Source: Candidatus Latescibacterota bacterium
GTDB lineage: Bacteria; Latescibacterota; UBA2968; UBA8231
Reading direction: 5' to 3'
DNA length: 64,000 bases
NCBI GenBank assembly: GCA_965203175.1
Contig: OZ241867.1
Location: 2,784,001-2,848,000, forward strand
The notes below the pieces were generated by a model. The model saw only the letters and a list, made by a program, of their open reading frames with translations. It did not search any database and had not been told where the DNA came from. Positions 1-64,000 of the stretch are shown here, piece after piece (position 1 is the first letter of the stretch; the number at the start of each line of letters is the position of its first letter). The position numbers and the translations under genes are program-made.

Positions 1-556
1 CAAAATCACCCAAGCGCAAAAGCGAGGCAGCCTTGCCAGAGCGCGCTCGGTAGTGCCTGGGATCGAGGGCGAGGATGGCTTCGTACTGAGCGAGTGCTCC
101 TGCGGCGTCGGGTTGGTCTTGCGTCATCAGGAGGTCGGCGTATGCCATGCAGGCGACCGCATTACCGGGGAAGGCCGCTACGAGAGAATCGAAAAGCGCG
201 CGCGCCTCGGCTTGACGTCCAAGTTTATTGAGTGTTTGGGCCAACTGCAACCGGGCCTCGATGCGCTCGGGCGCGATCCTCTGTGCTCGGGAGAGCGGAG
301 CCAAGGCTTGTTGGTAACGCCTTTGCCGCAAATAGATTTCCCCGAGCGCGAGCGCGGCCTCGTAGTGCAGAGTATCGCGCCGGACTAGTGCTTCGAGCAC
401 GTGGGCGGCGGTGTCCAAACGGCCGGCCGCTAAGTGTTGGCGGGCCTGTTCGTAGCGCTGCGCGCTCTGCGCGGGAAGGGGTGGCTCGGAGGTGCAGCCC
501 AACAAGGCGGCGAGCGCAATGCCTAGGCGCGTTGGCGTCTTTGACAGTGGATACAT
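1..556 (-). CDS. TPR-repeat lipoprotein, 3' end truncated by window edge
   Basis: Not in the ORF track. Manual translation from ATG 556 gives MYPLSKTPTRLGIALAALLGC (lipobox), then TPR-like helices (ALALGEIYLRQRRYQQA; ARLQLAQTLNKLGRQAEA; ALAQYEAILALDP), open to the window edge. Confidence 0.85.
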   Translation of the reverse strand, partial: MYPLSKTPTRLGIALAALLGCTSEPPLPAQSAQRYEQARQHLAAGRLDTAAHVLEALVRRDTLHYEAALALGEIYLRQRRYQQALAPLSRAQRIAPERIEARLQLAQTLNKLGRQAEARALFDSLVAAFPGNAVACMAYADLLMTQDQPDAAGALAQYEAILALDPRHYRARSGKAASLLRLGDF

Positions 557-680
557 TTTGCAACGCATAGTGTACGAACTGAGGGGAGAATTGGCGAGTG
601 GCGGCGGCGCAAAACGGTTGATTCGCGTCGCATTGTGTCCTATACTTTTGCCGAACGAAAATTTTGCGGAGGTACGCGCA

Positions 681-1133
681 ATGAAGCAATGGACATGGTT
701 GGCTCTAGCTGGTCTCTTGATGACCCTGAGTTGCGGTTCGGAGGAAACCGTTCAACCCTCGCCCGATTACGCCGATGCTTGGGTTGGCGAATACGAAGGT
801 ACCGGGAATTTCGCCCTATCCAATGGCGTCAGTGGGGAAGACCGCCCTGTTACAATAAGCATTGTACGGGTCACCCCTAAGGAAGTCACCGTGACTGCCC
901 AGTTGATTTATGGCGAAGGCCGCAACGATTTCATTCAGGCAATCGACATCCTCCAGCCCGACGATGCCGAGCAGATCACCTTGGAGGTGCGCTACCTCAA
1001 TGCTAAGACGGTTTATGCCTTCACCCAAGAAGAAGGCACGATCACCGGCTCCATCGCGACGAGTTCGCTCCGGCTCGGAGGAACTTGGGGCCAAGATCAG
1101 ATCATGACCGAGCTAGAGGTCGTCCGGCAGTAG
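681..1133 (+). CDS. Hypothetical lipoprotein (beta-rich)
   Basis: GGAGG RBS precedes ATG 681; MKQWTWLALAGLLMTLSC lipobox. The ORF-track start at 492 overlaps the divergent gene. Confidence 0.75.
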   Translation: MKQWTWLALAGLLMTLSCGSEETVQPSPDYADAWVGEYEGTGNFALSNGVSGEDRPVTISIVRVTPKEVTVTAQLIYGEGRNDFIQAIDILQPDDAEQITLEVRYLNAKTVYAFTQEEGTITGSIATSSLRLGGTWGQDQIMTELEVVRQ

Positions 1134-1185
1134 TGTACAAGAATCCCATGGCTGACAGGACAGTGAAAGCCCCCCCTGAGAGCTA

Positions 1186-2415
1186 GTGCTGCACCATCGC
1201 TTCTTTTACATAGGAGCAGTCGCGCTGGCGATTGCTCTCGGCTTGGGTGGCTCGTACTGGTATTCGCAGTACCGGGCAAACGCAGCGCAAAAAGCCGTCG
1301 AGCAAGGCGATCGCTTGCGCGCCCAAGGCCAGATGGACGAAGCAGCCCGCTACTACCAGCAGGCCATCGAGCTGGATCCAGACCTCGCCCAAGCCCGTAG
1401 CAATTTAGGCGTGACGCACGCGGCGCTGGAGCGCTTTGACGAGGCAATCCCCCACTTCGAACAGGCACTGGCGCTGGCCCCCGGTCACTTTGAGGCGCGG
1501 ATTGGCCTTGCTATTTCGCTCGACGGGTTGGGCCATTTTTTGGTCGCAGAGGACAGCTACAAGAAGGCGCTGGCGCTGCGGCCCGACTTTGGGGCGGTGT
1601 ACTACAACCTCGGTTATCTCTACCAGCAACAGGGCCTTTACGCAGAAGCCACCGCTCAGTACGAGGAAGCCGTGCGCTTGGTGCCGAATTTCTTGCAAGC
1701 TCGGGCCAACTTGGGGTGGGTCTATCACTTGCAGCACCGTCCGGGTGAAGCCATTGCCGAGTACCAGCGCGTCCTCGCTGATCACCCAGACGAAGGGCCG
1801 GTGTACGCGCGCTTGGGCGAGAGCTACATGGCCTTGAGCCAATACGAAGAGGCGAGGACAGCCTATCGGCGAGCGGTAGAACTTGGAGTCGAGACGGCGA
1901 GCGCGTTTTACGACCTCGGCGTTATCAGCGAGCAGGAAGGCAAGCTCGAAGCGGCGCGGAGTTACTTTCACCAAGCCCTGCTCAAAAATGCGGCCCACGC
2001 TGATTCCTATCACCGCTTGGGTGCGGTGACGGCCAAGTTAGGGCATGAGGAACAGGCGGCCACCTACTACTTGGAGGCCATAAAGCGCGACTCCGGCCAC
2101 GCTGGTGCCCACTACAGCTTGGCCCAACTCTACCTCAAGCAGGGCCGCAGCGACGAGGGCCGCGAGCTAATGCAGGACTTTGCCAAGCTCAAAGAATACG
2201 AGGGACGGCTCGCCAGCCTCAAGCGGGCTGTGAGCCGGTCGCCGCGTGCCCCGGAGGCCACCTACAACTTGGGGATGCTCCACCTAGAGTTTGGTTACGT
2301 CAACAAGGCCGCCGCGGTTTTTGAGCAGCTCCTCAAACTCCATCCCGACTTCTCAGCCGCGCAAGAGCGGCTCACCGAAATCGAGCAAGTACGGGCTGCG
2401 CACAGCGCGGGTTGA
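1186..2415 (+). CDS. Tetratricopeptide repeat protein with N-terminal membrane anchor
   Basis: Hydrophobic N-terminus followed by about 10 canonical TPRs (e.g. AVYYNLGYLYQQQGLYAEATAQYEEAVRLVP). Confidence 0.9.
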   Translation: MLHHRFFYIGAVALAIALGLGGSYWYSQYRANAAQKAVEQGDRLRAQGQMDEAARYYQQAIELDPDLAQARSNLGVTHAALERFDEAIPHFEQALALAPGHFEARIGLAISLDGLGHFLVAEDSYKKALALRPDFGAVYYNLGYLYQQQGLYAEATAQYEEAVRLVPNFLQARANLGWVYHLQHRPGEAIAEYQRVLADHPDEGPVYARLGESYMALSQYEEARTAYRRAVELGVETASAFYDLGVISEQEGKLEAARSYFHQALLKNAAHADSYHRLGAVTAKLGHEEQAATYYLEAIKRDSGHAGAHYSLAQLYLKQGRSDEGRELMQDFAKLKEYEGRLASLKRAVSRSPRAPEATYNLGMLHLEFGYVNKAAAVFEQLLKLHPDFSAAQERLTEIEQVRAAHSAG

Positions 2416-2418
2416 GAA

Positions 2419-4098
2419 TCAAAAAGGATTCGCGCCTAGTTCTAGGAGGGCGTGCCCCTGCCCTTGGCGGACGACCAAGAGCTTGTTGGCGGGCACGTTC
2501 TCGATCGCGTAGGTGCTGCCGTTGGGGTAGGTGATTTCGACGCGGTCGACGGCCTGCGCTGCACCCAAGCCGAAGTGGACGCGCAAATCGCTGTGTGAAA
2601 GGTAGCTGGCCGCGCCGTTGACCGTGCGCCACTGGCGCTTGCCAGCCACTTGCACGCTGATGCGAGTGCCGACTCCATCGCGATTGTCTTCGCGGCCAAA
2701 GACTTGCACCACGAGATAGTTTCCTGTATTCCCCTCATCGTTGCGCAACAGAGTCGGCGCGTCATTTAGCTCGACGACGAAGAGGTCGATATCGCCGTCG
2801 TCGTCGTAATCGCCAAAGCTGGTGCCACGGCTGACTTTGGCCTTCGCTAACCCGGGTCCGGCTGACACTGGGACGAAGCGACCGCCACCCTCGTTGCGAA
2901 AGAGCTGATTGGGCTGGCGGTAGGTGGTACCGGTTTCTGCTTGGTCCACCTGCGGATATACGTGGCCATTGGCGACGAAGAGGTCGAGGCGGCCGTCGTT
3001 GTCGTAGTCGAAAAAGCGCGTTCCCCAACCCAACAACTCTACCGTCGGTGCGGCGAGGCCAGCCGTAGTTGTGACATCGGAGAACCGCGCGCCACCTTCG
3101 TTGCGGTAGAGCGTATTGGTCTCGGTAAAAAAGTGGGTCACGTACAGGTCTGGATCGCCGTCTTGATCGTAGTCGCCAAAGTCCACGCCCATGCCGGCTT
3201 CGACATCTCCGTCGCCGTTGTACGCCACGCCTGAGATGAGGGCGACGTCTTGGAAGGTGCCGTCGCCTTGGTTTTGGAAGAGCACGTTGGGGGTCTCGTC
3301 GTTGGCGACAAAGAGGTCGCTATCGCCATCGGAATCGTAATCGGCCGGTACCACGCCCAAGCCGTAATAGCGGTTGGCAGTTGCCACGCCGGATGCTTGA
3401 GTGACGTCGGTAAACGCGCCGTCACCTTCGTTGCGGTAGAGCACATCCGGCGCGCCGACTAGGCCTTTGGGACCGCAATAGACGCGGAGGCCGCCGAAAA
3501 AGGTGCAGAGCCGTGGCTCAGCCGGTAGGTGCTCGGCATCGAAGACGACGTAGTTGGCCACGTAGAGATCGAGGTCGCCGTCGCGGTCGTAGTCGAAAAA
3601 GGCCGCGCTGGCACTGTATTGATCGCCGCCAACGCCCGCTTTTAGGGTCGCATCGGCAAAGCGGTCACTGCCGCGATTGTGGTAGAGCACGTTGGCTCCG
3701 TAGTTGGTCGCGTAGAGGTCTGGGCGGCCGTCGTTGTCGATGTCGCCCACGGCTACGCCACCGCCCCAACCGGCGTCGCCGACCTCAGCTTCTCGCGTGA
3801 TTTCCACAAAAGTGCCGTCGCCTTCGTTGCGGTAGAGCGCGTTGCCCGGCCCCGAGCGATCGCGATACGTGGCAAAGGTGGCCCCGTTGACTATGTAGAG
3901 GTCGAGGTCACCGTCGGAGTCGTGGTCGAAGAAGGCTGCGCCGCTGCCGTGGGACTCTAGGATGTAGTGCTTTTCTTGCCCGCCAAAGACATTGCGGTAG
4001 GTGATGCCAGCGGCAGCGGTTTGGTCGCTAAATCGGGGCTGGGCACGCAGGGGGAGGGCACATAGCAGCGCGGCGCAAAACAGCAGAAAGACGCACAA
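2419..4098 (-). CDS. CRTAC1-family protein (FG-GAP/VCBS repeats + ASPIC/UnbV domain)
   Basis: Signal peptide; repeated DxDxDGxxDLYVxN and LYRNEGDGTF motifs; C-terminal SYLSHSDLRVHFGLG typical of ASPIC/UnbV. Confidence 0.92.
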   Translation of the reverse strand: MCVFLLFCAALLCALPLRAQPRFSDQTAAAGITYRNVFGGQEKHYILESHGSGAAFFDHDSDGDLDLYIVNGATFATYRDRSGPGNALYRNEGDGTFVEITREAEVGDAGWGGGVAVGDIDNDGRPDLYATNYGANVLYHNRGSDRFADATLKAGVGGDQYSASAAFFDYDRDGDLDLYVANYVVFDAEHLPAEPRLCTFFGGLRVYCGPKGLVGAPDVLYRNEGDGAFTDVTQASGVATANRYYGLGVVPADYDSDGDSDLFVANDETPNVLFQNQGDGTFQDVALISGVAYNGDGDVEAGMGVDFGDYDQDGDPDLYVTHFFTETNTLYRNEGGARFSDVTTTAGLAAPTVELLGWGTRFFDYDNDGRLDLFVANGHVYPQVDQAETGTTYRQPNQLFRNEGGGRFVPVSAGPGLAKAKVSRGTSFGDYDDDGDIDLFVVELNDAPTLLRNDEGNTGNYLVVQVFGREDNRDGVGTRISVQVAGKRQWRTVNGAASYLSHSDLRVHFGLGAAQAVDRVEITYPNGSTYAIENVPANKLLVVRQGQGHALLELGANPF

Positions 4099-4099
4099 A

Positions 4100-4918
4100 T
4101 TAGGGGGCGACCGCGTAGTTCAGGCCCGTGAGCAGTTGCAATGCCTCTTTAGCAGCCTCGTGGTCGGGGCCTTCGCGCTCGGCGAACATGCGCTCTAGCG
4201 GGGCCACGGCTGTGGTATCGCCGATGCGGCCGAGGGTGCGGGCGCTCTCCACGCGGACCCAGATGTTGTCGTCGGTCAAGGCGAGGCACAGCGCGTCGAG
4301 GGCGCGGTGAGTTCGATGGTGCCCCAATAGTTGCGCGGCGATGTAGCGCACAGTATCGTCGCGGTCGCGGAGCGCGGCGAGGGCCGCAGCTTCGGCCGCC
4401 GGCGTCCACAGAAACTGCAGTGCGGCGAGGGCCTGTCGGCGCACCGAGGGAACAGTATCCGCCAAGGCGCGCACCAACAAGGGCACGGCCGTGGTGTCGC
4501 GGAGGTTGCCCAAGCTCCAAGCTGCCGCTCCGCGCACACCTGGGACTGAGTCATCGGCGAGGACGCTAGCTAAGGTTGCGTGGAGGCGGGGATCGTCGAG
4601 CTGGCCGAGGGCGCGGACAGCCTGTTCGCGGACATGGCGATTTTCATCGCGGAGAAGCGATTTGAGGAAGGGGGAGGCGCGCCGGTCGCCGATTTGGCCG
4701 AGGATTTGCGCGGCAATGTAGCGCAGGCTATCGCCGCCGCCGTTCGCGCGATCCATCAAAGGCTCGACGGCCGCGCCGCCTAGTTGCACTAAGGCGTGGC
4801 TGGCATCGAGGCGGACTTGACGCCGCGAATCGTCGAGCTGGTCAATGTAGTACTCGGCCTGTTGTGCGGCGCAACTCAATAGGCTGACGCAGAGACTTGC
4901 TAGGGCGAGTTTGGACAT
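4100..4918 (-). CDS. HEAT-repeat (PBS lyase-like) lipoprotein
   Basis: LLSC lipobox; repeated VRxxAxxALGxxGD units. Confidence 0.88.
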   Translation of the reverse strand: MSKLALASLCVSLLSCAAQQAEYYIDQLDDSRRQVRLDASHALVQLGGAAVEPLMDRANGGGDSLRYIAAQILGQIGDRRASPFLKSLLRDENRHVREQAVRALGQLDDPRLHATLASVLADDSVPGVRGAAAWSLGNLRDTTAVPLLVRALADTVPSVRRQALAALQFLWTPAAEAAALAALRDRDDTVRYIAAQLLGHHRTHRALDALCLALTDDNIWVRVESARTLGRIGDTTAVAPLERMFAEREGPDHEAAKEALQLLTGLNYAVAP

Positions 4919-4930
4919 GGTGGGAACTTA

Positions 4931-4973
4931 AGTAAAAGCAGGTGTCAGGGATTGGAAACCTGACACCTGCTTT
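4931..4973 (-). terminator. Rho-independent terminator downstream of the DUF4159 gene
   Basis: Perfect 15-bp inverted repeat AAAGCAGGTGTCAGG (4935-4949) / CCTGACACCTGCTTT (4959-4973); reads into TTTT on the minus strand. Confidence 0.75.
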
Positions 4974-4995
4974 GGGTTTAGCTTTGCAGTGAAGC

Positions 4996-6210
4996 CTAGT
5001 TGACCATCTGCATGAGGCGTTGGGTGATTGACCCTTCCTGTGTCAGGGCGTATATGATGATGTTAACCGCCAACTGTAGCTGACGAGTCGAGTCCCCGCC
5101 GCGTCCATCGTTTTGCCAGCCCCAACCGCCATCGCCAGGCGTGACGCCCGCCAGCCTGCCTTTGATGTAATAGCCGCGCAGATAGTTCCAGGGCCTGACA
5201 CCCAATTTGCCCTGCCCTAGTGAGGGGCTATAGCCGAAAGGCATGCCCCCACTCAGGTCGAAGAAGGAGGTATAGACGGGGTGATCCTCCGGTAGGCGCT
5301 CGGACCAGAAATCCTTGCCTTGGATTAGACCGCCGTACTTTTCCAGTGCTTCACCGTTGATCCCGCTGAGCATAAAGCCACCCGACATTAGGTACTGGGC
5401 CAAGTTGGCCATTTCGGAGTCATTAGGGGCACCTTGGGGCTCGACGATGACGGGTACTTCCATCAGGCGCGGGTCGTCGAACGTGATAAAGCCGAGAAAC
5501 TCGGCCTTGAGACCGGTGTACTCATTGAGTACGTCGCGGATTCTATCGATGGTTCTAACGCGGAGTGTGACCGTTCCGTAGCCGGAGGTACCGCCAGCCA
5601 GGGCCCGCGAGGACATGACTTGGGCCAGCTTGACAAAGCCCTTGATAGCCTGCTTGTCCGTGGCGTCTTGGACGACGATGGCGCGGTAGCGACCGGTGTC
5701 CATGTTGTTGACGTCGAGCATCTCTAGGCCCATGTCGATTTTGTGCTCAGAGGTGCGGGTACTGGTCACGGCCGTTGCCGTCAGCTTGGGCTCTATGGTC
5801 ATACCGCTCATCGTGCTGAAGGCAGATTGCCCTGACAGGCGAATCCCCGAACCACCGACGCCGGCGATTAGATTGCGGGTGTTGAACGAGGCCGTGGCCT
5901 GTACTTGATCCATGCGCGCTTGCGCTAGCTGGACTTCGCGGCGCGCGAGCTGACGCTTGGGCTGGGGGATTTTGCGCAGCTCTAGCGGCTTGGTCAGGCG
6001 CGGCTCGCGCTTGATGAATTTGGTCGTCATGGGCCGTGGTGCCTTCTTCTCCTCCGCCTTAAAGGGGTTGATCGCAACGACGATGAGTACGAGGGCCGCA
6101 GCAGCGGCCAGGGTGAGAAAAAAGCCCCGGCGCAGGCGACGGACCAGAATGTCGAGATCGAAGTCCTGAGTGGGCGAAGCAAAGCGCGTGGAGACCCATT
6201 TCTTACTCAT
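4996..6210 (-). CDS. Membrane-anchored DUF4159-domain protein
   Basis: Single TM helix, then a basic/Pro-rich stalk. The C-terminal domain has NLAQYLMSGGF, LPEDHPVYTSFFD, LRGYYIKGRL and QLAVNIIIYALT, which I recognise as DUF4159. Confidence 0.75.
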   Translation of the reverse strand: MSKKWVSTRFASPTQDFDLDILVRRLRRGFFLTLAAAAALVLIVVAINPFKAEEKKAPRPMTTKFIKREPRLTKPLELRKIPQPKRQLARREVQLAQARMDQVQATASFNTRNLIAGVGGSGIRLSGQSAFSTMSGMTIEPKLTATAVTSTRTSEHKIDMGLEMLDVNNMDTGRYRAIVVQDATDKQAIKGFVKLAQVMSSRALAGGTSGYGTVTLRVRTIDRIRDVLNEYTGLKAEFLGFITFDDPRLMEVPVIVEPQGAPNDSEMANLAQYLMSGGFMLSGINGEALEKYGGLIQGKDFWSERLPEDHPVYTSFFDLSGGMPFGYSPSLGQGKLGVRPWNYLRGYYIKGRLAGVTPGDGGWGWQNDGRGGDSTRQLQLAVNIIIYALTQEGSITQRLMQMVN

Positions 6211-7238
6211 AGTGACCTCCTCGAAGGGCGTTTAGGGGAAATGACACGGTCTTGGACCTGTAGGCCATCTCCGCGTTTTTTGAGCTTCTTGTCGAGTTTT
6301 CGCAGCCGAGCGATGGCCGTGGTGGAATCCACGTCAACCACCTCTATTTGTCCTACTTTCTGCTGCGATGGCCTAGGCCGCCACACGTCGAACCGCATTC
6401 GCTTCGTCAGCCCGTGCTGAGCACCGATGTTTAGCTGGACGTGTGGTTTGCCTTTCCGTTCGGGCAATAGGGCTACTATGCGGCCCTCTAGCGGCAAATT
6501 CGCGTCTAGGTCGGGCGCTAGATTGTCCGCTAGTCCCTTTAACACCCCCCGGGCAACGGCGAGGTCGCTGCTGGGCTTGGAGATGAACCAACGCTCAGCG
6601 ACGTTCAGTGCGCGTTCGGTAGCCGGATCAGCCATTTGCAAGCGGAGAAGATCGGCTAGGAAAGCCCGCGTTAAACCAGGATGTGACGCGCCTGGATACT
6701 TCCAAGTGTTATAAAGGAATAGCTGTTCGTCATAAGGTATCACGGCTGAGGAGTCGCGCAAGTCCGACCAGAAGATTTTGTCGCGGTGCGGATCCTCCAA
6801 CTTGACTTCGAGTTGACAGACGATGGAGGGCAGTGAAATCACCGTGTAAGACTGGTCTTCGCTTGGTCCTCCATCGTCTAATAGGCCCAAATTTTCGTAG
6901 TAATGAATGACTTGGTTGTGGTATGTTTTATGGGCTTTGTTGAGAATGAAATGGGCGATGTAATCGATGGATTTTTTTCCGTGATATGTGGGATCGCGAG
7001 CCTCGCGGATGCTCCGCAAGGGCACGACGCGAATGCGGCCCAAGTCGGTAAAGATGTCTTTGATCGCGCGCTCGATTTCTCGCATCAGGCGGGGGTGTTG
7101 CTCGGCGAGGTGGACGGGCAAGATTTCTTGATCAACGAGATCGGTAAAGACCAAGCCGATGGTGTAGATGTGCGGCTGGGCGTTGGCCGGCTGGCCTCCG
7201 AGTACGAGGGCCAATCCAATGAGGAAGAGATATTTCAC
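6207..7238 (-). CDS. Secreted protein with FlgT C-terminal-like beta domain
   Basis: Signal peptide (MKYLFLIGLALVLGGQPANA); C-terminal LEGRIV...VQLNIGAQHGL...FDVWR...VGQIEVVDV...DRV pattern; overlaps the next gene by 4 nt. Confidence 0.65.
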   Translation of the reverse strand: MKYLFLIGLALVLGGQPANAQPHIYTIGLVFTDLVDQEILPVHLAEQHPRLMREIERAIKDIFTDLGRIRVVPLRSIREARDPTYHGKKSIDYIAHFILNKAHKTYHNQVIHYYENLGLLDDGGPSEDQSYTVISLPSIVCQLEVKLEDPHRDKIFWSDLRDSSAVIPYDEQLFLYNTWKYPGASHPGLTRAFLADLLRLQMADPATERALNVAERWFISKPSSDLAVARGVLKGLADNLAPDLDANLPLEGRIVALLPERKGKPHVQLNIGAQHGLTKRMRFDVWRPRPSQQKVGQIEVVDVDSTTAIARLRKLDKKLKKRGDGLQVQDRVISPKRPSRRSL

Positions 7239-7330
7239 GAGATTAAAGCAGACTTCGGTCGCAGTGGAAAACCTGTGGTTGCCTGTATCTTAATGTATAA
7301 TTTAGGTGATTTCGTAGAGCAACTTTTTTC

Positions 7331-7359
7331 TTGACAGCCTTTTGAAGGGCATTTATTAT
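7331..7359 (+). promoter_or_regulatory. Sigma70-type promoter
   Basis: TTGACA (7331-7336), 17-nt spacer, TATTAT (7354-7359), upstream of AAGGAG RBS and ATG 7416. Confidence 0.7.
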
Positions 7360-7415
7360 GAATCGTTCATTTGAACTTTTTCGTCCACTTCTCTTACAGC
7401 TAAGGAGATGCAGCA

Positions 7416-8369
7416 ATGAAGAAGTCGACCCTTTTAGCCGCGGCCGCGGCTCTCTGCGTTACGACGCTGGCGAATGCCCAGCCGCCTATACGCTACTTTG
7501 ATTTACCCAAGTTTACCCAAGCTCCCACACTCGACGGCGACCGCGCAACTGTTGCCGACGAATGGGCTGGCGCGCTAGAATTCGACTGCTCGCCGAGCCA
7601 GATTCAGCTCGACGGTCAAGAGTTTGGCTGGCGCGATCAGGCGAACGAGTCCTCCGAAGTAAGCACCAACCAGCTCAATGAGAACGGCGAGACCGAAGTA
7701 GCTGGCGAAGGCCGCACCGACGCCGATGTCTCTTCGGTGATCTTGCAGGCGTGGGATGACGATGCCTTGTACTACATCACCGAGGTTAGCGATAACGTCC
7801 GCGACACCGAGGGTGGCGGCGAGGCACGGGCTTGGTGGGAGCGCGACTCCATGTCTCTCTACCTCGACATGAACAACGAAGATCACCCAGGTGGCGACCC
7901 GACTGGCGAGTACGTCAACCTGAATGTGGTCAACTTTATGGCCGTGCCCTTCGGCTCGAACGAACTGTCCGTCTGCTACATCACCACCGTGCAGAACCAG
8001 CGCGTGGATGTCCACGATCCCGATGCAATTGAGGGGTTTGAGTACGGTTTCCGCGACGCCGGTGACGAGTTTGGCGACGAAGGCGACGCCGACTACGTGA
8101 TTGAGGGTCGGATGGAGTGGGACACTTTCCTGCGCAACGGTAACCTCTTTGAAGCCCCTACGAGCGGCTCGGAGATGGGCTTCACTTGGCTGTTGGTTGA
8201 CGCCGATGGCGAAGATGCATATGGCGGCCAGATCCAGTGCGTAGCTTGGGCGGGCGGCAACCAGTCCGAGTTCGCCAACTGGGTCTTCGTGGATACGCCG
8301 GCTGGTCCGTCTGGCACCGCGGTCGAAGAAGATTCCTGGGGCCGCGTAAAGGAGACCTTCGTCCAATAG
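7416..8369 (+). CDS. Secreted CBM9/DOMON-like sugar-binding-domain protein with short C-terminal TAVEEDSWGRVK tail
   Basis: Signal peptide; APTLDG..DEW, AWDDDALYYITEVSD, DSMSLYLD, YVIEGRMEW, GFTWLLVDAD match the CBM9-like pattern; very acidic. Confidence 0.75.
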   Translation: MKKSTLLAAAAALCVTTLANAQPPIRYFDLPKFTQAPTLDGDRATVADEWAGALEFDCSPSQIQLDGQEFGWRDQANESSEVSTNQLNENGETEVAGEGRTDADVSSVILQAWDDDALYYITEVSDNVRDTEGGGEARAWWERDSMSLYLDMNNEDHPGGDPTGEYVNLNVVNFMAVPFGSNELSVCYITTVQNQRVDVHDPDAIEGFEYGFRDAGDEFGDEGDADYVIEGRMEWDTFLRNGNLFEAPTSGSEMGFTWLLVDADGEDAYGGQIQCVAWAGGNQSEFANWVFVDTPAGPSGTAVEEDSWGRVKETFVQ

Positions 8370-8400
8370 TCAATGACTTCTGGATAGGTTACGACAAAAT

Positions 8401-8439
8401 ACGGGAAGTGGGCTTGACGCCTGCTTCCCGTTTTTTTTT
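8401..8439 (+). terminator. Rho-independent terminator
   Basis: ACGGGAAGTGGGC-TTGAC-GCCTGCTTCCCGT stem-loop running into a T9 tract, 32 nt after the stop at 8369. Confidence 0.85.
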
Positions 8440-8513
8440 CTTGACCCGCGCGCTTTGGCAAATATATGTTTTCGCCCAATACCCAATACTTAAGTGACCC
8501 GCGAGGGGTTTTC

Positions 8514-11483
8514 ATGCTGTGTTTTCTAAAATGCCGCGTTGTCAAGCGCTGGGTGGTCTTGTCCGCGCTGGTTTGCGCTGGCCTGTACGCACCGGCAGAG
8601 GCGCAGCGCCACCCCGAATCTGCTGGCCCGCTGCCCTATTACGATCCTTCTCCCGGCACGCCGAAAGACCCGCCGTGGAAAAAGCGCCCCGCTTTTATTC
8701 GCGGTCCTCAAGACCGCTATGACCGAGGGTTGGGGCGGGCTTTTCTCAACACCGCAGTCAGCGTTCCCTATCTCAATTACGCCGACGAAAAGTACATTGC
8801 TTACTACCGCGAGACCGTTGCTTGGGCCACCCCGTCGGGCCGTCCTCTGAGCGCCCGCAACGTGGGTTGGGACCGGATGGGCAACTACATGGGGGGCGGC
8901 TATCAGCGGCTTCTGACGATAGAAGAGTCGCGCAGTGGCAATGACTTTAGTGGGCATAGCTATATTGACCACAAGTATCGGTCATTTCGGATCGGCCACT
9001 ATACTCACAAGGATTTGCACTGGACCGCCACGTTAGGTAACGTGGGCACACGAGGCGGTGCTACGGATGTGCGCACCATCTTCACGCCGCTCACGCTAGT
9101 CAACAGCAAGATGAGTGCGCTGCGCATGGACATCAACTACAAGGAGCGCGACCGGGCGACTCTGCTCTACTCGCGCGGCGGCGACCACTCCGGTGCCCAG
9201 TTGTTCTCCAAATGGGCGATTGGCCAAGAAGGCGACGACGCTTGGGACAACTCACCGGTGATACTTTTTGGCGGCCACTGGCAGCACGAAGTGGGCCGCT
9301 TCGCCAGCGTTGGCGGTACGCTAATCAACCAGATTATGAGTTCGCCAGATTTGTCGCGCACTAGCGCTTGGCGCGGCGATTTGCCCTATCAGATGCTCGG
9401 TCCCAAGACCATCCGCGTCTTCGTGGCCGACGACTCGCCCGATAACGCGCGGGCCAACGCCATTGTCTATGGCGTGGATATCGTCATTGAAGGCGAGCGC
9501 AACACAGAGCCGGTGCGCCTGACTAGCCTCGACGATGATCCAGACTATGATCCAATGCTAGAAGCCGGGCCACCCGAAGGCGGTGCCGTCCTCGCTGGCG
9601 GTGGGCTCGAGGCCGAGGGCAAAGTGCCGGTGGTTTACACCTTCGTCCTTCCGGCGGACGTGACCATGCGCTCGACGCGTTTTGTCGCCGATGTGGCTGG
9701 CGACTACCGGATCGGCGTCAGCCAGACCCACGACTTCTTCAATATTGATCGCCGAGGCACCGCGGCTATCACTGAGGTGGCTTGGCCAGCTCCCATTGCC
9801 AGCGCTGGTGAGCGGGCCATACGGCGTCCGTTCAAATGGTACACAGACGAGGACGAAGAACTGTACTACACCATCGTCCGCGCCGATGGCAGCGACGGGA
9901 CTGGTGCCAATCGACGGATGGTCTCCTTTGACTACGGCATTCCCACCGGGCAGAGCTTGGCCTCGATCAACTATCAGGTCGATCTGGTGGGGCTGGAAGT
10001 CAGCGGCGAGATGGCGCACAATCTGCAGAATTTCATGTTCCCAATTGGCAATAACGAAGGCCAGCGCAGCAACGAGCGCGCCTTTGCGTGGTGGGTCAAG
10101 GGCATCAAGAACGTCGCCGGTGGATTAGCGCTGGGCGGCGAGATATACCGCATGGAGCCTAATTACGGCGGCGGCTACGATAGCTATCGCGGCGGCATGG
10201 CCTTCCATTACGATGGGCAGCCTGCTCCCGGCGGCAGAATATCTACAGTTACCGAGGAATATCCCATCCACGAGGACAACGACGATCACGACCGTTTCCC
10301 CGACGACCACGTTAGTGATACAGCCGTTGCCGAACCACGCACGCTGTATCCAGGATTTCCCAATGCCCAAGTGTACCCCGGCCTCGACGAGAACGTCGAT
10401 AATATCCCGGACGTGGACCGCAACGAGAACTTCATTGTTGACTGGGAAGAGGCCTTTCTGACCTACGATTCGGAGCCGCCCGAATTTGTCTATGGCATTG
10501 ACTTCAACAACAACAACGTGCCCGATTTCCGCGAGAACGACGATAAGCCGGACTATCCCTATCCGCGCGACCAAAAGGGCCGGCACATTTTCCTTCGCTA
10601 CGACCGCTTGGGACGCTGGGGTGAGTTCGTCAGCATAGGCAGCTACGACAACCGTCAGATTGCCGGCCCGGGCAAGTCCGAGGGGATGTACTTCCGCTAC
10701 GCCTATGAGGTGGAAAAGCGCGGCGTTGGTGCACTGCAGCTTAACTTCGACGCCAAGCAGGTCAAAGACGACATCCCGGATCACACCTATGTGTACCGAG
10801 TGCCCATTGACGATGTCGAGGCCATTAGCTGGTTTAACGAGCCGGACGGCCCGCCCGAGCGCGCGGGCTTTTGGCGGCCAGCGACGCCGGACGAGCTGTT
10901 AATGCGCGACAGCTTTGTGCATCTCTTCTTTTTTGACAGCACTTATCAGGGCTTCCACGGATTCAACATTGAAAACGGCTTACTGTGGCAGCGCAATAGC
11001 CAAGCCGAAATTGAGCTTGAAGACGGCAGCGGGCTGTTGCAGCCCCAAGACGTGCGCTCGCGTTTTTCCATTGTCAACAAGATCGACTACACCCATAGCT
11101 GGGGAGCCTTCAGCGTCACGCCTAAGTTGAAGCATCGGACGATCTTTGAGCAGGTTGACAGCGAAGAGGTGCCGAGGAAATCGTACAGCGACTTCATCCC
11201 CATCGTAATGGGGCGGTACCAGCTCACGCCCAAGACTAGCTTCCAGCTAGGCGTACAGGGGCTACCCTTGCTGCCGTTTAAGCACTGGGATCGCGCCTTT
11301 GAGGATGGGACGTTCAGCCAGACCGATTATATGGCCATGCTGAGCATCACCGCAGACTACTTTGGCATCCGCGACAATTCGATATTCTTCGGCTATCAGC
11401 GCACGCGGCGGGACTTTAGCCATGCAGGGCGTCCCGATTCCAAGCAGGGCATCCTCTTCGTCGAGTTGATATCCCCCTTCTAA
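8514..11483 (+). CDS. Large secreted/outer-membrane protein of unknown function (paralog A) with Asp-rich Ca-binding-like segment
   Basis: ORF open from 8466; likely start ATG 8514 after GAGGGG. Signal peptide ends AEA; DNDDHDRFPD and DENVDNIPDVDRNENFIVD motifs; C-terminal amphipathic strands ending in Phe (ELISPF); clear paralog of 15479-18400. Confidence 0.85.
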   Translation: MLCFLKCRVVKRWVVLSALVCAGLYAPAEAQRHPESAGPLPYYDPSPGTPKDPPWKKRPAFIRGPQDRYDRGLGRAFLNTAVSVPYLNYADEKYIAYYRETVAWATPSGRPLSARNVGWDRMGNYMGGGYQRLLTIEESRSGNDFSGHSYIDHKYRSFRIGHYTHKDLHWTATLGNVGTRGGATDVRTIFTPLTLVNSKMSALRMDINYKERDRATLLYSRGGDHSGAQLFSKWAIGQEGDDAWDNSPVILFGGHWQHEVGRFASVGGTLINQIMSSPDLSRTSAWRGDLPYQMLGPKTIRVFVADDSPDNARANAIVYGVDIVIEGERNTEPVRLTSLDDDPDYDPMLEAGPPEGGAVLAGGGLEAEGKVPVVYTFVLPADVTMRSTRFVADVAGDYRIGVSQTHDFFNIDRRGTAAITEVAWPAPIASAGERAIRRPFKWYTDEDEELYYTIVRADGSDGTGANRRMVSFDYGIPTGQSLASINYQVDLVGLEVSGEMAHNLQNFMFPIGNNEGQRSNERAFAWWVKGIKNVAGGLALGGEIYRMEPNYGGGYDSYRGGMAFHYDGQPAPGGRISTVTEEYPIHEDNDDHDRFPDDHVSDTAVAEPRTLYPGFPNAQVYPGLDENVDNIPDVDRNENFIVDWEEAFLTYDSEPPEFVYGIDFNNNNVPDFRENDDKPDYPYPRDQKGRHIFLRYDRLGRWGEFVSIGSYDNRQIAGPGKSEGMYFRYAYEVEKRGVGALQLNFDAKQVKDDIPDHTYVYRVPIDDVEAISWFNEPDGPPERAGFWRPATPDELLMRDSFVHLFFFDSTYQGFHGFNIENGLLWQRNSQAEIELEDGSGLLQPQDVRSRFSIVNKIDYTHSWGAFSVTPKLKHRTIFEQVDSEEVPRKSYSDFIPIVMGRYQLTPKTSFQLGVQGLPLLPFKHWDRAFEDGTFSQTDYMAMLSITADYFGIRDNSIFFGYQRTRRDFSHAGRPDSKQGILFVELISPF

Positions 11484-11485
11484 GG

Positions 11486-12268
11486 ATGCGAATACACATG
11501 AGACTCATCGCAAAACACATTCGCGTCCTCCTGTGCTTGGCATTGGCCACCGGGGGGTGCGCTACTCTCAGATCCCTCGAATCGCATGCGCAGCGAGAGT
11601 ACGTCATTGAGCTGGAGCCGGTCCTACCTGATGGGGATATCTATTACATTGATCCGATCGACAGCTCGGTCGTGTGGAGCGAGCAAGGGGTACAAGTCAA
11701 GGTCAAGTTCTACGACGATGCCATGCTCGACTCCGAATACGATGTCCGCTTCACGCCTTATACACTCACGGGAGTCGAAATTCCCGGCCTGGACTATACG
11801 CCGCCTCTGTGGACCGTTTTTGAAGTGACTGTAATCAACCGCACGCGAGAGCGGGTGGAGCTAGATCCCACGCAGACTATTCTGCGCTTGGACGATGGTC
11901 GCCGCTTGCTTTGCCGCCAAGGGGCGGGAGGCTGGTACGACAAGGACGAGTTTTTCGACTATTCCTATCTGAAGTGGGGAGGTCAAGAAGGCAATGTACG
12001 CTATCACGCCAACCTAGACCGCAACCCGATCTGGTCCAAGAGCGAGTACTACCGGGAAAAGCCCGTGCGCAAAGGCTCCAGATACAGCGGCAAGTTGACC
12101 TTTCCTCCGCTGCCCGCAGAGACCAAGTCATTTACTCTCGAAGTAACTGACTTCATTCTGGCCTTTGATCGATTTGAAGTAGGGTACGGCAATCCAGTGG
12201 AATTTACCGACCTGAAATTCCACTTCAATGTCGATCACGGAGTGCATTGGGTGGAGAATAAGGAATGA
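11486..12268 (+). CDS. Hypothetical lipoprotein (paralog of 23311-24078)
   Basis: LATGGC lipobox-like signal; YTPPxxTVFEVxVINxT and IDPxDSS shared with 23311-24078. Confidence 0.8.
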   Translation: MRIHMRLIAKHIRVLLCLALATGGCATLRSLESHAQREYVIELEPVLPDGDIYYIDPIDSSVVWSEQGVQVKVKFYDDAMLDSEYDVRFTPYTLTGVEIPGLDYTPPLWTVFEVTVINRTRERVELDPTQTILRLDDGRRLLCRQGAGGWYDKDEFFDYSYLKWGGQEGNVRYHANLDRNPIWSKSEYYREKPVRKGSRYSGKLTFPPLPAETKSFTLEVTDFILAFDRFEVGYGNPVEFTDLKFHFNVDHGVHWVENKE

Positions 12269-12921
12269 AAAAGATGGTGAAATACCTCGGGGTGATGCTG
12301 CTTGTCGGTTCTGTGGCCTGTACTTTGAAATACGAGGCACTCAAGGATACCAGTTTGCCCAACCCACCGACGACGCCGATCAAAATATACGTCAAGGAAT
12401 TCCCGGTCGAGAGCAAGGCTAATGTAGTCGATCCGAGGATGGCCACTTCGGCCACTGACCAGTCAACTCAGTATGTCACGAACGCTCTTGCCAGCCATGG
12501 AAATAAACTGGTGCAGATTTCTCGCCCTTCGCGAATCGAGGATTTGTCTAAGGCCTTGTTGCACGAACTCCGCAGGGACAAGGTGCGGATCTTAACGCAG
12601 ACGGACCGGGTCGAGGTGCTAGACGAAGACAGCGTGCGGCAAGTGGACAACCCCTTTACTCTGGTGTCAGCAGAGTCAGACGAAGCCGACTTGGAAATTA
12701 GCGGCACGGCTCTGATTACCAGTCAGCGGGTGCGCAAAGTATTCTCCCCGCAAACGCAAAGAGTGCAGGTTGAGGTCTCCGTCAAGGATCTCAAAACCGG
12801 CAAAGTGAGCAAGAAAAATCCAGTGGATGCCGGTATTGTAATGATCTTTAACTCTAGGGAGTTGGAGGAAGCTCTCGCCATCGCCGTGATGACCAGCCTG
12901 ACGCAGAAACTGCTGTTTTGA
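12265..12921 (+). CDS. Hypothetical lipoprotein (alpha/beta fold, possibly CsgG/TolB-N-like)
   Basis: MKKMVKYLGVMLLVGSVAC lipobox; ATGA overlap with the upstream gene. The fold guess is weak. Confidence 0.75.
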   Translation: MKKMVKYLGVMLLVGSVACTLKYEALKDTSLPNPPTTPIKIYVKEFPVESKANVVDPRMATSATDQSTQYVTNALASHGNKLVQISRPSRIEDLSKALLHELRRDKVRILTQTDRVEVLDEDSVRQVDNPFTLVSAESDEADLEISGTALITSQRVRKVFSPQTQRVQVEVSVKDLKTGKVSKKNPVDAGIVMIFNSRELEEALAIAVMTSLTQKLLF

Positions 12922-12922
12922 A

Positions 12923-14581
12923 GTGCTGAGGCTGGGCGCACTCTTGCTCTTGCTTGAATTCAGTCCATGCCGTGCTGAATTAAAGACTTGGGTAGTGGAC
13001 ACGGTCGATACATTTGCCTTGGGAACGACCCAAGGTGTACAGGTGCATTCAGATAGCCTCGTCATCTTGGCGCATTTGGACGAGAATATAAATGTGGCCT
13101 TAGGACGATCAGTGACAGACGATTTTGACAAGCCTGTGCCGCTAACCGACGGCGCGATTGACCTCGTGCGGAGCGAGTGGATCTCGGGCACCAATCACGT
13201 GTTCGACAAGCAGTTTACTGTCGATCTAGGGCTGGACCGGGCGATCAAGCGCGTGCGATTGCTAGCCGGTGAGACGGCGCTGAACCAGCCCGAGTATTTC
13301 GTGCGTGGGTACAGGCTCGAAACAGCTTCCCAAGTGGCACCGCAAGTTTGGCATCTGTTGGCGGAACAGCCGGACAATTTCGTCCTCAATGTAGATACCA
13401 GCGCAGATTCTACTTGGGCCGCGACCGACGAGCGCGGAGAGGCAATCCCGCGTGCGGGTCGCTTCGTGCGGTTGACAATAATCCGCCAAGACCGCAGCAA
13501 CTGGGTCGCCATCGGCGAAATTGAGGTGTTTGGTGTGGGCTACGTTAGCGAAGGCTTCATAGAGGATAGCTTCGCTCCGCCTACCCCGGTCAACGTGGGG
13601 CTGATCCGCTGGCAAGTAGAGCGTCCGGAGCGCACGGGCATTGAGTTGCAGGTGCGCGGAACTACCGCAGAGAGTGCAGAAAAGCCTTGGGGAAGCATTG
13701 CGGTGCATACGGACGGGGAATTTTTCTACAGTGAGGATGAGCCGGTCGCGCAGTTGGCGTACCGGGCTCGTCTGACGAACTCGGCCCCCTTTGTCAGCCC
13801 GGTGCTCGAGCGCATTGCCATTGACTACGATCCCGTCTTGGTCGCCCAACAGCTCTTGGCGGAGGTCATCGTATCCGATTCACTGCGCAAGGGCGAGAAA
13901 GCGACGCTGATCTCCCGAGTGGAGATCGCGGCTGGCGTCAATGACTACGGGGTCGATCTCTTGCGCGTACAAGGCCCCTTGCTCCGCGTAGCAGCCGTGC
14001 GCGTCGATGGTCGAGAACTCGCGCCTATAGAGGATTACTCTTGGGGCCCGACGCCGGATCGGGAGGGGATACTGATAGAGCTTGCACCTAATGAGCAAAT
14101 CAACGCGATGGCTACTGTCGAAATTGAGGGACAGGCGCTCTTTGTGCGCGACAAGACCACCGTGCGCTTTGAGGCTGGCAACAAGGCTCAAGGCGATAGA
14201 GATGGGTACGTGAACTGGCAGCAGGGGCAAGAAATGCCGGGTGCGACTTGGACGGTACTGGCTGCGGGAACGCCGTTGCAGCTCTTGGGCGAAGTGCAGG
14301 TAGAGCCGCGCCCGTTCTCGCCGTTTGCAGACGAATATGCGCGCTTTGCTTTCGTCGTCGGCAATATCGAAGAGGGCCGGGAAGTCGTACTGAAAATTTA
14401 CAACTTGACCGGTCGGCCGGTTCGCCAATTAGCACAGACCGGAAGCGCCCGAACCTATCAGTTCGAGTGGGACGGCCGCGACGGCAGCGGTCGGGTTGTC
14501 GAGCCAGGGCTCTATCTGTATGAGGTTGGGATAGAAGGAAGCGATAAGGCGCGCCGAGGTACTTTTGTGGTGGCGTACTAG
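12923..14581 (+). CDS. Secreted protein with discoidin/F5-8-like domain and C-terminal FlgD-Ig/T9SS-like CTD
   Basis: FTVDLGLDRAIKRVRL...GRFVRLTI...AIGEIEVFG (discoidin-like); C-terminal PRPFSP...LKIYNLTGRPVRQL...WDGRDGSGRVVEPGLYLYEV (FlgD-Ig). Confidence 0.85.
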   Translation: MLRLGALLLLLEFSPCRAELKTWVVDTVDTFALGTTQGVQVHSDSLVILAHLDENINVALGRSVTDDFDKPVPLTDGAIDLVRSEWISGTNHVFDKQFTVDLGLDRAIKRVRLLAGETALNQPEYFVRGYRLETASQVAPQVWHLLAEQPDNFVLNVDTSADSTWAATDERGEAIPRAGRFVRLTIIRQDRSNWVAIGEIEVFGVGYVSEGFIEDSFAPPTPVNVGLIRWQVERPERTGIELQVRGTTAESAEKPWGSIAVHTDGEFFYSEDEPVAQLAYRARLTNSAPFVSPVLERIAIDYDPVLVAQQLLAEVIVSDSLRKGEKATLISRVEIAAGVNDYGVDLLRVQGPLLRVAAVRVDGRELAPIEDYSWGPTPDREGILIELAPNEQINAMATVEIEGQALFVRDKTTVRFEAGNKAQGDRDGYVNWQQGQEMPGATWTVLAAGTPLQLLGEVQVEPRPFSPFADEYARFAFVVGNIEEGREVVLKIYNLTGRPVRQLAQTGSARTYQFEWDGRDGSGRVVEPGLYLYEVGIEGSDKARRGTFVVAY

Positions 14582-15425
14582 CGTCCTATTGCTAGCCTTA
14601 GTTCCCCCGGTTGGCGCTGCTTTTGAATTTGCGGCACACGGGGCTCAGAGCACGGCACTGGGTGGGGCTTTTGCCGCCAGCATTCGGACGGCTGAGGCCG
14701 TTTGGTACAATCCGGCCGGTAATGCCCAGCAGCAAAAGTGGCAGGTTGGTACGACCCACGCGTTGATTTATCCTGGGTTGGACCAAAGCCCAGCCCTAAA
14801 CGGCTTGTCAATAACCGGCCCTTTGCGGGGCGGCGGCTTCCAATTGGGCCTCTCGTTTCTCGGTGCTGACGGCTGGCGGGAAGAAGTGATTGCCTTGGGC
14901 TACGGACGGCCGTTGCACGAGCGCTTCGCCCTAGGTGGCGGCTTGCGCACCAGCGCTTGGAAAGCTGGCGATCTGTCGCACCGGGCTTGGCACCTCGATG
15001 TAGGTGCAACTTGGGAAGTGGGTTTCATACACCCGAGGGCGTACCTGCGCTTGGCATTGGTTGCCAAAGGCTTAAACGGCGCGAACATCGCCGCGGGCGG
15101 CCAAGCTGCAGGTAAAGAAAAGCCGGCTGTAGTTGCGGCGGCCTTGCTCAACTTGGCAGGGCGGGAAGTCCTGTTCGACATTGAGCGCCGCGATGGGAGA
15201 ATGGAGTTCAGAGTGGGGTACGAGACGCGGACGGTGAGCCTCAACGGTGCTCGGTTTCGCATGGGCGGGGCCGCAGTTGGCTCGGGTTTTGATGAGAGAG
15301 AGCTCAACGTGGGGCTTGGACACAACTATGAGCAATGGCATTTCGATTATGCTTATTCCTACCCGCTGCACCTCTCCGGTTATGGAGGCGTGCATCGGTT
15401 CAGCGTTGGGTATCGCCAACACTGA
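14565..15425 (+). CDS. PorV/PorQ-like (FadL-superfamily) outer-membrane beta-barrel
   Basis: N-terminal GAQSTALGGAFAA...AVWYNPAG and C-terminal FDYAYSY...GGVHRFSVGY, with alternating beta strands between. Confidence 0.8.
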   Translation: MWWRTSVLLLALVPPVGAAFEFAAHGAQSTALGGAFAASIRTAEAVWYNPAGNAQQQKWQVGTTHALIYPGLDQSPALNGLSITGPLRGGGFQLGLSFLGADGWREEVIALGYGRPLHERFALGGGLRTSAWKAGDLSHRAWHLDVGATWEVGFIHPRAYLRLALVAKGLNGANIAAGGQAAGKEKPAVVAAALLNLAGREVLFDIERRDGRMEFRVGYETRTVSLNGARFRMGGAAVGSGFDERELNVGLGHNYEQWHFDYAYSYPLHLSGYGGVHRFSVGYRQH

Positions 15426-15478
15426 GTTAGAATGCGACTGAAAACCGAATATCTATACTTAGCATGAGGATAGCTGCC

Positions 15479-18400
15479 ATGAGTAGTAATGCGAGAAGAA
15501 GCCTGGTGAGGACCGCACTGCTAGCGTTTGTTGGGCTGGGAATGCTGGGTGCCGAAGCCGAAGCGCAGACCTTTCTGCGCAACCGGGATTTCCTCAACCT
15601 CGGCCATCCCGAACCGTATTTGAACTACGGGCGCAAGGAGTACGATCCCTATCCTTCGGTGATCAACGCACGCAATCGCTACGACCGCTTAGGCAATTAC
15701 CTGTCGCGCGGATTCAATGTCTTCACTTGGGAGTTTTCCCGCCCTGGGGAAAGTAATATCAACACTCGTACCGCCCAGTACTTGGGATGGTTCGCCAATT
15801 TGGTGATGCTCAACGACTCGTACAAGGGCTGGAACTACCGAGTGACCTTGGGTGAGGACATTCGCGCCAAGTTTTCGGATCTGACCTTTAGCGACCCGCG
15901 CTTCTTTGGCGTCCTGCTCGATGGCGCTTCCTCGGACAACAGGTTCACCCTGATGCTGAGCCAAGGCGGCGACCTGTTGGGTGCCGCCAAGTTTTCGACC
16001 TTCAAGGCGACTAGGGAAACCTCGCCGGTGTTGATCTTTGGTGGCCACTGGGAGACCAAACTGGGCAATGTGCTGCGCATGGGTGCCACGTACTTCAACC
16101 AGCACATGGCCAATACTGCCGATGAGAACGGCTCCATCCTCAAGGGCGACACCCCCTATAGCATGCTGCCGCCCTCTTTTATCGAAGTCATTATCGAAGA
16201 CGATTCGCCCGACGATATAGGCCGGGTGGCCACTGTGTACGACGTAGATGTGGTGGTCATCGGCGAGTCGCAAGGACAGCGGGTGCGCCTGACCAGCATT
16301 GAAGGCGATCCCGAGTACGACTCAAGTCTGAAGATGATTGATCCCGTCGGTGGGGCCGAGGGCGGGCTGACCGTAGTCGGTGAGGACCAAGTGGTCTTTC
16401 GCTTCCAAATGCCGCAATTCAATCTCCCAGATGCCTCGGAGTACTCGGCCGCCCCTGACGACTTTGTGCCGGGACTAACGATGAAGTCCGTGCGCTTTTT
16501 GGCCGATGTCGAGGGCGACTATCGCATTTTGGTGCGCCAACAGCACTTGTTCTTCGACCAGCGGGCCCACCAAAAGAACGTGGACAAAGTGGCCGAAGGG
16601 GATGACAGATACGCTCCGGGCGGCAGGAGCTACGTCAATCCTTTTACTGGATTGAAAGGCGACGACGCGCTCAAATCACTCGAAGATGTGCTAGTAGAAA
16701 ATCCCGAAGCCTTCAATCAGTGGCCGGTGGTACCGAATCCGGCTACTACCCAGGCTCAGCCGTTTTTGCAATACAAGTGGGATCAGTTCGATCCGAGCCA
16801 GGTAGGTTATACGGTCTTGCGCTCCGACGGCAGCGGCTCGGGCCGCAAGGTGGTTGAGTTCGACTACGGCATCCCCACCGGTCAGGCGCTCTACGGGTTG
16901 GATTGGGATTTAAGCCTCAAAGGACTAAAGGTAAAAGGTGAGTTGGTCACTAATCCCCAGTACTTCCTCTTTCCGGTGGGCAGCAATGCCGGCAAGCGTT
17001 TTGACAAGCAGGCCCTCGGCTATTTCCTCACGGCCCAAAAGGAAGTAGGCTCGATCGAGATAGGCGGCGAATTTTTCAACCTAGACCCGGACTACAGTGG
17101 TAACTACGACAGTTCCCGCGGCGGCGTAGCCTTCTTCAGCGACAATTGTTTTGTGTGTCCACAAACGCAGGAAATGTCCGTCATGACCGATAATGACGAC
17201 AACGACCAGTGGCCAGACGAAATGATCAACGAGTTGCCCAGCGCGGAGAAGTCGGATTCGGGCATTTTCCCCGGGCTAGACGAAAACAACGACCTAATCC
17301 CAGACAGCGACCAGAATTTTAACGGCATTCCCGACTGGACTGAGCCGATCCTATTTTACGACGCCGATCCGCCGGATTTCATCTACGGCATCGACTTCAA
17401 CAACAACGGCGTAGTCGATTACCGCGAAAACGACGCGCTGCCCGACTATCCCTACCCACGGGACCGCCAAGGGGTCCACTTGGTGACCACCAAGAAAGGC
17501 TTGGGGCGTTGGGGCAAATGGGCCTCTGTAGGCTATTACACCATGAAGGAACCGGCCGGCGGCGGTAAGGCCCAGGCCATCTACGCCCGCTACGAGCACA
17601 ACTTCACCTCGCCCTATCTGGGAAGAGTTCGCATAAACGAGGACATCAAGCAGGTCAAAGACGGCATTCGCGACGACGTGTACGTCTGGGAAGACGTAGG
17701 TCTTAACGAGCGGATACCCAGCCCCTTCCCGCATTTGAAAGGCCCGATGATTGAGGCGCGGGATCTTAATTCCCAGGTTTTTCCGCCGGATGTCGATCCG
17801 CTGAACATGCGCAATAGCTTGGTCAATACCTTGTTCATCAGCTCAACCTTTCGGCAGTTTTCCAATCTCAATGTCATCAATAACATCCAGTGGATCCGCA
17901 ACAGCCAAGCCGAGGATGAGTTCGACGATGGCACCCAACAGGAAGCCGGTGTACTCTCGACCTTTACGATGGTCAACCGGCTCGACTATACGATTAACGC
18001 CGGTAACCTAAACATCCGCCCGATGTTTAAGCACCTATTTTTGCGCGAGCATTCTAGCGTACTCGAAGACGCCACAGACGACGGCCGTATTCGCTCCTTT
18101 TCGATTTACGCGCCGATCGTCAGGACCCGCTTCGACCTGACGACTAAGTCCAATCTGCAACTCGGATTTCAGGGCTTTCCTTTCTGGCGGCACACGAGCT
18201 TGGACCGGGTGGATGATAGCAACGATTTTAAGGAGTGGACGCTGGTGCTGATGATGAGCAACCGCTCAGATCACTACGGCTACAACCTCGCCTCCCAGTT
18301 CGGCTTTATCAGAACCAGCCGGGAGTACGACGATGCCACTCGCGCTTCCGATAGCTTCGATAACTCGCGCCTCTTCTTTGATATTGTGGCCGGGTTCTAG
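15479..18400 (+). CDS. Large secreted/outer-membrane protein of unknown function (paralog B) with Asp-rich Ca-binding-like segment
   Basis: ORF open from 15464; GAGGA RBS favours ATG 15479. Signal peptide ends AEAEA; shares FGGHW, DDSPD, FDYGIPTGQ, YGIDFNNN and PDYPYPRD with paralog A; ends DIVAGF. Confidence 0.88.
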   Translation: MSSNARRSLVRTALLAFVGLGMLGAEAEAQTFLRNRDFLNLGHPEPYLNYGRKEYDPYPSVINARNRYDRLGNYLSRGFNVFTWEFSRPGESNINTRTAQYLGWFANLVMLNDSYKGWNYRVTLGEDIRAKFSDLTFSDPRFFGVLLDGASSDNRFTLMLSQGGDLLGAAKFSTFKATRETSPVLIFGGHWETKLGNVLRMGATYFNQHMANTADENGSILKGDTPYSMLPPSFIEVIIEDDSPDDIGRVATVYDVDVVVIGESQGQRVRLTSIEGDPEYDSSLKMIDPVGGAEGGLTVVGEDQVVFRFQMPQFNLPDASEYSAAPDDFVPGLTMKSVRFLADVEGDYRILVRQQHLFFDQRAHQKNVDKVAEGDDRYAPGGRSYVNPFTGLKGDDALKSLEDVLVENPEAFNQWPVVPNPATTQAQPFLQYKWDQFDPSQVGYTVLRSDGSGSGRKVVEFDYGIPTGQALYGLDWDLSLKGLKVKGELVTNPQYFLFPVGSNAGKRFDKQALGYFLTAQKEVGSIEIGGEFFNLDPDYSGNYDSSRGGVAFFSDNCFVCPQTQEMSVMTDNDDNDQWPDEMINELPSAEKSDSGIFPGLDENNDLIPDSDQNFNGIPDWTEPILFYDADPPDFIYGIDFNNNGVVDYRENDALPDYPYPRDRQGVHLVTTKKGLGRWGKWASVGYYTMKEPAGGGKAQAIYARYEHNFTSPYLGRVRINEDIKQVKDGIRDDVYVWEDVGLNERIPSPFPHLKGPMIEARDLNSQVFPPDVDPLNMRNSLVNTLFISSTFRQFSNLNVINNIQWIRNSQAEDEFDDGTQQEAGVLSTFTMVNRLDYTINAGNLNIRPMFKHLFLREHSSVLEDATDDGRIRSFSIYAPIVRTRFDLTTKSNLQLGFQGFPFWRHTSLDRVDDSNDFKEWTLVLMMSNRSDHYGYNLASQFGFIRTSREYDDATRASDSFDNSRLFFDIVAGF

Positions 18401-18418
18401 GCTTAGGAGATTGACACC

Positions 18419-21400
18419 ATGATTCTGGTAAATCTGCTGCTAGTCGCAGCGGTCGGCGTGGCTGCCAGCCTGAGCACGCGCTTCTTCTCGCCGGTGGAGC
18501 TGCAAGATCGCTTTGAAGAAGGTCAGAAGCTCTATGCGCTGGGGGACTACGATAGAGCCATTGAGCGCTATGAGGTCATTCTCTCCACCGAGAGCAATGC
18601 CATGATCAACGTGGAGGATGTAACCGTAGCGGTTGACGAGTTCATTCTGCCGGTGCGCGTGGGTGCCACCTACCAGCTCGGCAATACCTACAACAAGCTA
18701 GGTCTCGAAAAATTGCAGCGCTCGCAGTTTTTGCGCTCAGAGCAAAAAGAGGCCGAGGCCGACGCTCGCTACGAGGAGGCGTTGCAAGACCTCAACAAGA
18801 GCCGCGACCACTTCCGCACCCTAGCCGCGGACGATCTCGTCGACGATCGCACCCGGGTGATGGCGCAGTACCAGATGATCCAGACAAGCTACCAACTCAA
18901 GGAGTACGAGCAGGTCATAGAGCAAGGGGACGCGCTGCTGCGCAGATTCCCCCACAGCCTCTACGAGGCGTCCGTTCACTACGACCGAGCGTGGTCCTAT
19001 TTTGAATTGGAGCGCTACGAGGAGGCCATCGCTAGCTTCAAGCAGGTGTTGATCTTGGCCCCCAGAGGCTCTAACGCCGATCGCTCGCTCTTCCAGATCG
19101 CCGAGAGCTACGACAAACTAGGGCAGTACGAAGATGCGCTGGAGTACCTCGACCGTCTAATCGCCCGCTACGATTTCGCGCAGATGACCGAGGAAGAAAT
19201 CATCGAGATGACCACCCTCAAGCTCAAGGGGTTGGTCAAGGAGACGGCGCGCGAGCTAGTCGCCAAGGCCCACCTGAAAAAGGGCGATATCTATGCACAC
19301 AACGGCGAGGTCGAAAAGGCTCTCGCCTCTTATGCCGTACTCCCAGTTGAATACGCGGCCGAGCCGGTCTTGGTACAAAATAGCTATATCCGCACCGCCG
19401 AGTTGGTGCAGAAGGAACAGGGCACGACAGCGGCCATTGCCGCGTACAAGGACGCCATCGAAAAAGTCGAGGACAAGCTCTTCCAGGCCCGTACGCAGCT
19501 AACGGTAGCCCTGATGCTTTTCGACCAGGACGAATACCTCAAGTCGGCGCAAGAATACGAGATATATATCAATGCCTACGGCGATGTGGCTCAGCGCATC
19601 GGATTTGACCGCTACAAGGTTCTCTTTCGCATCGCCCAGTGTCACCAAGAATACGGGCGGCAGATCCGCAGCGAGGATTCGGCTAGAGCAGACGCGGAAA
19701 TCGCCAAGGCGCTCGAAAGCTACGACCAGCTCTTGAGCGAGCGCGAGGACAATGCCCTGATACCGGATGTGCTTTTTAACGCTGGCTTCGCCAATCAGCT
19801 CCTAAAGAAAGACGAAGCAGCCCAGCCGCTGTACCAGCGGTTAGTCGATGAGTATCCGGACCATCCGGCGGCTCCCAACGGCCTTTTGCAATTGGCTCGC
19901 ATAGCCTATGCCGCATCTGAACTCAAACAGGCCGAGGAAGTCTATGCATCCTTCCTCGACCGTTTCCCGGCCTCGGAACTGTGCAATACGACGCGGATGG
20001 AGTTGGGCCTTACCTACAAGCGCCTCCAGGATACAAATAGCGCCATCGCCGCCTATGAGACGGTGGAAGAGGATTGGGATAAGTGGCCTACCGTGCAGGT
20101 CGAGTTGGCCGAGCTATACATGGGTAAGCAAGAGTACGAAAAGGCGCGCAAAGCGCTATCTCGCGCCTTGGATCGAGCCGGCGACAACACCCTAAAAGGC
20201 CAGATGCACTACACCTTGGCTCGGGTACATTTCGCCGAGGACAATTTCGCGGGCGCGATCAACTCTTGGGGTCAGGCCATTGCGCTGAATCCGCCCACGC
20301 ACATCCTGCAAAATTCGCTGCTGGCCCGCGGTGGTGCTTACTACGAGGTGGCCAAACAGCAAGACGCCGTCGGCGATACAGCCACAGCCCGCATAAGCTA
20401 TGAGGCATCGCTGGAGGATATGAAGGCCCTGCTCGAAAGCGATCCCACTCCCCAGATCAAAGACAGTGCTTTCCGCACGCTGGGGGCGGGCATGATCCGT
20501 CTGGGGCGACAAGAAGAGGCAGCTAGCTACTATCAAGAGCTCATCGCCGCGTCGGACGATCCCCAAGAGCAGGCGACCTTTAGCATGCTGCTAACCGAGC
20601 TCTACTACGATCAGCAGGACTTCATTCAAGCCGAGAACTTCGCTCGCCAGCTACTCGACATGCGGTTTGAAGACGACAATCAAGCGGGTTACTATCGGAA
20701 AGAACGCGCCTATTCCATCATCGGCAATGCGTTGCTGCAGCAGAAGAAATACGAGGAAGCCGCCCGCATCTTTGCCCAAGGTCTCAAGCGCTATCCGAAT
20801 TCCGGCGAGAGTGGCAACTTGGCTTTCTCCAAGGGCTTTGCCGAAATCAGCTATGGCGACTACGCCGCCGCCGCCAAGAGCTTTAGGAGCTTTGTCAAAA
20901 AATATCCGCGCAATGCCAACCGCATTCACGGCCAGTACTATCTGGCCCACAGTCTCCAGGCCCTGACCCAGTTCAGGGAGGCCGCCGCCGCTTTTGCCGA
21001 GCTTGTCGAGCGCTATCTCCAGTCCCAATACGAGGAAGAAGCGCTTTTCCTCATTGGCGAAAACTATTACAACGAGCAGGCCTTTGCCGAGGCCGTGGCT
21101 GCATACCAAGCGCTCTTGGCAAAATATCCCCAAGGCCGATACGGCGGGTCGGCGCAGTACGCGTTGGCTTGGTCTTTCGTCGAACAAGAAGAGATGGAGC
21201 AAGCTGTAGGCGCGATGCAAAACCTAGTTGCCAATTACCCCGAGAGCGAATTCGCCCCCAAAGCGCAGTTTACCATCGGCGACTACTACTACAACATCCA
21301 GTCGTATGACGAGGCCATGGTGGCCTACAAGCAAGTACTCAAGCTATATCCCAACTCCGAGGAGGCGTCGAGGGCCACTGCCCTAGTGGAAGAGCTAAGC

Positions 21401-21691
21401 GAGATCCAGGCCAGCTTTAGCTACAACGAGGCCATGAAGCTGTTTGAAGCCAAAGACTACGACCGAGCCGTGCCAGCCCTACAGAATATTATCCGCGATT
21501 ACCCTGGCACCTATACCGAATTGGCCGCGTACTGCAACTTGGGGCTGGTCTATGAAATTACGCGCCAGTGGTCGCAGGCCGTGGAAAACTATCAGGTAGT
21601 AGAGGAAAAAGGTGGGGACAAGCCGGAAAACGCCGACGTAGTCAGTTTTGCCAAGCTGCACCGAGAATGGATCGTGGAAAACCGGCTCTAG
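18419..21691 (+). CDS. Large TPR protein (BamD/YbgF-CpoB-like repeats)
   Basis: AGGAG RBS; hydrophobic N-terminus; many TPRs ending in [FY]PxS-type motifs (LVDEYPDHP, FLDRFPAS, LKRYPNS, LVANYPES). Confidence 0.92.
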   Translation: MILVNLLLVAAVGVAASLSTRFFSPVELQDRFEEGQKLYALGDYDRAIERYEVILSTESNAMINVEDVTVAVDEFILPVRVGATYQLGNTYNKLGLEKLQRSQFLRSEQKEAEADARYEEALQDLNKSRDHFRTLAADDLVDDRTRVMAQYQMIQTSYQLKEYEQVIEQGDALLRRFPHSLYEASVHYDRAWSYFELERYEEAIASFKQVLILAPRGSNADRSLFQIAESYDKLGQYEDALEYLDRLIARYDFAQMTEEEIIEMTTLKLKGLVKETARELVAKAHLKKGDIYAHNGEVEKALASYAVLPVEYAAEPVLVQNSYIRTAELVQKEQGTTAAIAAYKDAIEKVEDKLFQARTQLTVALMLFDQDEYLKSAQEYEIYINAYGDVAQRIGFDRYKVLFRIAQCHQEYGRQIRSEDSARADAEIAKALESYDQLLSEREDNALIPDVLFNAGFANQLLKKDEAAQPLYQRLVDEYPDHPAAPNGLLQLARIAYAASELKQAEEVYASFLDRFPASELCNTTRMELGLTYKRLQDTNSAIAAYETVEEDWDKWPTVQVELAELYMGKQEYEKARKALSRALDRAGDNTLKGQMHYTLARVHFAEDNFAGAINSWGQAIALNPPTHILQNSLLARGGAYYEVAKQQDAVGDTATARISYEASLEDMKALLESDPTPQIKDSAFRTLGAGMIRLGRQEEAASYYQELIAASDDPQEQATFSMLLTELYYDQQDFIQAENFARQLLDMRFEDDNQAGYYRKERAYSIIGNALLQQKKYEEAARIFAQGLKRYPNSGESGNLAFSKGFAEISYGDYAAAAKSFRSFVKKYPRNANRIHGQYYLAHSLQALTQFREAAAAFAELVERYLQSQYEEEALFLIGENYYNEQAFAEAVAAYQALLAKYPQGRYGGSAQYALAWSFVEQEEMEQAVGAMQNLVANYPESEFAPKAQFTIGDYYYNIQSYDEAMVAYKQVLKLYPNSEEASRATALVEELSEIQASFSYNEAMKLFEAKDYDRAVPALQNIIRDYPGTYTELAAYCNLGLVYEITRQWSQAVENYQVVEEKGGDKPENADVVSFAKLHREWIVENRL

Positions 21692-21739
21692 CGAGCTTTC
21701 AATGCAACGCAAAGCAGGACACAATACCGGGAGGTTGTA

Positions 21740-22414
21740 ATGGAGCAGAATTTTTTAGTTGAACAGTTTTTCAAAGGTGGGCCTATAATGTGGCCCCTGT
21801 TGCTCTGCTTGCTGATCGCCCTAGCCATCATCATAGAACGGCTGTGGCGCCTGCTGGCGGTCCCGGACGAACAGGAGGCCGAACAGCAGCTCAACGAGGC
21901 AGAGGAAGTGCTCAGAGACCAAGGCGAAGGCGGGGCTATTGAGCTATTTCGGCAGGGCAGTGGCGTGCTCAACTTCATTTTCGCTGCCTTGGTGAAGCGC
22001 TACGACACCTTAGTGCTGGAAAATCGCACGGACCTAGAGGACATGCGTCAAGAGTTGATTTTGGCCACTGAGGAGGCCGGTGAGATGTATCTCGGCCGCC
22101 TGCTCAACGCGCTGGGAACCATTGGCGTCCTCTCCCCGCTGATGGGGCTGTTGGGCACGATCATGGGTATGATTAACGCCTTTGACGCGATTGCCCGCGC
22201 CGGAGCCGGCGATCCGGCAGCCGTGGCCAGTGGCATTTCCGAGGCCCTGATTACTACAGCCAGTGGCCTCATCGTCGCCATTCCGACCATCATCTTCCAC
22301 CGCTACCTCTCCGGCCGCGCGGAAAAGGTCTTCAAGAGCGTGGAGCTATACTGCCACGCCTTCGCCAATACCCTGCTGGTGCGCTTTCAGGCCAGCCAGC
22401 AGGAAGCCAGCTAG
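21740..22414 (+). CDS. exbB: MotA/TolQ/ExbB proton channel subunit
   Basis: GGPIMWPL, LGTIGVLSPLMGLLGTIMGMINAF and GISEALITTASGLIVAIP signature helices; GGAGG RBS. Confidence 0.95.
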   Translation: MEQNFLVEQFFKGGPIMWPLLLCLLIALAIIIERLWRLLAVPDEQEAEQQLNEAEEVLRDQGEGGAIELFRQGSGVLNFIFAALVKRYDTLVLENRTDLEDMRQELILATEEAGEMYLGRLLNALGTIGVLSPLMGLLGTIMGMINAFDAIARAGAGDPAAVASGISEALITTASGLIVAIPTIIFHRYLSGRAEKVFKSVELYCHAFANTLLVRFQASQQEAS

Positions 22415-22432
22415 GCAGAAAGAGACGCTGCG

Positions 22433-22852
22433 ATGCGGCAGAGACGGAAAAGCGGATATGGCAAAAGCGCCTTTAAGACCTCGGAAAACCCGGATCTGAC
22501 TCCGCTGATCAACTGCATGTTCTTGCTGTTGGTTTTCTTCATGGTGGCGACCACTTTCGTCAATCCCAAGGGTCTGAGCGTAGATCTGCCGGGCGGCGAA
22601 GGCGAGTCGAGGGCAACCAAGGACATGAACATCGTGATTGATCCAGATCAGACGATTCAGGTCAACGGCGAGGTCACGGATAAGGCGAGATTGGCGGAAA
22701 AGATCCGTCAAGTCATCGAGGCCGACAACACCAAGAACGTGATCTTGGAGTCCGCGCGTTCAATACCTCACTCTTATGTAGTGCAGGTGATGGACATCGC
22801 CCGCGGCGAGGGCATTGAAGCCATCGCTTTCGCCAAGAGCGGAGAAGGATAA
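22433..22852 (+). CDS. exbD: ExbD/TolR family protein (conserved TM Asp replaced by Asn)
   Basis: DLTPLINCMFLLLVFFMV TM motif, VDLP, VVQVMDIAR..GI. Confidence 0.92.
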   Translation: MRQRRKSGYGKSAFKTSENPDLTPLINCMFLLLVFFMVATTFVNPKGLSVDLPGGEGESRATKDMNIVIDPDQTIQVNGEVTDKARLAEKIRQVIEADNTKNVILESARSIPHSYVVQVMDIARGEGIEAIAFAKSGEG

Positions 22853-22859
22853 AAGCGGC

Positions 22860-23279
22860 ATGGCTAAACGGAGACAGTCGCTGGCCGAGAAAGCCGGTGA
22901 ATTTGAACTGAACCTAACGCCGATGATAGACGCGGTGTTCCTGCTGCTGATCTTCTTTATGACTACCACGGTCTTTGTCAAGGCTACTCAGCTCAAGATC
23001 GAGCTGCCCGACTCGGCCCACTACGATCAACTCAAGGCAGAGAAGAAGCTGAATCTGCGCATCTCGAGCGAGGGCCAGCTCGAGATCAACGGGCAGCTAG
23101 TGGCTATGGGCCAGCTAGCGAGTTGGCTCGAGCGCGAGAAGGTCCGCACTGGCTCATCGACGCTGATTATCACTGCGGACGCCGATGCTGCACACGGCCA
23201 TATCATCGATGCGATGGAATCGGCCACCATGGCGGGCGTAGAACAGATCGACATTGAAACCGAGGAACCAACCAATTGA
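22860..23279 (+). CDS. exbD: ExbD/TolR family protein
   Basis: NLTPMIDAVFLLLIFFM TM motif with canonical Asp, IELP, LIITAD...HGHIIDAM. Start adjusted to ATG 22860. Confidence 0.93.
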   Translation: MAKRRQSLAEKAGEFELNLTPMIDAVFLLLIFFMTTTVFVKATQLKIELPDSAHYDQLKAEKKLNLRISSEGQLEINGQLVAMGQLASWLEREKVRTGSSTLIITADADAAHGHIIDAMESATMAGVEQIDIETEEPTN

Positions 23280-23310
23280 CGACAGCTAGCAAAAAGGGAG
23301 TTGCAATTTT

Positions 23311-24078
23311 ATGAGAGCAAGGTATATGGCGCTCCTCGGAGTAGTGGCGCTCGGGCTAGTCTGGAGTTGCGGGGGGCTAGTGCCGCCCCAACTCGTGTAC
23401 GACCTGCACGTGATGCCCGTCCTGCCCGAGGGCCGCGGCGATTACACCATTGATCCGGACGACAGTTCGATGGTCTTTAGCAAAGAGGGGCTTTTGATCA
23501 AGATCCGGCACCTGAGTGACCTCGAACTCAACGAGCGCTTCCCGCCCCTATACGATGGTCGCCACGTCAACCCCTACACCCGGGACGACATCGATCCCGA
23601 AAAGGGCTATACTCCACCCCGGTTTACCGTTTTTGAAGTCGAGGTCATAAACAAGACCTATGCGAAGATCGAATTCGACCCAGCCAAGGCGACCATGGAA
23701 TCGGGCGGCGAGACCTATCGCTACTACGACCCCGGGCGCGAGGGGGCCGTCGTGTTGGGGGGCAACAGCTTCACTAAGTACTACAAGATGGAGCTCGGCA
23801 CTTCGGGCAACGAGCGCGAAATCAACTTAGAGCGCATGGGCATTATCTACAAGACGGTCTTCCACCGCCATCGACCGATCTTCCGCGATAGCAATCAAAA
23901 AGGCATGTTGGTCTTCGACCCGTTGCTGCCAGAAAACGATGAGTTGCTACTCACATTCCACGAATTTGTGCTTTCGTTTGACGCCAGCGGCAATCCGGAA
24001 GAGACTATCGACGTTGAGTTCCGCTTTGCGGTGGACCAAGGAACGAGGGAAAAGACCAGCGCGGACGGGACGGGTTGA
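23311..24078 (+). CDS. Hypothetical lipoprotein (paralog of 11486-12268)
   Basis: GGGAG RBS; LVWSC lipobox; shares PVLP, IDPxDSS and YTPP..TVFEV.VIN.T motifs. Confidence 0.82.
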   Translation: MRARYMALLGVVALGLVWSCGGLVPPQLVYDLHVMPVLPEGRGDYTIDPDDSSMVFSKEGLLIKIRHLSDLELNERFPPLYDGRHVNPYTRDDIDPEKGYTPPRFTVFEVEVINKTYAKIEFDPAKATMESGGETYRYYDPGREGAVVLGGNSFTKYYKMELGTSGNEREINLERMGIIYKTVFHRHRPIFRDSNQKGMLVFDPLLPENDELLLTFHEFVLSFDASGNPEETIDVEFRFAVDQGTREKTSADGTG

Positions 24079-24129
24079 ATCCCGGCGCTACTCCATCTGG
24101 ATAGCACGTATGACAGGATGTCTCATTGC

Positions 24130-24163
24130 GAGGAGCTGGACCTTCCGTCTAGCTCCTCTTTTT
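24130..24163 (+). terminator. Probable rho-independent terminator after the ExbBD/lipoprotein genes
   Basis: GAGGAGCTGGA-CCTTCCG-TCTAGCTCCTC stem-loop followed by TTTTT. Confidence 0.6.
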
Positions 24164-25816
24164 ATGCACAAACCACTGTTGGCCGGGCTGCTAGTTGGGG
24201 CCTGCATTAGCTGTGACGATGAGCGGCCGGACAACGCCTCGCTGTTGGCCAAGGTCGGCGCGGTCGAGATCACCGCGGCCGATCTGCGCACCTTTGAGGC
24301 TAATCTCAAAACGGCCGCCATGCGCTCGCAGCACCGGGACAATTTGCAGACGCTAATTGACCGCGAGGTGTTGCTTTTGGAGGCCAACGAGCGGGATTTG
24401 CAGCGCGACGAAGAGGTCTTAGCTGAACTCGCCAAGCGCGAAACCAAGGCCCTTGCTGACGCGATGTTGCGGCGCAACGTCGCGGCCAAGGTCGCGGTGA
24501 CTGAGGGCGACATCGAAAAGGCCTACGCGCGGCCGGGATGGGGAGAGAAGGTCGTCACTATGGAGATCTTTGTGCCTAGTCAGGAACAGGCGCGTCAGGT
24601 GCAAGCGCTTTTGGCACAGGGCGAGGACTTTGCGGAAGTAGGTCGTCAATTCGCCGCTGATCCTTATTATGGCTTGCATACCGGCGAAATCCGGCGGCTG
24701 GCCTATTCTCCCTTCGATAGCCCCCACGCCTTGGTGGAAGCGGTCTTCGCCCTGCCCGTGGACGGTGTGACCGAGCCACTCCCCTTGCACGGAGGATTCG
24801 TCATCGCCAAAGTGGCGGAGCGTCGCCGCGCTGAATTGGTCGAGGTCGAGGATGGCATCCGCGAGGCACTCGGCGACGAGCAGAAAAAGCAACTGCGCGA
24901 ATCGTACCTGCGACACCTCAAGTGGGATCTGGACACGGTTTTTGACGCTGAGGGTATGGATCTAGTGGTCAGCGTCTTACAGGGCGCGATCCGCTATGCG
25001 GATTTGGACGAGGCCCAGCGCCAGCAGCCAGTCTATGCTTTCGAGGGCCTGCAGATGGATGTGGCAGAGGTCTTAGAGGCCGTGCGGCCATCGGGCCGAC
25101 CGTGGCCGGAAGCCACAGCCGACGCCGTCAACGAGAAACTATCTGAGAGTCACTTTCCCACCCGCATCATGGCCCACGACGCTCGGCGCAAGGGCCTTGA
25201 TAAAAGCGAGGCTTTCGCGCAGTCGCATGCCTTGGCGTTGGGCAATCTGATGCTGATAAAACTGCGCGAGCAAATCTTGGCGGAGGCTCCCGAGCCGACG
25301 GAGGACGAGCTGCGGGCCTTCTACGAGGAGTACAAGCACCGCTTTCGCAGCCCTCCCCACGCGCAATTAGAGGAAATTTTGTTAGAGACCCCAAGCGAGG
25401 CGCGCCAGATTGCGGCTCAGATTGCGGCGGGTGCCGAGTGGTCAGAGCTGGCCCGCGCCCACAGCCAGCGTCGCAACGCCGAAGATGGTCTCCTGTACGT
25501 CTCCCAATCACAGGCCCCTTTCTTGGGGGAGGCTTGGATGAACGCGGTGATGAACGCCGAGCTGCACCAGCTCCAAGGGCCGATCCAAACGAGGGGGGGC
25601 TATTCGATTTTCCGGGTTATCGAAAGATATCCAGAGATTTATCACGGCTTAGAGTTAGAGCGGGTGCGGAATGCGGTGGTGCGGGACGTGCGCGAGCGCA
25701 CCGAGCGGGAGTTCTTCAACAGCTATCTGCGAGATTTGCGCCAAAAATACGCCGAGCAGATTGACGTGTACGAAGAGCACCTGCGGTTTTTGGACGACGA
25801 GTTGGTGCAGAACTGA
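24164..25816 (+). CDS. PpiC/parvulin-type peptidyl-prolyl isomerase lipoprotein (SurA/PrsA-like, two PPIase-like domains)
   Basis: MHKPLLAGLLVGACISC lipobox; LAKVGAVEIT, LIDREVLLLEA, GEDFAEVGRQF, PIQTRGGYSIFRV. Start uncertain (ORF open from 23939). Confidence 0.85.
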   Translation: MHKPLLAGLLVGACISCDDERPDNASLLAKVGAVEITAADLRTFEANLKTAAMRSQHRDNLQTLIDREVLLLEANERDLQRDEEVLAELAKRETKALADAMLRRNVAAKVAVTEGDIEKAYARPGWGEKVVTMEIFVPSQEQARQVQALLAQGEDFAEVGRQFAADPYYGLHTGEIRRLAYSPFDSPHALVEAVFALPVDGVTEPLPLHGGFVIAKVAERRRAELVEVEDGIREALGDEQKKQLRESYLRHLKWDLDTVFDAEGMDLVVSVLQGAIRYADLDEAQRQQPVYAFEGLQMDVAEVLEAVRPSGRPWPEATADAVNEKLSESHFPTRIMAHDARRKGLDKSEAFAQSHALALGNLMLIKLREQILAEAPEPTEDELRAFYEEYKHRFRSPPHAQLEEILLETPSEARQIAAQIAAGAEWSELARAHSQRRNAEDGLLYVSQSQAPFLGEAWMNAVMNAELHQLQGPIQTRGGYSIFRVIERYPEIYHGLELERVRNAVVRDVRERTEREFFNSYLRDLRQKYAEQIDVYEEHLRFLDDELVQN

Positions 25817-25836
25817 GCAAACGAGGGGAGGAATTT

Positions 25837-27828
25837 TTGTCACAGCCCAATGCTCAAGAGCGCTTCGCGGTTATGCCCGCCGACGCCCCCTTTGAACCGG
25901 GCTTCAATGCAAAGACCTTGTGGGCGGCGCTCTTCGTCGGCTTCGTAATGCTGCCGGGCGCGATTTACCTCGGGCTGGTAACTGGGATGAGTATGGCCGG
26001 CGGTGCCGAGTGGGTGACGCTCATTCTCTTTATCGAAATGGCCAAGCGCACCTTCGTGTACTTGCGGACTCAGGAAATCATCATCCTCTACTGGGTGGCC
26101 GGTGGCTTGGTGATGATGGGCGGCAAACTGGGCACTGGGGCCGATCTTTTCGGCGGCCCATTCGGCGTGTTGATCTGGGATCAATATCTGATCCAATCGC
26201 CTCAAGCCGACGGCCTGGCCGAACACATTCCAACTTGGGTCGTGCCCCCGCGTGGATCGGAGGCCCTCTTAGAGCGCAGCTTCTTGGACAGCGCGTGGCT
26301 CAAGCCCATCGCGATCCTCCTCTGCGCCGTTGCATTGCAGCGGGTTAACGCCCTGTCGTTGGGCTACGTGCTCTTCCGCATCACCCACGACATCGAACGC
26401 CTGCCCTTTCCCATGGCGTATGTGCAGGCCGGTGGCGCTACCGCCCTCGCCGAGACCTCGGCCAAGCAGGAGGGTTGGCGCTGGCACGTGTTCAGCACCG
26501 GGGCCTTTATCGGGGCGGTGTGGGGCGTATTCTACGTGGTGGTGCCAACGCTGTCGTCGGTTTTTCTAACCGAAACCGTGTCGATTTTGCCGATTCCCTT
26601 TATCGACTTCACCGTGCCGCTAAAGGCGGTTTTGCCCGCTGCGGTTATCGGTTTGGCCACGGATTTGATCCACGTGCTATTCGGCCTCGTGTTGCCGTTC
26701 TGGGTCGTAGTAGGGGTGTTTGCCTCGTCGATCTTGGTCAACTTGGTCGCCAATCCCATCCTCTATGCCTACGGTATCCTGCACACTTGGGAGCCGGGCA
26801 TGTCGTCGATTCCCACTCAGATCGCCAATACTTTTGACTTCTGGCTGAGCTTTTCGCTAGGCGGAGCCATCGTAGTCGCGGTTGTGGGTTTCTATACGGC
26901 GGGCAAGGTCTTGCTCGCCGTCGGCAAGGAACGCGCTCCGGCTCGGGAAGCGGACCGGGAACCCAGTTCCGAGCGCGGCGACATCCGCATTGTCATGGCC
27001 TTGGGAATCTGGGCGGTGAGCACGCTGGGCTTCGTGCTGATGGTGTACTATTTGGTGCCCGATTTTCCCTGGTGGATCACTGCGCTCTTCGGCTTTGTGT
27101 GGACGCCGATCTACTCGTACATCGGCACGCGGATGATCGGCCTGACGGGATCGCCGCAGGGGGTAACTTTTCCCTATCTGCGCGAGGCTAGCTTCTATTT
27201 GTCCGGCTACCAAGGGGCCGGGATCTGGTTCGCGCCCGTGCCGATCTTCCAGTGGGGCTACGAAGCGCAAGTGTTCAAGCAGCTAGAGCTGACGCGCACC
27301 CGCTTTGGCAGTATCGTCAAGATGACGGCCCTGACCTTGGCTGTCATGTTCGTGTGTAGCTTCCTGTTCTGGTCGCTGATATGGAAACTCGGGCCGATTC
27401 CCTCCTCGGCGTATCCATTCGTGCAAAAGATGTGGCCCTTCCACGCCACCATGCAGGCGTTTTGGGCCAAGTCCACGCTGCCGGGCGCGGGCCAGAGTTT
27501 GGTGACGCAAATTATTCGCTGGGATTACATCGGGGTTGGGCTGGTCTTTAGCGGCGCATTGTACGCGCTGCTGAGCGCACTCAGCGCGCCGCTGGGAATC
27601 TTCTATGGTTTTGTCGCTGGCCTCGGCGGCTGGCCGCACTTTGCCATCCTCAACTTCGTCGGCGCCCTGCTGGGCCGCTTCTACTTGCAAAAGCGCTTTG
27701 GCCCCGAGCGCTGGTACGCGTACGCACCCATCGTACTGGCCGGGTACTCGTGCGGTGTGGGTCTAATTGGCATGACGTCCATTGCCATTGCGCTGATTTC
27801 CAAGGCCGTGTCACAGGTCGTGTTCTGA
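25837..27828 (+). CDS. OPT-superfamily-like polytopic membrane protein (putative peptide transporter)
   Basis: GGGAGG RBS with TTG start; roughly 16 or more hydrophobic segments; DIERLPFP motif and PGFN...AALFVGFVMLPGAIYLGL N-terminus. Confidence 0.75.
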   Translation: MSQPNAQERFAVMPADAPFEPGFNAKTLWAALFVGFVMLPGAIYLGLVTGMSMAGGAEWVTLILFIEMAKRTFVYLRTQEIIILYWVAGGLVMMGGKLGTGADLFGGPFGVLIWDQYLIQSPQADGLAEHIPTWVVPPRGSEALLERSFLDSAWLKPIAILLCAVALQRVNALSLGYVLFRITHDIERLPFPMAYVQAGGATALAETSAKQEGWRWHVFSTGAFIGAVWGVFYVVVPTLSSVFLTETVSILPIPFIDFTVPLKAVLPAAVIGLATDLIHVLFGLVLPFWVVVGVFASSILVNLVANPILYAYGILHTWEPGMSSIPTQIANTFDFWLSFSLGGAIVVAVVGFYTAGKVLLAVGKERAPAREADREPSSERGDIRIVMALGIWAVSTLGFVLMVYYLVPDFPWWITALFGFVWTPIYSYIGTRMIGLTGSPQGVTFPYLREASFYLSGYQGAGIWFAPVPIFQWGYEAQVFKQLELTRTRFGSIVKMTALTLAVMFVCSFLFWSLIWKLGPIPSSAYPFVQKMWPFHATMQAFWAKSTLPGAGQSLVTQIIRWDYIGVGLVFSGALYALLSALSAPLGIFYGFVAGLGGWPHFAILNFVGALLGRFYLQKRFGPERWYAYAPIVLAGYSCGVGLIGMTSIAIALISKAVSQVVF

Positions 27829-27839
27829 GGGGGCGCACA

Positions 27840-28676
27840 TTGAGTCGCGCACTGGTGTGCATGGCCCTGTTGGCACTTGGTTGCAGCCAAAAGGACTCAG
27901 GGCAAGCGAGCGGAAGCGAGGATCGCGTGGTTGCGCCCACTCCGCCCGGTGAGGCCCCACCCTCCGAAGATTCTACTCCAATCACCGAGGTCAACAAAGC
28001 CGATCACGCCATGGTCCTCGTGCCAGAAGGCCTCTTCGTGATGGGTTGGGATGCGGGCGACCCAGACGAGCAGCCGCCGCACCAAGTTTTTCTTTCCGCC
28101 TACTACATCGACCAGTTCGAGGTCACCATAGGACTGTACCGGCGCTGCGTGGAGGACGATGCCTGCGAAGAGCCAGCCTATGCCCCTAACTGCAATTGGG
28201 ACAAAGACATAGACGACACGCATCCCATCAACTGCGTGAATCGCCAGCACGCGCTCGACTATTGCGCGTGGGCTGGCCTGCGGCTGCCGACGGAAGCCGA
28301 GTGGGAGAAGGCCGCGCGCGGAACCGATGGGCGCATATATCCTTGGGGGTACGAGTTGGCAGGCGATGAGGCCAACTTTCGCTTTATCGCCGGAGCGACC
28401 GAACCGGTGGGTAGCCGTCCCGCCGGCGTGTCGCCGTACGGGGCACACGACATGGCGGGCAATGTGTGGGAGTGGGTGTCCGATTGGTACGGAGACACGT
28501 ACTATGCAGAGAGTCCACGGGACAATCCGCAGGGGCCGTTGCGCGGGGAATTGGGGGTGCTGCGGGGAGGGTCGTGGTGGTTTGAGAAGGAGTCTCTACC
28601 TGCGGCGAATCGAGAAGCTTATGATCCGCTGTTGACTGATATAGATATTGGGATCCGGTGTGCGCGGGATTTTTGA
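27840..28676 (+). CDS. SUMF1/EgtB/PvdO (FGE-sulfatase domain) lipoprotein
   Basis: LALGC lipobox; FVMG, PPHQV, HPINCV, RLPTEAEWEKAARG, DMAGNVWEWVSDWY, RGGSW, GIRCA. Confidence 0.92.
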   Translation: MSRALVCMALLALGCSQKDSGQASGSEDRVVAPTPPGEAPPSEDSTPITEVNKADHAMVLVPEGLFVMGWDAGDPDEQPPHQVFLSAYYIDQFEVTIGLYRRCVEDDACEEPAYAPNCNWDKDIDDTHPINCVNRQHALDYCAWAGLRLPTEAEWEKAARGTDGRIYPWGYELAGDEANFRFIAGATEPVGSRPAGVSPYGAHDMAGNVWEWVSDWYGDTYYAESPRDNPQGPLRGELGVLRGGSWWFEKESLPAANREAYDPLLTDIDIGIRCARDF

Positions 28677-28677
28677 G

Positions 28678-29457
28678 TTGGGTGTTAGGTCGATCTGGCT
28701 ATTGCTCGTCGCGCTGGCGGGTTGTGGCAAAGATCCGGTAGCGCCGGTCGTCTTGGAAGAGGGCGTTGTCATTGCGTCGTCGGCAGATATCGCTGCTCTT
28801 AGGGAAAGGGGGGGAGATAGTTACATCATCGACGGCGACTTGCAGATCGTCGGCAGTAGCTTAGTTGCGCTGAAGGGCTTAGAAGGGCTGAGGCGCGTCG
28901 AGGGCAGCGTTGAGATTTGGTTTAACGACCGCTTGGAAAGCTTGGCGGGGCTGGGAGGGCTTGAAAGCGTCGGAGCTGGGCTAGGTCCGGCGGATGCATC
29001 ACCGCCCTTACCTATTCCCGCGGCCGGCAAAGCCGCTCACGTGGTGGAAGGGCTATTGATCTTTGAAAACAAGGCCCTGCGTTCGCTCAAAGGGCTAGAC
29101 AACCTCGCTTCTGTTAACGGGGGCTTGGCGCTCGTCCGCAATGAGGCGCTTGCGTCCCTGACGGACATGCCGCACCTCGTGGAGATCGAAGGTAGCGTGG
29201 ACATCTGGTTCAACGATGCGCTGCAAAGCCTAGAGGGCCTGCACCACTTAGTTAGAGTGCGAGACTTTTTGGAAGTCAGCGGCAACGACGCACTGCAAAG
29301 CCTAGACGGGTTGCGCGGAATCAGCCACGTCGGGGCGGATTTGATCATCAGCAACAATGCGCTGTTACCTCAATCCGAAGTGCGGGCCTTTACCGAGCGG
29401 ATGGTGGCCGGGGGTTTTGCGGGGGCGGTGATAGTTCAGGGCAATCTAGACGATTAG
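28678..29457 (+). CDS. Receptor L-domain / leucine-rich repeat lipoprotein
   Basis: LAGC lipobox; repeated NxxLxSLxGLxxLxxVxGxLxI units. Confidence 0.85.
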   Translation: MGVRSIWLLLVALAGCGKDPVAPVVLEEGVVIASSADIAALRERGGDSYIIDGDLQIVGSSLVALKGLEGLRRVEGSVEIWFNDRLESLAGLGGLESVGAGLGPADASPPLPIPAAGKAAHVVEGLLIFENKALRSLKGLDNLASVNGGLALVRNEALASLTDMPHLVEIEGSVDIWFNDALQSLEGLHHLVRVRDFLEVSGNDALQSLDGLRGISHVGADLIISNNALLPQSEVRAFTERMVAGGFAGAVIVQGNLDD

Positions 29458-29464
29458 CAGCCCT

Positions 29465-30646
29465 TCACTTTCGCACTAGGCGGATGCGGTGGTTGCGGGT
29501 ATCGGCGATGTAGAGGTTGTCGTCCGGGTCGAGTTCGATGCCGTAGGGGCGGCTGAGCAGGGCGGCCTGCGGAGGGCCGCCGTCGCCTATATCGCCGGAT
29601 TTGCCGCACTGGCCAGCCACAGTGTAGAGCGCGCCATCGAGATCGATGTAGCGCACGCAGTGGTTGAAGGTGTCGGCGAAAAAGACTCGACCTTCGGAGT
29701 CGATGGCCACGTCACAGGGCCAGTAGAGCGAAACGTCGATGGCTGCGGCTCCTTCGTCGCGTTCGCCGTCGGGCATGGGTGGGAAGGCTCCACTGCCGGC
29801 GATAGTGGTAATAATGCCGGTCGCGTAGTCAACCTTGCGGATGCGGTTGTTGAAGGTATCGGCGATGTAGAGATTGCCGAATTCGTCGGTGGCGATGCGA
29901 CTGGTGGGCGGGGCCGCTTGGCCTATCGGAGCGTAGATCTGGGCTTGGTCCGCAGGCCCCCCGTCGCCGGAAAAACCCGGCTCGCCCGTGCCGACGACCG
30001 TGTGGATCGTGCCGTCTGTATCGACCATGCGGATGCGCTGGTTTTCCTGATCGGAGATGTACATGCGTCCAAGCGGGTCAAAAGCAGTAGCGCTTGGCAG
30101 GTTGATCGTCGCTAGGGCCGCGGGGCCGCCGTCGCCGCTGTAGGTGCGCTCGCCCGTGCCGCAGATCGGCTCGATATAGTCGGTGGCAAAGTCGTAGCGC
30201 AGGATCATCGAGTTGTGCCAAGCCGTGAGTATCAGGCGTCCGAGCGGATCAAAAGAGATATGGGTCGGATGGTTGAGGCCGATCTCGCGCGCCCGCCCGG
30301 CCGGTGCGTCGCCTAGTTCGCCCGTGCCGATTAGGGTGGTGACGTTGCCCTTGGAGACGCGGCCTCGGTATCGTGGGTGCCGCTGTCGCGTCGGGGTGGT
30401 GACACTGGCCTTGGTGGTGACGCGGACTCGGTGGTTGTTCCAGTCGAGAATGTAGAGCCGTCCGTCGGGGCCGTAGGTCAGATCTTGCGGCAGGTAGAAG
30501 AGCGCTTGACTCAGCTCCGCTTCTTCCTGGCCTTTTCCGGCGTCGCCGGTTCCGGCAAAGGTTTCGACGCGCCCGTAGGGGGCGCTAGGGCCAGTGGGCG
30601 TTTCTCCGCAGGCGGACAGGATGAGTAAGAGCGCTAGGTAGATCAT
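29465..30646 (-). CDS. NHL-repeat beta-propeller lipoprotein
   Basis: LSAC lipobox; repeated GDGGPA..A.L..P and LYIADTxNxRIR motifs. Confidence 0.92.
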   Translation of the reverse strand: MIYLALLLILSACGETPTGPSAPYGRVETFAGTGDAGKGQEEAELSQALFYLPQDLTYGPDGRLYILDWNNHRVRVTTKASVTTPTRQRHPRYRGRVSKGNVTTLIGTGELGDAPAGRAREIGLNHPTHISFDPLGRLILTAWHNSMILRYDFATDYIEPICGTGERTYSGDGGPAALATINLPSATAFDPLGRMYISDQENQRIRMVDTDGTIHTVVGTGEPGFSGDGGPADQAQIYAPIGQAAPPTSRIATDEFGNLYIADTFNNRIRKVDYATGIITTIAGSGAFPPMPDGERDEGAAAIDVSLYWPCDVAIDSEGRVFFADTFNHCVRYIDLDGALYTVAGQCGKSGDIGDGGPPQAALLSRPYGIELDPDDNLYIADTRNHRIRLVRK

Positions 30647-31815
30647 GGCAAGACGACGCGGCGGATGCGGTGGTTGTAGGTGTCGGCGATATAGAGCCGG
30701 CCCTGCGGGTCAAAGTCAAGTCCGGCAGGTCGGTTGAGAGCTGCACTGCGGGCTGGTCCGCCATCGCCAGAAAAGCCTTCCTCGTCGCTGCCAGCAACGG
30801 TCTCAATGGTGCCAGTCGCTAGGTCGAGGGCGCGGATGCGGTGATTAAGTTCGTCGGCAATATAGAGCCGCCCGTCGGGGCCAAAGGCCAAATCGCGCGG
30901 GTTGTTGAGATCGGCGCTGAGAGCTGGTCCATCGTCGCCACCATCATCGGCCGCACCTGTACCAGCCACTGTTTCGATCTGGTCTAGGTCAAAGTCAACG
31001 CGGCGGATGCGGTGGTTGAGGGCGTCGGCGATGTAGAGCCGACCCTGCGGACCAAAGACCAAGGCTCCGGCTGGTGGCGGGTTGGCTCCGGCTGGCATTT
31101 GGAGTTGGGCGTCGCGCGGGCTGCCGCCATCGCCAGCAAATCCGGCCACGCCGGTGCCTACGACGGTAGTGATGATGCCATTGGGGTCTATTTTGCGCAC
31201 TCGCTGATTGCGCTGGTCGAGGATGTACAGCCCGCCATCGGGTCCCAAGACCGTCTGTGGCGGCTGGCTTAGCAACGCGTCGCGGGCCGGACCGCCGTCG
31301 CCGGCAAATCCCGGACCCGCGCCGCAGATGACTTGGACGAGTCCGGTCTGCGGGTCGTAGAGGCGCAGCTTGTGATTGTGCCAAGCCGTCAGTAGCAGGG
31401 TGCCGTCGGCCAGCGGCAGGAGATGGGTCGGGTGGTTGAGGTGGACTTCGGTGCCGGGTGCGCCGGGCGGCACTTGGTCGGATTCGTCGTAGGGGCCGTC
31501 GCCGACGAAGTCCGTGCCAATGACGGTGACGAGAGTGCCTTCTGGGGTCACGCGGCGCACGCGGTGGTTATTCCAGTCGAGGAGGTAGGTTTGACCCGAG
31601 GGGGCGAAGGTGAGATCAACGGGCCAGTAGAGAGTGGAAGCTAGCAGCGGTTGATCGTCGCCGTTGAAACCAGCTTCGCCTGTGCCAGCCCAAGTGCAGA
31701 TAGTGCCGGGCGCGTCCGTGCAGAGGGATTGCGGGCCGCTGTCCGGGCCGGTGCTTTTAGAGCAAGCCGTCAGCAGCAGGGCGAGGATAAGGGGTATGAA
31801 GCGGTTCGTGGACAT
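30643..31815 (-). CDS. NHL-repeat beta-propeller lipoprotein (tandem paralog)
   Basis: LTAC lipobox; NHL repeats; shares LDWNNHRVR, LNHPTH and LTAWHN with 29465-30646. Confidence 0.92.
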   Translation of the reverse strand: MSTNRFIPLILALLLTACSKSTGPDSGPQSLCTDAPGTICTWAGTGEAGFNGDDQPLLASTLYWPVDLTFAPSGQTYLLDWNNHRVRRVTPEGTLVTVIGTDFVGDGPYDESDQVPPGAPGTEVHLNHPTHLLPLADGTLLLTAWHNHKLRLYDPQTGLVQVICGAGPGFAGDGGPARDALLSQPPQTVLGPDGGLYILDQRNQRVRKIDPNGIITTVVGTGVAGFAGDGGSPRDAQLQMPAGANPPPAGALVFGPQGRLYIADALNHRIRRVDFDLDQIETVAGTGAADDGGDDGPALSADLNNPRDLAFGPDGRLYIADELNHRIRALDLATGTIETVAGSDEEGFSGDGGPARSAALNRPAGLDFDPQGRLYIADTYNHRIRRVVLP

Positions 31816-31898
31816 AGCTTAGTACGTACATTGATGCGAAACCTTAAATATATAAAAAAGAACGCTGTAAATCATCGCTTGCATAGGGGTGGTATAAC

Positions 31899-33803
31899 AT
31901 GACTTTGCGCTCGGCCGTGGTGGGGATTGTGGTCGTGATGGCCATTGTCATGGGGGCACCCTATTCGATTTGGATGGTGCGCTCGTCGGAGATTACGTGG
32001 TCGTATTTCCCGACTAGCGCCGGCTTTTGTTTTGTGGTGGTTCTGCTGGCGAATGCACTGGTGCGGTGGGTGCGGCCCACGTGGGCGTTGCGGCCCGCCG
32101 AGTTGGCTACGATTGTGATCATGGGCTTGGCGGCGACCGGGATTCCAACCTTTATCGTCGGGACCTTGCTGGCGATTATTTCATCGCCGTACTACGGAGC
32201 CACTCCGGAAAACGACTGGGCGGGCAACATCCATCCCTACCTACCCGATTGGGTCGTACCTCGCGCCGACGGCGATGCTATGCGCTGGTTCTACGAGGGA
32301 CTGCCCAAGGGGCAAGCCCTGCCGTTTGACGTCTGGATCGGGCCGCTGTTTTGGCTGTTGAGCCTGATCCTGACCGTGTACTTTGCCTGCTTTTGCTTGG
32401 TAGTGATTTTCCGCCGTCAGTGGGTCGAGCACGAGCGGCTGGTCTTTCCCCTGATGGAGATGCCGAGGTTGCTGATCGACGACGACGGGCGGGCGATTGT
32501 GCGCTCCAAGGGGTTTTGGATCGGCGCGGCGATTCCACTGGGGATGATCCTGTTCAACATCATTGGCTCGTTCTATATCGGCTTTCCCAAGATCAACTTC
32601 AACCACGCCGTCAATCTACAACTGAGTCGGGAGTTTCCCACCATCAGCCTGATGCTCTACTTCCCGGTGATCGGCTTTATGTACCTGGTTAGCACCAGCG
32701 TCTCGTTTAGCATTGTGTTCTTTTACTTGGTGGCTGTGGTGCAAGAGGGGATTACCAACCGCATTGGCTACGACGTGACGCGACCCGATGCTTTCGTCTG
32801 GGGGATGCAGTCGCTTTCTTGGCAGGCGTGGGGCGGATTTACGGCAATGGTGCTGTTGAGCTTGTGGATGGCGCGGGGCCATCTAGTGGCAGTCGTGCGC
32901 CAAGCCTTGGGGGGACGGCGGACTATAGACGACCGCGAGGAAATGATTTCCTATCGCACGGCGGTTTGTGGATTTATGGCCGCGTTGGTCTATGTTCTCG
33001 GCTGGCTGTGGCGGTCCGGGATGGATCTTCACATTGCCGCGCTCTTTGTCTTCGGCGTGTTAGTCGCCTACTACGGCATTACGCGGTTAGTGGTGCAGGC
33101 CGGGGTCTATTTTTTGACGCCGCCGGTGGGTGCTCAAGCCTTTGCTTTGGCGATAACCGGCACGAGTATAGGTGGGCACAATTTGGTGGCGCTGGGGGTT
33201 TCCTACACTTGGTTCGGGGACGTGCAATCGCTTTTTATGCCAGCGGCGGCACACGGCGCACGGCTCGGCGAACTGTACCGGATTCGCCGGTCGATGGCCC
33301 TGGCGCTGGGCATTGCTGCGGTTGTGGGCTTTACCACCTGTCTCTATTTCGTTCTCTCGCTGTGCTATAAGTACGGCGCGGGCAATTTCGGCTCTTGGTA
33401 CTTTATCGCTGGCGGTGGTGCCGGTGGCATGGCGTACAACGGAGTGATCCGCCACTTCAACGATCCTTGGCCGACCGACTGGAACAAGCTGTCGTACTTT
33501 GGGATCGGGATGGTGGTGTACTCGATTTTGGCCTTCCTCCAGTATCGCCTTCACTGGTGGCCGCTGCATCCGGTGGGCATTGCGGTAGCCCCGCTGTGGA
33601 TGACCCGACTCATTGCGTTCTCGGTCTTTCTGGCGTGGGTGGCCAAGAGCGCGATTATGCGCTATGGCGGGATCGCGGCGTACCGCCAGGCGCGGCCGTT
33701 TTTTATGGGATTGATCGCTGGGTATTTCCTGGGGATTGGGTTGTCGTATTTGGCGGATATTTTCTGGTTTATGGGTGAGGGGCACGCCTATTTTCACGGT
33801 TGA
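31899..33803 (+). CDS. DUF6785/DUF6784-type polytopic membrane protein (OPT-like)
   Basis: Many TM segments; IFRRQWVEHERLVFPL, WWPLHPVG, KSAIMRYGG..YRQARPFFMGLIAG motifs. Confidence 0.78.
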   Translation: MTLRSAVVGIVVVMAIVMGAPYSIWMVRSSEITWSYFPTSAGFCFVVVLLANALVRWVRPTWALRPAELATIVIMGLAATGIPTFIVGTLLAIISSPYYGATPENDWAGNIHPYLPDWVVPRADGDAMRWFYEGLPKGQALPFDVWIGPLFWLLSLILTVYFACFCLVVIFRRQWVEHERLVFPLMEMPRLLIDDDGRAIVRSKGFWIGAAIPLGMILFNIIGSFYIGFPKINFNHAVNLQLSREFPTISLMLYFPVIGFMYLVSTSVSFSIVFFYLVAVVQEGITNRIGYDVTRPDAFVWGMQSLSWQAWGGFTAMVLLSLWMARGHLVAVVRQALGGRRTIDDREEMISYRTAVCGFMAALVYVLGWLWRSGMDLHIAALFVFGVLVAYYGITRLVVQAGVYFLTPPVGAQAFALAITGTSIGGHNLVALGVSYTWFGDVQSLFMPAAAHGARLGELYRIRRSMALALGIAAVVGFTTCLYFVLSLCYKYGAGNFGSWYFIAGGGAGGMAYNGVIRHFNDPWPTDWNKLSYFGIGMVVYSILAFLQYRLHWWPLHPVGIAVAPLWMTRLIAFSVFLAWVAKSAIMRYGGIAAYRQARPFFMGLIAGYFLGIGLSYLADIFWFMGEGHAYFHG

Positions 33804-34588
33804 GTGCCCCTCGGCACATCGACGAGGAGTTGGCGTCCATTTAGCGGCTGCACCGGCCGATTGTTGCCATGAATGATAGCTGCAAATGTGGCTATTTGCG
33901 CTTCAGACAATTCAATGGGAGTCGTCAGCACAAACCATTTGACGCCTTCTGAACAAGGGGGCGTCGTCAACGAGCCATAGTAGCGATAGGAGGCCCTTGC
34001 GCTCGGCAATAAGTCGCCCGCGTCAATTGCGACCTGCTCAATCTGTTGCGCGGCACCTGGGGTGCTTGGTAAATGCGCCCAGAGCGGGTTGAATGCGATG
34101 TGGTCCTTACCGCGCTCAATGAGTACCCCAACGACCGTCAACGCGCCGTCCTTACTTTGATGAACGAGGTGCATCTCCATAGCAAACGGTTGGCCAGCCA
34201 CGGTATGTTCGCTCGGTGCGTGGAAATGGAATTGCAGCAGTTCATACCTCGTACTATCCACCTCAATCCAGTTTCCTTTAGGGAACGCCACTTCAATCGT
34301 ATGACCATTGTTGCGGATATTCAGAGTTGCTGGCTGGTAGTTGAAGGCGATAGCCGGAAGCGCTGCCGACGTGGGATTCACAAGGTCGATCGGCGATTGG
34401 TGCGTCCCCGCAGCGCAAAGGGCATATTCTGGGCTGAGCTGTCCCCAAACGGCAGGTCCGTTCTCGGTGCCGTAGCCCCACTCGATCTGATCGGGATGGG
34501 ATGACGCATTCCCTGACTCTGCGTAACTATTCATGCAAGAAGCTATGGCGATACAAATCACCCCAATACAAACATTGTATCTGTTCAT
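33794..34588 (-). CDS. cah: Alpha-class carbonic anhydrase, exported
   Basis: WGY, QSPIDL, NNGHT, QFHFH, SEH, EMHLVH (Zn ligands), YYGSLTTPPCSEGV, NNRPVQPLNGR; N-terminal signal. Confidence 0.96.
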   Translation of the reverse strand: MNRYNVCIGVICIAIASCMNSYAESGNASSHPDQIEWGYGTENGPAVWGQLSPEYALCAAGTHQSPIDLVNPTSAALPAIAFNYQPATLNIRNNGHTIEVAFPKGNWIEVDSTRYELLQFHFHAPSEHTVAGQPFAMEMHLVHQSKDGALTVVGVLIERGKDHIAFNPLWAHLPSTPGAAQQIEQVAIDAGDLLPSARASYRYYGSLTTPPCSEGVKWFVLTTPIELSEAQIATFAAIIHGNNRPVQPLNGRQLLVDVPRGTQP

Positions 34589-34778
34589 TTTCCTCTCCTT
34601 TTGCTTTGCAGATCGCTCAACTGTACTAAGGGTAATGTAAACATAGAAAGCAAAAGCAACTTCTCCGGCGAGTCGCGATCACGGGTTAGGGGCACGTCCA
34701 CTCCCGCGCTTGAACCCCCCCCGCCGATACCCTATCTTGACAGCCGCTCGTCCCATTCTATGAGACAAAGCGAATTTC

Positions 34779-37700
34779 ATGGCCAAACCCAGACTACTCA
34801 ATGCGTTCTTCTTAGTCTTCGCTGCCGCGATGATTGCGGTCGTCGGTTTCGGCAATCCGGGAGCAGTCAATCGCGCGGTAAATGATTTCTTCGGCTGGGC
34901 ACCCAACCCGCCCGTAGAGGCGCGGATGGTGGATCCCGCGCAAGCCGCCGAGCTTCGCGCTTTGGTCGCTGGCATTGACGAGGCGGACATTGCCGCTGAG
35001 ATCGCGCGCTTTGCCGCCTTTGGCTCGCGGGTGCCGGGTTATGCGGGGGAGCGGCAGGCCCGCGACTACGTGCGCCAGCGGTTTGAGGCGTTGGGGCTGG
35101 AGGACGTGCAGAGCGAGGCATTTAAGGTGGCCGTGCCCATCGATCGCGGCGGCGAGTTGGTGGTGCAAGGCGGCGACAGCAAGCGGCTCTACAGCTTGTG
35201 GCCCAACGGGGTGCGCACGCCCTCGCTGGGGCCGGACGGCGTGCGCGGCCCTCTGATCTACGGAGGCCAAGGCGAGCTCGAAGCATTGGACGGCCAGCCC
35301 GTGCAAGGCAGCATCGTGCTCTTGGACTTTGCCTGCGGCCAAAACTACCTCCACGCCGCATCGCTGGGAGCCAAGGCCATCGTCTTCTTCGACAACGGTG
35401 GCGTCAACCGCGAGCAGGCCGCGGACAAGTTCCTCAAGGTACCGGTTGACATCCCGCGATTTTGGCTCGAGCGGCAAGACGCGCTCGATCTGTTGGTGCG
35501 CCTGCAAGACGGGCCGGTCGTCGTCCACTTGAATGCGCGAATGGATTGGGAAGGGGTGGAAGCGCACAACGTATATGGCTACTTGCCCGGATCGCCAGAG
35601 ATGCTGCCGGCCAAGAGCCGCGAAAAGCCGCAGGCGTGGAAAGACCAAACTATCGTCATCCAAGCCTATTACGACGCCATATCGGCCGTGCCGGCCATCG
35701 CCCCGGGAGCGGAAAACGCGGCCGGGATCGTCGCCCTGCTCCAGCTAGTGGAACTGTTCAAGGAATATCGCCCGCACTACTCGGTGCTCTTTTTGGCGAC
35801 CTCCGGGCACTTTGAGGGCCTGTCCGGGATCAACGATTTCCTCTACCGGCACAGCCGCCGCAGCGACTATTTTCGCGAGCGCATGAGCGAAGACGAACGC
35901 ATTGACTTTGACCTGATGCTATCGCTGGATCTGTCGAGCCACGCCGACCGCACGGCCAGCTTTGGCATGGGCACCTTCTACAATCCCAAGTGGCGCACTG
36001 ACAACTACGTCAAATACATGTTGACGCCCTATTCCAAGCGACTGAGCCTCGCGGTCGAAGAGACCTTTGGCGATACCACGCGCCACTACGAGGGCATTGC
36101 TCCACCCAAGCGCACGTGGAAAAACTTCATGTCCATCCCGCTCGCCTTTGCCAGCGAGGCCGCGGCCTTCGTCGGCCAGAAGGCACTCGCCCTCGCCACG
36201 GCCAATGACGCGCGCGAGCGGGTCGACACGCCGCTCGACCTGCCGGAAGCGGTGGACGCGCAAAACCTCACGCGGCAGATCCAGACGCTCGCGGCCATGT
36301 TGGCGTGGGCTGGTCGCGACGCTGAGTTGCTCAAGCCGACCAAGTTGGAGTTGGAAGACTACGGCCACAGCTTGGCGGGCGCGATCTATTGGTTCGACCG
36401 CGATGTCAATTTTGCCGTGCCCAAGAAGCCGGTGCCGCAAGCGCTGGTGACCTATCAGCAACTCGGCCCGAACTCGGTCGGCGGGGTCCGCACCCTGATC
36501 GCGCAAGAGGCCGACAACGCGGGCCGCTTCCGCTTTGACATTATGCGCAACCGACTAGACAATGCCATCCGCGCGTACGAACTCGATCCCTACGGCGAGA
36601 TTATCTCGGCACCGGACATGGGCCAAGAGGGCGACGAGACGTACCCGACTGTGCATCCGTGGGGCTGGTGGGAAAACGAGATGCTGCAAGTGCTCTTCAA
36701 GTGCCGGGCGCTGAGTCTGTTCGAGACCGTTGACTCGCGCTACCTGTCGGTTTTGGACCACATGACCGTCCTCGACGACCGCGACGGTGTGCCGCAGTCG
36801 TGGGGGGCCGACTTCGTCGAAAAGCAGAGCAATGAGGAGGGCAAGGTAACGCTCGCCTCAGTGGTGTACGCCCAGCCCGGCACTCGGGTCAAAGCCCTGA
36901 TGAGCACGAGCCTTTTCGGCGTGCGCTATCTACTGAGTGGTGCGCCCGCCGAATGGGTGGCTGAGCCGGTGCGCCCGGCCGACGTGGATGAGCCGACGAT
37001 AGAGCGGGCGCTCGGGCGCGGCTATCTGGTGGATCAAGGCGTGGTGTTGCGCCCTGGGTACGCGGCCGCGCGCGACATGTGGGTTCTCGACGATGTGCGG
37101 ATCAAGCAGTTGGCGCGCTACGGGGTGCGCAACGACAAGTTCATGCGCCTGCACGAAGAGGCGCGCTTGGCCTTGTTGGAGGCTGAAGAGCACTTGCAGG
37201 CGCGGCGCTACAGCGAGTTCAAGCGGGCCACGCGCAAGGCGTGGGGCCTCGAAGGGCGGGGCTACCCAGACATCAAATCGACTGCGGATGACACGGTTTA
37301 TGGAGTGATCTTCTACTTCGCGCTGCTGCTGCCGTTTTCGTTTTGCTGCGAGCGGCTGTTTTTCGGCTTTGCCGACATCCGCCGCCAAGTGGCGGGCGCG
37401 GCGTTTTTCTTTTTGGCGATCTTCCTCATCATGCGCTTTATCCACCCGGCCTTCAAGCTGAGTTCGTCGCCGTACATCATCTTTTTGGCCTTCGTGATCT
37501 TCGCCATTGGCGGCACGGCCCTGATGATGATCTTAGGTCGCTTTACCCGGGCCGTCGGCCAGCGCAAGCGGGCCGCTGCTGGCGTCCACGAAGCGGACAT
37601 CGGTCGTCTCAGCGCCACGGCCGCGGCTGCGTCGCTGGGGATTTCCAACCTCCGCAAGCGCAAGTTGCGCACCGCGCTGACGGTCATCACGCTGACGCTT

Positions 37701-39386
37701 TTGACCTTTACGGCCCAGGCCTTCACCTCGGTGCAGAGCTATCTCAAGTTCTATCAGATCCCCCGTCCGAATGTGCCCAGCTACGAGGGTGCCCTGCTGC
37801 GCGACCGAGGCTGGAAGGGCTTGCAGCTATCAGTGCTCGACTATGCGGAGAGCGCGTTTGGCGACCAAGCGCAGGTGCTGCCGAGGTCGTGGATTACTTC
37901 CAAGGTCATTGGCGAGCGGGCCTATATTGACATTGAGCACAAGCCGGCACAGAAGAAGAGCTTTGCCTCAGCTCTCCTAGGAGTGACCTCGGGCGAGGGT
38001 GCGCTGATGGGGTTGGAAGAGTTGTTGGTGGGGCCGGAGAGCCGTTGGTTTGCGGACGGCGAGCGCGACGTGTGCATCCTGCCAGTGGCTATGGCGGAGA
38101 TCTTGGGCATTGGCCCGGAGGACGTGGGCACGGCCCACATTGGGCTGATGGGACGGTCCTATCGGGTCATTGGCTTAATCGACGGCGAGGTAATCGATGG
38201 TCTGCGCGACTTGGACAACGAGAGTCCGATGCCGGTAGATACGGTCGCCGAGGCCAAGAAGATGGAGGAAATGGCTGGCCTGGACCCGCGCCTGATGGAC
38301 ACGGCCGCGATTGAGACCTTTACCCACCTGTTGGCCAACAACGTGGCTTTTTTGCCCTATCAGCAGGTCGTCGATTTGGGCGGGACGCTGCGCTCAATTG
38401 CCATCGCTGGCTTTACTGATCGGGAGACTTTGCTCGCCGAGGTTGAGGAATTCGTGTCGCGGGTGGCCGTGCCGCTTTTTGTTGGGGCTGGCGAGCGCGT
38501 GCGGGTGTACACGTCTATGGGATCGGCGTCCTTGGCCGGGATTGGCAATCTCTTCGTGCCCTTGTTAATCGCCTCGCTGATCGTACTCAACACCATGCTC
38601 GGGGCCGTGTACGAGCGCTCTGGCGAGATTGGGGTGTACTCGTCGGTGGGGCTGGCGCCGAGTCACATTGCCGCGCTCTTCATAGCCGAGGCCCTCGTGT
38701 TTGCCATTGTCGGTGCGGTGCTGGGCTATTTAGTGGGTCAGACGACGACGCTGCTGCTGGCGCACTACGCGCTCTTGGGCGGGATGTTTCTCAACTACTC
38801 GTCGCTGTCGGCGATTTTTTCGACCTTGGTGGTGATGGTGGTGGTGGTGCTCTCGACTCTGTATCCAGCGCGCAAGGCCGCGGCCATGGCTGTGCCCGAT
38901 GTGACGCGGCGCTGGGAGTTTCCCCCGCCCGACGGCGACGACTGGCGCTTTGATTTCCCCTTTACGCTGGGGAAGGGCGATGCCTTGGGCTCGTGCGCGT
39001 ACCTGCACCGGGTCTTCTCGTCGTATGGCGAGGGGTCGGTGGGCGACTTTATGACTGAGGGCGTGGATTTCCACTTGGAGCAGGGCGGCGTGCAGCCGGT
39101 CTATCTATTGGAACTGATGGTGTGGCTCGCACCCTACGACTTGGGCGTGAGCCAGCGGGTGTTCCTGCGCACCTTGCCGACCGACGACATTCCGGGCATT
39201 TACCGCATCGAGATGCACTTGCAGCGCGTCAGCGGCGATGTGGTGAGCTGGCAGCGGCTTAACACCAGTTTCCTCAATGTGCTGCGCAAGCGCTTCTTGG
39301 TCTGGCGGACGATTGCGCCCGAGGTGCGGGAGGAATACTTGATTGAGGGCGAGAAGTTGGCGCAGGGGACGGAAGTGGGAGTTTAG
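34779..39386 (+). CDS. 1535-aa fusion: M28-peptidase-like ectodomain + MacB/FtsX-like ABC permease
   Basis: N-terminal TM; GSRVPGYAG, PA-like insert and AYYD...APGAEN...LFLATSGH (M28 fold); central TM bundle; NLRKRKLRTALT and VYERSGEIGVYSSVGLAPSHIAALFIAE (FtsX); LYPARKAA. Confidence 0.85.
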   Translation: MAKPRLLNAFFLVFAAAMIAVVGFGNPGAVNRAVNDFFGWAPNPPVEARMVDPAQAAELRALVAGIDEADIAAEIARFAAFGSRVPGYAGERQARDYVRQRFEALGLEDVQSEAFKVAVPIDRGGELVVQGGDSKRLYSLWPNGVRTPSLGPDGVRGPLIYGGQGELEALDGQPVQGSIVLLDFACGQNYLHAASLGAKAIVFFDNGGVNREQAADKFLKVPVDIPRFWLERQDALDLLVRLQDGPVVVHLNARMDWEGVEAHNVYGYLPGSPEMLPAKSREKPQAWKDQTIVIQAYYDAISAVPAIAPGAENAAGIVALLQLVELFKEYRPHYSVLFLATSGHFEGLSGINDFLYRHSRRSDYFRERMSEDERIDFDLMLSLDLSSHADRTASFGMGTFYNPKWRTDNYVKYMLTPYSKRLSLAVEETFGDTTRHYEGIAPPKRTWKNFMSIPLAFASEAAAFVGQKALALATANDARERVDTPLDLPEAVDAQNLTRQIQTLAAMLAWAGRDAELLKPTKLELEDYGHSLAGAIYWFDRDVNFAVPKKPVPQALVTYQQLGPNSVGGVRTLIAQEADNAGRFRFDIMRNRLDNAIRAYELDPYGEIISAPDMGQEGDETYPTVHPWGWWENEMLQVLFKCRALSLFETVDSRYLSVLDHMTVLDDRDGVPQSWGADFVEKQSNEEGKVTLASVVYAQPGTRVKALMSTSLFGVRYLLSGAPAEWVAEPVRPADVDEPTIERALGRGYLVDQGVVLRPGYAAARDMWVLDDVRIKQLARYGVRNDKFMRLHEEARLALLEAEEHLQARRYSEFKRATRKAWGLEGRGYPDIKSTADDTVYGVIFYFALLLPFSFCCERLFFGFADIRRQVAGAAFFFLAIFLIMRFIHPAFKLSSSPYIIFLAFVIFAIGGTALMMILGRFTRAVGQRKRAAAGVHEADIGRLSATAAAASLGISNLRKRKLRTALTVITLTLLTFTAQAFTSVQSYLKFYQIPRPNVPSYEGALLRDRGWKGLQLSVLDYAESAFGDQAQVLPRSWITSKVIGERAYIDIEHKPAQKKSFASALLGVTSGEGALMGLEELLVGPESRWFADGERDVCILPVAMAEILGIGPEDVGTAHIGLMGRSYRVIGLIDGEVIDGLRDLDNESPMPVDTVAEAKKMEEMAGLDPRLMDTAAIETFTHLLANNVAFLPYQQVVDLGGTLRSIAIAGFTDRETLLAEVEEFVSRVAVPLFVGAGERVRVYTSMGSASLAGIGNLFVPLLIASLIVLNTMLGAVYERSGEIGVYSSVGLAPSHIAALFIAEALVFAIVGAVLGYLVGQTTTLLLAHYALLGGMFLNYSSLSAIFSTLVVMVVVVLSTLYPARKAAAMAVPDVTRRWEFPPPDGDDWRFDFPFTLGKGDALGSCAYLHRVFSSYGEGSVGDFMTEGVDFHLEQGGVQPVYLLELMVWLAPYDLGVSQRVFLRTLPTDDIPGIYRIEMHLQRVSGDVVSWQRLNTSFLNVLRKRFLVWRTIAPEVREEYLIEGEKLAQGTEVGV

Positions 39387-39414
39387 TTTGTTATCAAGCG
39401 TTCAGTTGTAGCCA

Positions 39415-40353
39415 ATGGATAAATTGCCGAATGTCATTCCCTTGACGCCCTATTACCGGGAGATGGTGTGGGGCGGACGCCGCTTAGCCGATCTTTACGG
39501 CAAGGCCCTGCCAGACGATGTGCTCATTGGCGAGTCTTTTGAACTGTCGGCGTACGAGGGCCGCGAGAGTCGGGCGGTGGATGGTCGTTCGCTGGGGGAG
39601 TTGGTGGAAACGCATCGCGCCGATTTGGTTGGTGCTGCGGTGTGGGAGCGTTACGGTGGGCGTTTCCCCTTGCTTATTAAGCTCCTCGACGCTCAGCAGG
39701 ATCTGTCGATCCAAGTGCATCCCGACGACGAGTACGCCCAGCGCAATGGGTTGGTGGACAGCGGCAAGATGGAGGCTTGGTACGTGCTGCAATCGGACGG
39801 CGGCCGCGTGGCTTGCGGGCTGGCCGAGGGCGTGGGCCGCGCAGAGTTTGTCGCCGCACACGCGGCCAAGCGCGTTGCCGAGGTCGTTCGCTTTTACCCG
39901 GTTGCGCAAGGGGACGTGCTCTTTTTGCCGCCGGGCACGGTACATGCCCTGTGCCAAGGGGTCGTCCTGTACGAGGTGCAGCAAACAAGCGACCTGACCT
40001 TCCGCATCTACGACTACGGCCGGCCGCGCGAATTGCACTGGGAGCAGGCTCTTGAGGTCATAGACTTTGCCCAACACCTGCCCGGGCCGGTGTCGCATCC
40101 CGTGCTGTGCGGCCAAGTGTTGGTAGAGTCCGAGCACTTTGTGCTGCGCGGCTGCGGCTTAGATAGCGGCCAAGCCGAACATCGGGCCGAGGGATCGTTT
40201 CTGTCGCTGACGGTCGTTCGCGGCCGGGCGCGTGTAGGGGAGTGCGCCTTGGACACGGGGGCGACTGCGCTGGTGCCGGCTGGGCGCGCTTGCGCGGTCG
40301 CTCCGCTGGGAGGCGAAAGACTGGAGTACCTAATCGCTTCCGTACCCACCTGA
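39415..40353 (+). CDS. manA: Mannose-6-phosphate isomerase, class I (cupin)
   Basis: VWGGRRL, IGESFELS, FPLLIKLLDA, LSIQVHP, GKMEAWY, GTVHAL, EVQQTSDLTFRIYDY. Confidence 0.93.
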   Translation: MDKLPNVIPLTPYYREMVWGGRRLADLYGKALPDDVLIGESFELSAYEGRESRAVDGRSLGELVETHRADLVGAAVWERYGGRFPLLIKLLDAQQDLSIQVHPDDEYAQRNGLVDSGKMEAWYVLQSDGGRVACGLAEGVGRAEFVAAHAAKRVAEVVRFYPVAQGDVLFLPPGTVHALCQGVVLYEVQQTSDLTFRIYDYGRPRELHWEQALEVIDFAQHLPGPVSHPVLCGQVLVESEHFVLRGCGLDSGQAEHRAEGSFLSLTVVRGRARVGECALDTGATALVPAGRACAVAPLGGERLEYLIASVPT

Positions 40354-40424
40354 AAAGCCTTGCTGGAACGCCAGTCCCGATTATCATTAAACCAACGCAA
40401 CCACAAACAACGAAGGAGTATATT

Positions 40425-41210
40425 GTGAATCTATTTTCGCTAGCGGGAAAAGTCGCCCTCGTCACCGGCGCTAGTCGCGGCATTGGTCGCGGGGTGGCCG
40501 CAGGCATGGCTGAGGCCGGAGCCACGGTTATCTGCGCCGCCCGCACCCGCAGCCAACTCGACGAAGCTGTCGCTGCCATTGAGGCCGCAGGCGGCACGGC
40601 CCGCGCGGTCGAGTTGGACATGGCTGACCTAGAGGGCATGGATGCGGCCTTGGAGCAATGCGGGCCTATAGACATTCTGTTCAATAATGCCGGCATGAAC
40701 ATCCGCCAGCCCATCGTCGAGGTCTCAGAGGAAAACTACGATCAGATCATGGCCGTCAACCTCAAGGGCCTGTACTTCCTCAGCCAGAAGGTCGGCCGCC
40801 AGATGATCGAGCGCGGCCAAGGCGGCAAGATCATCAACATCGGTTCGCTGACCACGGGCTACGCCCTTGCCAAAGTGTCGGTGTACACCGCGACCAAGGG
40901 GGCCGTCGGCCAGCTCACCAAGGGCCAAGCCATTGAGTTCGGGCCGCACAACATCCAGGTCAATGCCATCTGCCCGGGCTTTATAATCACCTCGCTCAGT
41001 GAGAAGCTGTGGGCCGACGACACCATGCGTGCTTGGGGTGAGGGGCGGGTTGTGCTCAACCGCTTGGGGACGCCCGAAGACTTGGTCGGCACGGCCGTCT
41101 TTCTCGCCGCGCCAGCCTCGGATTACGTCACCGGGGAGTGCATTTACGTCGATGGCGGCTTCATGGCCGGCGACGAGTGGCCCTTGCCGCCGGTGGCTGG
41201 TAGCAAGTAG
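40425..41210 (+). CDS. SDR-family oxidoreductase (gluconate 5-dehydrogenase/KduD-like)
   Basis: AAGGAG RBS with GTG 40425; [29 protein letters not shown]. Confidence 0.9.
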
Positions 41211-41257
41211 TTTGTGCTATTGATGGCTATTTCTACTCTAATGAGGAGTTAGCTCGC

Positions 41258-43213
<1,956 letters not shown>

Positions 43214-45199
43214 GTGACCGCTGGTGCCTTAGTAATACCTGAAGGCAGCAAGGACAACTTCGCACTGCCTGAAGGCAGCGAGAACAGCGTTGCACGCGAG
43301 TGGCTGGAGACCAACGGCCTGGGCGGTTGGGCATCCTCTACGGTCAGCGGCGCGAACACCCGGCGCTACCACGGCCTGTTGGTTGTGGCGACCTGTCCGC
43401 CGGTTGGCCGGGTGGTGTTGCTGTCGCGGCTCGACGAGACCTTGGTTCTGCCCACGGCCCGCGTCGAGCTAAGTTGCAGCATTTTCCCCGGAGTCATTCA
43501 CCCACGGGGCGACCAATGGCTAACGGCCTTCGCGCCCGAGCCGGTGCCGACGTGGACGTACGCGGGGGATGGGTGGGTGTTGCGCAAGCGGCTGGCTTTG
43601 CTGGCGGGTGAGCATGCCTTGGTTGTCGCGTACGAACTAGTGGAAGCGTCCGAACCGCTTTGGTTGGAATTGTGTCCCCTTTTCGCGGCGCGAGACTATC
43701 ACCACTTAATGCAGGCCAACGATCAAGTCGCCCCAACAGCCGCTTGGGCTGAGGACGCGTTGGTCTATCGGCCCTATCGGGAGCAGCCTACCGCGCATAT
43801 CCTCGCCCCGGGCGCGTGCTGGGAGGCCGCTCCGGACTGGTACTACAACTTCCAATATCCGCGCGAGGAAGAGCGCGGCCTCGACTGCAGCGAAGACCTG
43901 TTCACGCCCGGCTACCTGCGTCTGCAACTCGTCCCCGGAGCCACCGTTGGCGTAGTCGCAGCCACTGAGCTTCCCTCCTGCCGCGACCCTCTCGCGCTCC
44001 TCGCCGACGAGATTGACCGCCGCCAGCAGGTGGAAATGCGCGCTCCTTGGACCGCTGACCCTTTGCTGCGGTCGCTGGCGCGGGCGGCCGATCAGTTTCT
44101 GGTGCGGCGCGGCGATGGCCTGCGCACCATTGTCGCGGGGTACCACTGGTTCACGGATTGGGGCCGCGACACTATGATCGCCCTGCCCGGCCTCTGCTTG
44201 GTCACCGGGCGTTTTGCCGAAGCGCGAGGTATCTTTGCAGCGTTTGCCGAGCACGTCAGCGAGGGCATGATCCCCAACCGCTTTCCCGACGCGGGAGAGG
44301 CTCCGGAATACCACGCTGTTGATGCGACCTTGTGGTTTTTTGTTGCGTTCTACAAGTATTTGCAATACACCGAGGACTACGAGTTTGCCTGCGAGCTCTG
44401 GCCGACGTTAGAGGACATAGCCGCTTGGCACGAGCGCGGCACGCGCCATCAGATTTGGGTTGATGCCGACGGCCTGCTCGCGGCTGGGGAGCCGGGGGTG
44501 CAATTGACGTGGATGGACGCCAAGGTCGGCGATTGGGTGGTCACGCCGCGCATGGGCAAGCCCGTGGAGGTCAATGCGCTTTGGTACAATGCGCTCAAAA
44601 TTTTGCAGCACTTGGGCGATACATTGGGTCAGCGCGCTGATTACGGCCAGCGCGCCGCTGAGGTGCAGGCGTCCTTTGATAGTATGTTCTGGTGCGAAGA
44701 GCGGGGGTACTTGTGCGACGTAGTCGCGTCCAAGGGGACGGATTGGTCGATTCGCCCCAATCAAATTTTTGCGCTCTCACTGCCTTTTCCGCTCGTCGAG
44801 GGCGAGCGGGCGCGGCGAGTCTTATCGGTGATTGACGAACACTTGCTGACCCCGCGCGGCCTGCGCAGCCTCTCGCCGTGCGATCCGGCGTACTGCGCCC
44901 GATATGCGGGTGGACCTTGGGAGCGCGACAGCGCGTATCACCAGGGCACGGTGTGGGGCTGGCTCATCGGTCCGTACATCACCGCCCTCTGTCGTTGCCA
45001 CGGTCTCGTGGGCCGCCAGCGCGGCCGCGCCCTCCTCGACGGCTTTGCCGCGCACCTGAACGAAGCGGGTTTGGGCACGGTCTCGGAGATATTTGACGCC
45101 GAGCCGCCTTTTGCGCCTCGCGGCTGTATCGCCCAGGCGTGGAGCGTGGGCGAGTTGTTGCGGGCCGGGGTGGAGGATGTGCTGGAGCCAAATGCATGA
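43214..45199 (+). CDS. Amylo-alpha-1,6-glucosidase (glycogen debranching enzyme, GDE_N + GDE_C)
   Basis: REWLETNGLGG, TRRYHGLL, AGYHWFTDWGRDTMI, LTWMDAK, GKPVEVNALWYNAL, AYHQGTVW, GCIAQAWSV. Confidence 0.93.
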   Translation: MTAGALVIPEGSKDNFALPEGSENSVAREWLETNGLGGWASSTVSGANTRRYHGLLVVATCPPVGRVVLLSRLDETLVLPTARVELSCSIFPGVIHPRGDQWLTAFAPEPVPTWTYAGDGWVLRKRLALLAGEHALVVAYELVEASEPLWLELCPLFAARDYHHLMQANDQVAPTAAWAEDALVYRPYREQPTAHILAPGACWEAAPDWYYNFQYPREEERGLDCSEDLFTPGYLRLQLVPGATVGVVAATELPSCRDPLALLADEIDRRQQVEMRAPWTADPLLRSLARAADQFLVRRGDGLRTIVAGYHWFTDWGRDTMIALPGLCLVTGRFAEARGIFAAFAEHVSEGMIPNRFPDAGEAPEYHAVDATLWFFVAFYKYLQYTEDYEFACELWPTLEDIAAWHERGTRHQIWVDADGLLAAGEPGVQLTWMDAKVGDWVVTPRMGKPVEVNALWYNALKILQHLGDTLGQRADYGQRAAEVQASFDSMFWCEERGYLCDVVASKGTDWSIRPNQIFALSLPFPLVEGERARRVLSVIDEHLLTPRGLRSLSPCDPAYCARYAGGPWERDSAYHQGTVWGWLIGPYITALCRCHGLVGRQRGRALLDGFAAHLNEAGLGTVSEIFDAEPPFAPRGCIAQAWSVGELLRAGVEDVLEPNA

Positions 45200-45302
45200 A
45201 GGGGCGGGCCGGTATTTTTGTTATTATGATGGCATATAATGGCGAAGGGACCGCACCTCTTCAACTTTGAAGCTGATCGTCACTTTGAGAAGGAAGATTA
45301 TA

Positions 45303-45785
45303 GTGAGCGGAAGAGTGTACATTGAGACGACAATTCCCAGTGTATATTACGACACCCGAGATGACGCGGAGACTATCGCACGACGTAGTTGGACTCGACG
45401 ATGGTGGATTAGGTATCGCTATGACTACGAGATTGTCACAAGTAGCGCCGTTCTAGAGGAGTTGCAGAACGGAGAATTCGATTCGAGGGAGAATTGCTTG
45501 AGACTGCTTGATAACGTTCCACTTTTACCGGTTGAGCGGGGCATCGGAGAGGTAGTACAGACGTATGTCAATCACCACGTCATGCCGGCCGATCCCACGG
45601 GTGATGCGCTTCACTTGGCACTGGCGTCGTACCACAAGTGCGACTTCCTTCTCACTTGGAACTGCCGGCACCTGGCGAACGCTAACAAATTCAGCCATAT
45701 TCGGACAATAAATGGCCTTCTCGGCCTGTTTGTACCTAGTCTTGTGACACCCTTGGAACTCCTTGGAGGTGAGGATGATGTCTGA
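45303..45785 (+). CDS. vapC: PIN-domain (VapC-like) toxin
   Basis: VYIETTIPS, VLEEL, DALHLALA, DFLLTWNCRHLAN; likely start GTG 45303. Confidence 0.85.
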   Translation: MSGRVYIETTIPSVYYDTRDDAETIARRSWTRRWWIRYRYDYEIVTSSAVLEELQNGEFDSRENCLRLLDNVPLLPVERGIGEVVQTYVNHHVMPADPTGDALHLALASYHKCDFLLTWNCRHLANANKFSHIRTINGLLGLFVPSLVTPLELLGGEDDV

Positions 45786-45945
45786 GCACTCTAAAGATGT
45801 GATAGATCGAGTTCGAGCCATCCGCCGGAAGATATCCGAAGAAGTTGGGAACGATCCGCAGGAACTCGTCCGCCATTATCAGGAGTTGGACGAGAAGTAT
45901 CGGGCCAGAGTACTCCGCAGAAAACAGACTCCGCAAGAGAAATAA
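45778..45945 (+). CDS. Small charged protein, putative antitoxin partner of the PIN toxin
   Basis: GGAGGT RBS; overlaps the PIN stop; DVIDRVRAIRRKISEEVGND...LVRHY pattern typical of PIN-associated small proteins. Confidence 0.7.
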   Translation: MSEHSKDVIDRVRAIRRKISEEVGNDPQELVRHYQELDEKYRARVLRRKQTPQEK

Positions 45946-45979
45946 GTGCTGGCTAAACTGCTCTTGGAACGGTGCGCCC

Positions 45980-46008
45980 TTGACAGATCTCAACGCGGCC
46001 CTTTTAAT
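45980..46008 (+). promoter_or_regulatory. Sigma70-type promoter of the cobalamin operon
   Basis: TTGACA (45980-45985), 17-nt spacer, TTTAAT (46003-46008), just upstream of the riboswitch. Confidence 0.6.
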
Positions 46009-46023
46009 AGTCAAGCAAATAAC

Positions 46024-46214
46024 GGCGCAGGTGTCCGCTGCCGCAGGGCAGCGGAAGAATAGGGAAGGCAGTGCAAATCTGCCGCGGTCCCGCCACTGTG
46101 ACCGGTTGACGGCCCACCAGCCGTCGCGTCCCCGACATCAGCCACTGATTCCCAAGAGGATCGGGAAGGAGTCGGACGGCACATAACCGGAAGTCAGGAG
46201 ACCTGCCTGCGACC
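46024..46214 (+). ncRNA. Cobalamin (B12) riboswitch
   Basis: GCAGGT...AATAGGGAA-GGCAG-TGCAAAT-CTGCC-GCGGTCCCGCCACTGTGA...GCCACTG...GGGAAGG...AAGTCAGGAGACCTGCC (B12 box), upstream of btuB-like genes. Confidence 0.95.
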
Positions 46215-46221
46215 GAGGTGA

Positions 46222-48519
46222 ATGACACCCTTCGGTAGAAAGGTTGGTCCACCGGTGCCTAATACAAGCACCCAGACCCGCACTCATTCGAGGGCGGGCT
46301 TTTTTATTGTTTTCTTTTTGATGGCCCTGCCCCCTGAGGCTCTCTTGGCCGGGTCGCTACAGGGCCGGTTGCTCGATCAGGACGCGGGACGTCCCGTGTC
46401 CGGTGCCGTATTGACGCTGAGCGTCTCATCCGGCGCTGTCCATTCCATCCGCAGCGATACGACCGGCACCTTCTGCCTCGAAAATCTGGCAGCAGGCACT
46501 TGGGATTTGCGCGTGGAACGGCTGGGCTATCGGCCCTTGCAAGGCCACATTCAGATCGGCGCAGTCCCCACCTCAGTCGAGTTGCACCTGCAATCTCTGC
46601 CCATGATCATGGACGAGTTGGTGGTCCGCCCCCGCCGCAGCCCCGAGGGCAAGCACATTGCCTCTTTCGTCGAAACTATTGTCTTGGGCAACCAGCGCGC
46701 TCCCGGCGCAGATCTAGCTCAGACCCTCGACCGCGCTACCGGCGTCAACATCCGCCGCTACGGCGGGTTGGGCAGTTTTAGTACCCTTTCCATTCGCGGA
46801 TCCACGGCTGAACAGGTACAAGTTTTCCTCGATGGGGTGCCGCTCAACTCGGCTGTTGGTGGTGGCGTGGATTTAGGTGGCTTGCCCATCGGCGGCGTCG
46901 AAAGCGTCGATGTATATCGGGGCGCGGTGCCAGCGCGCTTTGGTGGCAACAGCCTTGGGGGCGTGGTCCACATCCGCACGCAGCCGCTCGGTGACAAAGT
47001 CCGCACGCGCTTGCACACGGCCTCCGGTTCGCACGGCACCCGTCGACTAGGTGCTTCGCTCAGCGGTCCCTATAAGGGCTGGGAGTACTTGGGGTTGGTC
47101 AACTACCAAGCCAGCCGCAATGACTTTCGCTTTTGGGACGACAACGGCACTGAGTACAACGCCCAAGACGACGGCTGGGCGCGACGGCTCAACAGCGATT
47201 TTCGCGGCGTGCGCGGTTTGGCCAAAATCGGGCGCAGCTTGGGCGCTAGCCGCTTGCAGATTCACAACACCTTTGACCTGAGCTACAAAGGCATTCCCGG
47301 CATTGGCAACAACCAATCTCTGCATACTCGCTACGACACGTGGCGTCATATCGCCGAAGCTGCGCTTTTCGGTCCGCTAGGGCACGGCCGCACTGGGTAC
47401 CGACTCAAAGCTCACCACTCGCGCGAAAAAGACGAGTACCGGGATCGGCACGGCGAAGTGGGCTTAGGCCGCCAGCACGACCGCAATATCACCCAGAGCT
47501 TGGGCTTGCGCGGCGAAGTGAATGCTCTGTTGCCTGGCCAGTCTCTGCTGACCGCTTTTGTCGCGGCTCGGCGCGAGACCTTTGTTCCCGACGATTTGCT
47601 TCGGTCCGACAGTCGGCTCTTGCGCAGTCGCCGCCGGGCGTTGGCCGTTGGGACCGAGGTGGAGGTGCCGGTGGGGCAGCGCTTGACTATCAACGTCGGC
47701 ACGCAGGCAGAGGGGTTTGATGACCGCTTTTTCGATCGGAAGAACTTCGCGCCCAGTGCGGTGTTGCCGAGTCGGGAAAACCGCGAAATCCTGTGGGGCT
47801 ATCGCGTGGGTGCGGCCTTGGACTTAGGCGCTGGCTTGGCGCTCAAGGCCCATAACGGCCGCTATCAGCGCGCGCCCAATTTCTTTGAACTCTTCGGCGA
47901 TCGGGGCGCGGTGATCGGCAATACCAACCTCGTCCGAGAAGAAGGGCACAACTGGGATTTGGGTTTCGTTTTCCGTGGTCCCGCCGAGGGGATGGGGTTG
48001 GCCTTGGCGGAGGTCGTGTACTACCACAATGGCGTCGAAGACCTCATTCGCTTCATACAGAACTCACAGCGGGTGTCGCGGCCTCATAATATGGGCCGGG
48101 CTTTGCTGCGCGGTGTAGAGACGCGGGTTGAGGCGCGGTTGTTGCCAAGGCTGGCACTGCGCGGCAATTACGCGTATCAGCGCGCTGAAAACCGCACTCC
48201 GTTCTCTTTTGAACGGGAAAATGATCTGCCCAATGCGCCGCGCCATCGGCTCAATGCGCGCGTATCCCTCGACTTGGGTCGCGCGGAACTATACGGCGAA
48301 TTCAGCCGCGAAAGTCGGCATTTTCTCGACCGGGCTAATCTGCGCACCGTGCCCGTCCGCGCCCTGTACAATCTCGGTGGCAGTGTGCCGCTAGTCGAGG
48401 GCATCGCCTTGTCTTGGGAGCTGCGCAACCTGACCAACAATCAAGTAGCCGATCTATGGGGCTACCCGCTGCCGGGCCGCTCGTATGGGCTTTCCGTTCG
48501 CTATGCTGCGCATCAGTAG
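46222..48519 (+). CDS. btuB: TonB-dependent receptor, BtuB-like, with N-terminal carboxypeptidase-regulatory-like domain
   Basis: Plug motifs GGLGSFSTLSIRGS...VFLDGVPLN and VDVYRG..PARFG; RAPNFFELFG; NLTN...GYPLPGRSY; directly downstream of the B12 riboswitch. Start codon uncertain. Confidence 0.88.
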   Translation: MTPFGRKVGPPVPNTSTQTRTHSRAGFFIVFFLMALPPEALLAGSLQGRLLDQDAGRPVSGAVLTLSVSSGAVHSIRSDTTGTFCLENLAAGTWDLRVERLGYRPLQGHIQIGAVPTSVELHLQSLPMIMDELVVRPRRSPEGKHIASFVETIVLGNQRAPGADLAQTLDRATGVNIRRYGGLGSFSTLSIRGSTAEQVQVFLDGVPLNSAVGGGVDLGGLPIGGVESVDVYRGAVPARFGGNSLGGVVHIRTQPLGDKVRTRLHTASGSHGTRRLGASLSGPYKGWEYLGLVNYQASRNDFRFWDDNGTEYNAQDDGWARRLNSDFRGVRGLAKIGRSLGASRLQIHNTFDLSYKGIPGIGNNQSLHTRYDTWRHIAEAALFGPLGHGRTGYRLKAHHSREKDEYRDRHGEVGLGRQHDRNITQSLGLRGEVNALLPGQSLLTAFVAARRETFVPDDLLRSDSRLLRSRRRALAVGTEVEVPVGQRLTINVGTQAEGFDDRFFDRKNFAPSAVLPSRENREILWGYRVGAALDLGAGLALKAHNGRYQRAPNFFELFGDRGAVIGNTNLVREEGHNWDLGFVFRGPAEGMGLALAEVVYYHNGVEDLIRFIQNSQRVSRPHNMGRALLRGVETRVEARLLPRLALRGNYAYQRAENRTPFSFERENDLPNAPRHRLNARVSLDLGRAELYGEFSRESRHFLDRANLRTVPVRALYNLGGSVPLVEGIALSWELRNLTNNQVADLWGYPLPGRSYGLSVRYAAHQ
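46277..46305 (+). terminator. Putative riboswitch expression-platform terminator
   Basis: CCCGCACTC-ATTC-GAGGGCGGG stem followed by CTTTTTT, about 65 nt after the B12 box. Confidence 0.55.
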
Positions 48520-48576
48520 GGCAGTTGTCGACAAAGACAAGACGATTCTACTAACCACTAACTAAGGAGGATTTAC

Positions 48577-49986
48577 GTGTATCGCATTTCTATTTTGGCC
48601 GTCTCTCTCTTGTTGCTGGCGAACTCGGCGTCGGCACAGAGCGATCTCTTCGTTATCACCACGGATTTTTCTACCGGCAGCACGGCCTTTTTGGCCGCGG
48701 ATGCGGCCGAGGCCGAGGTGAATCTATTGGGCATCCATTCGGATGCAGTGGGGCACTACCACGATGGCCGCGTCTATATCGTCAACCGCTTGGGCCAGGA
48801 CAATATCTTGGTGCTGGACGCGATGGATTTGCGCACTCCGCTGACTCAGTTTTCGGTGGGCAATGGTGCCAACCCGCACGATATCGAAATTGTCGCACCC
48901 GACAAGGCGTATGTGACGCGCTACGACGCGGCATCTCTGTTGATCGTCAATCCCCAAGATGGCGCGGAATTGGGCCAAATCGATCTGAGCGCGTTCGCCG
49001 ACGCGGATGGTCTGCCCGAAGTATCGCAAATCGTCCGCGTCGGCAATCGGCTCTACTTGAGCTGTCAGCGCCTCGACCGCAACGGTGGCTGGGGGCCGGC
49101 TGACGTTAGCTACCTAATCGTCGTCGATCTGGCGACTGACACCTTGGTCGATGTGGACCCGGACGCCGAGGGCGTGCAGGGCATCGCGCTGAGCGCTGCC
49201 AATCCCAACAGCATGGCTGTCGTAGGCGAGCGGATCGCCGTGGGGGTAGTGGTCGGTTTTGGCGACCGGGCCGGTGGAGTGGAAATCGTCGATACGGCTA
49301 CCAACCGCAGCCTTGGATTGGCCGTCAGCGAGGAAGACTTGGGCGGCGACATTACGTCCATGGTGCTCGTCGATCAAAATCGGGGCTATGCCGTAGTCGC
49401 GGACGAAAACTTCGCCAATGGCGTCCGGCCCTTTGAGTTGTCCAGCGGTACTGTGGGTGCGCCCATAGAAAATATCAGCGGTGGTTTTATCCCCAGCTTA
49501 GCTGTAGATGGCGATCGCGTGATCGTCGCTGATCGAGGCTCTTTCTCCGATCCGGCTAGCGCGGGACTCAAATTCTACGATGCGGCTACAGGAGCGTTCC
49601 TGCACGGTCCCATCGACACCGGCTTGCCGCCGCAAGACATCGTGGTTCTGAGTGATGTGACTATTCCCACGGCTGTGGAGGAGACCGCTGACACCGGCTT
49701 GCCGCAGGAATTCGCCTTGGAGGCGGCCTATCCCAATCCCTTCAACTCCTCAGTGCAGATTCCCTTTGCGGTCTGGCGAGCCAACACTCCGGTCGAATTG
49801 ACCGTCCACGACGTGTTGGGCCGCACCGTCCGCACGCTGACTTCCGGTCCGGTAGCCGCCGGGCGACACGTTCTCCAATGGGACGGTCGCAATGCCGCAG
49901 GTGAGCCGGTGGGCAACGGCGCGTATCTAGTGCAGTTGCGCGCGGGCAGTCAACAGGCTGTGGGCAAGGTGATGTTGATAAAATGA
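48577..49986 (+). CDS. YncE/BtuG-like beta-propeller protein with C-terminal T9SS/FlgD-Ig sorting domain
   Basis: AAGGAGG RBS; signal peptide; VYIVNR, NPHDI, KAYVTRY propeller blades; TAVEE linker then AYPNPFNSSVQIPF...WDGRN..G..VGNGAY...KVMLIK. Confidence 0.85.
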   Translation: MYRISILAVSLLLLANSASAQSDLFVITTDFSTGSTAFLAADAAEAEVNLLGIHSDAVGHYHDGRVYIVNRLGQDNILVLDAMDLRTPLTQFSVGNGANPHDIEIVAPDKAYVTRYDAASLLIVNPQDGAELGQIDLSAFADADGLPEVSQIVRVGNRLYLSCQRLDRNGGWGPADVSYLIVVDLATDTLVDVDPDAEGVQGIALSAANPNSMAVVGERIAVGVVVGFGDRAGGVEIVDTATNRSLGLAVSEEDLGGDITSMVLVDQNRGYAVVADENFANGVRPFELSSGTVGAPIENISGGFIPSLAVDGDRVIVADRGSFSDPASAGLKFYDAATGAFLHGPIDTGLPPQDIVVLSDVTIPTAVEETADTGLPQEFALEAAYPNPFNSSVQIPFAVWRANTPVELTVHDVLGRTVRTLTSGPVAAGRHVLQWDGRNAAGEPVGNGAYLVQLRAGSQQAVGKVMLIK

Positions 49987-49988
49987 AA

Positions 49989-50067
49989 GGCAACCACAGG
50001 GGTTTTAGGGCAACCACAAGGGTTGCCCCTACATAATTGTGGTAGGGGCGTCCCTTGTGGGCACCCT
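49989..50067 (+). repeat. GTAG-type REP pair (inverted) plus a partial third copy
   Basis: AGGGCAACCACAAGGGTTGCCCCTAC (50007-50032) and inverted GTAGGGGCGTCCCTTGTGGGCACCCT (50042-50067), 21/26 identical by eye; partial GGCAACCACAGGGGTT at 49989. Confidence 0.75.
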
Positions 50068-50107
50068 TCATTTGGATAGGCCGATAAGCAAGGGAAAGGC
50101 AACAGAT

Positions 50108-50674
50108 ATGGTTACGCTATCTAAGCTCTACACCAAGACGGGCGACGGCGGCATGACGCGGCTGGGCGATATGTCGCAAGTGCCCAAGACGAGCGCCCGC
50201 ATCGCCGCTTATGGGTGCGTGGATGAGCTGAACTCGGTGATTGGGTTGGCTAGGGCTAGCGGTGCAGAGCACGACGATGTGCTCGCTCGGGTGCAAAACG
50301 ATCTCTTTGACTTGGGGGCCGATTTGTGCGTCCCGCAGGCGGATGGTGAAGAAGAGCGCCTGCGCGTGCAGCCGCAGCAGGTTCTTTTCCTAGAGCAGCA
50401 AATTGACGATCTCACGCGAGATTTGGCTCCTTTGTGGAGCTTTATCTTGCCTGGAGGACGGCTTCCCGCTGCTTGGCTTCACCTTGCGCGTACGGTGTGT
50501 CGGCGTGCCGAGCGGGCAGCTTGGCAACTCGCGGAGCAAGAGCAAGTCGGAGAGCCGGTTTTGCTGTATCTCAACCGGCTCTCCGATTTGCTGTTCGCGA
50601 TGGCGCGGGCCGCCAACGACGGTGGAGAGGCGGATGTGTTGTGGAAGCCGGGGGAGGGCGCGGATGATGCGTAA
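50108..50674 (+). CDS. pduO: ATP:cob(I)alamin adenosyltransferase, PduO type
   Basis: KLYTKTGDGGMT, RIAAYGCVDELNSVIG, QNDLFDLGADL, FILPGG, RTVCRRAER, YLNRLSDLLF. Confidence 0.95.
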   Translation: MVTLSKLYTKTGDGGMTRLGDMSQVPKTSARIAAYGCVDELNSVIGLARASGAEHDDVLARVQNDLFDLGADLCVPQADGEEERLRVQPQQVLFLEQQIDDLTRDLAPLWSFILPGGRLPAAWLHLARTVCRRAERAAWQLAEQEQVGEPVLLYLNRLSDLLFAMARAANDGGEADVLWKPGEGADDA

Positions 50675-50698
50675 GTGGATTCTTGGTGGAGGCGTTTG

Positions 50699-51856
50699 AT
50701 GCGCAAAATGTGTTTTTGGGCGTGGCTGGCCCTCGGTGTGTCGGCAGCGAATGGGGATGACTGCGTCGATAGCTACGATTCGGCGAAGGACTATTTCCCC
50801 GACAAGGCTGAACTGCAATACGCCGAGAGTTTTGCGATTGAATACTTCGGCAACTACAAATTGGTCACTGTGCATACTCCGTGGCCCGGTGCCGAAGAAG
50901 CTGTTCAGTACTTATTGGTCCAACGCGGCACTCCCGCCCCCGAAGGGTATGAGGGCGTTCAGCGCATCACCGTGCCCATCCGTCGTCTCGCGGCTTTATC
51001 GACCACGCAATTGCCGCACCTCGAATTGTTGGACGCTCTCGAAAATCTAGTCGCGGTCAGTGACATTAAAATGGTGAATTCGCCGGGCATCAATCAGCGC
51101 TTTGCGGCTGGCAAAATTGCCGAAATCGGCCACGGTGCCGGGGTCAATCTCGAATTAGTGCTGGAACTGGAGACCGACGTAGTAATGACCGTAGCTTCAG
51201 CCCAATCCCAGTACAACGCCCACCCAGTTTTGCTGCAAGCCGGCGTGGCCGTGGCCATCAACGCCGAGTACACTGAGCCATCGCTGCTGGGCCGCACGGA
51301 ATGGCTCAAGTTCACCGCGGCCTTTTTCAACGCGGAGGCTCTGGCGGAAAAACGCTTTGCGGACATTGTGGCCCAGTACCAGCAATACGCGGCTTTGGTG
51401 CAGGAGGTGCCGACGGCCCAACGGCCCACGGTGTTCGGCGGTTCTCTCTGGCGCGACACTTGGCACGTCGCCGGTGGCAAGAGCTACGCAGCGCAATTGG
51501 TCGCCGCGGCTGGGGGTGCGTACCTGTGGGCCGACGACGATTCCGGGGGAAGTTTGCCTTTGGATTTTGAGGCCGTGTACGAAAAGGCCCACGCGGCCGA
51601 CGTTTGGCTGACCATGCGCAATGAATGGCATTCGCTGGCCGAGGTGGAGGCTGCGGACGAGCGCTACGCGGCGTTTGCAGCGTTGCAAAGCGGTCGAGTG
51701 TACAATGCCAACGCCCGACTCAACGCGCACGGCGGCAACGACTACTGGGAAGCTGGCCTTGTCGAACCCCATATCGTGCTGGCCGATCTTATAAAAATCC
51801 TGCATCCCGACCGCCTGCCGGACCACGCGCTCAAGTTCTATAAAAAACTGGACTGA
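50699..51856 (+). CDS. btuF: ABC transporter substrate-binding protein (cobalamin/iron-siderophore family)
   Basis: GGAGG RBS; YAESFAIEY, VPIRRLAALSTT, EPSLLGRTEWLKF, DYWEAG..EPHIVLADLIKILHP; located in the B12 operon. Confidence 0.85.
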   Translation: MRKMCFWAWLALGVSAANGDDCVDSYDSAKDYFPDKAELQYAESFAIEYFGNYKLVTVHTPWPGAEEAVQYLLVQRGTPAPEGYEGVQRITVPIRRLAALSTTQLPHLELLDALENLVAVSDIKMVNSPGINQRFAAGKIAEIGHGAGVNLELVLELETDVVMTVASAQSQYNAHPVLLQAGVAVAINAEYTEPSLLGRTEWLKFTAAFFNAEALAEKRFADIVAQYQQYAALVQEVPTAQRPTVFGGSLWRDTWHVAGGKSYAAQLVAAAGGAYLWADDDSGGSLPLDFEAVYEKAHAADVWLTMRNEWHSLAEVEAADERYAAFAALQSGRVYNANARLNAHGGNDYWEAGLVEPHIVLADLIKILHPDRLPDHALKFYKKLD

Positions 51857-51862
51857 GACGCC

Positions 51863-52951
51863 GTGGTGACTGCTTCCACCACAGATGCACAGGGCACTTC
51901 TTGGCCTCGGCTGGGTCCGCGCTGGGGACTCTTTCTTGGGATGGCCGGGGCCTTGCTCGGTTTTTTTGCTATCAGCTTGGGCGTGGGGTCGGTGTCCATT
52001 CCCCTCGATGCGGTGGTCGCCATCCTGTGGGGTGAAACCGACCAGAAGCCGAGTTGGAGTCACATTATTTACGCGATCCGCCTGCCGCGCGCGCTCACTG
52101 CGGTGTTGGCTGGCGCGGCCCTGAGCGCCAGCGGTTTGCAAATGCAGACCCTGTTCCGCAATCCCCTCGCCGACCCCTTCATCCTCGGCATCAGCGCTGG
52201 AGCTAGTCTGGGCGTGGCGTTGGTCGTCTTGGGCACGGGCGTCACTGGGGCTGGGTTGTTGGTCGGTCTGGGGCTTTTGGGTCAAGCCGGCGTGGTCGCC
52301 GCGGCCGTGGTTGGAGCGGCGCTGGTGCTGGGCTTAGTGCTTTTCGTGGGGCGGCGCGTGCAGCACACCATGACCTTGCTCATCCTCGGCCTCATGTTCG
52401 GCTATCTGACGAGTGCCGTGGTCAGCGTATTGCTCTACTTCAGCATCCCTGAACAGGTGCAGACCTACGTCCTGTGGACTTTTGGCAGCTTTGGCGCGGT
52501 CGCTTGGGGGCAACTCACTTTTTTAGTGCCGGTGGTGCTGGTGGGTTTAGGGATTGCCGGACTGCTAGTTAAGCCACTCAATGCCCTGCTGCTCGGGGAA
52601 ACGTATGCGCGCAGTATGGGCTTGGGCGCGCGGCGGGCGCGGCTGTGGATTATTGCTAGCGCCGCGCTGCTGGCTGGAGCGGTCACGGCCTATTGCGGCC
52701 CCATTGGGTTCTTAGGTGTGGCTGTGCCGCATTTGTGCCGCGCTCTTTTCAACACTTCGGACCACCGCGTACTGCTGCCGGCTAGCGTACTTTTGGGCGG
52801 CATCCTAGCCCTAACTGCGGATCTGGTGGCCCGTTTGCCCGGCAGCGAGGCCACCTTGCCGCTCAACGCGGTCACAGCCTTGATTGGCGCGCCCGTGGTC
52901 ACTTGGATCATCTTGCGCCGCCGCACGCTGCGGCAGGCCTTTGCCGCCTGA
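51863..52951 (+). CDS. btuC: FecCD/BtuC-family ABC permease
   Basis: IRLPRALTAVLAGAALSASGLQMQTLFRNPLADPFILGISAGA; LLLGETYARSMG; GPIGFLGVAVPH. Confidence 0.9.
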   Translation: MVTASTTDAQGTSWPRLGPRWGLFLGMAGALLGFFAISLGVGSVSIPLDAVVAILWGETDQKPSWSHIIYAIRLPRALTAVLAGAALSASGLQMQTLFRNPLADPFILGISAGASLGVALVVLGTGVTGAGLLVGLGLLGQAGVVAAAVVGAALVLGLVLFVGRRVQHTMTLLILGLMFGYLTSAVVSVLLYFSIPEQVQTYVLWTFGSFGAVAWGQLTFLVPVVLVGLGIAGLLVKPLNALLLGETYARSMGLGARRARLWIIASAALLAGAVTAYCGPIGFLGVAVPHLCRALFNTSDHRVLLPASVLLGGILALTADLVARLPGSEATLPLNAVTALIGAPVVTWIILRRRTLRQAFAA

Positions 52952-52956
52952 ACGCC

Positions 52957-53964
52957 GTGGCTGCGACTATTTTACAAACGCGCGACCTGTGCATTGGCTA
53001 TGCGCCCAAGCGACGCCCGCGCGTTGAAGTGGCCGCGGACATTGGCGTGGAATTGCTCAAGGGGGAACTGGTCTGCTTGTTGGGACCCAATGGTGCGGGC
53101 AAATCCACGCTCATGCGCACGCTGGCTGGTCTGCAAAAGCCGCTGGTTGGTGAGGTGAACCTTGAGGGCTGCGATCTGCACGGGCTGACCGAGAGCGAAC
53201 GGGCGCGGCTTTTGGGCTTAGTCCTGACTGAGCGGGTGGACGTGGGCAATCTGTCGGCCTATGCACTCGTGGCGCTGGGTCGCTACCCGTACACGGGTTG
53301 GGATGGCCGTCTTTCTCATGCGGACGAAAAGGTGGTGCGCTGGGCTATTGACGCGGTGGGGGCTAGGAACTTGGCAGGGCGCAGCGTCGGCGAACTAAGC
53401 GATGGCGAACGGCAGAAGGTGATGATTGCCCGCGCCTTGGCGCAGGAACCAGCGGTGCTGCTCCTCGACGAACCTACGGCCTTTTTGGACTTGCCGCGCC
53501 GCGTCGAAGTCGTGCAGTTGTTGCGGCGCTTGGCCGGTGATAGCGATCGCGCTGTCTTGCTCTCCACGCACGATTTAGACTTGGCCCTGCGCTGCGCCGA
53601 CCGCCTTTGGCTGCTGCCGCTGGACGGGCCCTTGCAAACCGGGGCACCGGAAGACTTGGTGTTGAGCGGGGCTTTTCAGCGGGCGTTTGCGGACGTGGAA
53701 TTCGACCCGGCCATTGGTTCTTTTCAGCTAACGCAAGAGCCGGAAGGCGCAGTTGGCTTGGTGGGCGAGGGGCTCCATGCCCTGTGGACGGCGCGCGCGT
53801 TGGAACGGGCTGGTTTCTGCGTGGCGGAAGACTCGCCGACGTGCGTTGAAATTATCCGCGGCAATGGCGACGCGACTTGGCGACTTTACACGGCGACCGG
53901 CGACCGCGTCTGTGCCAACCTGTACGAATTGGTCAAATGCTTGAAACTAGACGCGATTGATTAA
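52957..53964 (+). CDS. btuD: FepC/BtuD-family ABC ATPase
   Basis: [38 protein letters not shown]; likely start GTG 52957. Confidence 0.9.
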   Translation: MAATILQTRDLCIGYAPKRRPRVEVAADIGVELLKGELVCLLGPNGAGKSTLMRTLAGLQKPLVGEVNLEGCDLHGLTESERARLLGLVLTERVDVGNLSAYALVALGRYPYTGWDGRLSHADEKVVRWAIDAVGARNLAGRSVGELSDGERQKVMIARALAQEPAVLLLDEPTAFLDLPRRVEVVQLLRRLAGDSDRAVLLSTHDLDLALRCADRLWLLPLDGPLQTGAPEDLVLSGAFQRAFADVEFDPAIGSFQLTQEPEGAVGLVGEGLHALWTARALERAGFCVAEDSPTCVEIIRGNGDATWRLYTATGDRVCANLYELVKCLKLDAID

Positions 53965-54061
53965 CGCTTCTGGGGGACCCGTGTCTTTTCAGACGACTCT
54001 GTTTGTTCCGCAGGATCAGCGCCACCGGAGAGCCGGGGCGTTCCGATTCGACTGGACAGTG

Positions 54062-55588
54062 TCACATCCTCGTCGGGGCCAGCGTCCAGGCTTGCAGCGA
54101 TTGCACCTTGGCCGCACCTCCGCGCGCAAACAGGCTGACGCCGAGGCTGTCGGTCCGCGTCGGATAGATGCGCTGGGTCACGCATTGGCGGCGATTGGCA
54201 AATACTTCGAGGATCGAACGGTCCAGGAAGATGCGCAGGGTCAGCAATTCGCCCGGAGCCAGTTCGAACGGCCCTTCCTGGGCGGTGACGTACTGTTCAC
54301 TCTCGGCCAGATGCGGCAGGGGCCTGCGGTAGCGGGTGTAGCGTATTTCCCGGTCGAGCGAAGACCGGCTGACATCGACTCGCAGCACGGCGGCAGTAGC
54401 GTCGTAGGAGACCGCGGTTTCTTCTTCGCCTCCTGGGGATCGCCGCACTTTCAGCCCCACCTCTCGCGCCTCACGGGGATCGATCTCAACGGCCAACTCC
54501 AGACAGTCGCCGCCGACTCCTGCAACCTCTATCTCGGAATCGGCGGGCACGTCAATGGACTCGTGCCGACGGGGATCCAACCGCAACACTTCGAGTTCTG
54601 GGACAGGATCGATCTGCAGGTGGCCGCCGGGATCCAGCGACAACAGGCGCGGAACGGTCATAACGCCCGACCATCCCGAGGCGCGCTCGCGGTCGTTGCC
54701 GCGCAGTTCGCGGACCCAGTCGAAGAAGATGCGTCGGCCGTTTGCATCCAGCAGGGTTCGCGGACCGCCGAGATGCCCTCCTTCCCAGCTCATGCGCCCG
54801 TGAACGTCTGGATAAAACCGTTCGTCTCGGACTTGGCCGATGTAGTACTGGGATCCCTGCAGATGGCTGCAGAAGAGCAGCATGTGCCGGTCGCCGAGCG
54901 GGAAGAAGTCCGGTACGGCGCAATCTTCGCCTCCTTCGGTCCACTCTCGTCGGGACTGGTAGAACAAATCGACGAACTCCCATGTGCGCAGGTCCGGCGA
55001 TTTGAACAGGTATGCCGCGTCCCCTTGGTCTTGCGGGTCGCGTTTGTTGATGGCGGCGTAATAGAGGTCGCCGGCCAACCAGCCGCAGGGATCGTGGATG
55101 GTGTAGCGGCCGAAGTCGGCGCTTCCTTCTTCTGGCTGGGGGATCACCGGATTGCCTGGGTCTTTCGTCCACTCGATCAGCAGATCGTCGCTGCTGCGGG
55201 CGAGGCAGAGGCCGTCGGGGTTGCCGTAGTAGATCAGTGTTGGAATCCCTTCCTTGCTGATCAAGGCTCCGCCGCTAAAGCAGCCGACGCGGTCCGGTCC
55301 ATCCGCGTCCGGCGTCAGCGCCACTGGATGGTGGACCCAGTGCACGAGGTCGGCGCTGGAGGCGTGGCCCCATTGAATGAGATTCCAGTAGGCGCCGTCC
55401 GGGTTGTACTGGTAGAAGATGTGGTAACGGCCCTTCCAGAACAGGGTGCCGTTGATGTCGTTCATCCACGCGGCTGGCGGCGTGAAGTGATAGGCTGGCC
55501 GATGCGGATCGCGGGCAAAGGCATCGGCGAGGTCGCCGGCCTCCCGGATCCGCTCTTCCATCTGTTCTATCTGGTTTTCAGTAGTCAT
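54062..55588 (-). CDS. Glycoside hydrolase family 32 protein with variant catalytic motifs
   Basis: HRPAYHF, WMNDING, YHIFYQYNP, WGHASSADLVHW, GCFSGG, HDP, EDCAVPDFF; C-terminal LRIFLDRSILEVFAN...TQRIYP. Confidence 0.9.
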   Translation of the reverse strand: MTTENQIEQMEERIREAGDLADAFARDPHRPAYHFTPPAAWMNDINGTLFWKGRYHIFYQYNPDGAYWNLIQWGHASSADLVHWVHHPVALTPDADGPDRVGCFSGGALISKEGIPTLIYYGNPDGLCLARSSDDLLIEWTKDPGNPVIPQPEEGSADFGRYTIHDPCGWLAGDLYYAAINKRDPQDQGDAAYLFKSPDLRTWEFVDLFYQSRREWTEGGEDCAVPDFFPLGDRHMLLFCSHLQGSQYYIGQVRDERFYPDVHGRMSWEGGHLGGPRTLLDANGRRIFFDWVRELRGNDRERASGWSGVMTVPRLLSLDPGGHLQIDPVPELEVLRLDPRRHESIDVPADSEIEVAGVGGDCLELAVEIDPREAREVGLKVRRSPGGEEETAVSYDATAAVLRVDVSRSSLDREIRYTRYRRPLPHLAESEQYVTAQEGPFELAPGELLTLRIFLDRSILEVFANRRQCVTQRIYPTRTDSLGVSLFARGGAAKVQSLQAWTLAPTRM

Positions 55589-55701
55589 GGGTTCGCTCGC
55601 AGGTTAGCTGCCCGGAATTTCGAGCAGCGGGCTTTGGGAAGATAGGAAACGGAGATGGGAGCTGTCGAGCTATTAAAACATTACTTTTGAAGTAGATGAG
55701 A

Positions 55702-55721
55702 TATAACTAATTAGTTATAAT
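55702..55721 (+). promoter_or_regulatory. Perfect 18-bp palindromic operator overlapping a TATAAT -10 box
   Basis: TATAACTAA|TTAGTTATA at 55702-55719; TATAAT at 55716-55721; toxin ATG at 55729. Confidence 0.7.
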
Positions 55722-55728
55722 TTAGAAC

Positions 55729-56112
55729 ATGGAGCGCGAAGGTGTACCTCTTAGAAGAGTCCGGTGGGTTGGAGATTCTAGAGAACAACTACAGAAGTTT
55801 CCCAGCCAAGTCCGCAAAGATATTGGACATGCGCTCTACCTAGTGCAGACCGGACAAACACCGCCCTCTAGCAAGCCGATGAGAGGACTTGAATCCGGCG
55901 TGTTTGAGATTGTTGATGACTATGATACAAACGCCTACCGTGCTGTTTATACGGTCAAGATCGGTAGGAGCCTTTACGTGCTACATGCGTTTCAGAAGAA
56001 ATCGAAAAGAGGCATCGCTACCCCTAAGAAAGAGATTGACCAAATCAAAAGACGCCTGAGACAAGCTAAAGAGTTGGCTAAGCAGGAGGCAGACTATGGA
56101 CGAAGACATTAA
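55729..56112 (+). CDS. higB: RelE/ParE-superfamily (HigB/Gp49-like) toxin
   Basis: VRWVGDS..L..FP, KPMRG...GVFEI, YRAVY, YVLHAFQKKSK.GIATP..EID.IK.RL. Confidence 0.9.
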   Translation: MEREGVPLRRVRWVGDSREQLQKFPSQVRKDIGHALYLVQTGQTPPSSKPMRGLESGVFEIVDDYDTNAYRAVYTVKIGRSLYVLHAFQKKSKRGIATPKKEIDQIKRRLRQAKELAKQEADYGRRH

Positions 56113-56422
56113 AATCGAACAGAGCAGTGGCAACATTTTTTCGGACTTGGGCTTTAGTGAGGAGGAAGCAAAAGAAGAGTTGCTCAAAGCCCAACTTGGT
56201 GCGGAGATTTTTCGGATTCTCGAACACCGCAAGCTGACTCAGACAAAGGCCTCGCGGATTCTAGAAGTTAAGCAATCGGAAATCTCCCGACTTAAGAGCG
56301 GTAAGTTCTCTTATTACAGTGTCGAACGGCTGATGCGGTTCCTTGAACGCCTCAATTGTGAGGTGAGTATTCATATTGCTTGGCCGGAGAGTGAAGGAAT
56401 CCAAAAGGTTATTGCGATATAG
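56096..56422 (+). CDS. higA: XRE-family HTH antitoxin (HigA-like)
   Basis: SSGNIFSDLG, KAQL, LTQTKASRILEVKQSEISRL (HTH), SVERLMRFL; AGGAGG RBS; overlaps the toxin. Confidence 0.9.
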   Translation: MDEDIKIEQSSGNIFSDLGFSEEEAKEELLKAQLGAEIFRILEHRKLTQTKASRILEVKQSEISRLKSGKFSYYSVERLMRFLERLNCEVSIHIAWPESEGIQKVIAI

Positions 56423-56497
56423 TTAAGTAGTCACTAGCTACAAGCTATTCCTCACCTTTGCCAGCACAGCAGCACTGGCATTTTGGAGGCTCTATCC

Positions 56498-57418
56498 ATG
56501 AACCGCATCGTTTCTCTGTTGCCCAGCAGTACTGAAATCATCTGCGCCCTCGGCTGCGGCGAGCACTTGGTCGGTCGTTCCCATGAGTGCGACTATCCTG
56601 CCGGCGTTGGCGATCTGCCTGTGTGCACGGCTCCCAAATTCGACCCGGACGGGACCTCGTATCAGATCGACCAGCGGGTCAAAGCCATTTTGCAGGAAGC
56701 TACTTCGGTGTACCGGGTGGATGCTGACCTACTCGACGAGTTGGCACCGGATTGGTTGGTGACGCAATCGCAGTGCGAAGTGTGCGCCGTCAGTCTCAAA
56801 GATGTCGAGGAGGCTGCCTGTCAATTGGTGCGCTCGCAGCCTGCCATCCTATCGTTGGAGCCCAATGCCTTGGCCGATGTCTGGGGAGATATCAAGCGGG
56901 TGGCTACGGCGCTAGAAGTGGAGAAGCAAGGTCGCGCCTTGGTAGCCCAATTGCGGGATCGGCTAGACCTGATCGCCGCTCGCACTCGCCATATCGACCC
57001 TCGTCCGCGCATCGCCTGCATCGAGTGGTTCGAGCCGCTGATGGCTGCGGGCAATTGGATTCCCGAATTGGTGGAGATCGCCGGTGGCCAAAACCTCTTC
57101 GCGGCGGCAGGGACGCATTCTCCTTGGCTGTCGTGGGAGGAACTAGTGGAAGCCCAGCCGGAGATTATCGCCTTGATGCCCTGCGGTTTTGATATGTCTC
57201 GCTCTCGACGCGAGTCGCCAGCGCTCACTCAGCATCCGCTGTGGTCTCGGCTGCAAGCCGTGCAGCAAGGGCAGGTGTTCCTCACTGACGGCAATCAGTT
57301 TTTCAACCGCCCAGGGCCACGCTTGGTGGAGTCGGCTGAAATTCTCGCCGAGATTTTCCATCCCCAACACTTCGGCGGCACGCACGAGCATCGGGGCTGG
57401 GAGCGGTGGGAAGCCTGA
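56498..57418 (+). CDS. BtuF-like cobalamin-binding protein (second copy, no obvious signal peptide)
   Basis: GGAGG RBS; RIVSLLPSSTEI, LVGRSHECDYP, TQSQCEVCAV, EWFEPLMAAGNW, DGNQFFNRPGPRLVES. Confidence 0.85.
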   Translation: MNRIVSLLPSSTEIICALGCGEHLVGRSHECDYPAGVGDLPVCTAPKFDPDGTSYQIDQRVKAILQEATSVYRVDADLLDELAPDWLVTQSQCEVCAVSLKDVEEAACQLVRSQPAILSLEPNALADVWGDIKRVATALEVEKQGRALVAQLRDRLDLIAARTRHIDPRPRIACIEWFEPLMAAGNWIPELVEIAGGQNLFAAAGTHSPWLSWEELVEAQPEIIALMPCGFDMSRSRRESPALTQHPLWSRLQAVQQGQVFLTDGNQFFNRPGPRLVESAEILAEIFHPQHFGGTHEHRGWERWEA

Positions 57419-57518
57419 GCGAGCTTGCGGCACGCCCAATAGAACCATTGTGAATTATTGATGTTACGTACGCGCACCTTGGGTATGGGATGCTGTCTCG
57501 CCTGAAGTCGAGGTAAAG

Positions 57519-57548
57519 CGACTCCGCTGCGCTACGCTCAGCATGACA
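57519..57548 (-). repeat. Single REP-like element (TGTCATGCTGAGCG family)
   Basis: Minus strand reads TGTCATGCTGAGCGTAGCGCAGCGGAGTCG, resembling the widespread GTCATCCTGAGCG..GCG extragenic repeat; only one copy in the window. Confidence 0.4.
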
Positions 57549-57563
57549 AGGAAGAAATCGGGG

Positions 57564-58322
57564 ATGACGCTACAGGAGGCCTTACACGAATTGGGGGTGC
57601 GAGACGATACGCTCTCTCAGGCCGAGAAGGCGCACTTGGATAGCGAAGGCTATGTGCTCCTGCCCAATATCCTCTCGGCCACGCAGATCACCTTAATATG
57701 CAGTGCAATGGACGGGGTGTACGCCGCTGAGGGCACGGGGCAAAAGGATGGGCCGGCCGAAAGTAGCTACATGCAGAACAAAACTGCCGGTCTCGACATT
57801 TGCTTTACCCATCCGCGCGTTCTGGCCGCCATCTGTCATGTCTTGGACGGTTGTATCAAGTCCTTCGGCGTTCACGGTCGCCCCCATCCGCCCGACGGAG
57901 AACAGCAGGCCCTGCACGTCGATTACAACGGCCCCGCACCCCATGCAGACCGCTATGCCGTGTGCAACTCGCTGTGGATGTTGACGGAATTCACGCCGGA
58001 AAACGGAGCCACGCGGGTGATTCCCGGCACCCACCGGAGCGGTCAGGACCCCAAAGAGGCGCTGGATGACCCCGCCGCAGACCATCCGCGTCAAAAGCTA
58101 TTGCTCGGCGCGGCTGGCACGGTCGCCGTTTTCAACAGCCATATCTGGCACGGCACTACCCGCAACCGCAGCGCTAGCAGCCGCCCCAGTCTCACCAGTT
58201 TCTTTTGCCGCCGCGACGACCCACACATGGTTTTTTCCAGTGCCCTCAGCCCGGCAGCCGCTCAGCGCTTGCGCCCGGCGGCCCGCTGTCTATTCGCCGA
58301 TCCCGAGCCTTGGACGGGTTAG
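57564..58322 (+). CDS. Phytanoyl-CoA dioxygenase (PhyH) family Fe(II)/2OG oxygenase
   Basis: EGYVLLPNIL, QALHVD (HxD), FTPENGATRVIPGTH, WHGTTRN..R. ORF open from 57543. Confidence 0.9.
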   Translation: MTLQEALHELGVRDDTLSQAEKAHLDSEGYVLLPNILSATQITLICSAMDGVYAAEGTGQKDGPAESSYMQNKTAGLDICFTHPRVLAAICHVLDGCIKSFGVHGRPHPPDGEQQALHVDYNGPAPHADRYAVCNSLWMLTEFTPENGATRVIPGTHRSGQDPKEALDDPAADHPRQKLLLGAAGTVAVFNSHIWHGTTRNRSASSRPSLTSFFCRRDDPHMVFSSALSPAAAQRLRPAARCLFADPEPWTG

Positions 58323-58331
58323 CGAGGCTCC

Positions 58332-59429
58332 TTACCTCGTCGAAAATTTGTGTATTGTAACCGTCCGGTAGGTCTCCCCCGGACGCAACACCACCGACGG
58401 AAAGCCCGGCTGGTTGATCGAGTCGGGATAGTGCTGGGTCTCTAGGCACAGGCCGTGGTACTGATTGTAGATTGTCCCGTCCTTGCCCATCACGCCGTCG
58501 AGGTGAATGGCCGAGTAGAATTGGACTCCCGGTTCGGTAGTGTACAGCTCCATCACCCGTCCGCTCTCCGGTTCGTATACCTCGGCGGCCAGCCCCGGCT
58601 CAGCTCGACCCCCATTGTCGAGCACGTAGTTGTGGTCGTAGCCGCCGATATCTGCGATCTGCCCGATTCGCCCGCCGATGGCGGTTGGTTTGACAAAGTC
58701 GAGGGGGGTGCCAGCGACCGGCAAAATGCGTCCAGTGGGGATTTGGTTGGCGTCCGGTTCGGTATAGTAGCGGGCGTGGAGTGTGAGAATATGCCCGAGC
58801 ACGGGGCCGCTGCCGGCCAAGTTGAAATAGGAATGGTTGGTCAGATTGATCGGCGTAGGCTTGTCCGTGGTCGCCTCGTATGCGATGACTAGTTCGTCGT
58901 CGTGGGTCAAGGTGTACGTCACGCTCGCTGGTACGGTGCCTGGATAACCCTCCTCGCCGTCTTGACTCACGTAGTGTAAGCGCACCGCTGGTCCGCGTTT
59001 GTCGTCCACGACCTCGGCATCCCAGACGACCTTGTCGAAGCCCACGATCCCGCCGTGCAGGTGATTGGGCCCGTTGTTGACGGCGAGCGTGTAATCTTGG
59101 CCATCTATAGAGAACTTGCCGCCGGCAATGCGGTTGGCGACTCGTCCGGTGATACAGCCGAAGTACGGATTTTCCTTCTCGTACTGCTCTAAGTGGTCAA
59201 AGCCTAGTACTACGTCGCCTAGCATTCCGGCGCGATCGCGCACGAGGAGTTCGGTGATGATCCCGCCATAGGTGATAACGCGGGCCATAGTGCCGTGGTC
59301 ATTTTCGAGGGTATAGCGATCGACGGACTGTCCCGCCGCGGTTGTTCCAAAGATGTCTTTGCTCACGTTGGCCTCTCCTGCGGTGGCGGCCAAGGCGACC
59401 GCCAGTACTATTGCGCTGGGCTTTTGCAT
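58332..59429 (-). CDS. galM: Aldose 1-epimerase (galactose mutarotase), with signal peptide
   Basis: AAGGAGG RBS; DVVLGFD, YFGCITGRVANRI, NHLHGG, EEGYPG, NLTNHSYFNL, GYDHNY, CLETQHYPDS. Confidence 0.95.
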   Translation of the reverse strand: MQKPSAIVLAVALAATAGEANVSKDIFGTTAAGQSVDRYTLENDHGTMARVITYGGIITELLVRDRAGMLGDVVLGFDHLEQYEKENPYFGCITGRVANRIAGGKFSIDGQDYTLAVNNGPNHLHGGIVGFDKVVWDAEVVDDKRGPAVRLHYVSQDGEEGYPGTVPASVTYTLTHDDELVIAYEATTDKPTPINLTNHSYFNLAGSGPVLGHILTLHARYYTEPDANQIPTGRILPVAGTPLDFVKPTAIGGRIGQIADIGGYDHNYVLDNGGRAEPGLAAEVYEPESGRVMELYTTEPGVQFYSAIHLDGVMGKDGTIYNQYHGLCLETQHYPDSINQPGFPSVVLRPGETYRTVTIHKFSTR

Positions 59430-59494
59430 GGCCCCTCCTTTGTCGTTGATCTTGCGCGTCCTTTCTGCCGGACGTAACATAGGCATTCCGCATT

Positions 59495-59523
59495 TGCAGG
59501 GGCAACCACGAGCGTTGCCCTGC
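59495..59523 (+). repeat. Degenerate REP related to the 50.0 kb pair
   Basis: GCAGGGGCAACCACGAGCGTTGCCCTGC hairpin shares GGGCAACCAC...GTTGCCC with 50007-50032. Confidence 0.5.
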
Positions 59524-59587
59524 CCTCGTCGAGGGCGCGGCGGCCATGAGCAGGCGTCGTCCCTTAAACTTCCTAGCGAGATACATT

Positions 59588-60580
59588 ATGAAAACGCTTC
59601 TTTTGCTCCTCGCCTTAATTTTTGTCGCCTGTAGTGACGCGCCACAACCGGCGGCCAATCCCCAAGTTGCCTTTGTCACCAATGGCGTTGGTCCCTTTTG
59701 GACCATTGCCGCCAAAGGAGTCGAGGCCGCAGCCGCCGAATTTGCCGCCGACGCCGAGGTGCAAATGCCCGGCGAAGGGGTTGCCGACCAGAAGCGCATC
59801 GTCCAAGCCCTGCTGGCCCGCGGCATCGACGGCATGGCCATAAGCCCCATTGACCCGGACAATCAAACCAATCTGCTCAACGAGGCCGCCGCTCACACCA
59901 ATCTGATCACCCACGACTCGGACGCTCCGAAGAGCAATCGCCTTTGCTTTATTGGCATCGACAACTACTCGGCTGGTCGCGCCTGCGGAGCGCTGGTCAA
60001 AGAAGCCCTGCCCGACGGCGGCAATATCATGATTTTCGTCGGCCGCCTCGAACAGCTCAACGCCCGTCAGCGCCGCCAGGGCCTCATTGATGAACTGCTC
60101 GGTCGCTCCTTTGACCCGACGCGCCACGACCCCAACAGCGGCCCGATCGCCGGCGACCAATACACCATTCTCGACACCCGCACCGACCAGTTCGACTACG
60201 CCAAAGCCAAAGCCCAAGTCGAGGACGCCATTGCCAAGTACCCAGACCTCCACGGCGTCGTCGGCCTATTTGCCTACAATCCGCCGATGTGTCTCGAAGC
60301 CATCAAGGAAGCCGACAAGACCGGCCAGATCCAAATCATCGCCTTTGACGAGGAAGCGCCCACTCTCCAAGGCATCATCGATGGCCACATCTACGGCACG
60401 GTAGTGCAAAACCCGTACCGCTACGGGTACGAGTCGGTGCGCATCCTCGCCGCCCTTGCTCGCGGTGACCGCTCGGTTTTGCCCGAGGGTGGGGTGCTCG
60501 ATGTGCCGGCGCGGTCCATCCGCCGTGACAATGTCGAAGCCTTTTGGGACGAACTGAAAACCCTGACCGGAACTAATTAA
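59588..60580 (+). CDS. Sugar ABC transporter substrate-binding lipoprotein (RbsB-like)
   Basis: FVAC lipobox; FVTN...FWTIA.KG, DGMAISP, ITHDSDAP, IGIDNYSAG, IIAFDE, TVVQNPY. Confidence 0.9.
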   Translation: MKTLLLLLALIFVACSDAPQPAANPQVAFVTNGVGPFWTIAAKGVEAAAAEFAADAEVQMPGEGVADQKRIVQALLARGIDGMAISPIDPDNQTNLLNEAAAHTNLITHDSDAPKSNRLCFIGIDNYSAGRACGALVKEALPDGGNIMIFVGRLEQLNARQRRQGLIDELLGRSFDPTRHDPNSGPIAGDQYTILDTRTDQFDYAKAKAQVEDAIAKYPDLHGVVGLFAYNPPMCLEAIKEADKTGQIQIIAFDEEAPTLQGIIDGHIYGTVVQNPYRYGYESVRILAALARGDRSVLPEGGVLDVPARSIRRDNVEAFWDELKTLTGTN

Positions 60581-62070
60581 TGGCGCTGTTGGCTGCGCGC
60601 GGCATTAGCAAGCGCTTTCCCGGGGTCCTGGCCCTCGACGCGGTGGATATGGCGGTGGAGGCAGGAGAAGTTCTCGCTGTCATCGGCGAAAATGGGGCTG
60701 GCAAATCCACCCTGATGAAAATTCTCGCTGGTATTGAGACCCCGGACAGCGGCCAGATTGTGCGCGATGGGGAGTCGGTGATCATCGACTCGCCGCGCCG
60801 CGCCGCTGCGCTCGGCATCGCCCTGATCCATCAAGAACTCAACTTTTGCGCCAATCTTTCGGTTGCCGCCAATCTCTACCTTGGCCGCGAGCCTCAGCAG
60901 TGGGGGATGATCGACCGCGCCACCATTCGCGAAGGAGCTGTCCAAGCCCTCGCGCAACTGGGGATTGAGGTGTCGCCGGACACCCTGATGGGTGACTTGC
61001 CCATTGGCCATCAGCAGCTCGTCGAAATTGCTAAGGCGCTGTCGACCGAGGCGCGGGTGCTAATTATGGACGAGCCGACCTCCAGCCTCACCAACCAAGA
61101 GGCCGAGGCTCTATTCGCGGTTATTAACGAGTTGCGCGAGCGCGGCGTGGCCATCATCTATATCTCCCACCGCCTCGGCGAGGTCGAAGCGTTAGCGGAT
61201 CGCGTCTTGGTCCTCTGCGACGGGCAAAACGCTGGCGAGCTGGATCGAGCGGAGATCAGCCACGACGCTATGGTGGCGAAGATGGTCGGCCGCGACGTGG
61301 CTCAGTACTACGCGCACGAACCCCATCCAGCCGGCGACATCGCCCTGCAAGCCGAGGACTTGGTCATCCCTGCTTGGCCTGATCACCGGCTCAACTTTGC
61401 GGTCCGACGCGGTCAGCTCGTCGGCATCGCCGGTCTCGTCGGCGCGGGGCGCACCGAGCTGTTGCAGGTGCTCTTTGGCATCGTTCCCGCGCTCGGTGGC
61501 CGCGTCCTTATCGACGGCGCTCCGCACGTGATTCGCTCACCGGTCGATGCCATTCGCGCTGGCTTGGCCCTCGTGCCCGAAGACCGCAAGCAACAGGGCC
61601 TGATCCTCGAAATGGCCCTGAGCGACAACATCGGCCTGCCCGGCTTGGGGCGCTACCAGCGCGTTGCTGGTTGGGCCAATTTTGCCCGCCAAGCCGCGGA
61701 CGCCGATCAGATGATCGAACGCCTCGCCATCCGCACTCCCGGCCCGACCCAAATCGTCCAGTACCTATCCGGCGGCAACCAGCAAAAGGTGGTGCTGGGC
61801 AAGTGGCTGGCGCTCGCGCCTCGCGTGTTGCTACTCGACGAACCAACTCGCGGCATCGACGTGGGGGCCAAGCAAGCGATTTACCACCTGATGGAAGAGT
61901 TGGCCGCCAGTGGCGTGGCCGTGCTGTTTGCGTCGAGTGAGTTGGAGGAAATTCTGGGGATGGCCGATGAGGTGTTGGTCATGCACGAAGGCCGCATTAC
62001 CGGCCAACTCCAGCGAGATGCTCTCAGTGAGGAAGTGATTATGCACTTGGCGACGGGGAAGGCGGCTTAG
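60580..62070 (+). CDS. Sugar ABC transporter ATP-binding protein (RbsA-like, two ABC domains)
   Basis: [56 protein letters not shown]. Confidence 0.95.
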
Positions 62071-62073
62071 AAG

Positions 62074-63042
62074 ATGAAGAAGATACTGGGTATCCTCGGC
62101 TTGTTACTGGCGATTTTTGTGGTCACTTGGATCGTCGAACCCAAGTTTGTCAGCGCCTATAACCTGCAAAACATCATCCGCTGGACCTCGCTATTTGGCA
62201 TTATTTCCATTGGCGTGGCCTTTGTCATCATCACGGGCGGTATTGACTTGTCGATTGGTTCGTTGATCGGCTTGGTGGGTTGTCTGCTGCCCATGCTCTT
62301 GGCCGCTGGATATTCGCCGGCCATTGCGCTGTTGGCCGTCGTGGTTTTGTCGTTGGCCATTGGGTTGATGCACGGCTTGCTGATCACGCGTCTGGGGCTG
62401 CAGCCGTTTGTCGTTACTCTGTGCGGTCTGCTGTTCTACCGCGGCTTTGCCCGCTGGCTCACCCATGACCAAGTCCAGGGCTTTGGCTCGTCCTACGAGG
62501 GCCTGCGCCAGTTGGCGATTGGCAAGGTCTCGCTGGGCGGCGGTTTTGCACTGCCGATTCCGTTTTTCCTCTTATTGCTTGCCGGGGGTCTCGCCGCCCT
62601 CTTCCTCAACCGCACGATATGGGGCCGCTACCTGTTGGCACTGGGCCGCAACGAGACCGCTGCACGGTATAGCGGCATCCAAATTGAGCGGATGAAAGTG
62701 TTGGCGTACGTCTTGTGCTCAGGCACCGCTGGCTTGGGGGGCATCCTCTTTGCCCTCGACGTCAACTCAGTGCAACCGGCTGCGCACGGCAATTTCTACG
62801 AACTGTACGCGATTGCCGCGGCCGTGTTGGGGGGCTGTTCCCTGCGCGGCGGCGAGGGGTCGATTTTGGGAGTCGTCATTGGTGCGGCCGTCATGCGGTT
62901 GCTCTACAATGCCATCAATGTCTCGGGCATCCCCACTCAACTCGAATTTGCCATTATCGGCGCGGTGATTTTGGCGGGGGTTATCGCCGACGAGTTGATC
63001 CGCCGCGTGGCGAGTAGGAGACGAGCGGGTCGAGGAGATTAA
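62074..63042 (+). CDS. Sugar ABC transporter permease (RbsC-like)
   Basis: FVIITGGIDLSIGS, PFVVTL, GRNETAARYSG, YELYAIAAAVLGGCSL.GG.G. Confidence 0.95.
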   Translation: MKKILGILGLLLAIFVVTWIVEPKFVSAYNLQNIIRWTSLFGIISIGVAFVIITGGIDLSIGSLIGLVGCLLPMLLAAGYSPAIALLAVVVLSLAIGLMHGLLITRLGLQPFVVTLCGLLFYRGFARWLTHDQVQGFGSSYEGLRQLAIGKVSLGGGFALPIPFFLLLLAGGLAALFLNRTIWGRYLLALGRNETAARYSGIQIERMKVLAYVLCSGTAGLGGILFALDVNSVQPAAHGNFYELYAIAAAVLGGCSLRGGEGSILGVVIGAAVMRLLYNAINVSGIPTQLEFAIIGAVILAGVIADELIRRVASRRRAGRGD

Positions 63043-63062
63043 TTTCGCAGGGAGATAGGACA

Positions 63063-64000
63063 ATGGAACAAAAAAAATATCGCGCTGGCGTCATTGGCTT
63101 GGGGTGGATGGGGTTTCTCTACGACTTGGGGAAGCGGGATTACGAGCGCATCGGCGGGTCGCACAAAAACCCCATATACGATGTCGAAAGCGCCGACCGG
63201 CCCCTGCCGGATGGACTCGATATCAACCGGACGTTTCACCTCTACGATCACCCTGGGAGGGAGGGGCTGGGTTCTTCGTATTCTGCGGCTCTTTCCGACC
63301 GGCCCGAAGTGGAATTAGTGGCTGGGGCCGACCGGGATCCGCGGCGACGGGCTATGTTCGGGGAGCGCTTCGGCATTGAGGCCTTGTACGCGGACGCGCT
63401 GGAGATGTTGAACGAAGAGGGGCTGGACATCGTGGCGATTGCGACGAACACGAAGGGGCGGTCTGCGCTGACGGTGGCAGCGGTCGACGCTGGGGTGCGG
63501 GGCGTGTTGGTAGATAAGCCGATGGTGTTCTCGCTGGCCGAAGCCGACGCCATGGTCGGCGCGTGCGCCGAGGCTGGAGTGCCGCTGGTGGGTGGGGCGA
63601 CGAGCGTTTCGCATCCGTCGTTTGCGCGGGCCAAGTCGCTGGTGGAGGAGGGGGCGATTGGGGAAGTGCGGTCGCTCGAAGCGCGCGTCCCGGTTTTCGC
63701 TCAGCATCAGGACTGGAGCTACTTTTTGACCAGCGACCCAATTTGGGTGTGCGGCACGGGCGATCAGCCGCGTCGGGAGCGCGGCAGCACTGAATTCATG
63801 GGGCAGGGGATGATCGCGTGCAGCGATGGCACGGTGGTCCACATCCGCGCTGGCGCGCCCGAGGTGCGGATTTCGGGGAGTCGGGGGGAGATGTTTTTTG
63901 AGCACAATCAGTGGCGGCTCTATCAAGACGTGGAAACCCCAACTGCTGGACGGGCGGAAATGCCGTGGCCCGCGCCGCAGTTTTTGTCGGGCATGCGGAC
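63063..64000 (+). CDS. Gfo/Idh/MocA family oxidoreductase, truncated by window edge
   Basis: Not in the ORF track. Manual translation from ATG 63063 (GGAG RBS): MEQKKYRAGVIGLGWMG...ELVAGAD...LDIVAIAT...VLVDKPM..SLAEADAMV...GAIGEV, open to the window end. Confidence 0.88.
   Translation, partial: MEQKKYRAGVIGLGWMGFLYDLGKRDYERIGGSHKNPIYDVESADRPLPDGLDINRTFHLYDHPGREGLGSSYSAALSDRPEVELVAGADRDPRRRAMFGERFGIEALYADALEMLNEEGLDIVAIATNTKGRSALTVAAVDAGVRGVLVDKPMVFSLAEADAMVGACAEAGVPLVGGATSVSHPSFARAKSLVEEGAIGEVRSLEARVPVFAQHQDWSYFLTSDPIWVCGTGDQPRRERGSTEFMGQGMIACSDGTVVHIRAGAPEVRISGSRGEMFFEHNQWRLYQDVETPTAGRAEMPWPAPQFLSGMR

Follow-up and report, generated by a model that had tools for sequence, protein, structure and literature searches.

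The window analysed here, a stretch of 64,000 nucleotides from the genome of a Candidatus Latescibacterota bacterium, contains a run of envelope genes that is best read as an undescribed FCB-group system spanning the envelope, represented by its most conserved copy, which bears a motor. No published description of such a cluster was found in the literature searched. A proton motor combined with a giant-barrel family of 62 copies suggests an undescribed energy-driven transport of material across the outer membrane. Tentatively, and with somewhat less than even confidence, we assign to it the putative function of an energised system of outer-membrane gates, Ton/Glt-like and probably serving uptake, the direction being read from the gene neighbourhood only.

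The co-directional run of about 18 kb noticed in the first-pass annotation was confirmed: according to the ORF list of the window, 13 envelope genes, all on the plus strand, abut or overlap within positions 7416-25816. The statement that every product carries a signal peptide, lipobox or transmembrane anchor also held, an N-terminal segment of one of these kinds being visible by eye in all 13 translations. Together with their flanks, the genes are:

4996-6210, minus strand: TonB-shaped protein (up2) with an N-terminal transmembrane helix, a Pro/Lys/Arg-rich linker and a DUF4159 head (Pfam DUF4159, 40 bits)
6207-7238, minus strand: exported 343-aa protein (up1), signal peptide by eye, listed as co-transcribed with up2
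7416-8369, plus strand: CBM9/DOMON-like exported protein (CBM9_1, 39.3 bits) with a C-terminal [ST]WGx[IVL]K tail
8466-11483, plus strand: predicted giant outer-membrane barrel A, 1005 aa, with a C-terminal Phe; the start may be Met17 at 8514
11486-12268, plus strand: lipoprotein L1 (L family), lipobox by eye
12265-12921, plus strand: 218-aa lipoprotein, lipobox by eye
12923-14581, plus strand: candidate surface protein whose C-terminal domain (CTD) is T9SS type-B-like (FlgD_ig 29.5 bits, CHU_C 20.4 bits)
14565-15425, plus strand: small outer-membrane barrel of the PorV/PorQ/PorP superfamily (NCBIfam PorV_fam, 45.9 bits, E 5e-12, below the cut-off of 90 bits)
15464-18400, plus strand: predicted giant outer-membrane barrel B, 978 aa, paralog of A
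18419-21691, plus strand: 1090-aa protein with TPR families and an N-terminal hydrophobic anchor or signal
21740-22414, plus strand: ExbB/TolQ-type proton channel subunit (MotA_ExbB, 100.7 bits)
22433-22852, plus strand: ExbD/TolR-type subunit 1 (ExbD, 89.7 bits)
22815-23279, plus strand: ExbD/TolR-type subunit 2 (ExbD, 102.6 bits), probably starting at 22860 rather than 22815
23311-24078, plus strand: lipoprotein L2 (L family), a beta-sandwich in the AF2 model (pLDDT 89.1)
24164-25816 (ORF open from 23939), plus strand: two-domain SurA/PrsA-like parvulin PPIase (Rotamase_2 84.5 bits, Rotamase 52.2 bits)
25837-27828, plus strand: OPT-like polytopic membrane protein, 663 aa, with about 11 hydrophobic segments; candidate inner-membrane importer

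The proposed paralogy of A with B (36% identity, E 2e-174) and of L1 with L2 (34%, E 3e-34) was upheld. Domain profile search found no TonB_C, Plug, SusD, TolB or Pal domain among the 13 genes, and A, B, L1, L2 and the 218-aa lipoprotein matched no Pfam/NCBIfam family at E <= 0.1; up1 had no family above threshold. L2, whose model has YcdA (Z 9.1) and YjhA (Z 8.1) as its best VIA matches, occupies the operon slot that TonB has in the canonical Ton operon of the genome. The CTD protein shows a weak F5_F8_type_C_2 (discoidin) match and resembles the C-terminal region of PorU (E 4e-7); the canonical T9SS, encoded elsewhere in the genome, probably exports it as cargo. PorV_fam scored 74.8 bits over the full profile on the ortholog of the small barrel in an Ignavibacteriaceae locus (L074) and 73 bits on an own-genome paralog.

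Gene order in relatives, which had been suggested as a test, is conserved far beyond chance: the order A-L1-lipoprotein-CTD-PorV-B-TPR is the same in 19 loci from other genomes and is retained across Latescibacterota. The 218-aa lipoprotein is kept in orthologous loci (47-94% identity), up1 adjoins up2 there too (31-94%), and the flanking up2 and OPT-like genes accompany the cluster in relatives. The interval between the TPR gene and L2 holds ExbB-ExbD-ExbD in four of the six orthologous loci that cover it; ExbB/ExbD are absent from it in the other two (L026 and L028), which counts against the gate reading. The supposed lineage specificity was not sustained, since a reduced core (CTD protein, PorV-like barrel, giant barrel, TPR, ExbB, ExbD, DUF4159 and L) also occurs in records titled Bacteroidota (L068), Kryptoniota (L072) and Ignavibacteriaceae (L074), and an equal core without a PorV match in Ignavibacterium (L066). 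L was present in 43 of 45 barrel-positive and 0 of 36 barrel-negative genomes of a phylum sample in which kin are not independent. Searches for the barrel family drew a blank in 36 of the 81 genomes sampled from the phylum, among them all 35 sampled from three families, and in 196 of the 201 that make up the phylum sample around G081. Of the barrels, A and B are conserved best, and each of the four non-Latescibacterota genomes that were searched whole (G081-G084) has exactly one copy.

Such single copies would suit a system of envelope maintenance, in which the conserved core replaces Tol-Pal, the outer membrane is tethered or remodelled, for instance during division, by means of the motor and the CpoB-like TPR protein, and the cassette barrels are a later side branch; we regard this as quite improbable. 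It agrees with TolQ and TolR being the best-scoring equivalogs of the motor subunits, although the scores lie far below the cut-offs (ExbB 90.5 bits versus 221 for TolQ; ExbD1 57.2 and ExbD2 61.2 bits versus 127.3 for TolR). The TPR protein is built from YbgF/CpoB-type repeats (TIGR02795, 224 bits in 9 stretches) and its PDB matches are CpoB and YbgF chains, but it is about four times as long as CpoB. The genome (93% complete, one contig) yielded no TolB_N or Pal_lipo match while E. coli and Caulobacter controls were positive, and tol-pal is described as not identifiable in Bacteroidetes in the available part of Williams-Jones et al. (2025; PMC12204202). However, TolA, TolB and Pal are missing from the cluster and, by profile, from the genome, the cluster has no peptidoglycan-binding OmpA/Pal domain, five TPR modules and 62 barrels per genome are ill-suited to a housekeeping tether, and absence of the family from so many genomes would be odd for an essential function.

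The AF2 model of A (pLDDT 77.9, pTM 0.79) has 44 strand elements, and large outer-membrane barrels are the sole kind of match returned by Foldseek and VIA. A thus models as a giant beta-barrel without a described family, and the earlier view of A and B as an outer-membrane channel is supported in its barrel part, the channel part being putative. The 30 ESM-Atlas clusters nearest to B are all unnamed. TonB-dependent receptors were rejected as an identity of A and B, neither of which has a Plug or TonB_dep_Rec family; SprA was rejected as well, as there is no TIGR04189 match and a true SprA is encoded elsewhere in the genome. The best structural match of A, a weak one, is the SlpA/S-layer deinoxanthin-binding complex barrel of Deinococcus radiodurans (PDB 7ZGX, 8AE1, 8AGD; VIA Z 13.7, 396 aligned residues, rmsd 8.2; Foldseek E 2e-6), but TM-scores are at most 0.24, identity is about 10% and A has no SLH or coiled-coil part. 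Pfam SlpA_C gave a sub-threshold match (27.1 bits) on one B-type relative. As the SlpA match is hardly above those of porins (Z 11-12.8), it shows a common large-barrel architecture only.

The source genome contains 62 full-length barrels in 40 loci. A typical cassette comprises a CBM9-like protein, one to three CTD lectin-like proteins, one to three barrels, a parvulin and often L; the first gene of most loci belongs to a 36-member family (f3) that matches the CBM9-like protein of the window (profile-profile probability 99.7%, E 2e-26). Against a background of 11.5% of genes near a barrel, the genes so placed are 35 of 38 for PPIases, 15 of 18 for L, 28 of 36 for CBM9-like proteins, 118 of 167 for CTD proteins and 22 of 53 for DUF6785/6784 membrane proteins. 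Sulfatases are not enriched (6 of 48) and ABC sugar-transporter genes occur at few barrel loci only, both of which count against the gate reading. Among 61 CTD proteins scanned, FlgD_ig was found in 55, CHU_C in 52 and F5_F8_type_C in 24, and catalytic families in none; by their domains they look like binders rather than enzymes. The giant TPR/DUF4159/L module occurs at only five of the 40 loci, four of which are adjoined by ExbB/ExbD, and the whole genome has seven MotA/ExbB matches. With the cluster being one of 40 barrel loci, the likely logic shifts to few motors serving many barrels.

The cluster had been described as TonB-less. This stands for its 13 genes, none of which has TonB_C, but the cluster is not truly TonB-less, given the TonB-shaped DUF4159 protein just upstream and the tails of three L paralogs of the genome, which carry an AgmX/PglI TonB-C-like C-terminal domain of the GltG/GltJ type (48.6-61.8 bits, cut-off 40). 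DUF4159 homologs immediately follow ExbD in the Ignavibacteriaceae locus and neighbour the giant TPR gene in clusters of the source genome, and L is fused to DUF4159 in L066, L068, L072 and L074. Three motor-adjacent DUF4159 proteins elsewhere carry an S-x3-H helix motif. The window's own DUF4159 protein lacks this motif, and L1 and L2 lack the TonB-C-like tail, which counts against the gate reading.

In polysaccharide utilisation loci of the SusC/SusD type, outer-membrane barrels stand in cassettes with surface binding proteins and inner-membrane transporters. The barrels described here are likewise amplified beside binding proteins and membrane proteins; few ExbB/ExbD motors, many outer-membrane barrels and a conserved N-terminal segment after the signal peptide of the barrels recall Ton systems. 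In contrast to these, A and B have no Plug or TonB_dep_Rec, the cluster has neither SusD nor TonB_C, and T9SS CTDs take the place of lipid anchors on the binding proteins.

In the available text of Luciano et al. (2011; PMC3169522), the Agl-Glt/Nfs "core complex" of Myxococcus and relatives consists of aglR, aglQ, aglS, gltD, gltE, gltG and gltC; it combines one TolQ-like and two TolR-like genes with a TonB-like transducer and with exported TPR proteins of large size (GltD has 1191 aa), and its function in non-gliders is given as unknown. The same kinds of motor genes, a large TPR protein and a TonB-like transducer form one unit here. However, no Glt equivalog was reached: GltC gave 20.8 bits versus 450, and GltE, on a neighbouring TPR family, 90.9 versus 225. 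The window cluster lacks a TonB-C-like domain of its own, and for the outer membrane it has barrels of about 1000 aa and a PorV-like barrel rather than small GltA/B/H proteins; T9SS-type CTD proteins also belong to the set. The available text of Williams-Jones et al. (2025) places vWA-headed periplasmic force transducers of unknown function beside TPR-tolQ-tolR-tolR genes; the head here is DUF4159 by Pfam, not vWA. Its main text, as available, contains no "Ignavibacteri", "Latescibacter" or "DUF", and its six mentions of "barrel" concern other proteins.

T9SS shares with the cluster a giant barrel, a PorV-like barrel, a prolyl isomerase, a large TPR protein, a 5:2-type proton motor and cargo-type CTDs, but the motor here is ExbB/ExbD instead of GldL/GldM, the PPIase is a parvulin, and A and B are not SprA. 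The whole-genome check proposed earlier revealed SprA, PorU and a canonical Ton operon, all of them outside the cluster, which itself did not pass as a member of Tol-Pal, Ton/TBDT, SprA/T9SS or Agl-Glt, as the first-pass annotation had anticipated.

The T9SS parallels bring up a different and rather doubtful possibility, a surface-protein machine whose barrels would be dedicated platforms on which the CTD and CBM9-like proteins encoded nearby are exported, anchored or assembled. Its product would be a variable cell-surface coat or adhesin set, and its motor would drive secretion, release or movement, as GldLM does with T9SS and SprB, and Agl-Glt with adhesion complexes. Every cassette has one to three type-B-CTD proteins, and in motor clusters a PorV/PorP-like barrel gene follows the CTD gene. 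The parts parallel the solved extended translocon SprA-PorV-PPI-SkpA-SprE (per the entry title) in giant barrel, PorV, prolyl isomerase and TPR lipoprotein, although the PorW/SprE score of the TPR protein (117.8 bits, cut-off 250) and the PorV scores are below curated cut-offs. The AgmX/PglI tails are of the gliding type, and the [ST]WGx[IVL]K type of C-terminal tail, common to 81 proteins, could be a docking signal. Near barrels, PMT_2 glycosyltransferase-TPR proteins are over-represented (11 of 14, background 11.5%), which fits surface-structure assembly as well as uptake, and the fold that best matches A is that of a barrel anchoring an S-layer; both also count against the gate reading. On the other hand, canonical SprA and PorU can account for CTD export, 62 barrels would be costly for display alone, and this reading leaves the OPT-like and DUF6785 membrane proteins encoded near the loci unexplained.

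In the favoured gate system, Ton logic would apply: few inner-membrane motors and periplasm-spanning transducers, namely the giant TPR scaffold, the DUF4159-headed protein and L proteins, some of which bear a TonB-C-like tail, may open or drive many outer-membrane barrels, with A and B as a putative housekeeping or ancestral pair. CTD proteins would leave via the separate T9SS and be held on the surface, in the window cluster by the PorV-like barrel, as substrate catchers. Net transport would most likely be inward, of glycans, glycopeptides or peptides in polymer or oligomer form, although uptake capacity is not otherwise missing, given the Ton operon and 31 plug-domain matches above the Pfam cut-off. 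Incoming material could be handled by the parvulin and by OPT-like or DUF6785 membrane proteins. Periplasmic link and chaperone, as proposed earlier for the TPR protein and the PPIase, are putative roles. The parvulin, whose structural-chain matches are PrsA and Cbf2, is probably a lipoprotein, with its likely start at 24164 (Met76, ahead of a lipobox) rather than 23939. One DUF6785+DUF6784 membrane protein near a barrel locus (368.6 bits) is a candidate importer. The OPT-like protein has no Pfam family; its nearest ESM-Atlas clusters are labelled "peptide transporter family", with OPT on 15-33% of members, and it is found downstream of the PPIase in five relatives (77-99% identical).

The stretch 7416-25816 contains 13 ORFs on the + strand, abutting or overlapping, in keeping with the envelope gene cluster proposed in the first-pass annotation. 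Profile searches named a CBM9-like protein, a FlgD_ig/CHU_C-type C-terminal domain (CTD) protein with a weak discoidin match, a small PorV/PorQ-like barrel, a 1090-aa TPR protein, one MotA/ExbB gene, two ExbD genes, and a two-domain parvulin (PPIase). No Pfam or NCBIfam family was found at E ≤ 0.1 for the giant proteins A and B, the lipoproteins L1 and L2, or a 218-aa lipoprotein. A and B are paralogs (36% identity, E 2e-174), and so are L1 and L2 (34% identity, E 3e-34), as had been proposed. The starts of the PPIase and of the second ExbD are probably better placed at 24164 and 22860, respectively. The unit reaches beyond the 13 genes on both flanks; its main features are as follows.

4996-6210 (-): DUF4159-headed, TonB-shaped protein, divergent, upstream of the cluster
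6207-7238 (-): exported 343-aa protein, divergent, upstream of the cluster
8466-11483 (+): A, predicted giant outer membrane (OM) barrel
11486-12268 (+): lipoprotein L1
12923-14581 (+): CTD protein
14565-15425 (+): PorV-like small barrel
15464-18400 (+): B, predicted giant OM barrel
23311-24078 (+): lipoprotein L2
25837-27828: OPT-like polytopic protein, downstream of the PPIase

The AlphaFold2 model of A (64-sequence alignment; mean pLDDT 77.9, pTM 0.79) shows 44 beta-strand elements and is nearly free of helix past the signal peptide. Its low-confidence regions are the first ~130 residues and a very acidic stretch at ~600-700, where most invariant Asp/Asn columns of A fall despite the low model confidence. 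Foldseek against solved structures returned solely large OM barrels (MtrB, E 5e-9; SlpA, E 2e-6; also LptD, FrpB, FimD, and SprA), all with TM-scores ≤ 0.24; in a Foldseek-independent search the Deinococcus SlpA complex was top (Z 13.7, 396 residues aligned, rmsd 8.2), followed by porins (Z 11-12.8). Since both searches matched distant large OM barrels, A is, by its model, a giant barrel without a close solved relative. For B, the 30 nearest ESM-Atlas clusters are all unnamed, the nearest named one being DUF6029 (0.89). A barrel profile search of 1.84 billion representatives yielded 1069 proteins at E ≤ 0.001, of which 751 reach E ≤ 1e-10 and 350 reach 1e-30, and all 100 matches of a word-indexed search are listed as 'hypothetical' or unnamed, with source names mostly from Latescibacterota.

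Two known identities of A and B are excluded, in line with the first-pass annotation. First, neither protein matches any Pfam family at E ≤ 0.1, and hence neither has a Plug domain (PF07715), while the Plug profile matches 32 other places in the genome (31 above cut-off); A and B are therefore not ordinary TonB-dependent receptors. Second, SprA proteins match TIGR04189 / SprA_N and have about 2300 aa; A and B gave no NCBIfam match at E ≤ 0.1, this family included, and the real SprA of the genome sits elsewhere on its contig C1 (C1:2482242-2487677, 618 bits over one 2133-aa frame). The window also holds a conventional TonB-dependent receptor, as an ordinary Plug-domain match (61.7 bits) lies at 46696-46965 (G000:C1:2830696-2830965, G000 being the window's own genome) inside a 765-aa open frame.

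The barrels are not confined to the window. A search of the single-contig, 6.58-Mb genome (4876 crude ORFs) with the A/B alignment profile found 62 paralogs of full length (861-1049 aa, all at E ≤ 1e-164), which group into 40 loci. Arithmetic from lengths gives the barrel family ~2.6% of the 6.6-Mb genome, and several-fold more with co-amplified partner families. Genes no more than six genes away from a barrel (561 in all) were clustered, and each family was then counted genome-wide; against a background of 11.5% of genes near a barrel, co-amplification of partner families with the barrels is strong.

Table. Gene families near barrels (members near barrels / members genome-wide).
Parvulins: 35/38
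L lipoproteins: 15/18
CBM9-like proteins (family f3): 28/36
CTD proteins: 118/167
~470-aa TPR proteins: 22/34
PMT_2-plus-TPR proteins: 11/14
FG-GAP/UnbV_ASPIC proteins: 26/58
DUF6785+DUF6784 membrane proteins: 22/53
Sulfatases: 6/48, not enriched

The usual cassette order is a CBM9-like gene, one to three CTD genes, one to three barrel genes, a parvulin gene, and often an L gene; the first position is assigned because the CBM9-like gene that opens the window cluster has its paralogs in f3 (profile-profile match with probability 99.7%, E 2e-26). The window cluster has one each of the usual cassette parts plus the motor part. Two candidates were rejected: sulfatases as a cassette component, their frequency near barrels being that of the background, and f3 as a PorV-like barrel (hhalign probability 0.2%), f3 being CBM9-like instead. 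The link between the OPT-like and DUF6785 proteins comes only from ESM-Atlas neighbours, the BLASTP comparison being not significant (E 0.11). The OPT-like protein (663 aa) is far better conserved than its neighbours (77-99% identity vs 33-91% for the adjoining PPIase); its four paralogs in the genome include one that adjoins a barrel locus. Upstream of the cluster, 1186-2415 (+) and 2419-4098 (-) encode, by gene order, members of the ~470-aa TPR and FG-GAP/UnbV_ASPIC families, pairs of which recur beside barrel loci.

The best equivalogs of the motor subunits are TolQ and TolR, with scores far below the cut-offs: the ExbB-type subunit reaches 90.5 bits against TolQ (cut-off 221), and the two ExbD-type subunits 57.2 and 61.2 bits against TolR (cut-off 127.3). 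The cluster also lacks TolA, TolB, and Pal domains, and canonical Tol-Pal identity, which the first-pass annotation had set aside, is excluded. In the whole genome, TolB_N and Pal_lipo profiles found no match, while control genomes did match. The 1090-aa TPR protein resembles CpoB/YbgF of Tol-Pal (TIGR02795, 224.1 bits, cut-off 90.1, nine stretches) and scores below cut-off against PorW/SprE; however, it is a multi-repeat giant, not CpoB-sized. A substitute for Tol-Pal, sharing with it this TPR likeness and differing from it in motor scores and in domain content, seems quite improbable.

No TonB_C domain (PF03544) was found in the 13 cluster genes; the canonical ExbB-ExbD-ExbD-TonB operon of the genome lies at C1:3503113-3505267. 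The earlier statement that TonB is missing thus holds for the domains of the 13 genes but not for the wider architecture, as the TonB-shaped DUF4159 protein is divergently encoded just upstream. The whole genome has seven MotA/ExbB matches. The giant TPR protein recurs in five loci only, together with DUF4159 and L genes, and ExbB/ExbD genes adjoin in four of them.

The closest described unit to the window cluster is the Agl-Glt 'core complex', which, according to PMC3169522, comprises TolQ, two TolR, the TPR proteins GltD/E/C, and TonB-like GltG, and is of unknown function outside gliders. The likeness is at the architecture level, one TolQ-like and two TolR-like genes occurring with large exported TPR proteins; however, no Glt equivalog score was reached by window proteins, and the GltG-type AgmX/PglI (TonB-C-like) domain is absent from the window's genes. 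The parts list is also parallel to that of the T9SS extended translocon (so named in a structure entry title). As the first-pass annotation had claimed, the cluster fits no known system, none having its membership tests passed as a whole.

Two protein families could couple the motor to the barrels. In the window DUF4159 protein, a cytoplasmic start is followed by a single TM helix, a linker rich in Pro, Lys, and Arg, and finally the DUF4159 head; as a query, this protein found 13 matches in its own genome, most with the same layout. Its gene is divergent upstream in the window and directly follows ExbD in L074, a locus encoding barrel relatives. Against PDB sequences nothing scored below E 0.3. 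Three motor-adjacent DUF4159 copies (two own-genome clusters and L074) carry S-x3-H in the TM helix, a motif given for TonB/TolA-like transducers by Williams-Jones et al., 2025 (PMC12204202). The vWA-headed transducers described there are similar to the window protein and its paralogs in having a TM helix, a Pro-rich linker, and a head, encoded near TPR-tolQ-tolR-tolR; they differ in that the head here is DUF4159 by Pfam, with no VWA match, and in that the window copy lacks S-x3-H. The text of that article, supplements aside, has no mention of these barrels, DUF4159, Ignavibacteria, or Latescibacteria.

The L family is tied to couplers by three observations. First, L2 sits after ExbD-ExbD, the slot of TonB in the canonical operon of the genome. 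Second, three longer L paralogs (375-413 aa) from two other TPR clusters of the genome have a C-terminal AgmX/PglI domain (57.2, 61.8, and 48.6 bits, cut-off 40), the TonB-C-like domain of Myxococcus gliding proteins GltG and GltJ; the tailed form also occurs in six loci of other genomes. Third, L and DUF4159 are fused in four loci (L066, L068, L072, and L074). L2 is modelled as a beta-sandwich (pLDDT 89.1), for which Foldseek found nothing at E ≤ 0.001 and VIA generic beta-sandwich lipoproteins only. The barrels have a conserved segment directly after the signal peptide, long and nearly invariant in parvulin-linked paralogs and reduced to an 'NYA...Y...YD..GN'-type core in motor-linked ones; this segment and the TonB-C-like tails of the three L paralogs are a candidate TonB-box pairing.

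The window CTD protein scores 29.5 bits against FlgD_ig and 20.4 bits against CHU_C (cut-off 27 for both), and of PDB sequences it matched the FlgD Ig domain alone. In a Pfam census of 61 CTD proteins (every second near-barrel member, 60/120, plus the window copy), FlgD_ig was found in 55 and CHU_C in 52 at E ≤ 0.001, F5_F8_type_C in 24, and F5_F8_type_C_2 in 19, with no catalytic families; by sequence, the family resembles lectin-like surface proteins with a type-B CTD. The genome G000 has both SprA and PorU, the latter above cut-off, and 50 further C-terminal-domain matches were scored out of 231 first-look candidates. Since PorU and these matches are present, a separate T9SS can export the CTD proteins, which are thus its candidate cargo. 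The window's small barrel reaches 45.9 bits (E 5e-12) against PorV_fam (NF033709, curated cut-off 90), its L074 ortholog 74.8 bits (profile positions 8-326 of 326), and an own-genome paralog 73 bits, which indicates superfamily-level homology to PorV/PorQ, not curated membership. GldM_4th, GldM, and GldL profiles found no match in the genome, nor in control genomes, so that absence is not established. A machine for surface-protein display, secretion, or movement, with likenesses in the T9SS translocon and the Agl-Glt core and the above differences from Agl-Glt, is an unlikely reading.

Just downstream of the cluster, 27750-28676 encodes an FGE-sulfatase-domain protein (176.5 bits) of a family with 5/12 members near barrels; FGE-sulfatase-domain proteins share a superfamily with the GldK/PorK-type lipoproteins of T9SS.

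A scan of one genome per species gave 549 stretches encoding barrel relatives; 74 loci were compared, the window proteins being mapped on them by tblastn. The order A-L1-lipoprotein-CTD-PorV-B-TPR is kept in 19 loci, most of which end at the 10-kb flank just past the TPR gene; gene order is thus conserved in relatives, as anticipated. The interval from TPR to L2 is covered in six orthologous loci, four of which have ExbB-ExbD-ExbD (L018, L020, L029, and L045). In the other two, with B 62% identical to the window's B, the TPR gene runs straight into L2 with no space for ExbB/ExbD (L026, 7379-7424; L028, 9842-9949), so linkage of the motor genes to the cluster is not obligatory. In each of the six loci the PPIase comes after L2, with an OPT-like gene next in five, the sixth (L029) stopping at a contig edge. 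A reduced core, consisting of the CTD protein, PorV-like barrel, one giant barrel, giant TPR protein, ExbB, one ExbD, DUF4159 protein, and L, was found in L074, L072, and L068, from records titled Ignavibacteriaceae, Kryptoniota, and Bacteroidota; the apparatus is therefore not lineage-specific, contrary to the first proposal. L066 (Ignavibacterium) has this set without a PorV match, and L071 is only partly covered. Four of these genomes, searched whole, have exactly one barrel each.

The barrel is present in 45/81 sampled genomes of the window's phylum, with 14/14 in the window's own family and 0/35 in three other families. The L family, present in 43/81 sampled phylum genomes and in 0/36 barrel-negative ones, has the same family-level pattern. 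Of 201 genomes sampled from the phylum around the Ignavibacteriaceae genome, only five have the barrel. Metatranscriptome contigs 90-99% alike cover 30, 29, 15, and 28 of 30 bins (four libraries, three studies), one contig of library X17 spanning 17544-21818 and another 21789-24203; they indicate presence only, not transcription or operon structure, as DNA carry-over is possible.

Our tentative reading, put at a little under even chances, is that the cluster is a putative Ton-like, motor-gated OM transport system, probably for uptake. It is suggested by the many barrels and few motors, by TonB-shaped and TonB-C-tailed partners, by lectin-like, non-enzymatic surface proteins, and by OPT-like and DUF6785 membrane proteins nearby. 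A fuller scheme, rather doubtful as a whole, would give Latescibacterota and some relatives a third kind of energised OM import, distinct from TonB-dependent transporters and SusCD. Plug-less barrels of about 900-1000 aa, in dozens of substrate-specific cassettes, would be fed by CBM9-like proteins and by lectin-like proteins displayed through T9SS; a few ExbB/ExbD motors would open the barrels via DUF4159-headed and L-type transducers, with a periplasm-spanning TPR scaffold also in the opening path, and cargo would be handed on to parvulin chaperones and OPT-like permeases.

There are few trans-envelope systems driven by a proton motor (Ton, Tol, Agl-Glt, and T9SS), and a field grew from each; the cluster ties such a motor to an OM barrel family without a Pfam or NCBIfam model. 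Uptake, if true, would explain how an abundant, uncultured, polymer-degrading phylum feeds and would add a new class of giant gated channels, and the full scheme would amount to an entire architecture for nutrient acquisition that has not been seen before. A surface machine or Tol-like system would instead add a T9SS-coupled display system or fill the Tol-Pal gap of FCB bacteria. With the core in single copy in Ignavibacteria, a cultivable relative is at hand for testing the question. Judged from listings, the papers found on the Latescibacteria or Ignavibacteria outer membrane, ExbB, or PorV give no description of this system; literature searches found no paper on type IX secretion in Latescibacterota or on DUF6785, and for DUF4159 only the Pfam database paper. 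ExbB in passages of PMC4454575 belongs to ordinary Ton import.

Two further observations concern the barrel loci. PMT_2 (GT-C glycosyltransferase) proteins with TPR are enriched there (e.g., C1:3097380-3099413, locus L094), a hint that these loci include a target of periplasmic glycosylation. The motif [ST]WGx[IVL]K occurs 81 times in the crude proteome, always ≤ 15 residues from the C-terminus, about 1-2 occurrences anywhere being expected by chance (estimate). Its carriers include 28 CBM9-like proteins adjoining barrels (27 f3 members and the window copy, with the tail at 8334-8366), and also a tandem array of small exported proteins (e.g., C1:1361532-1376241); it has the look of a C-terminal tail for sorting or docking, of a kind not described before and lacking a TM segment.
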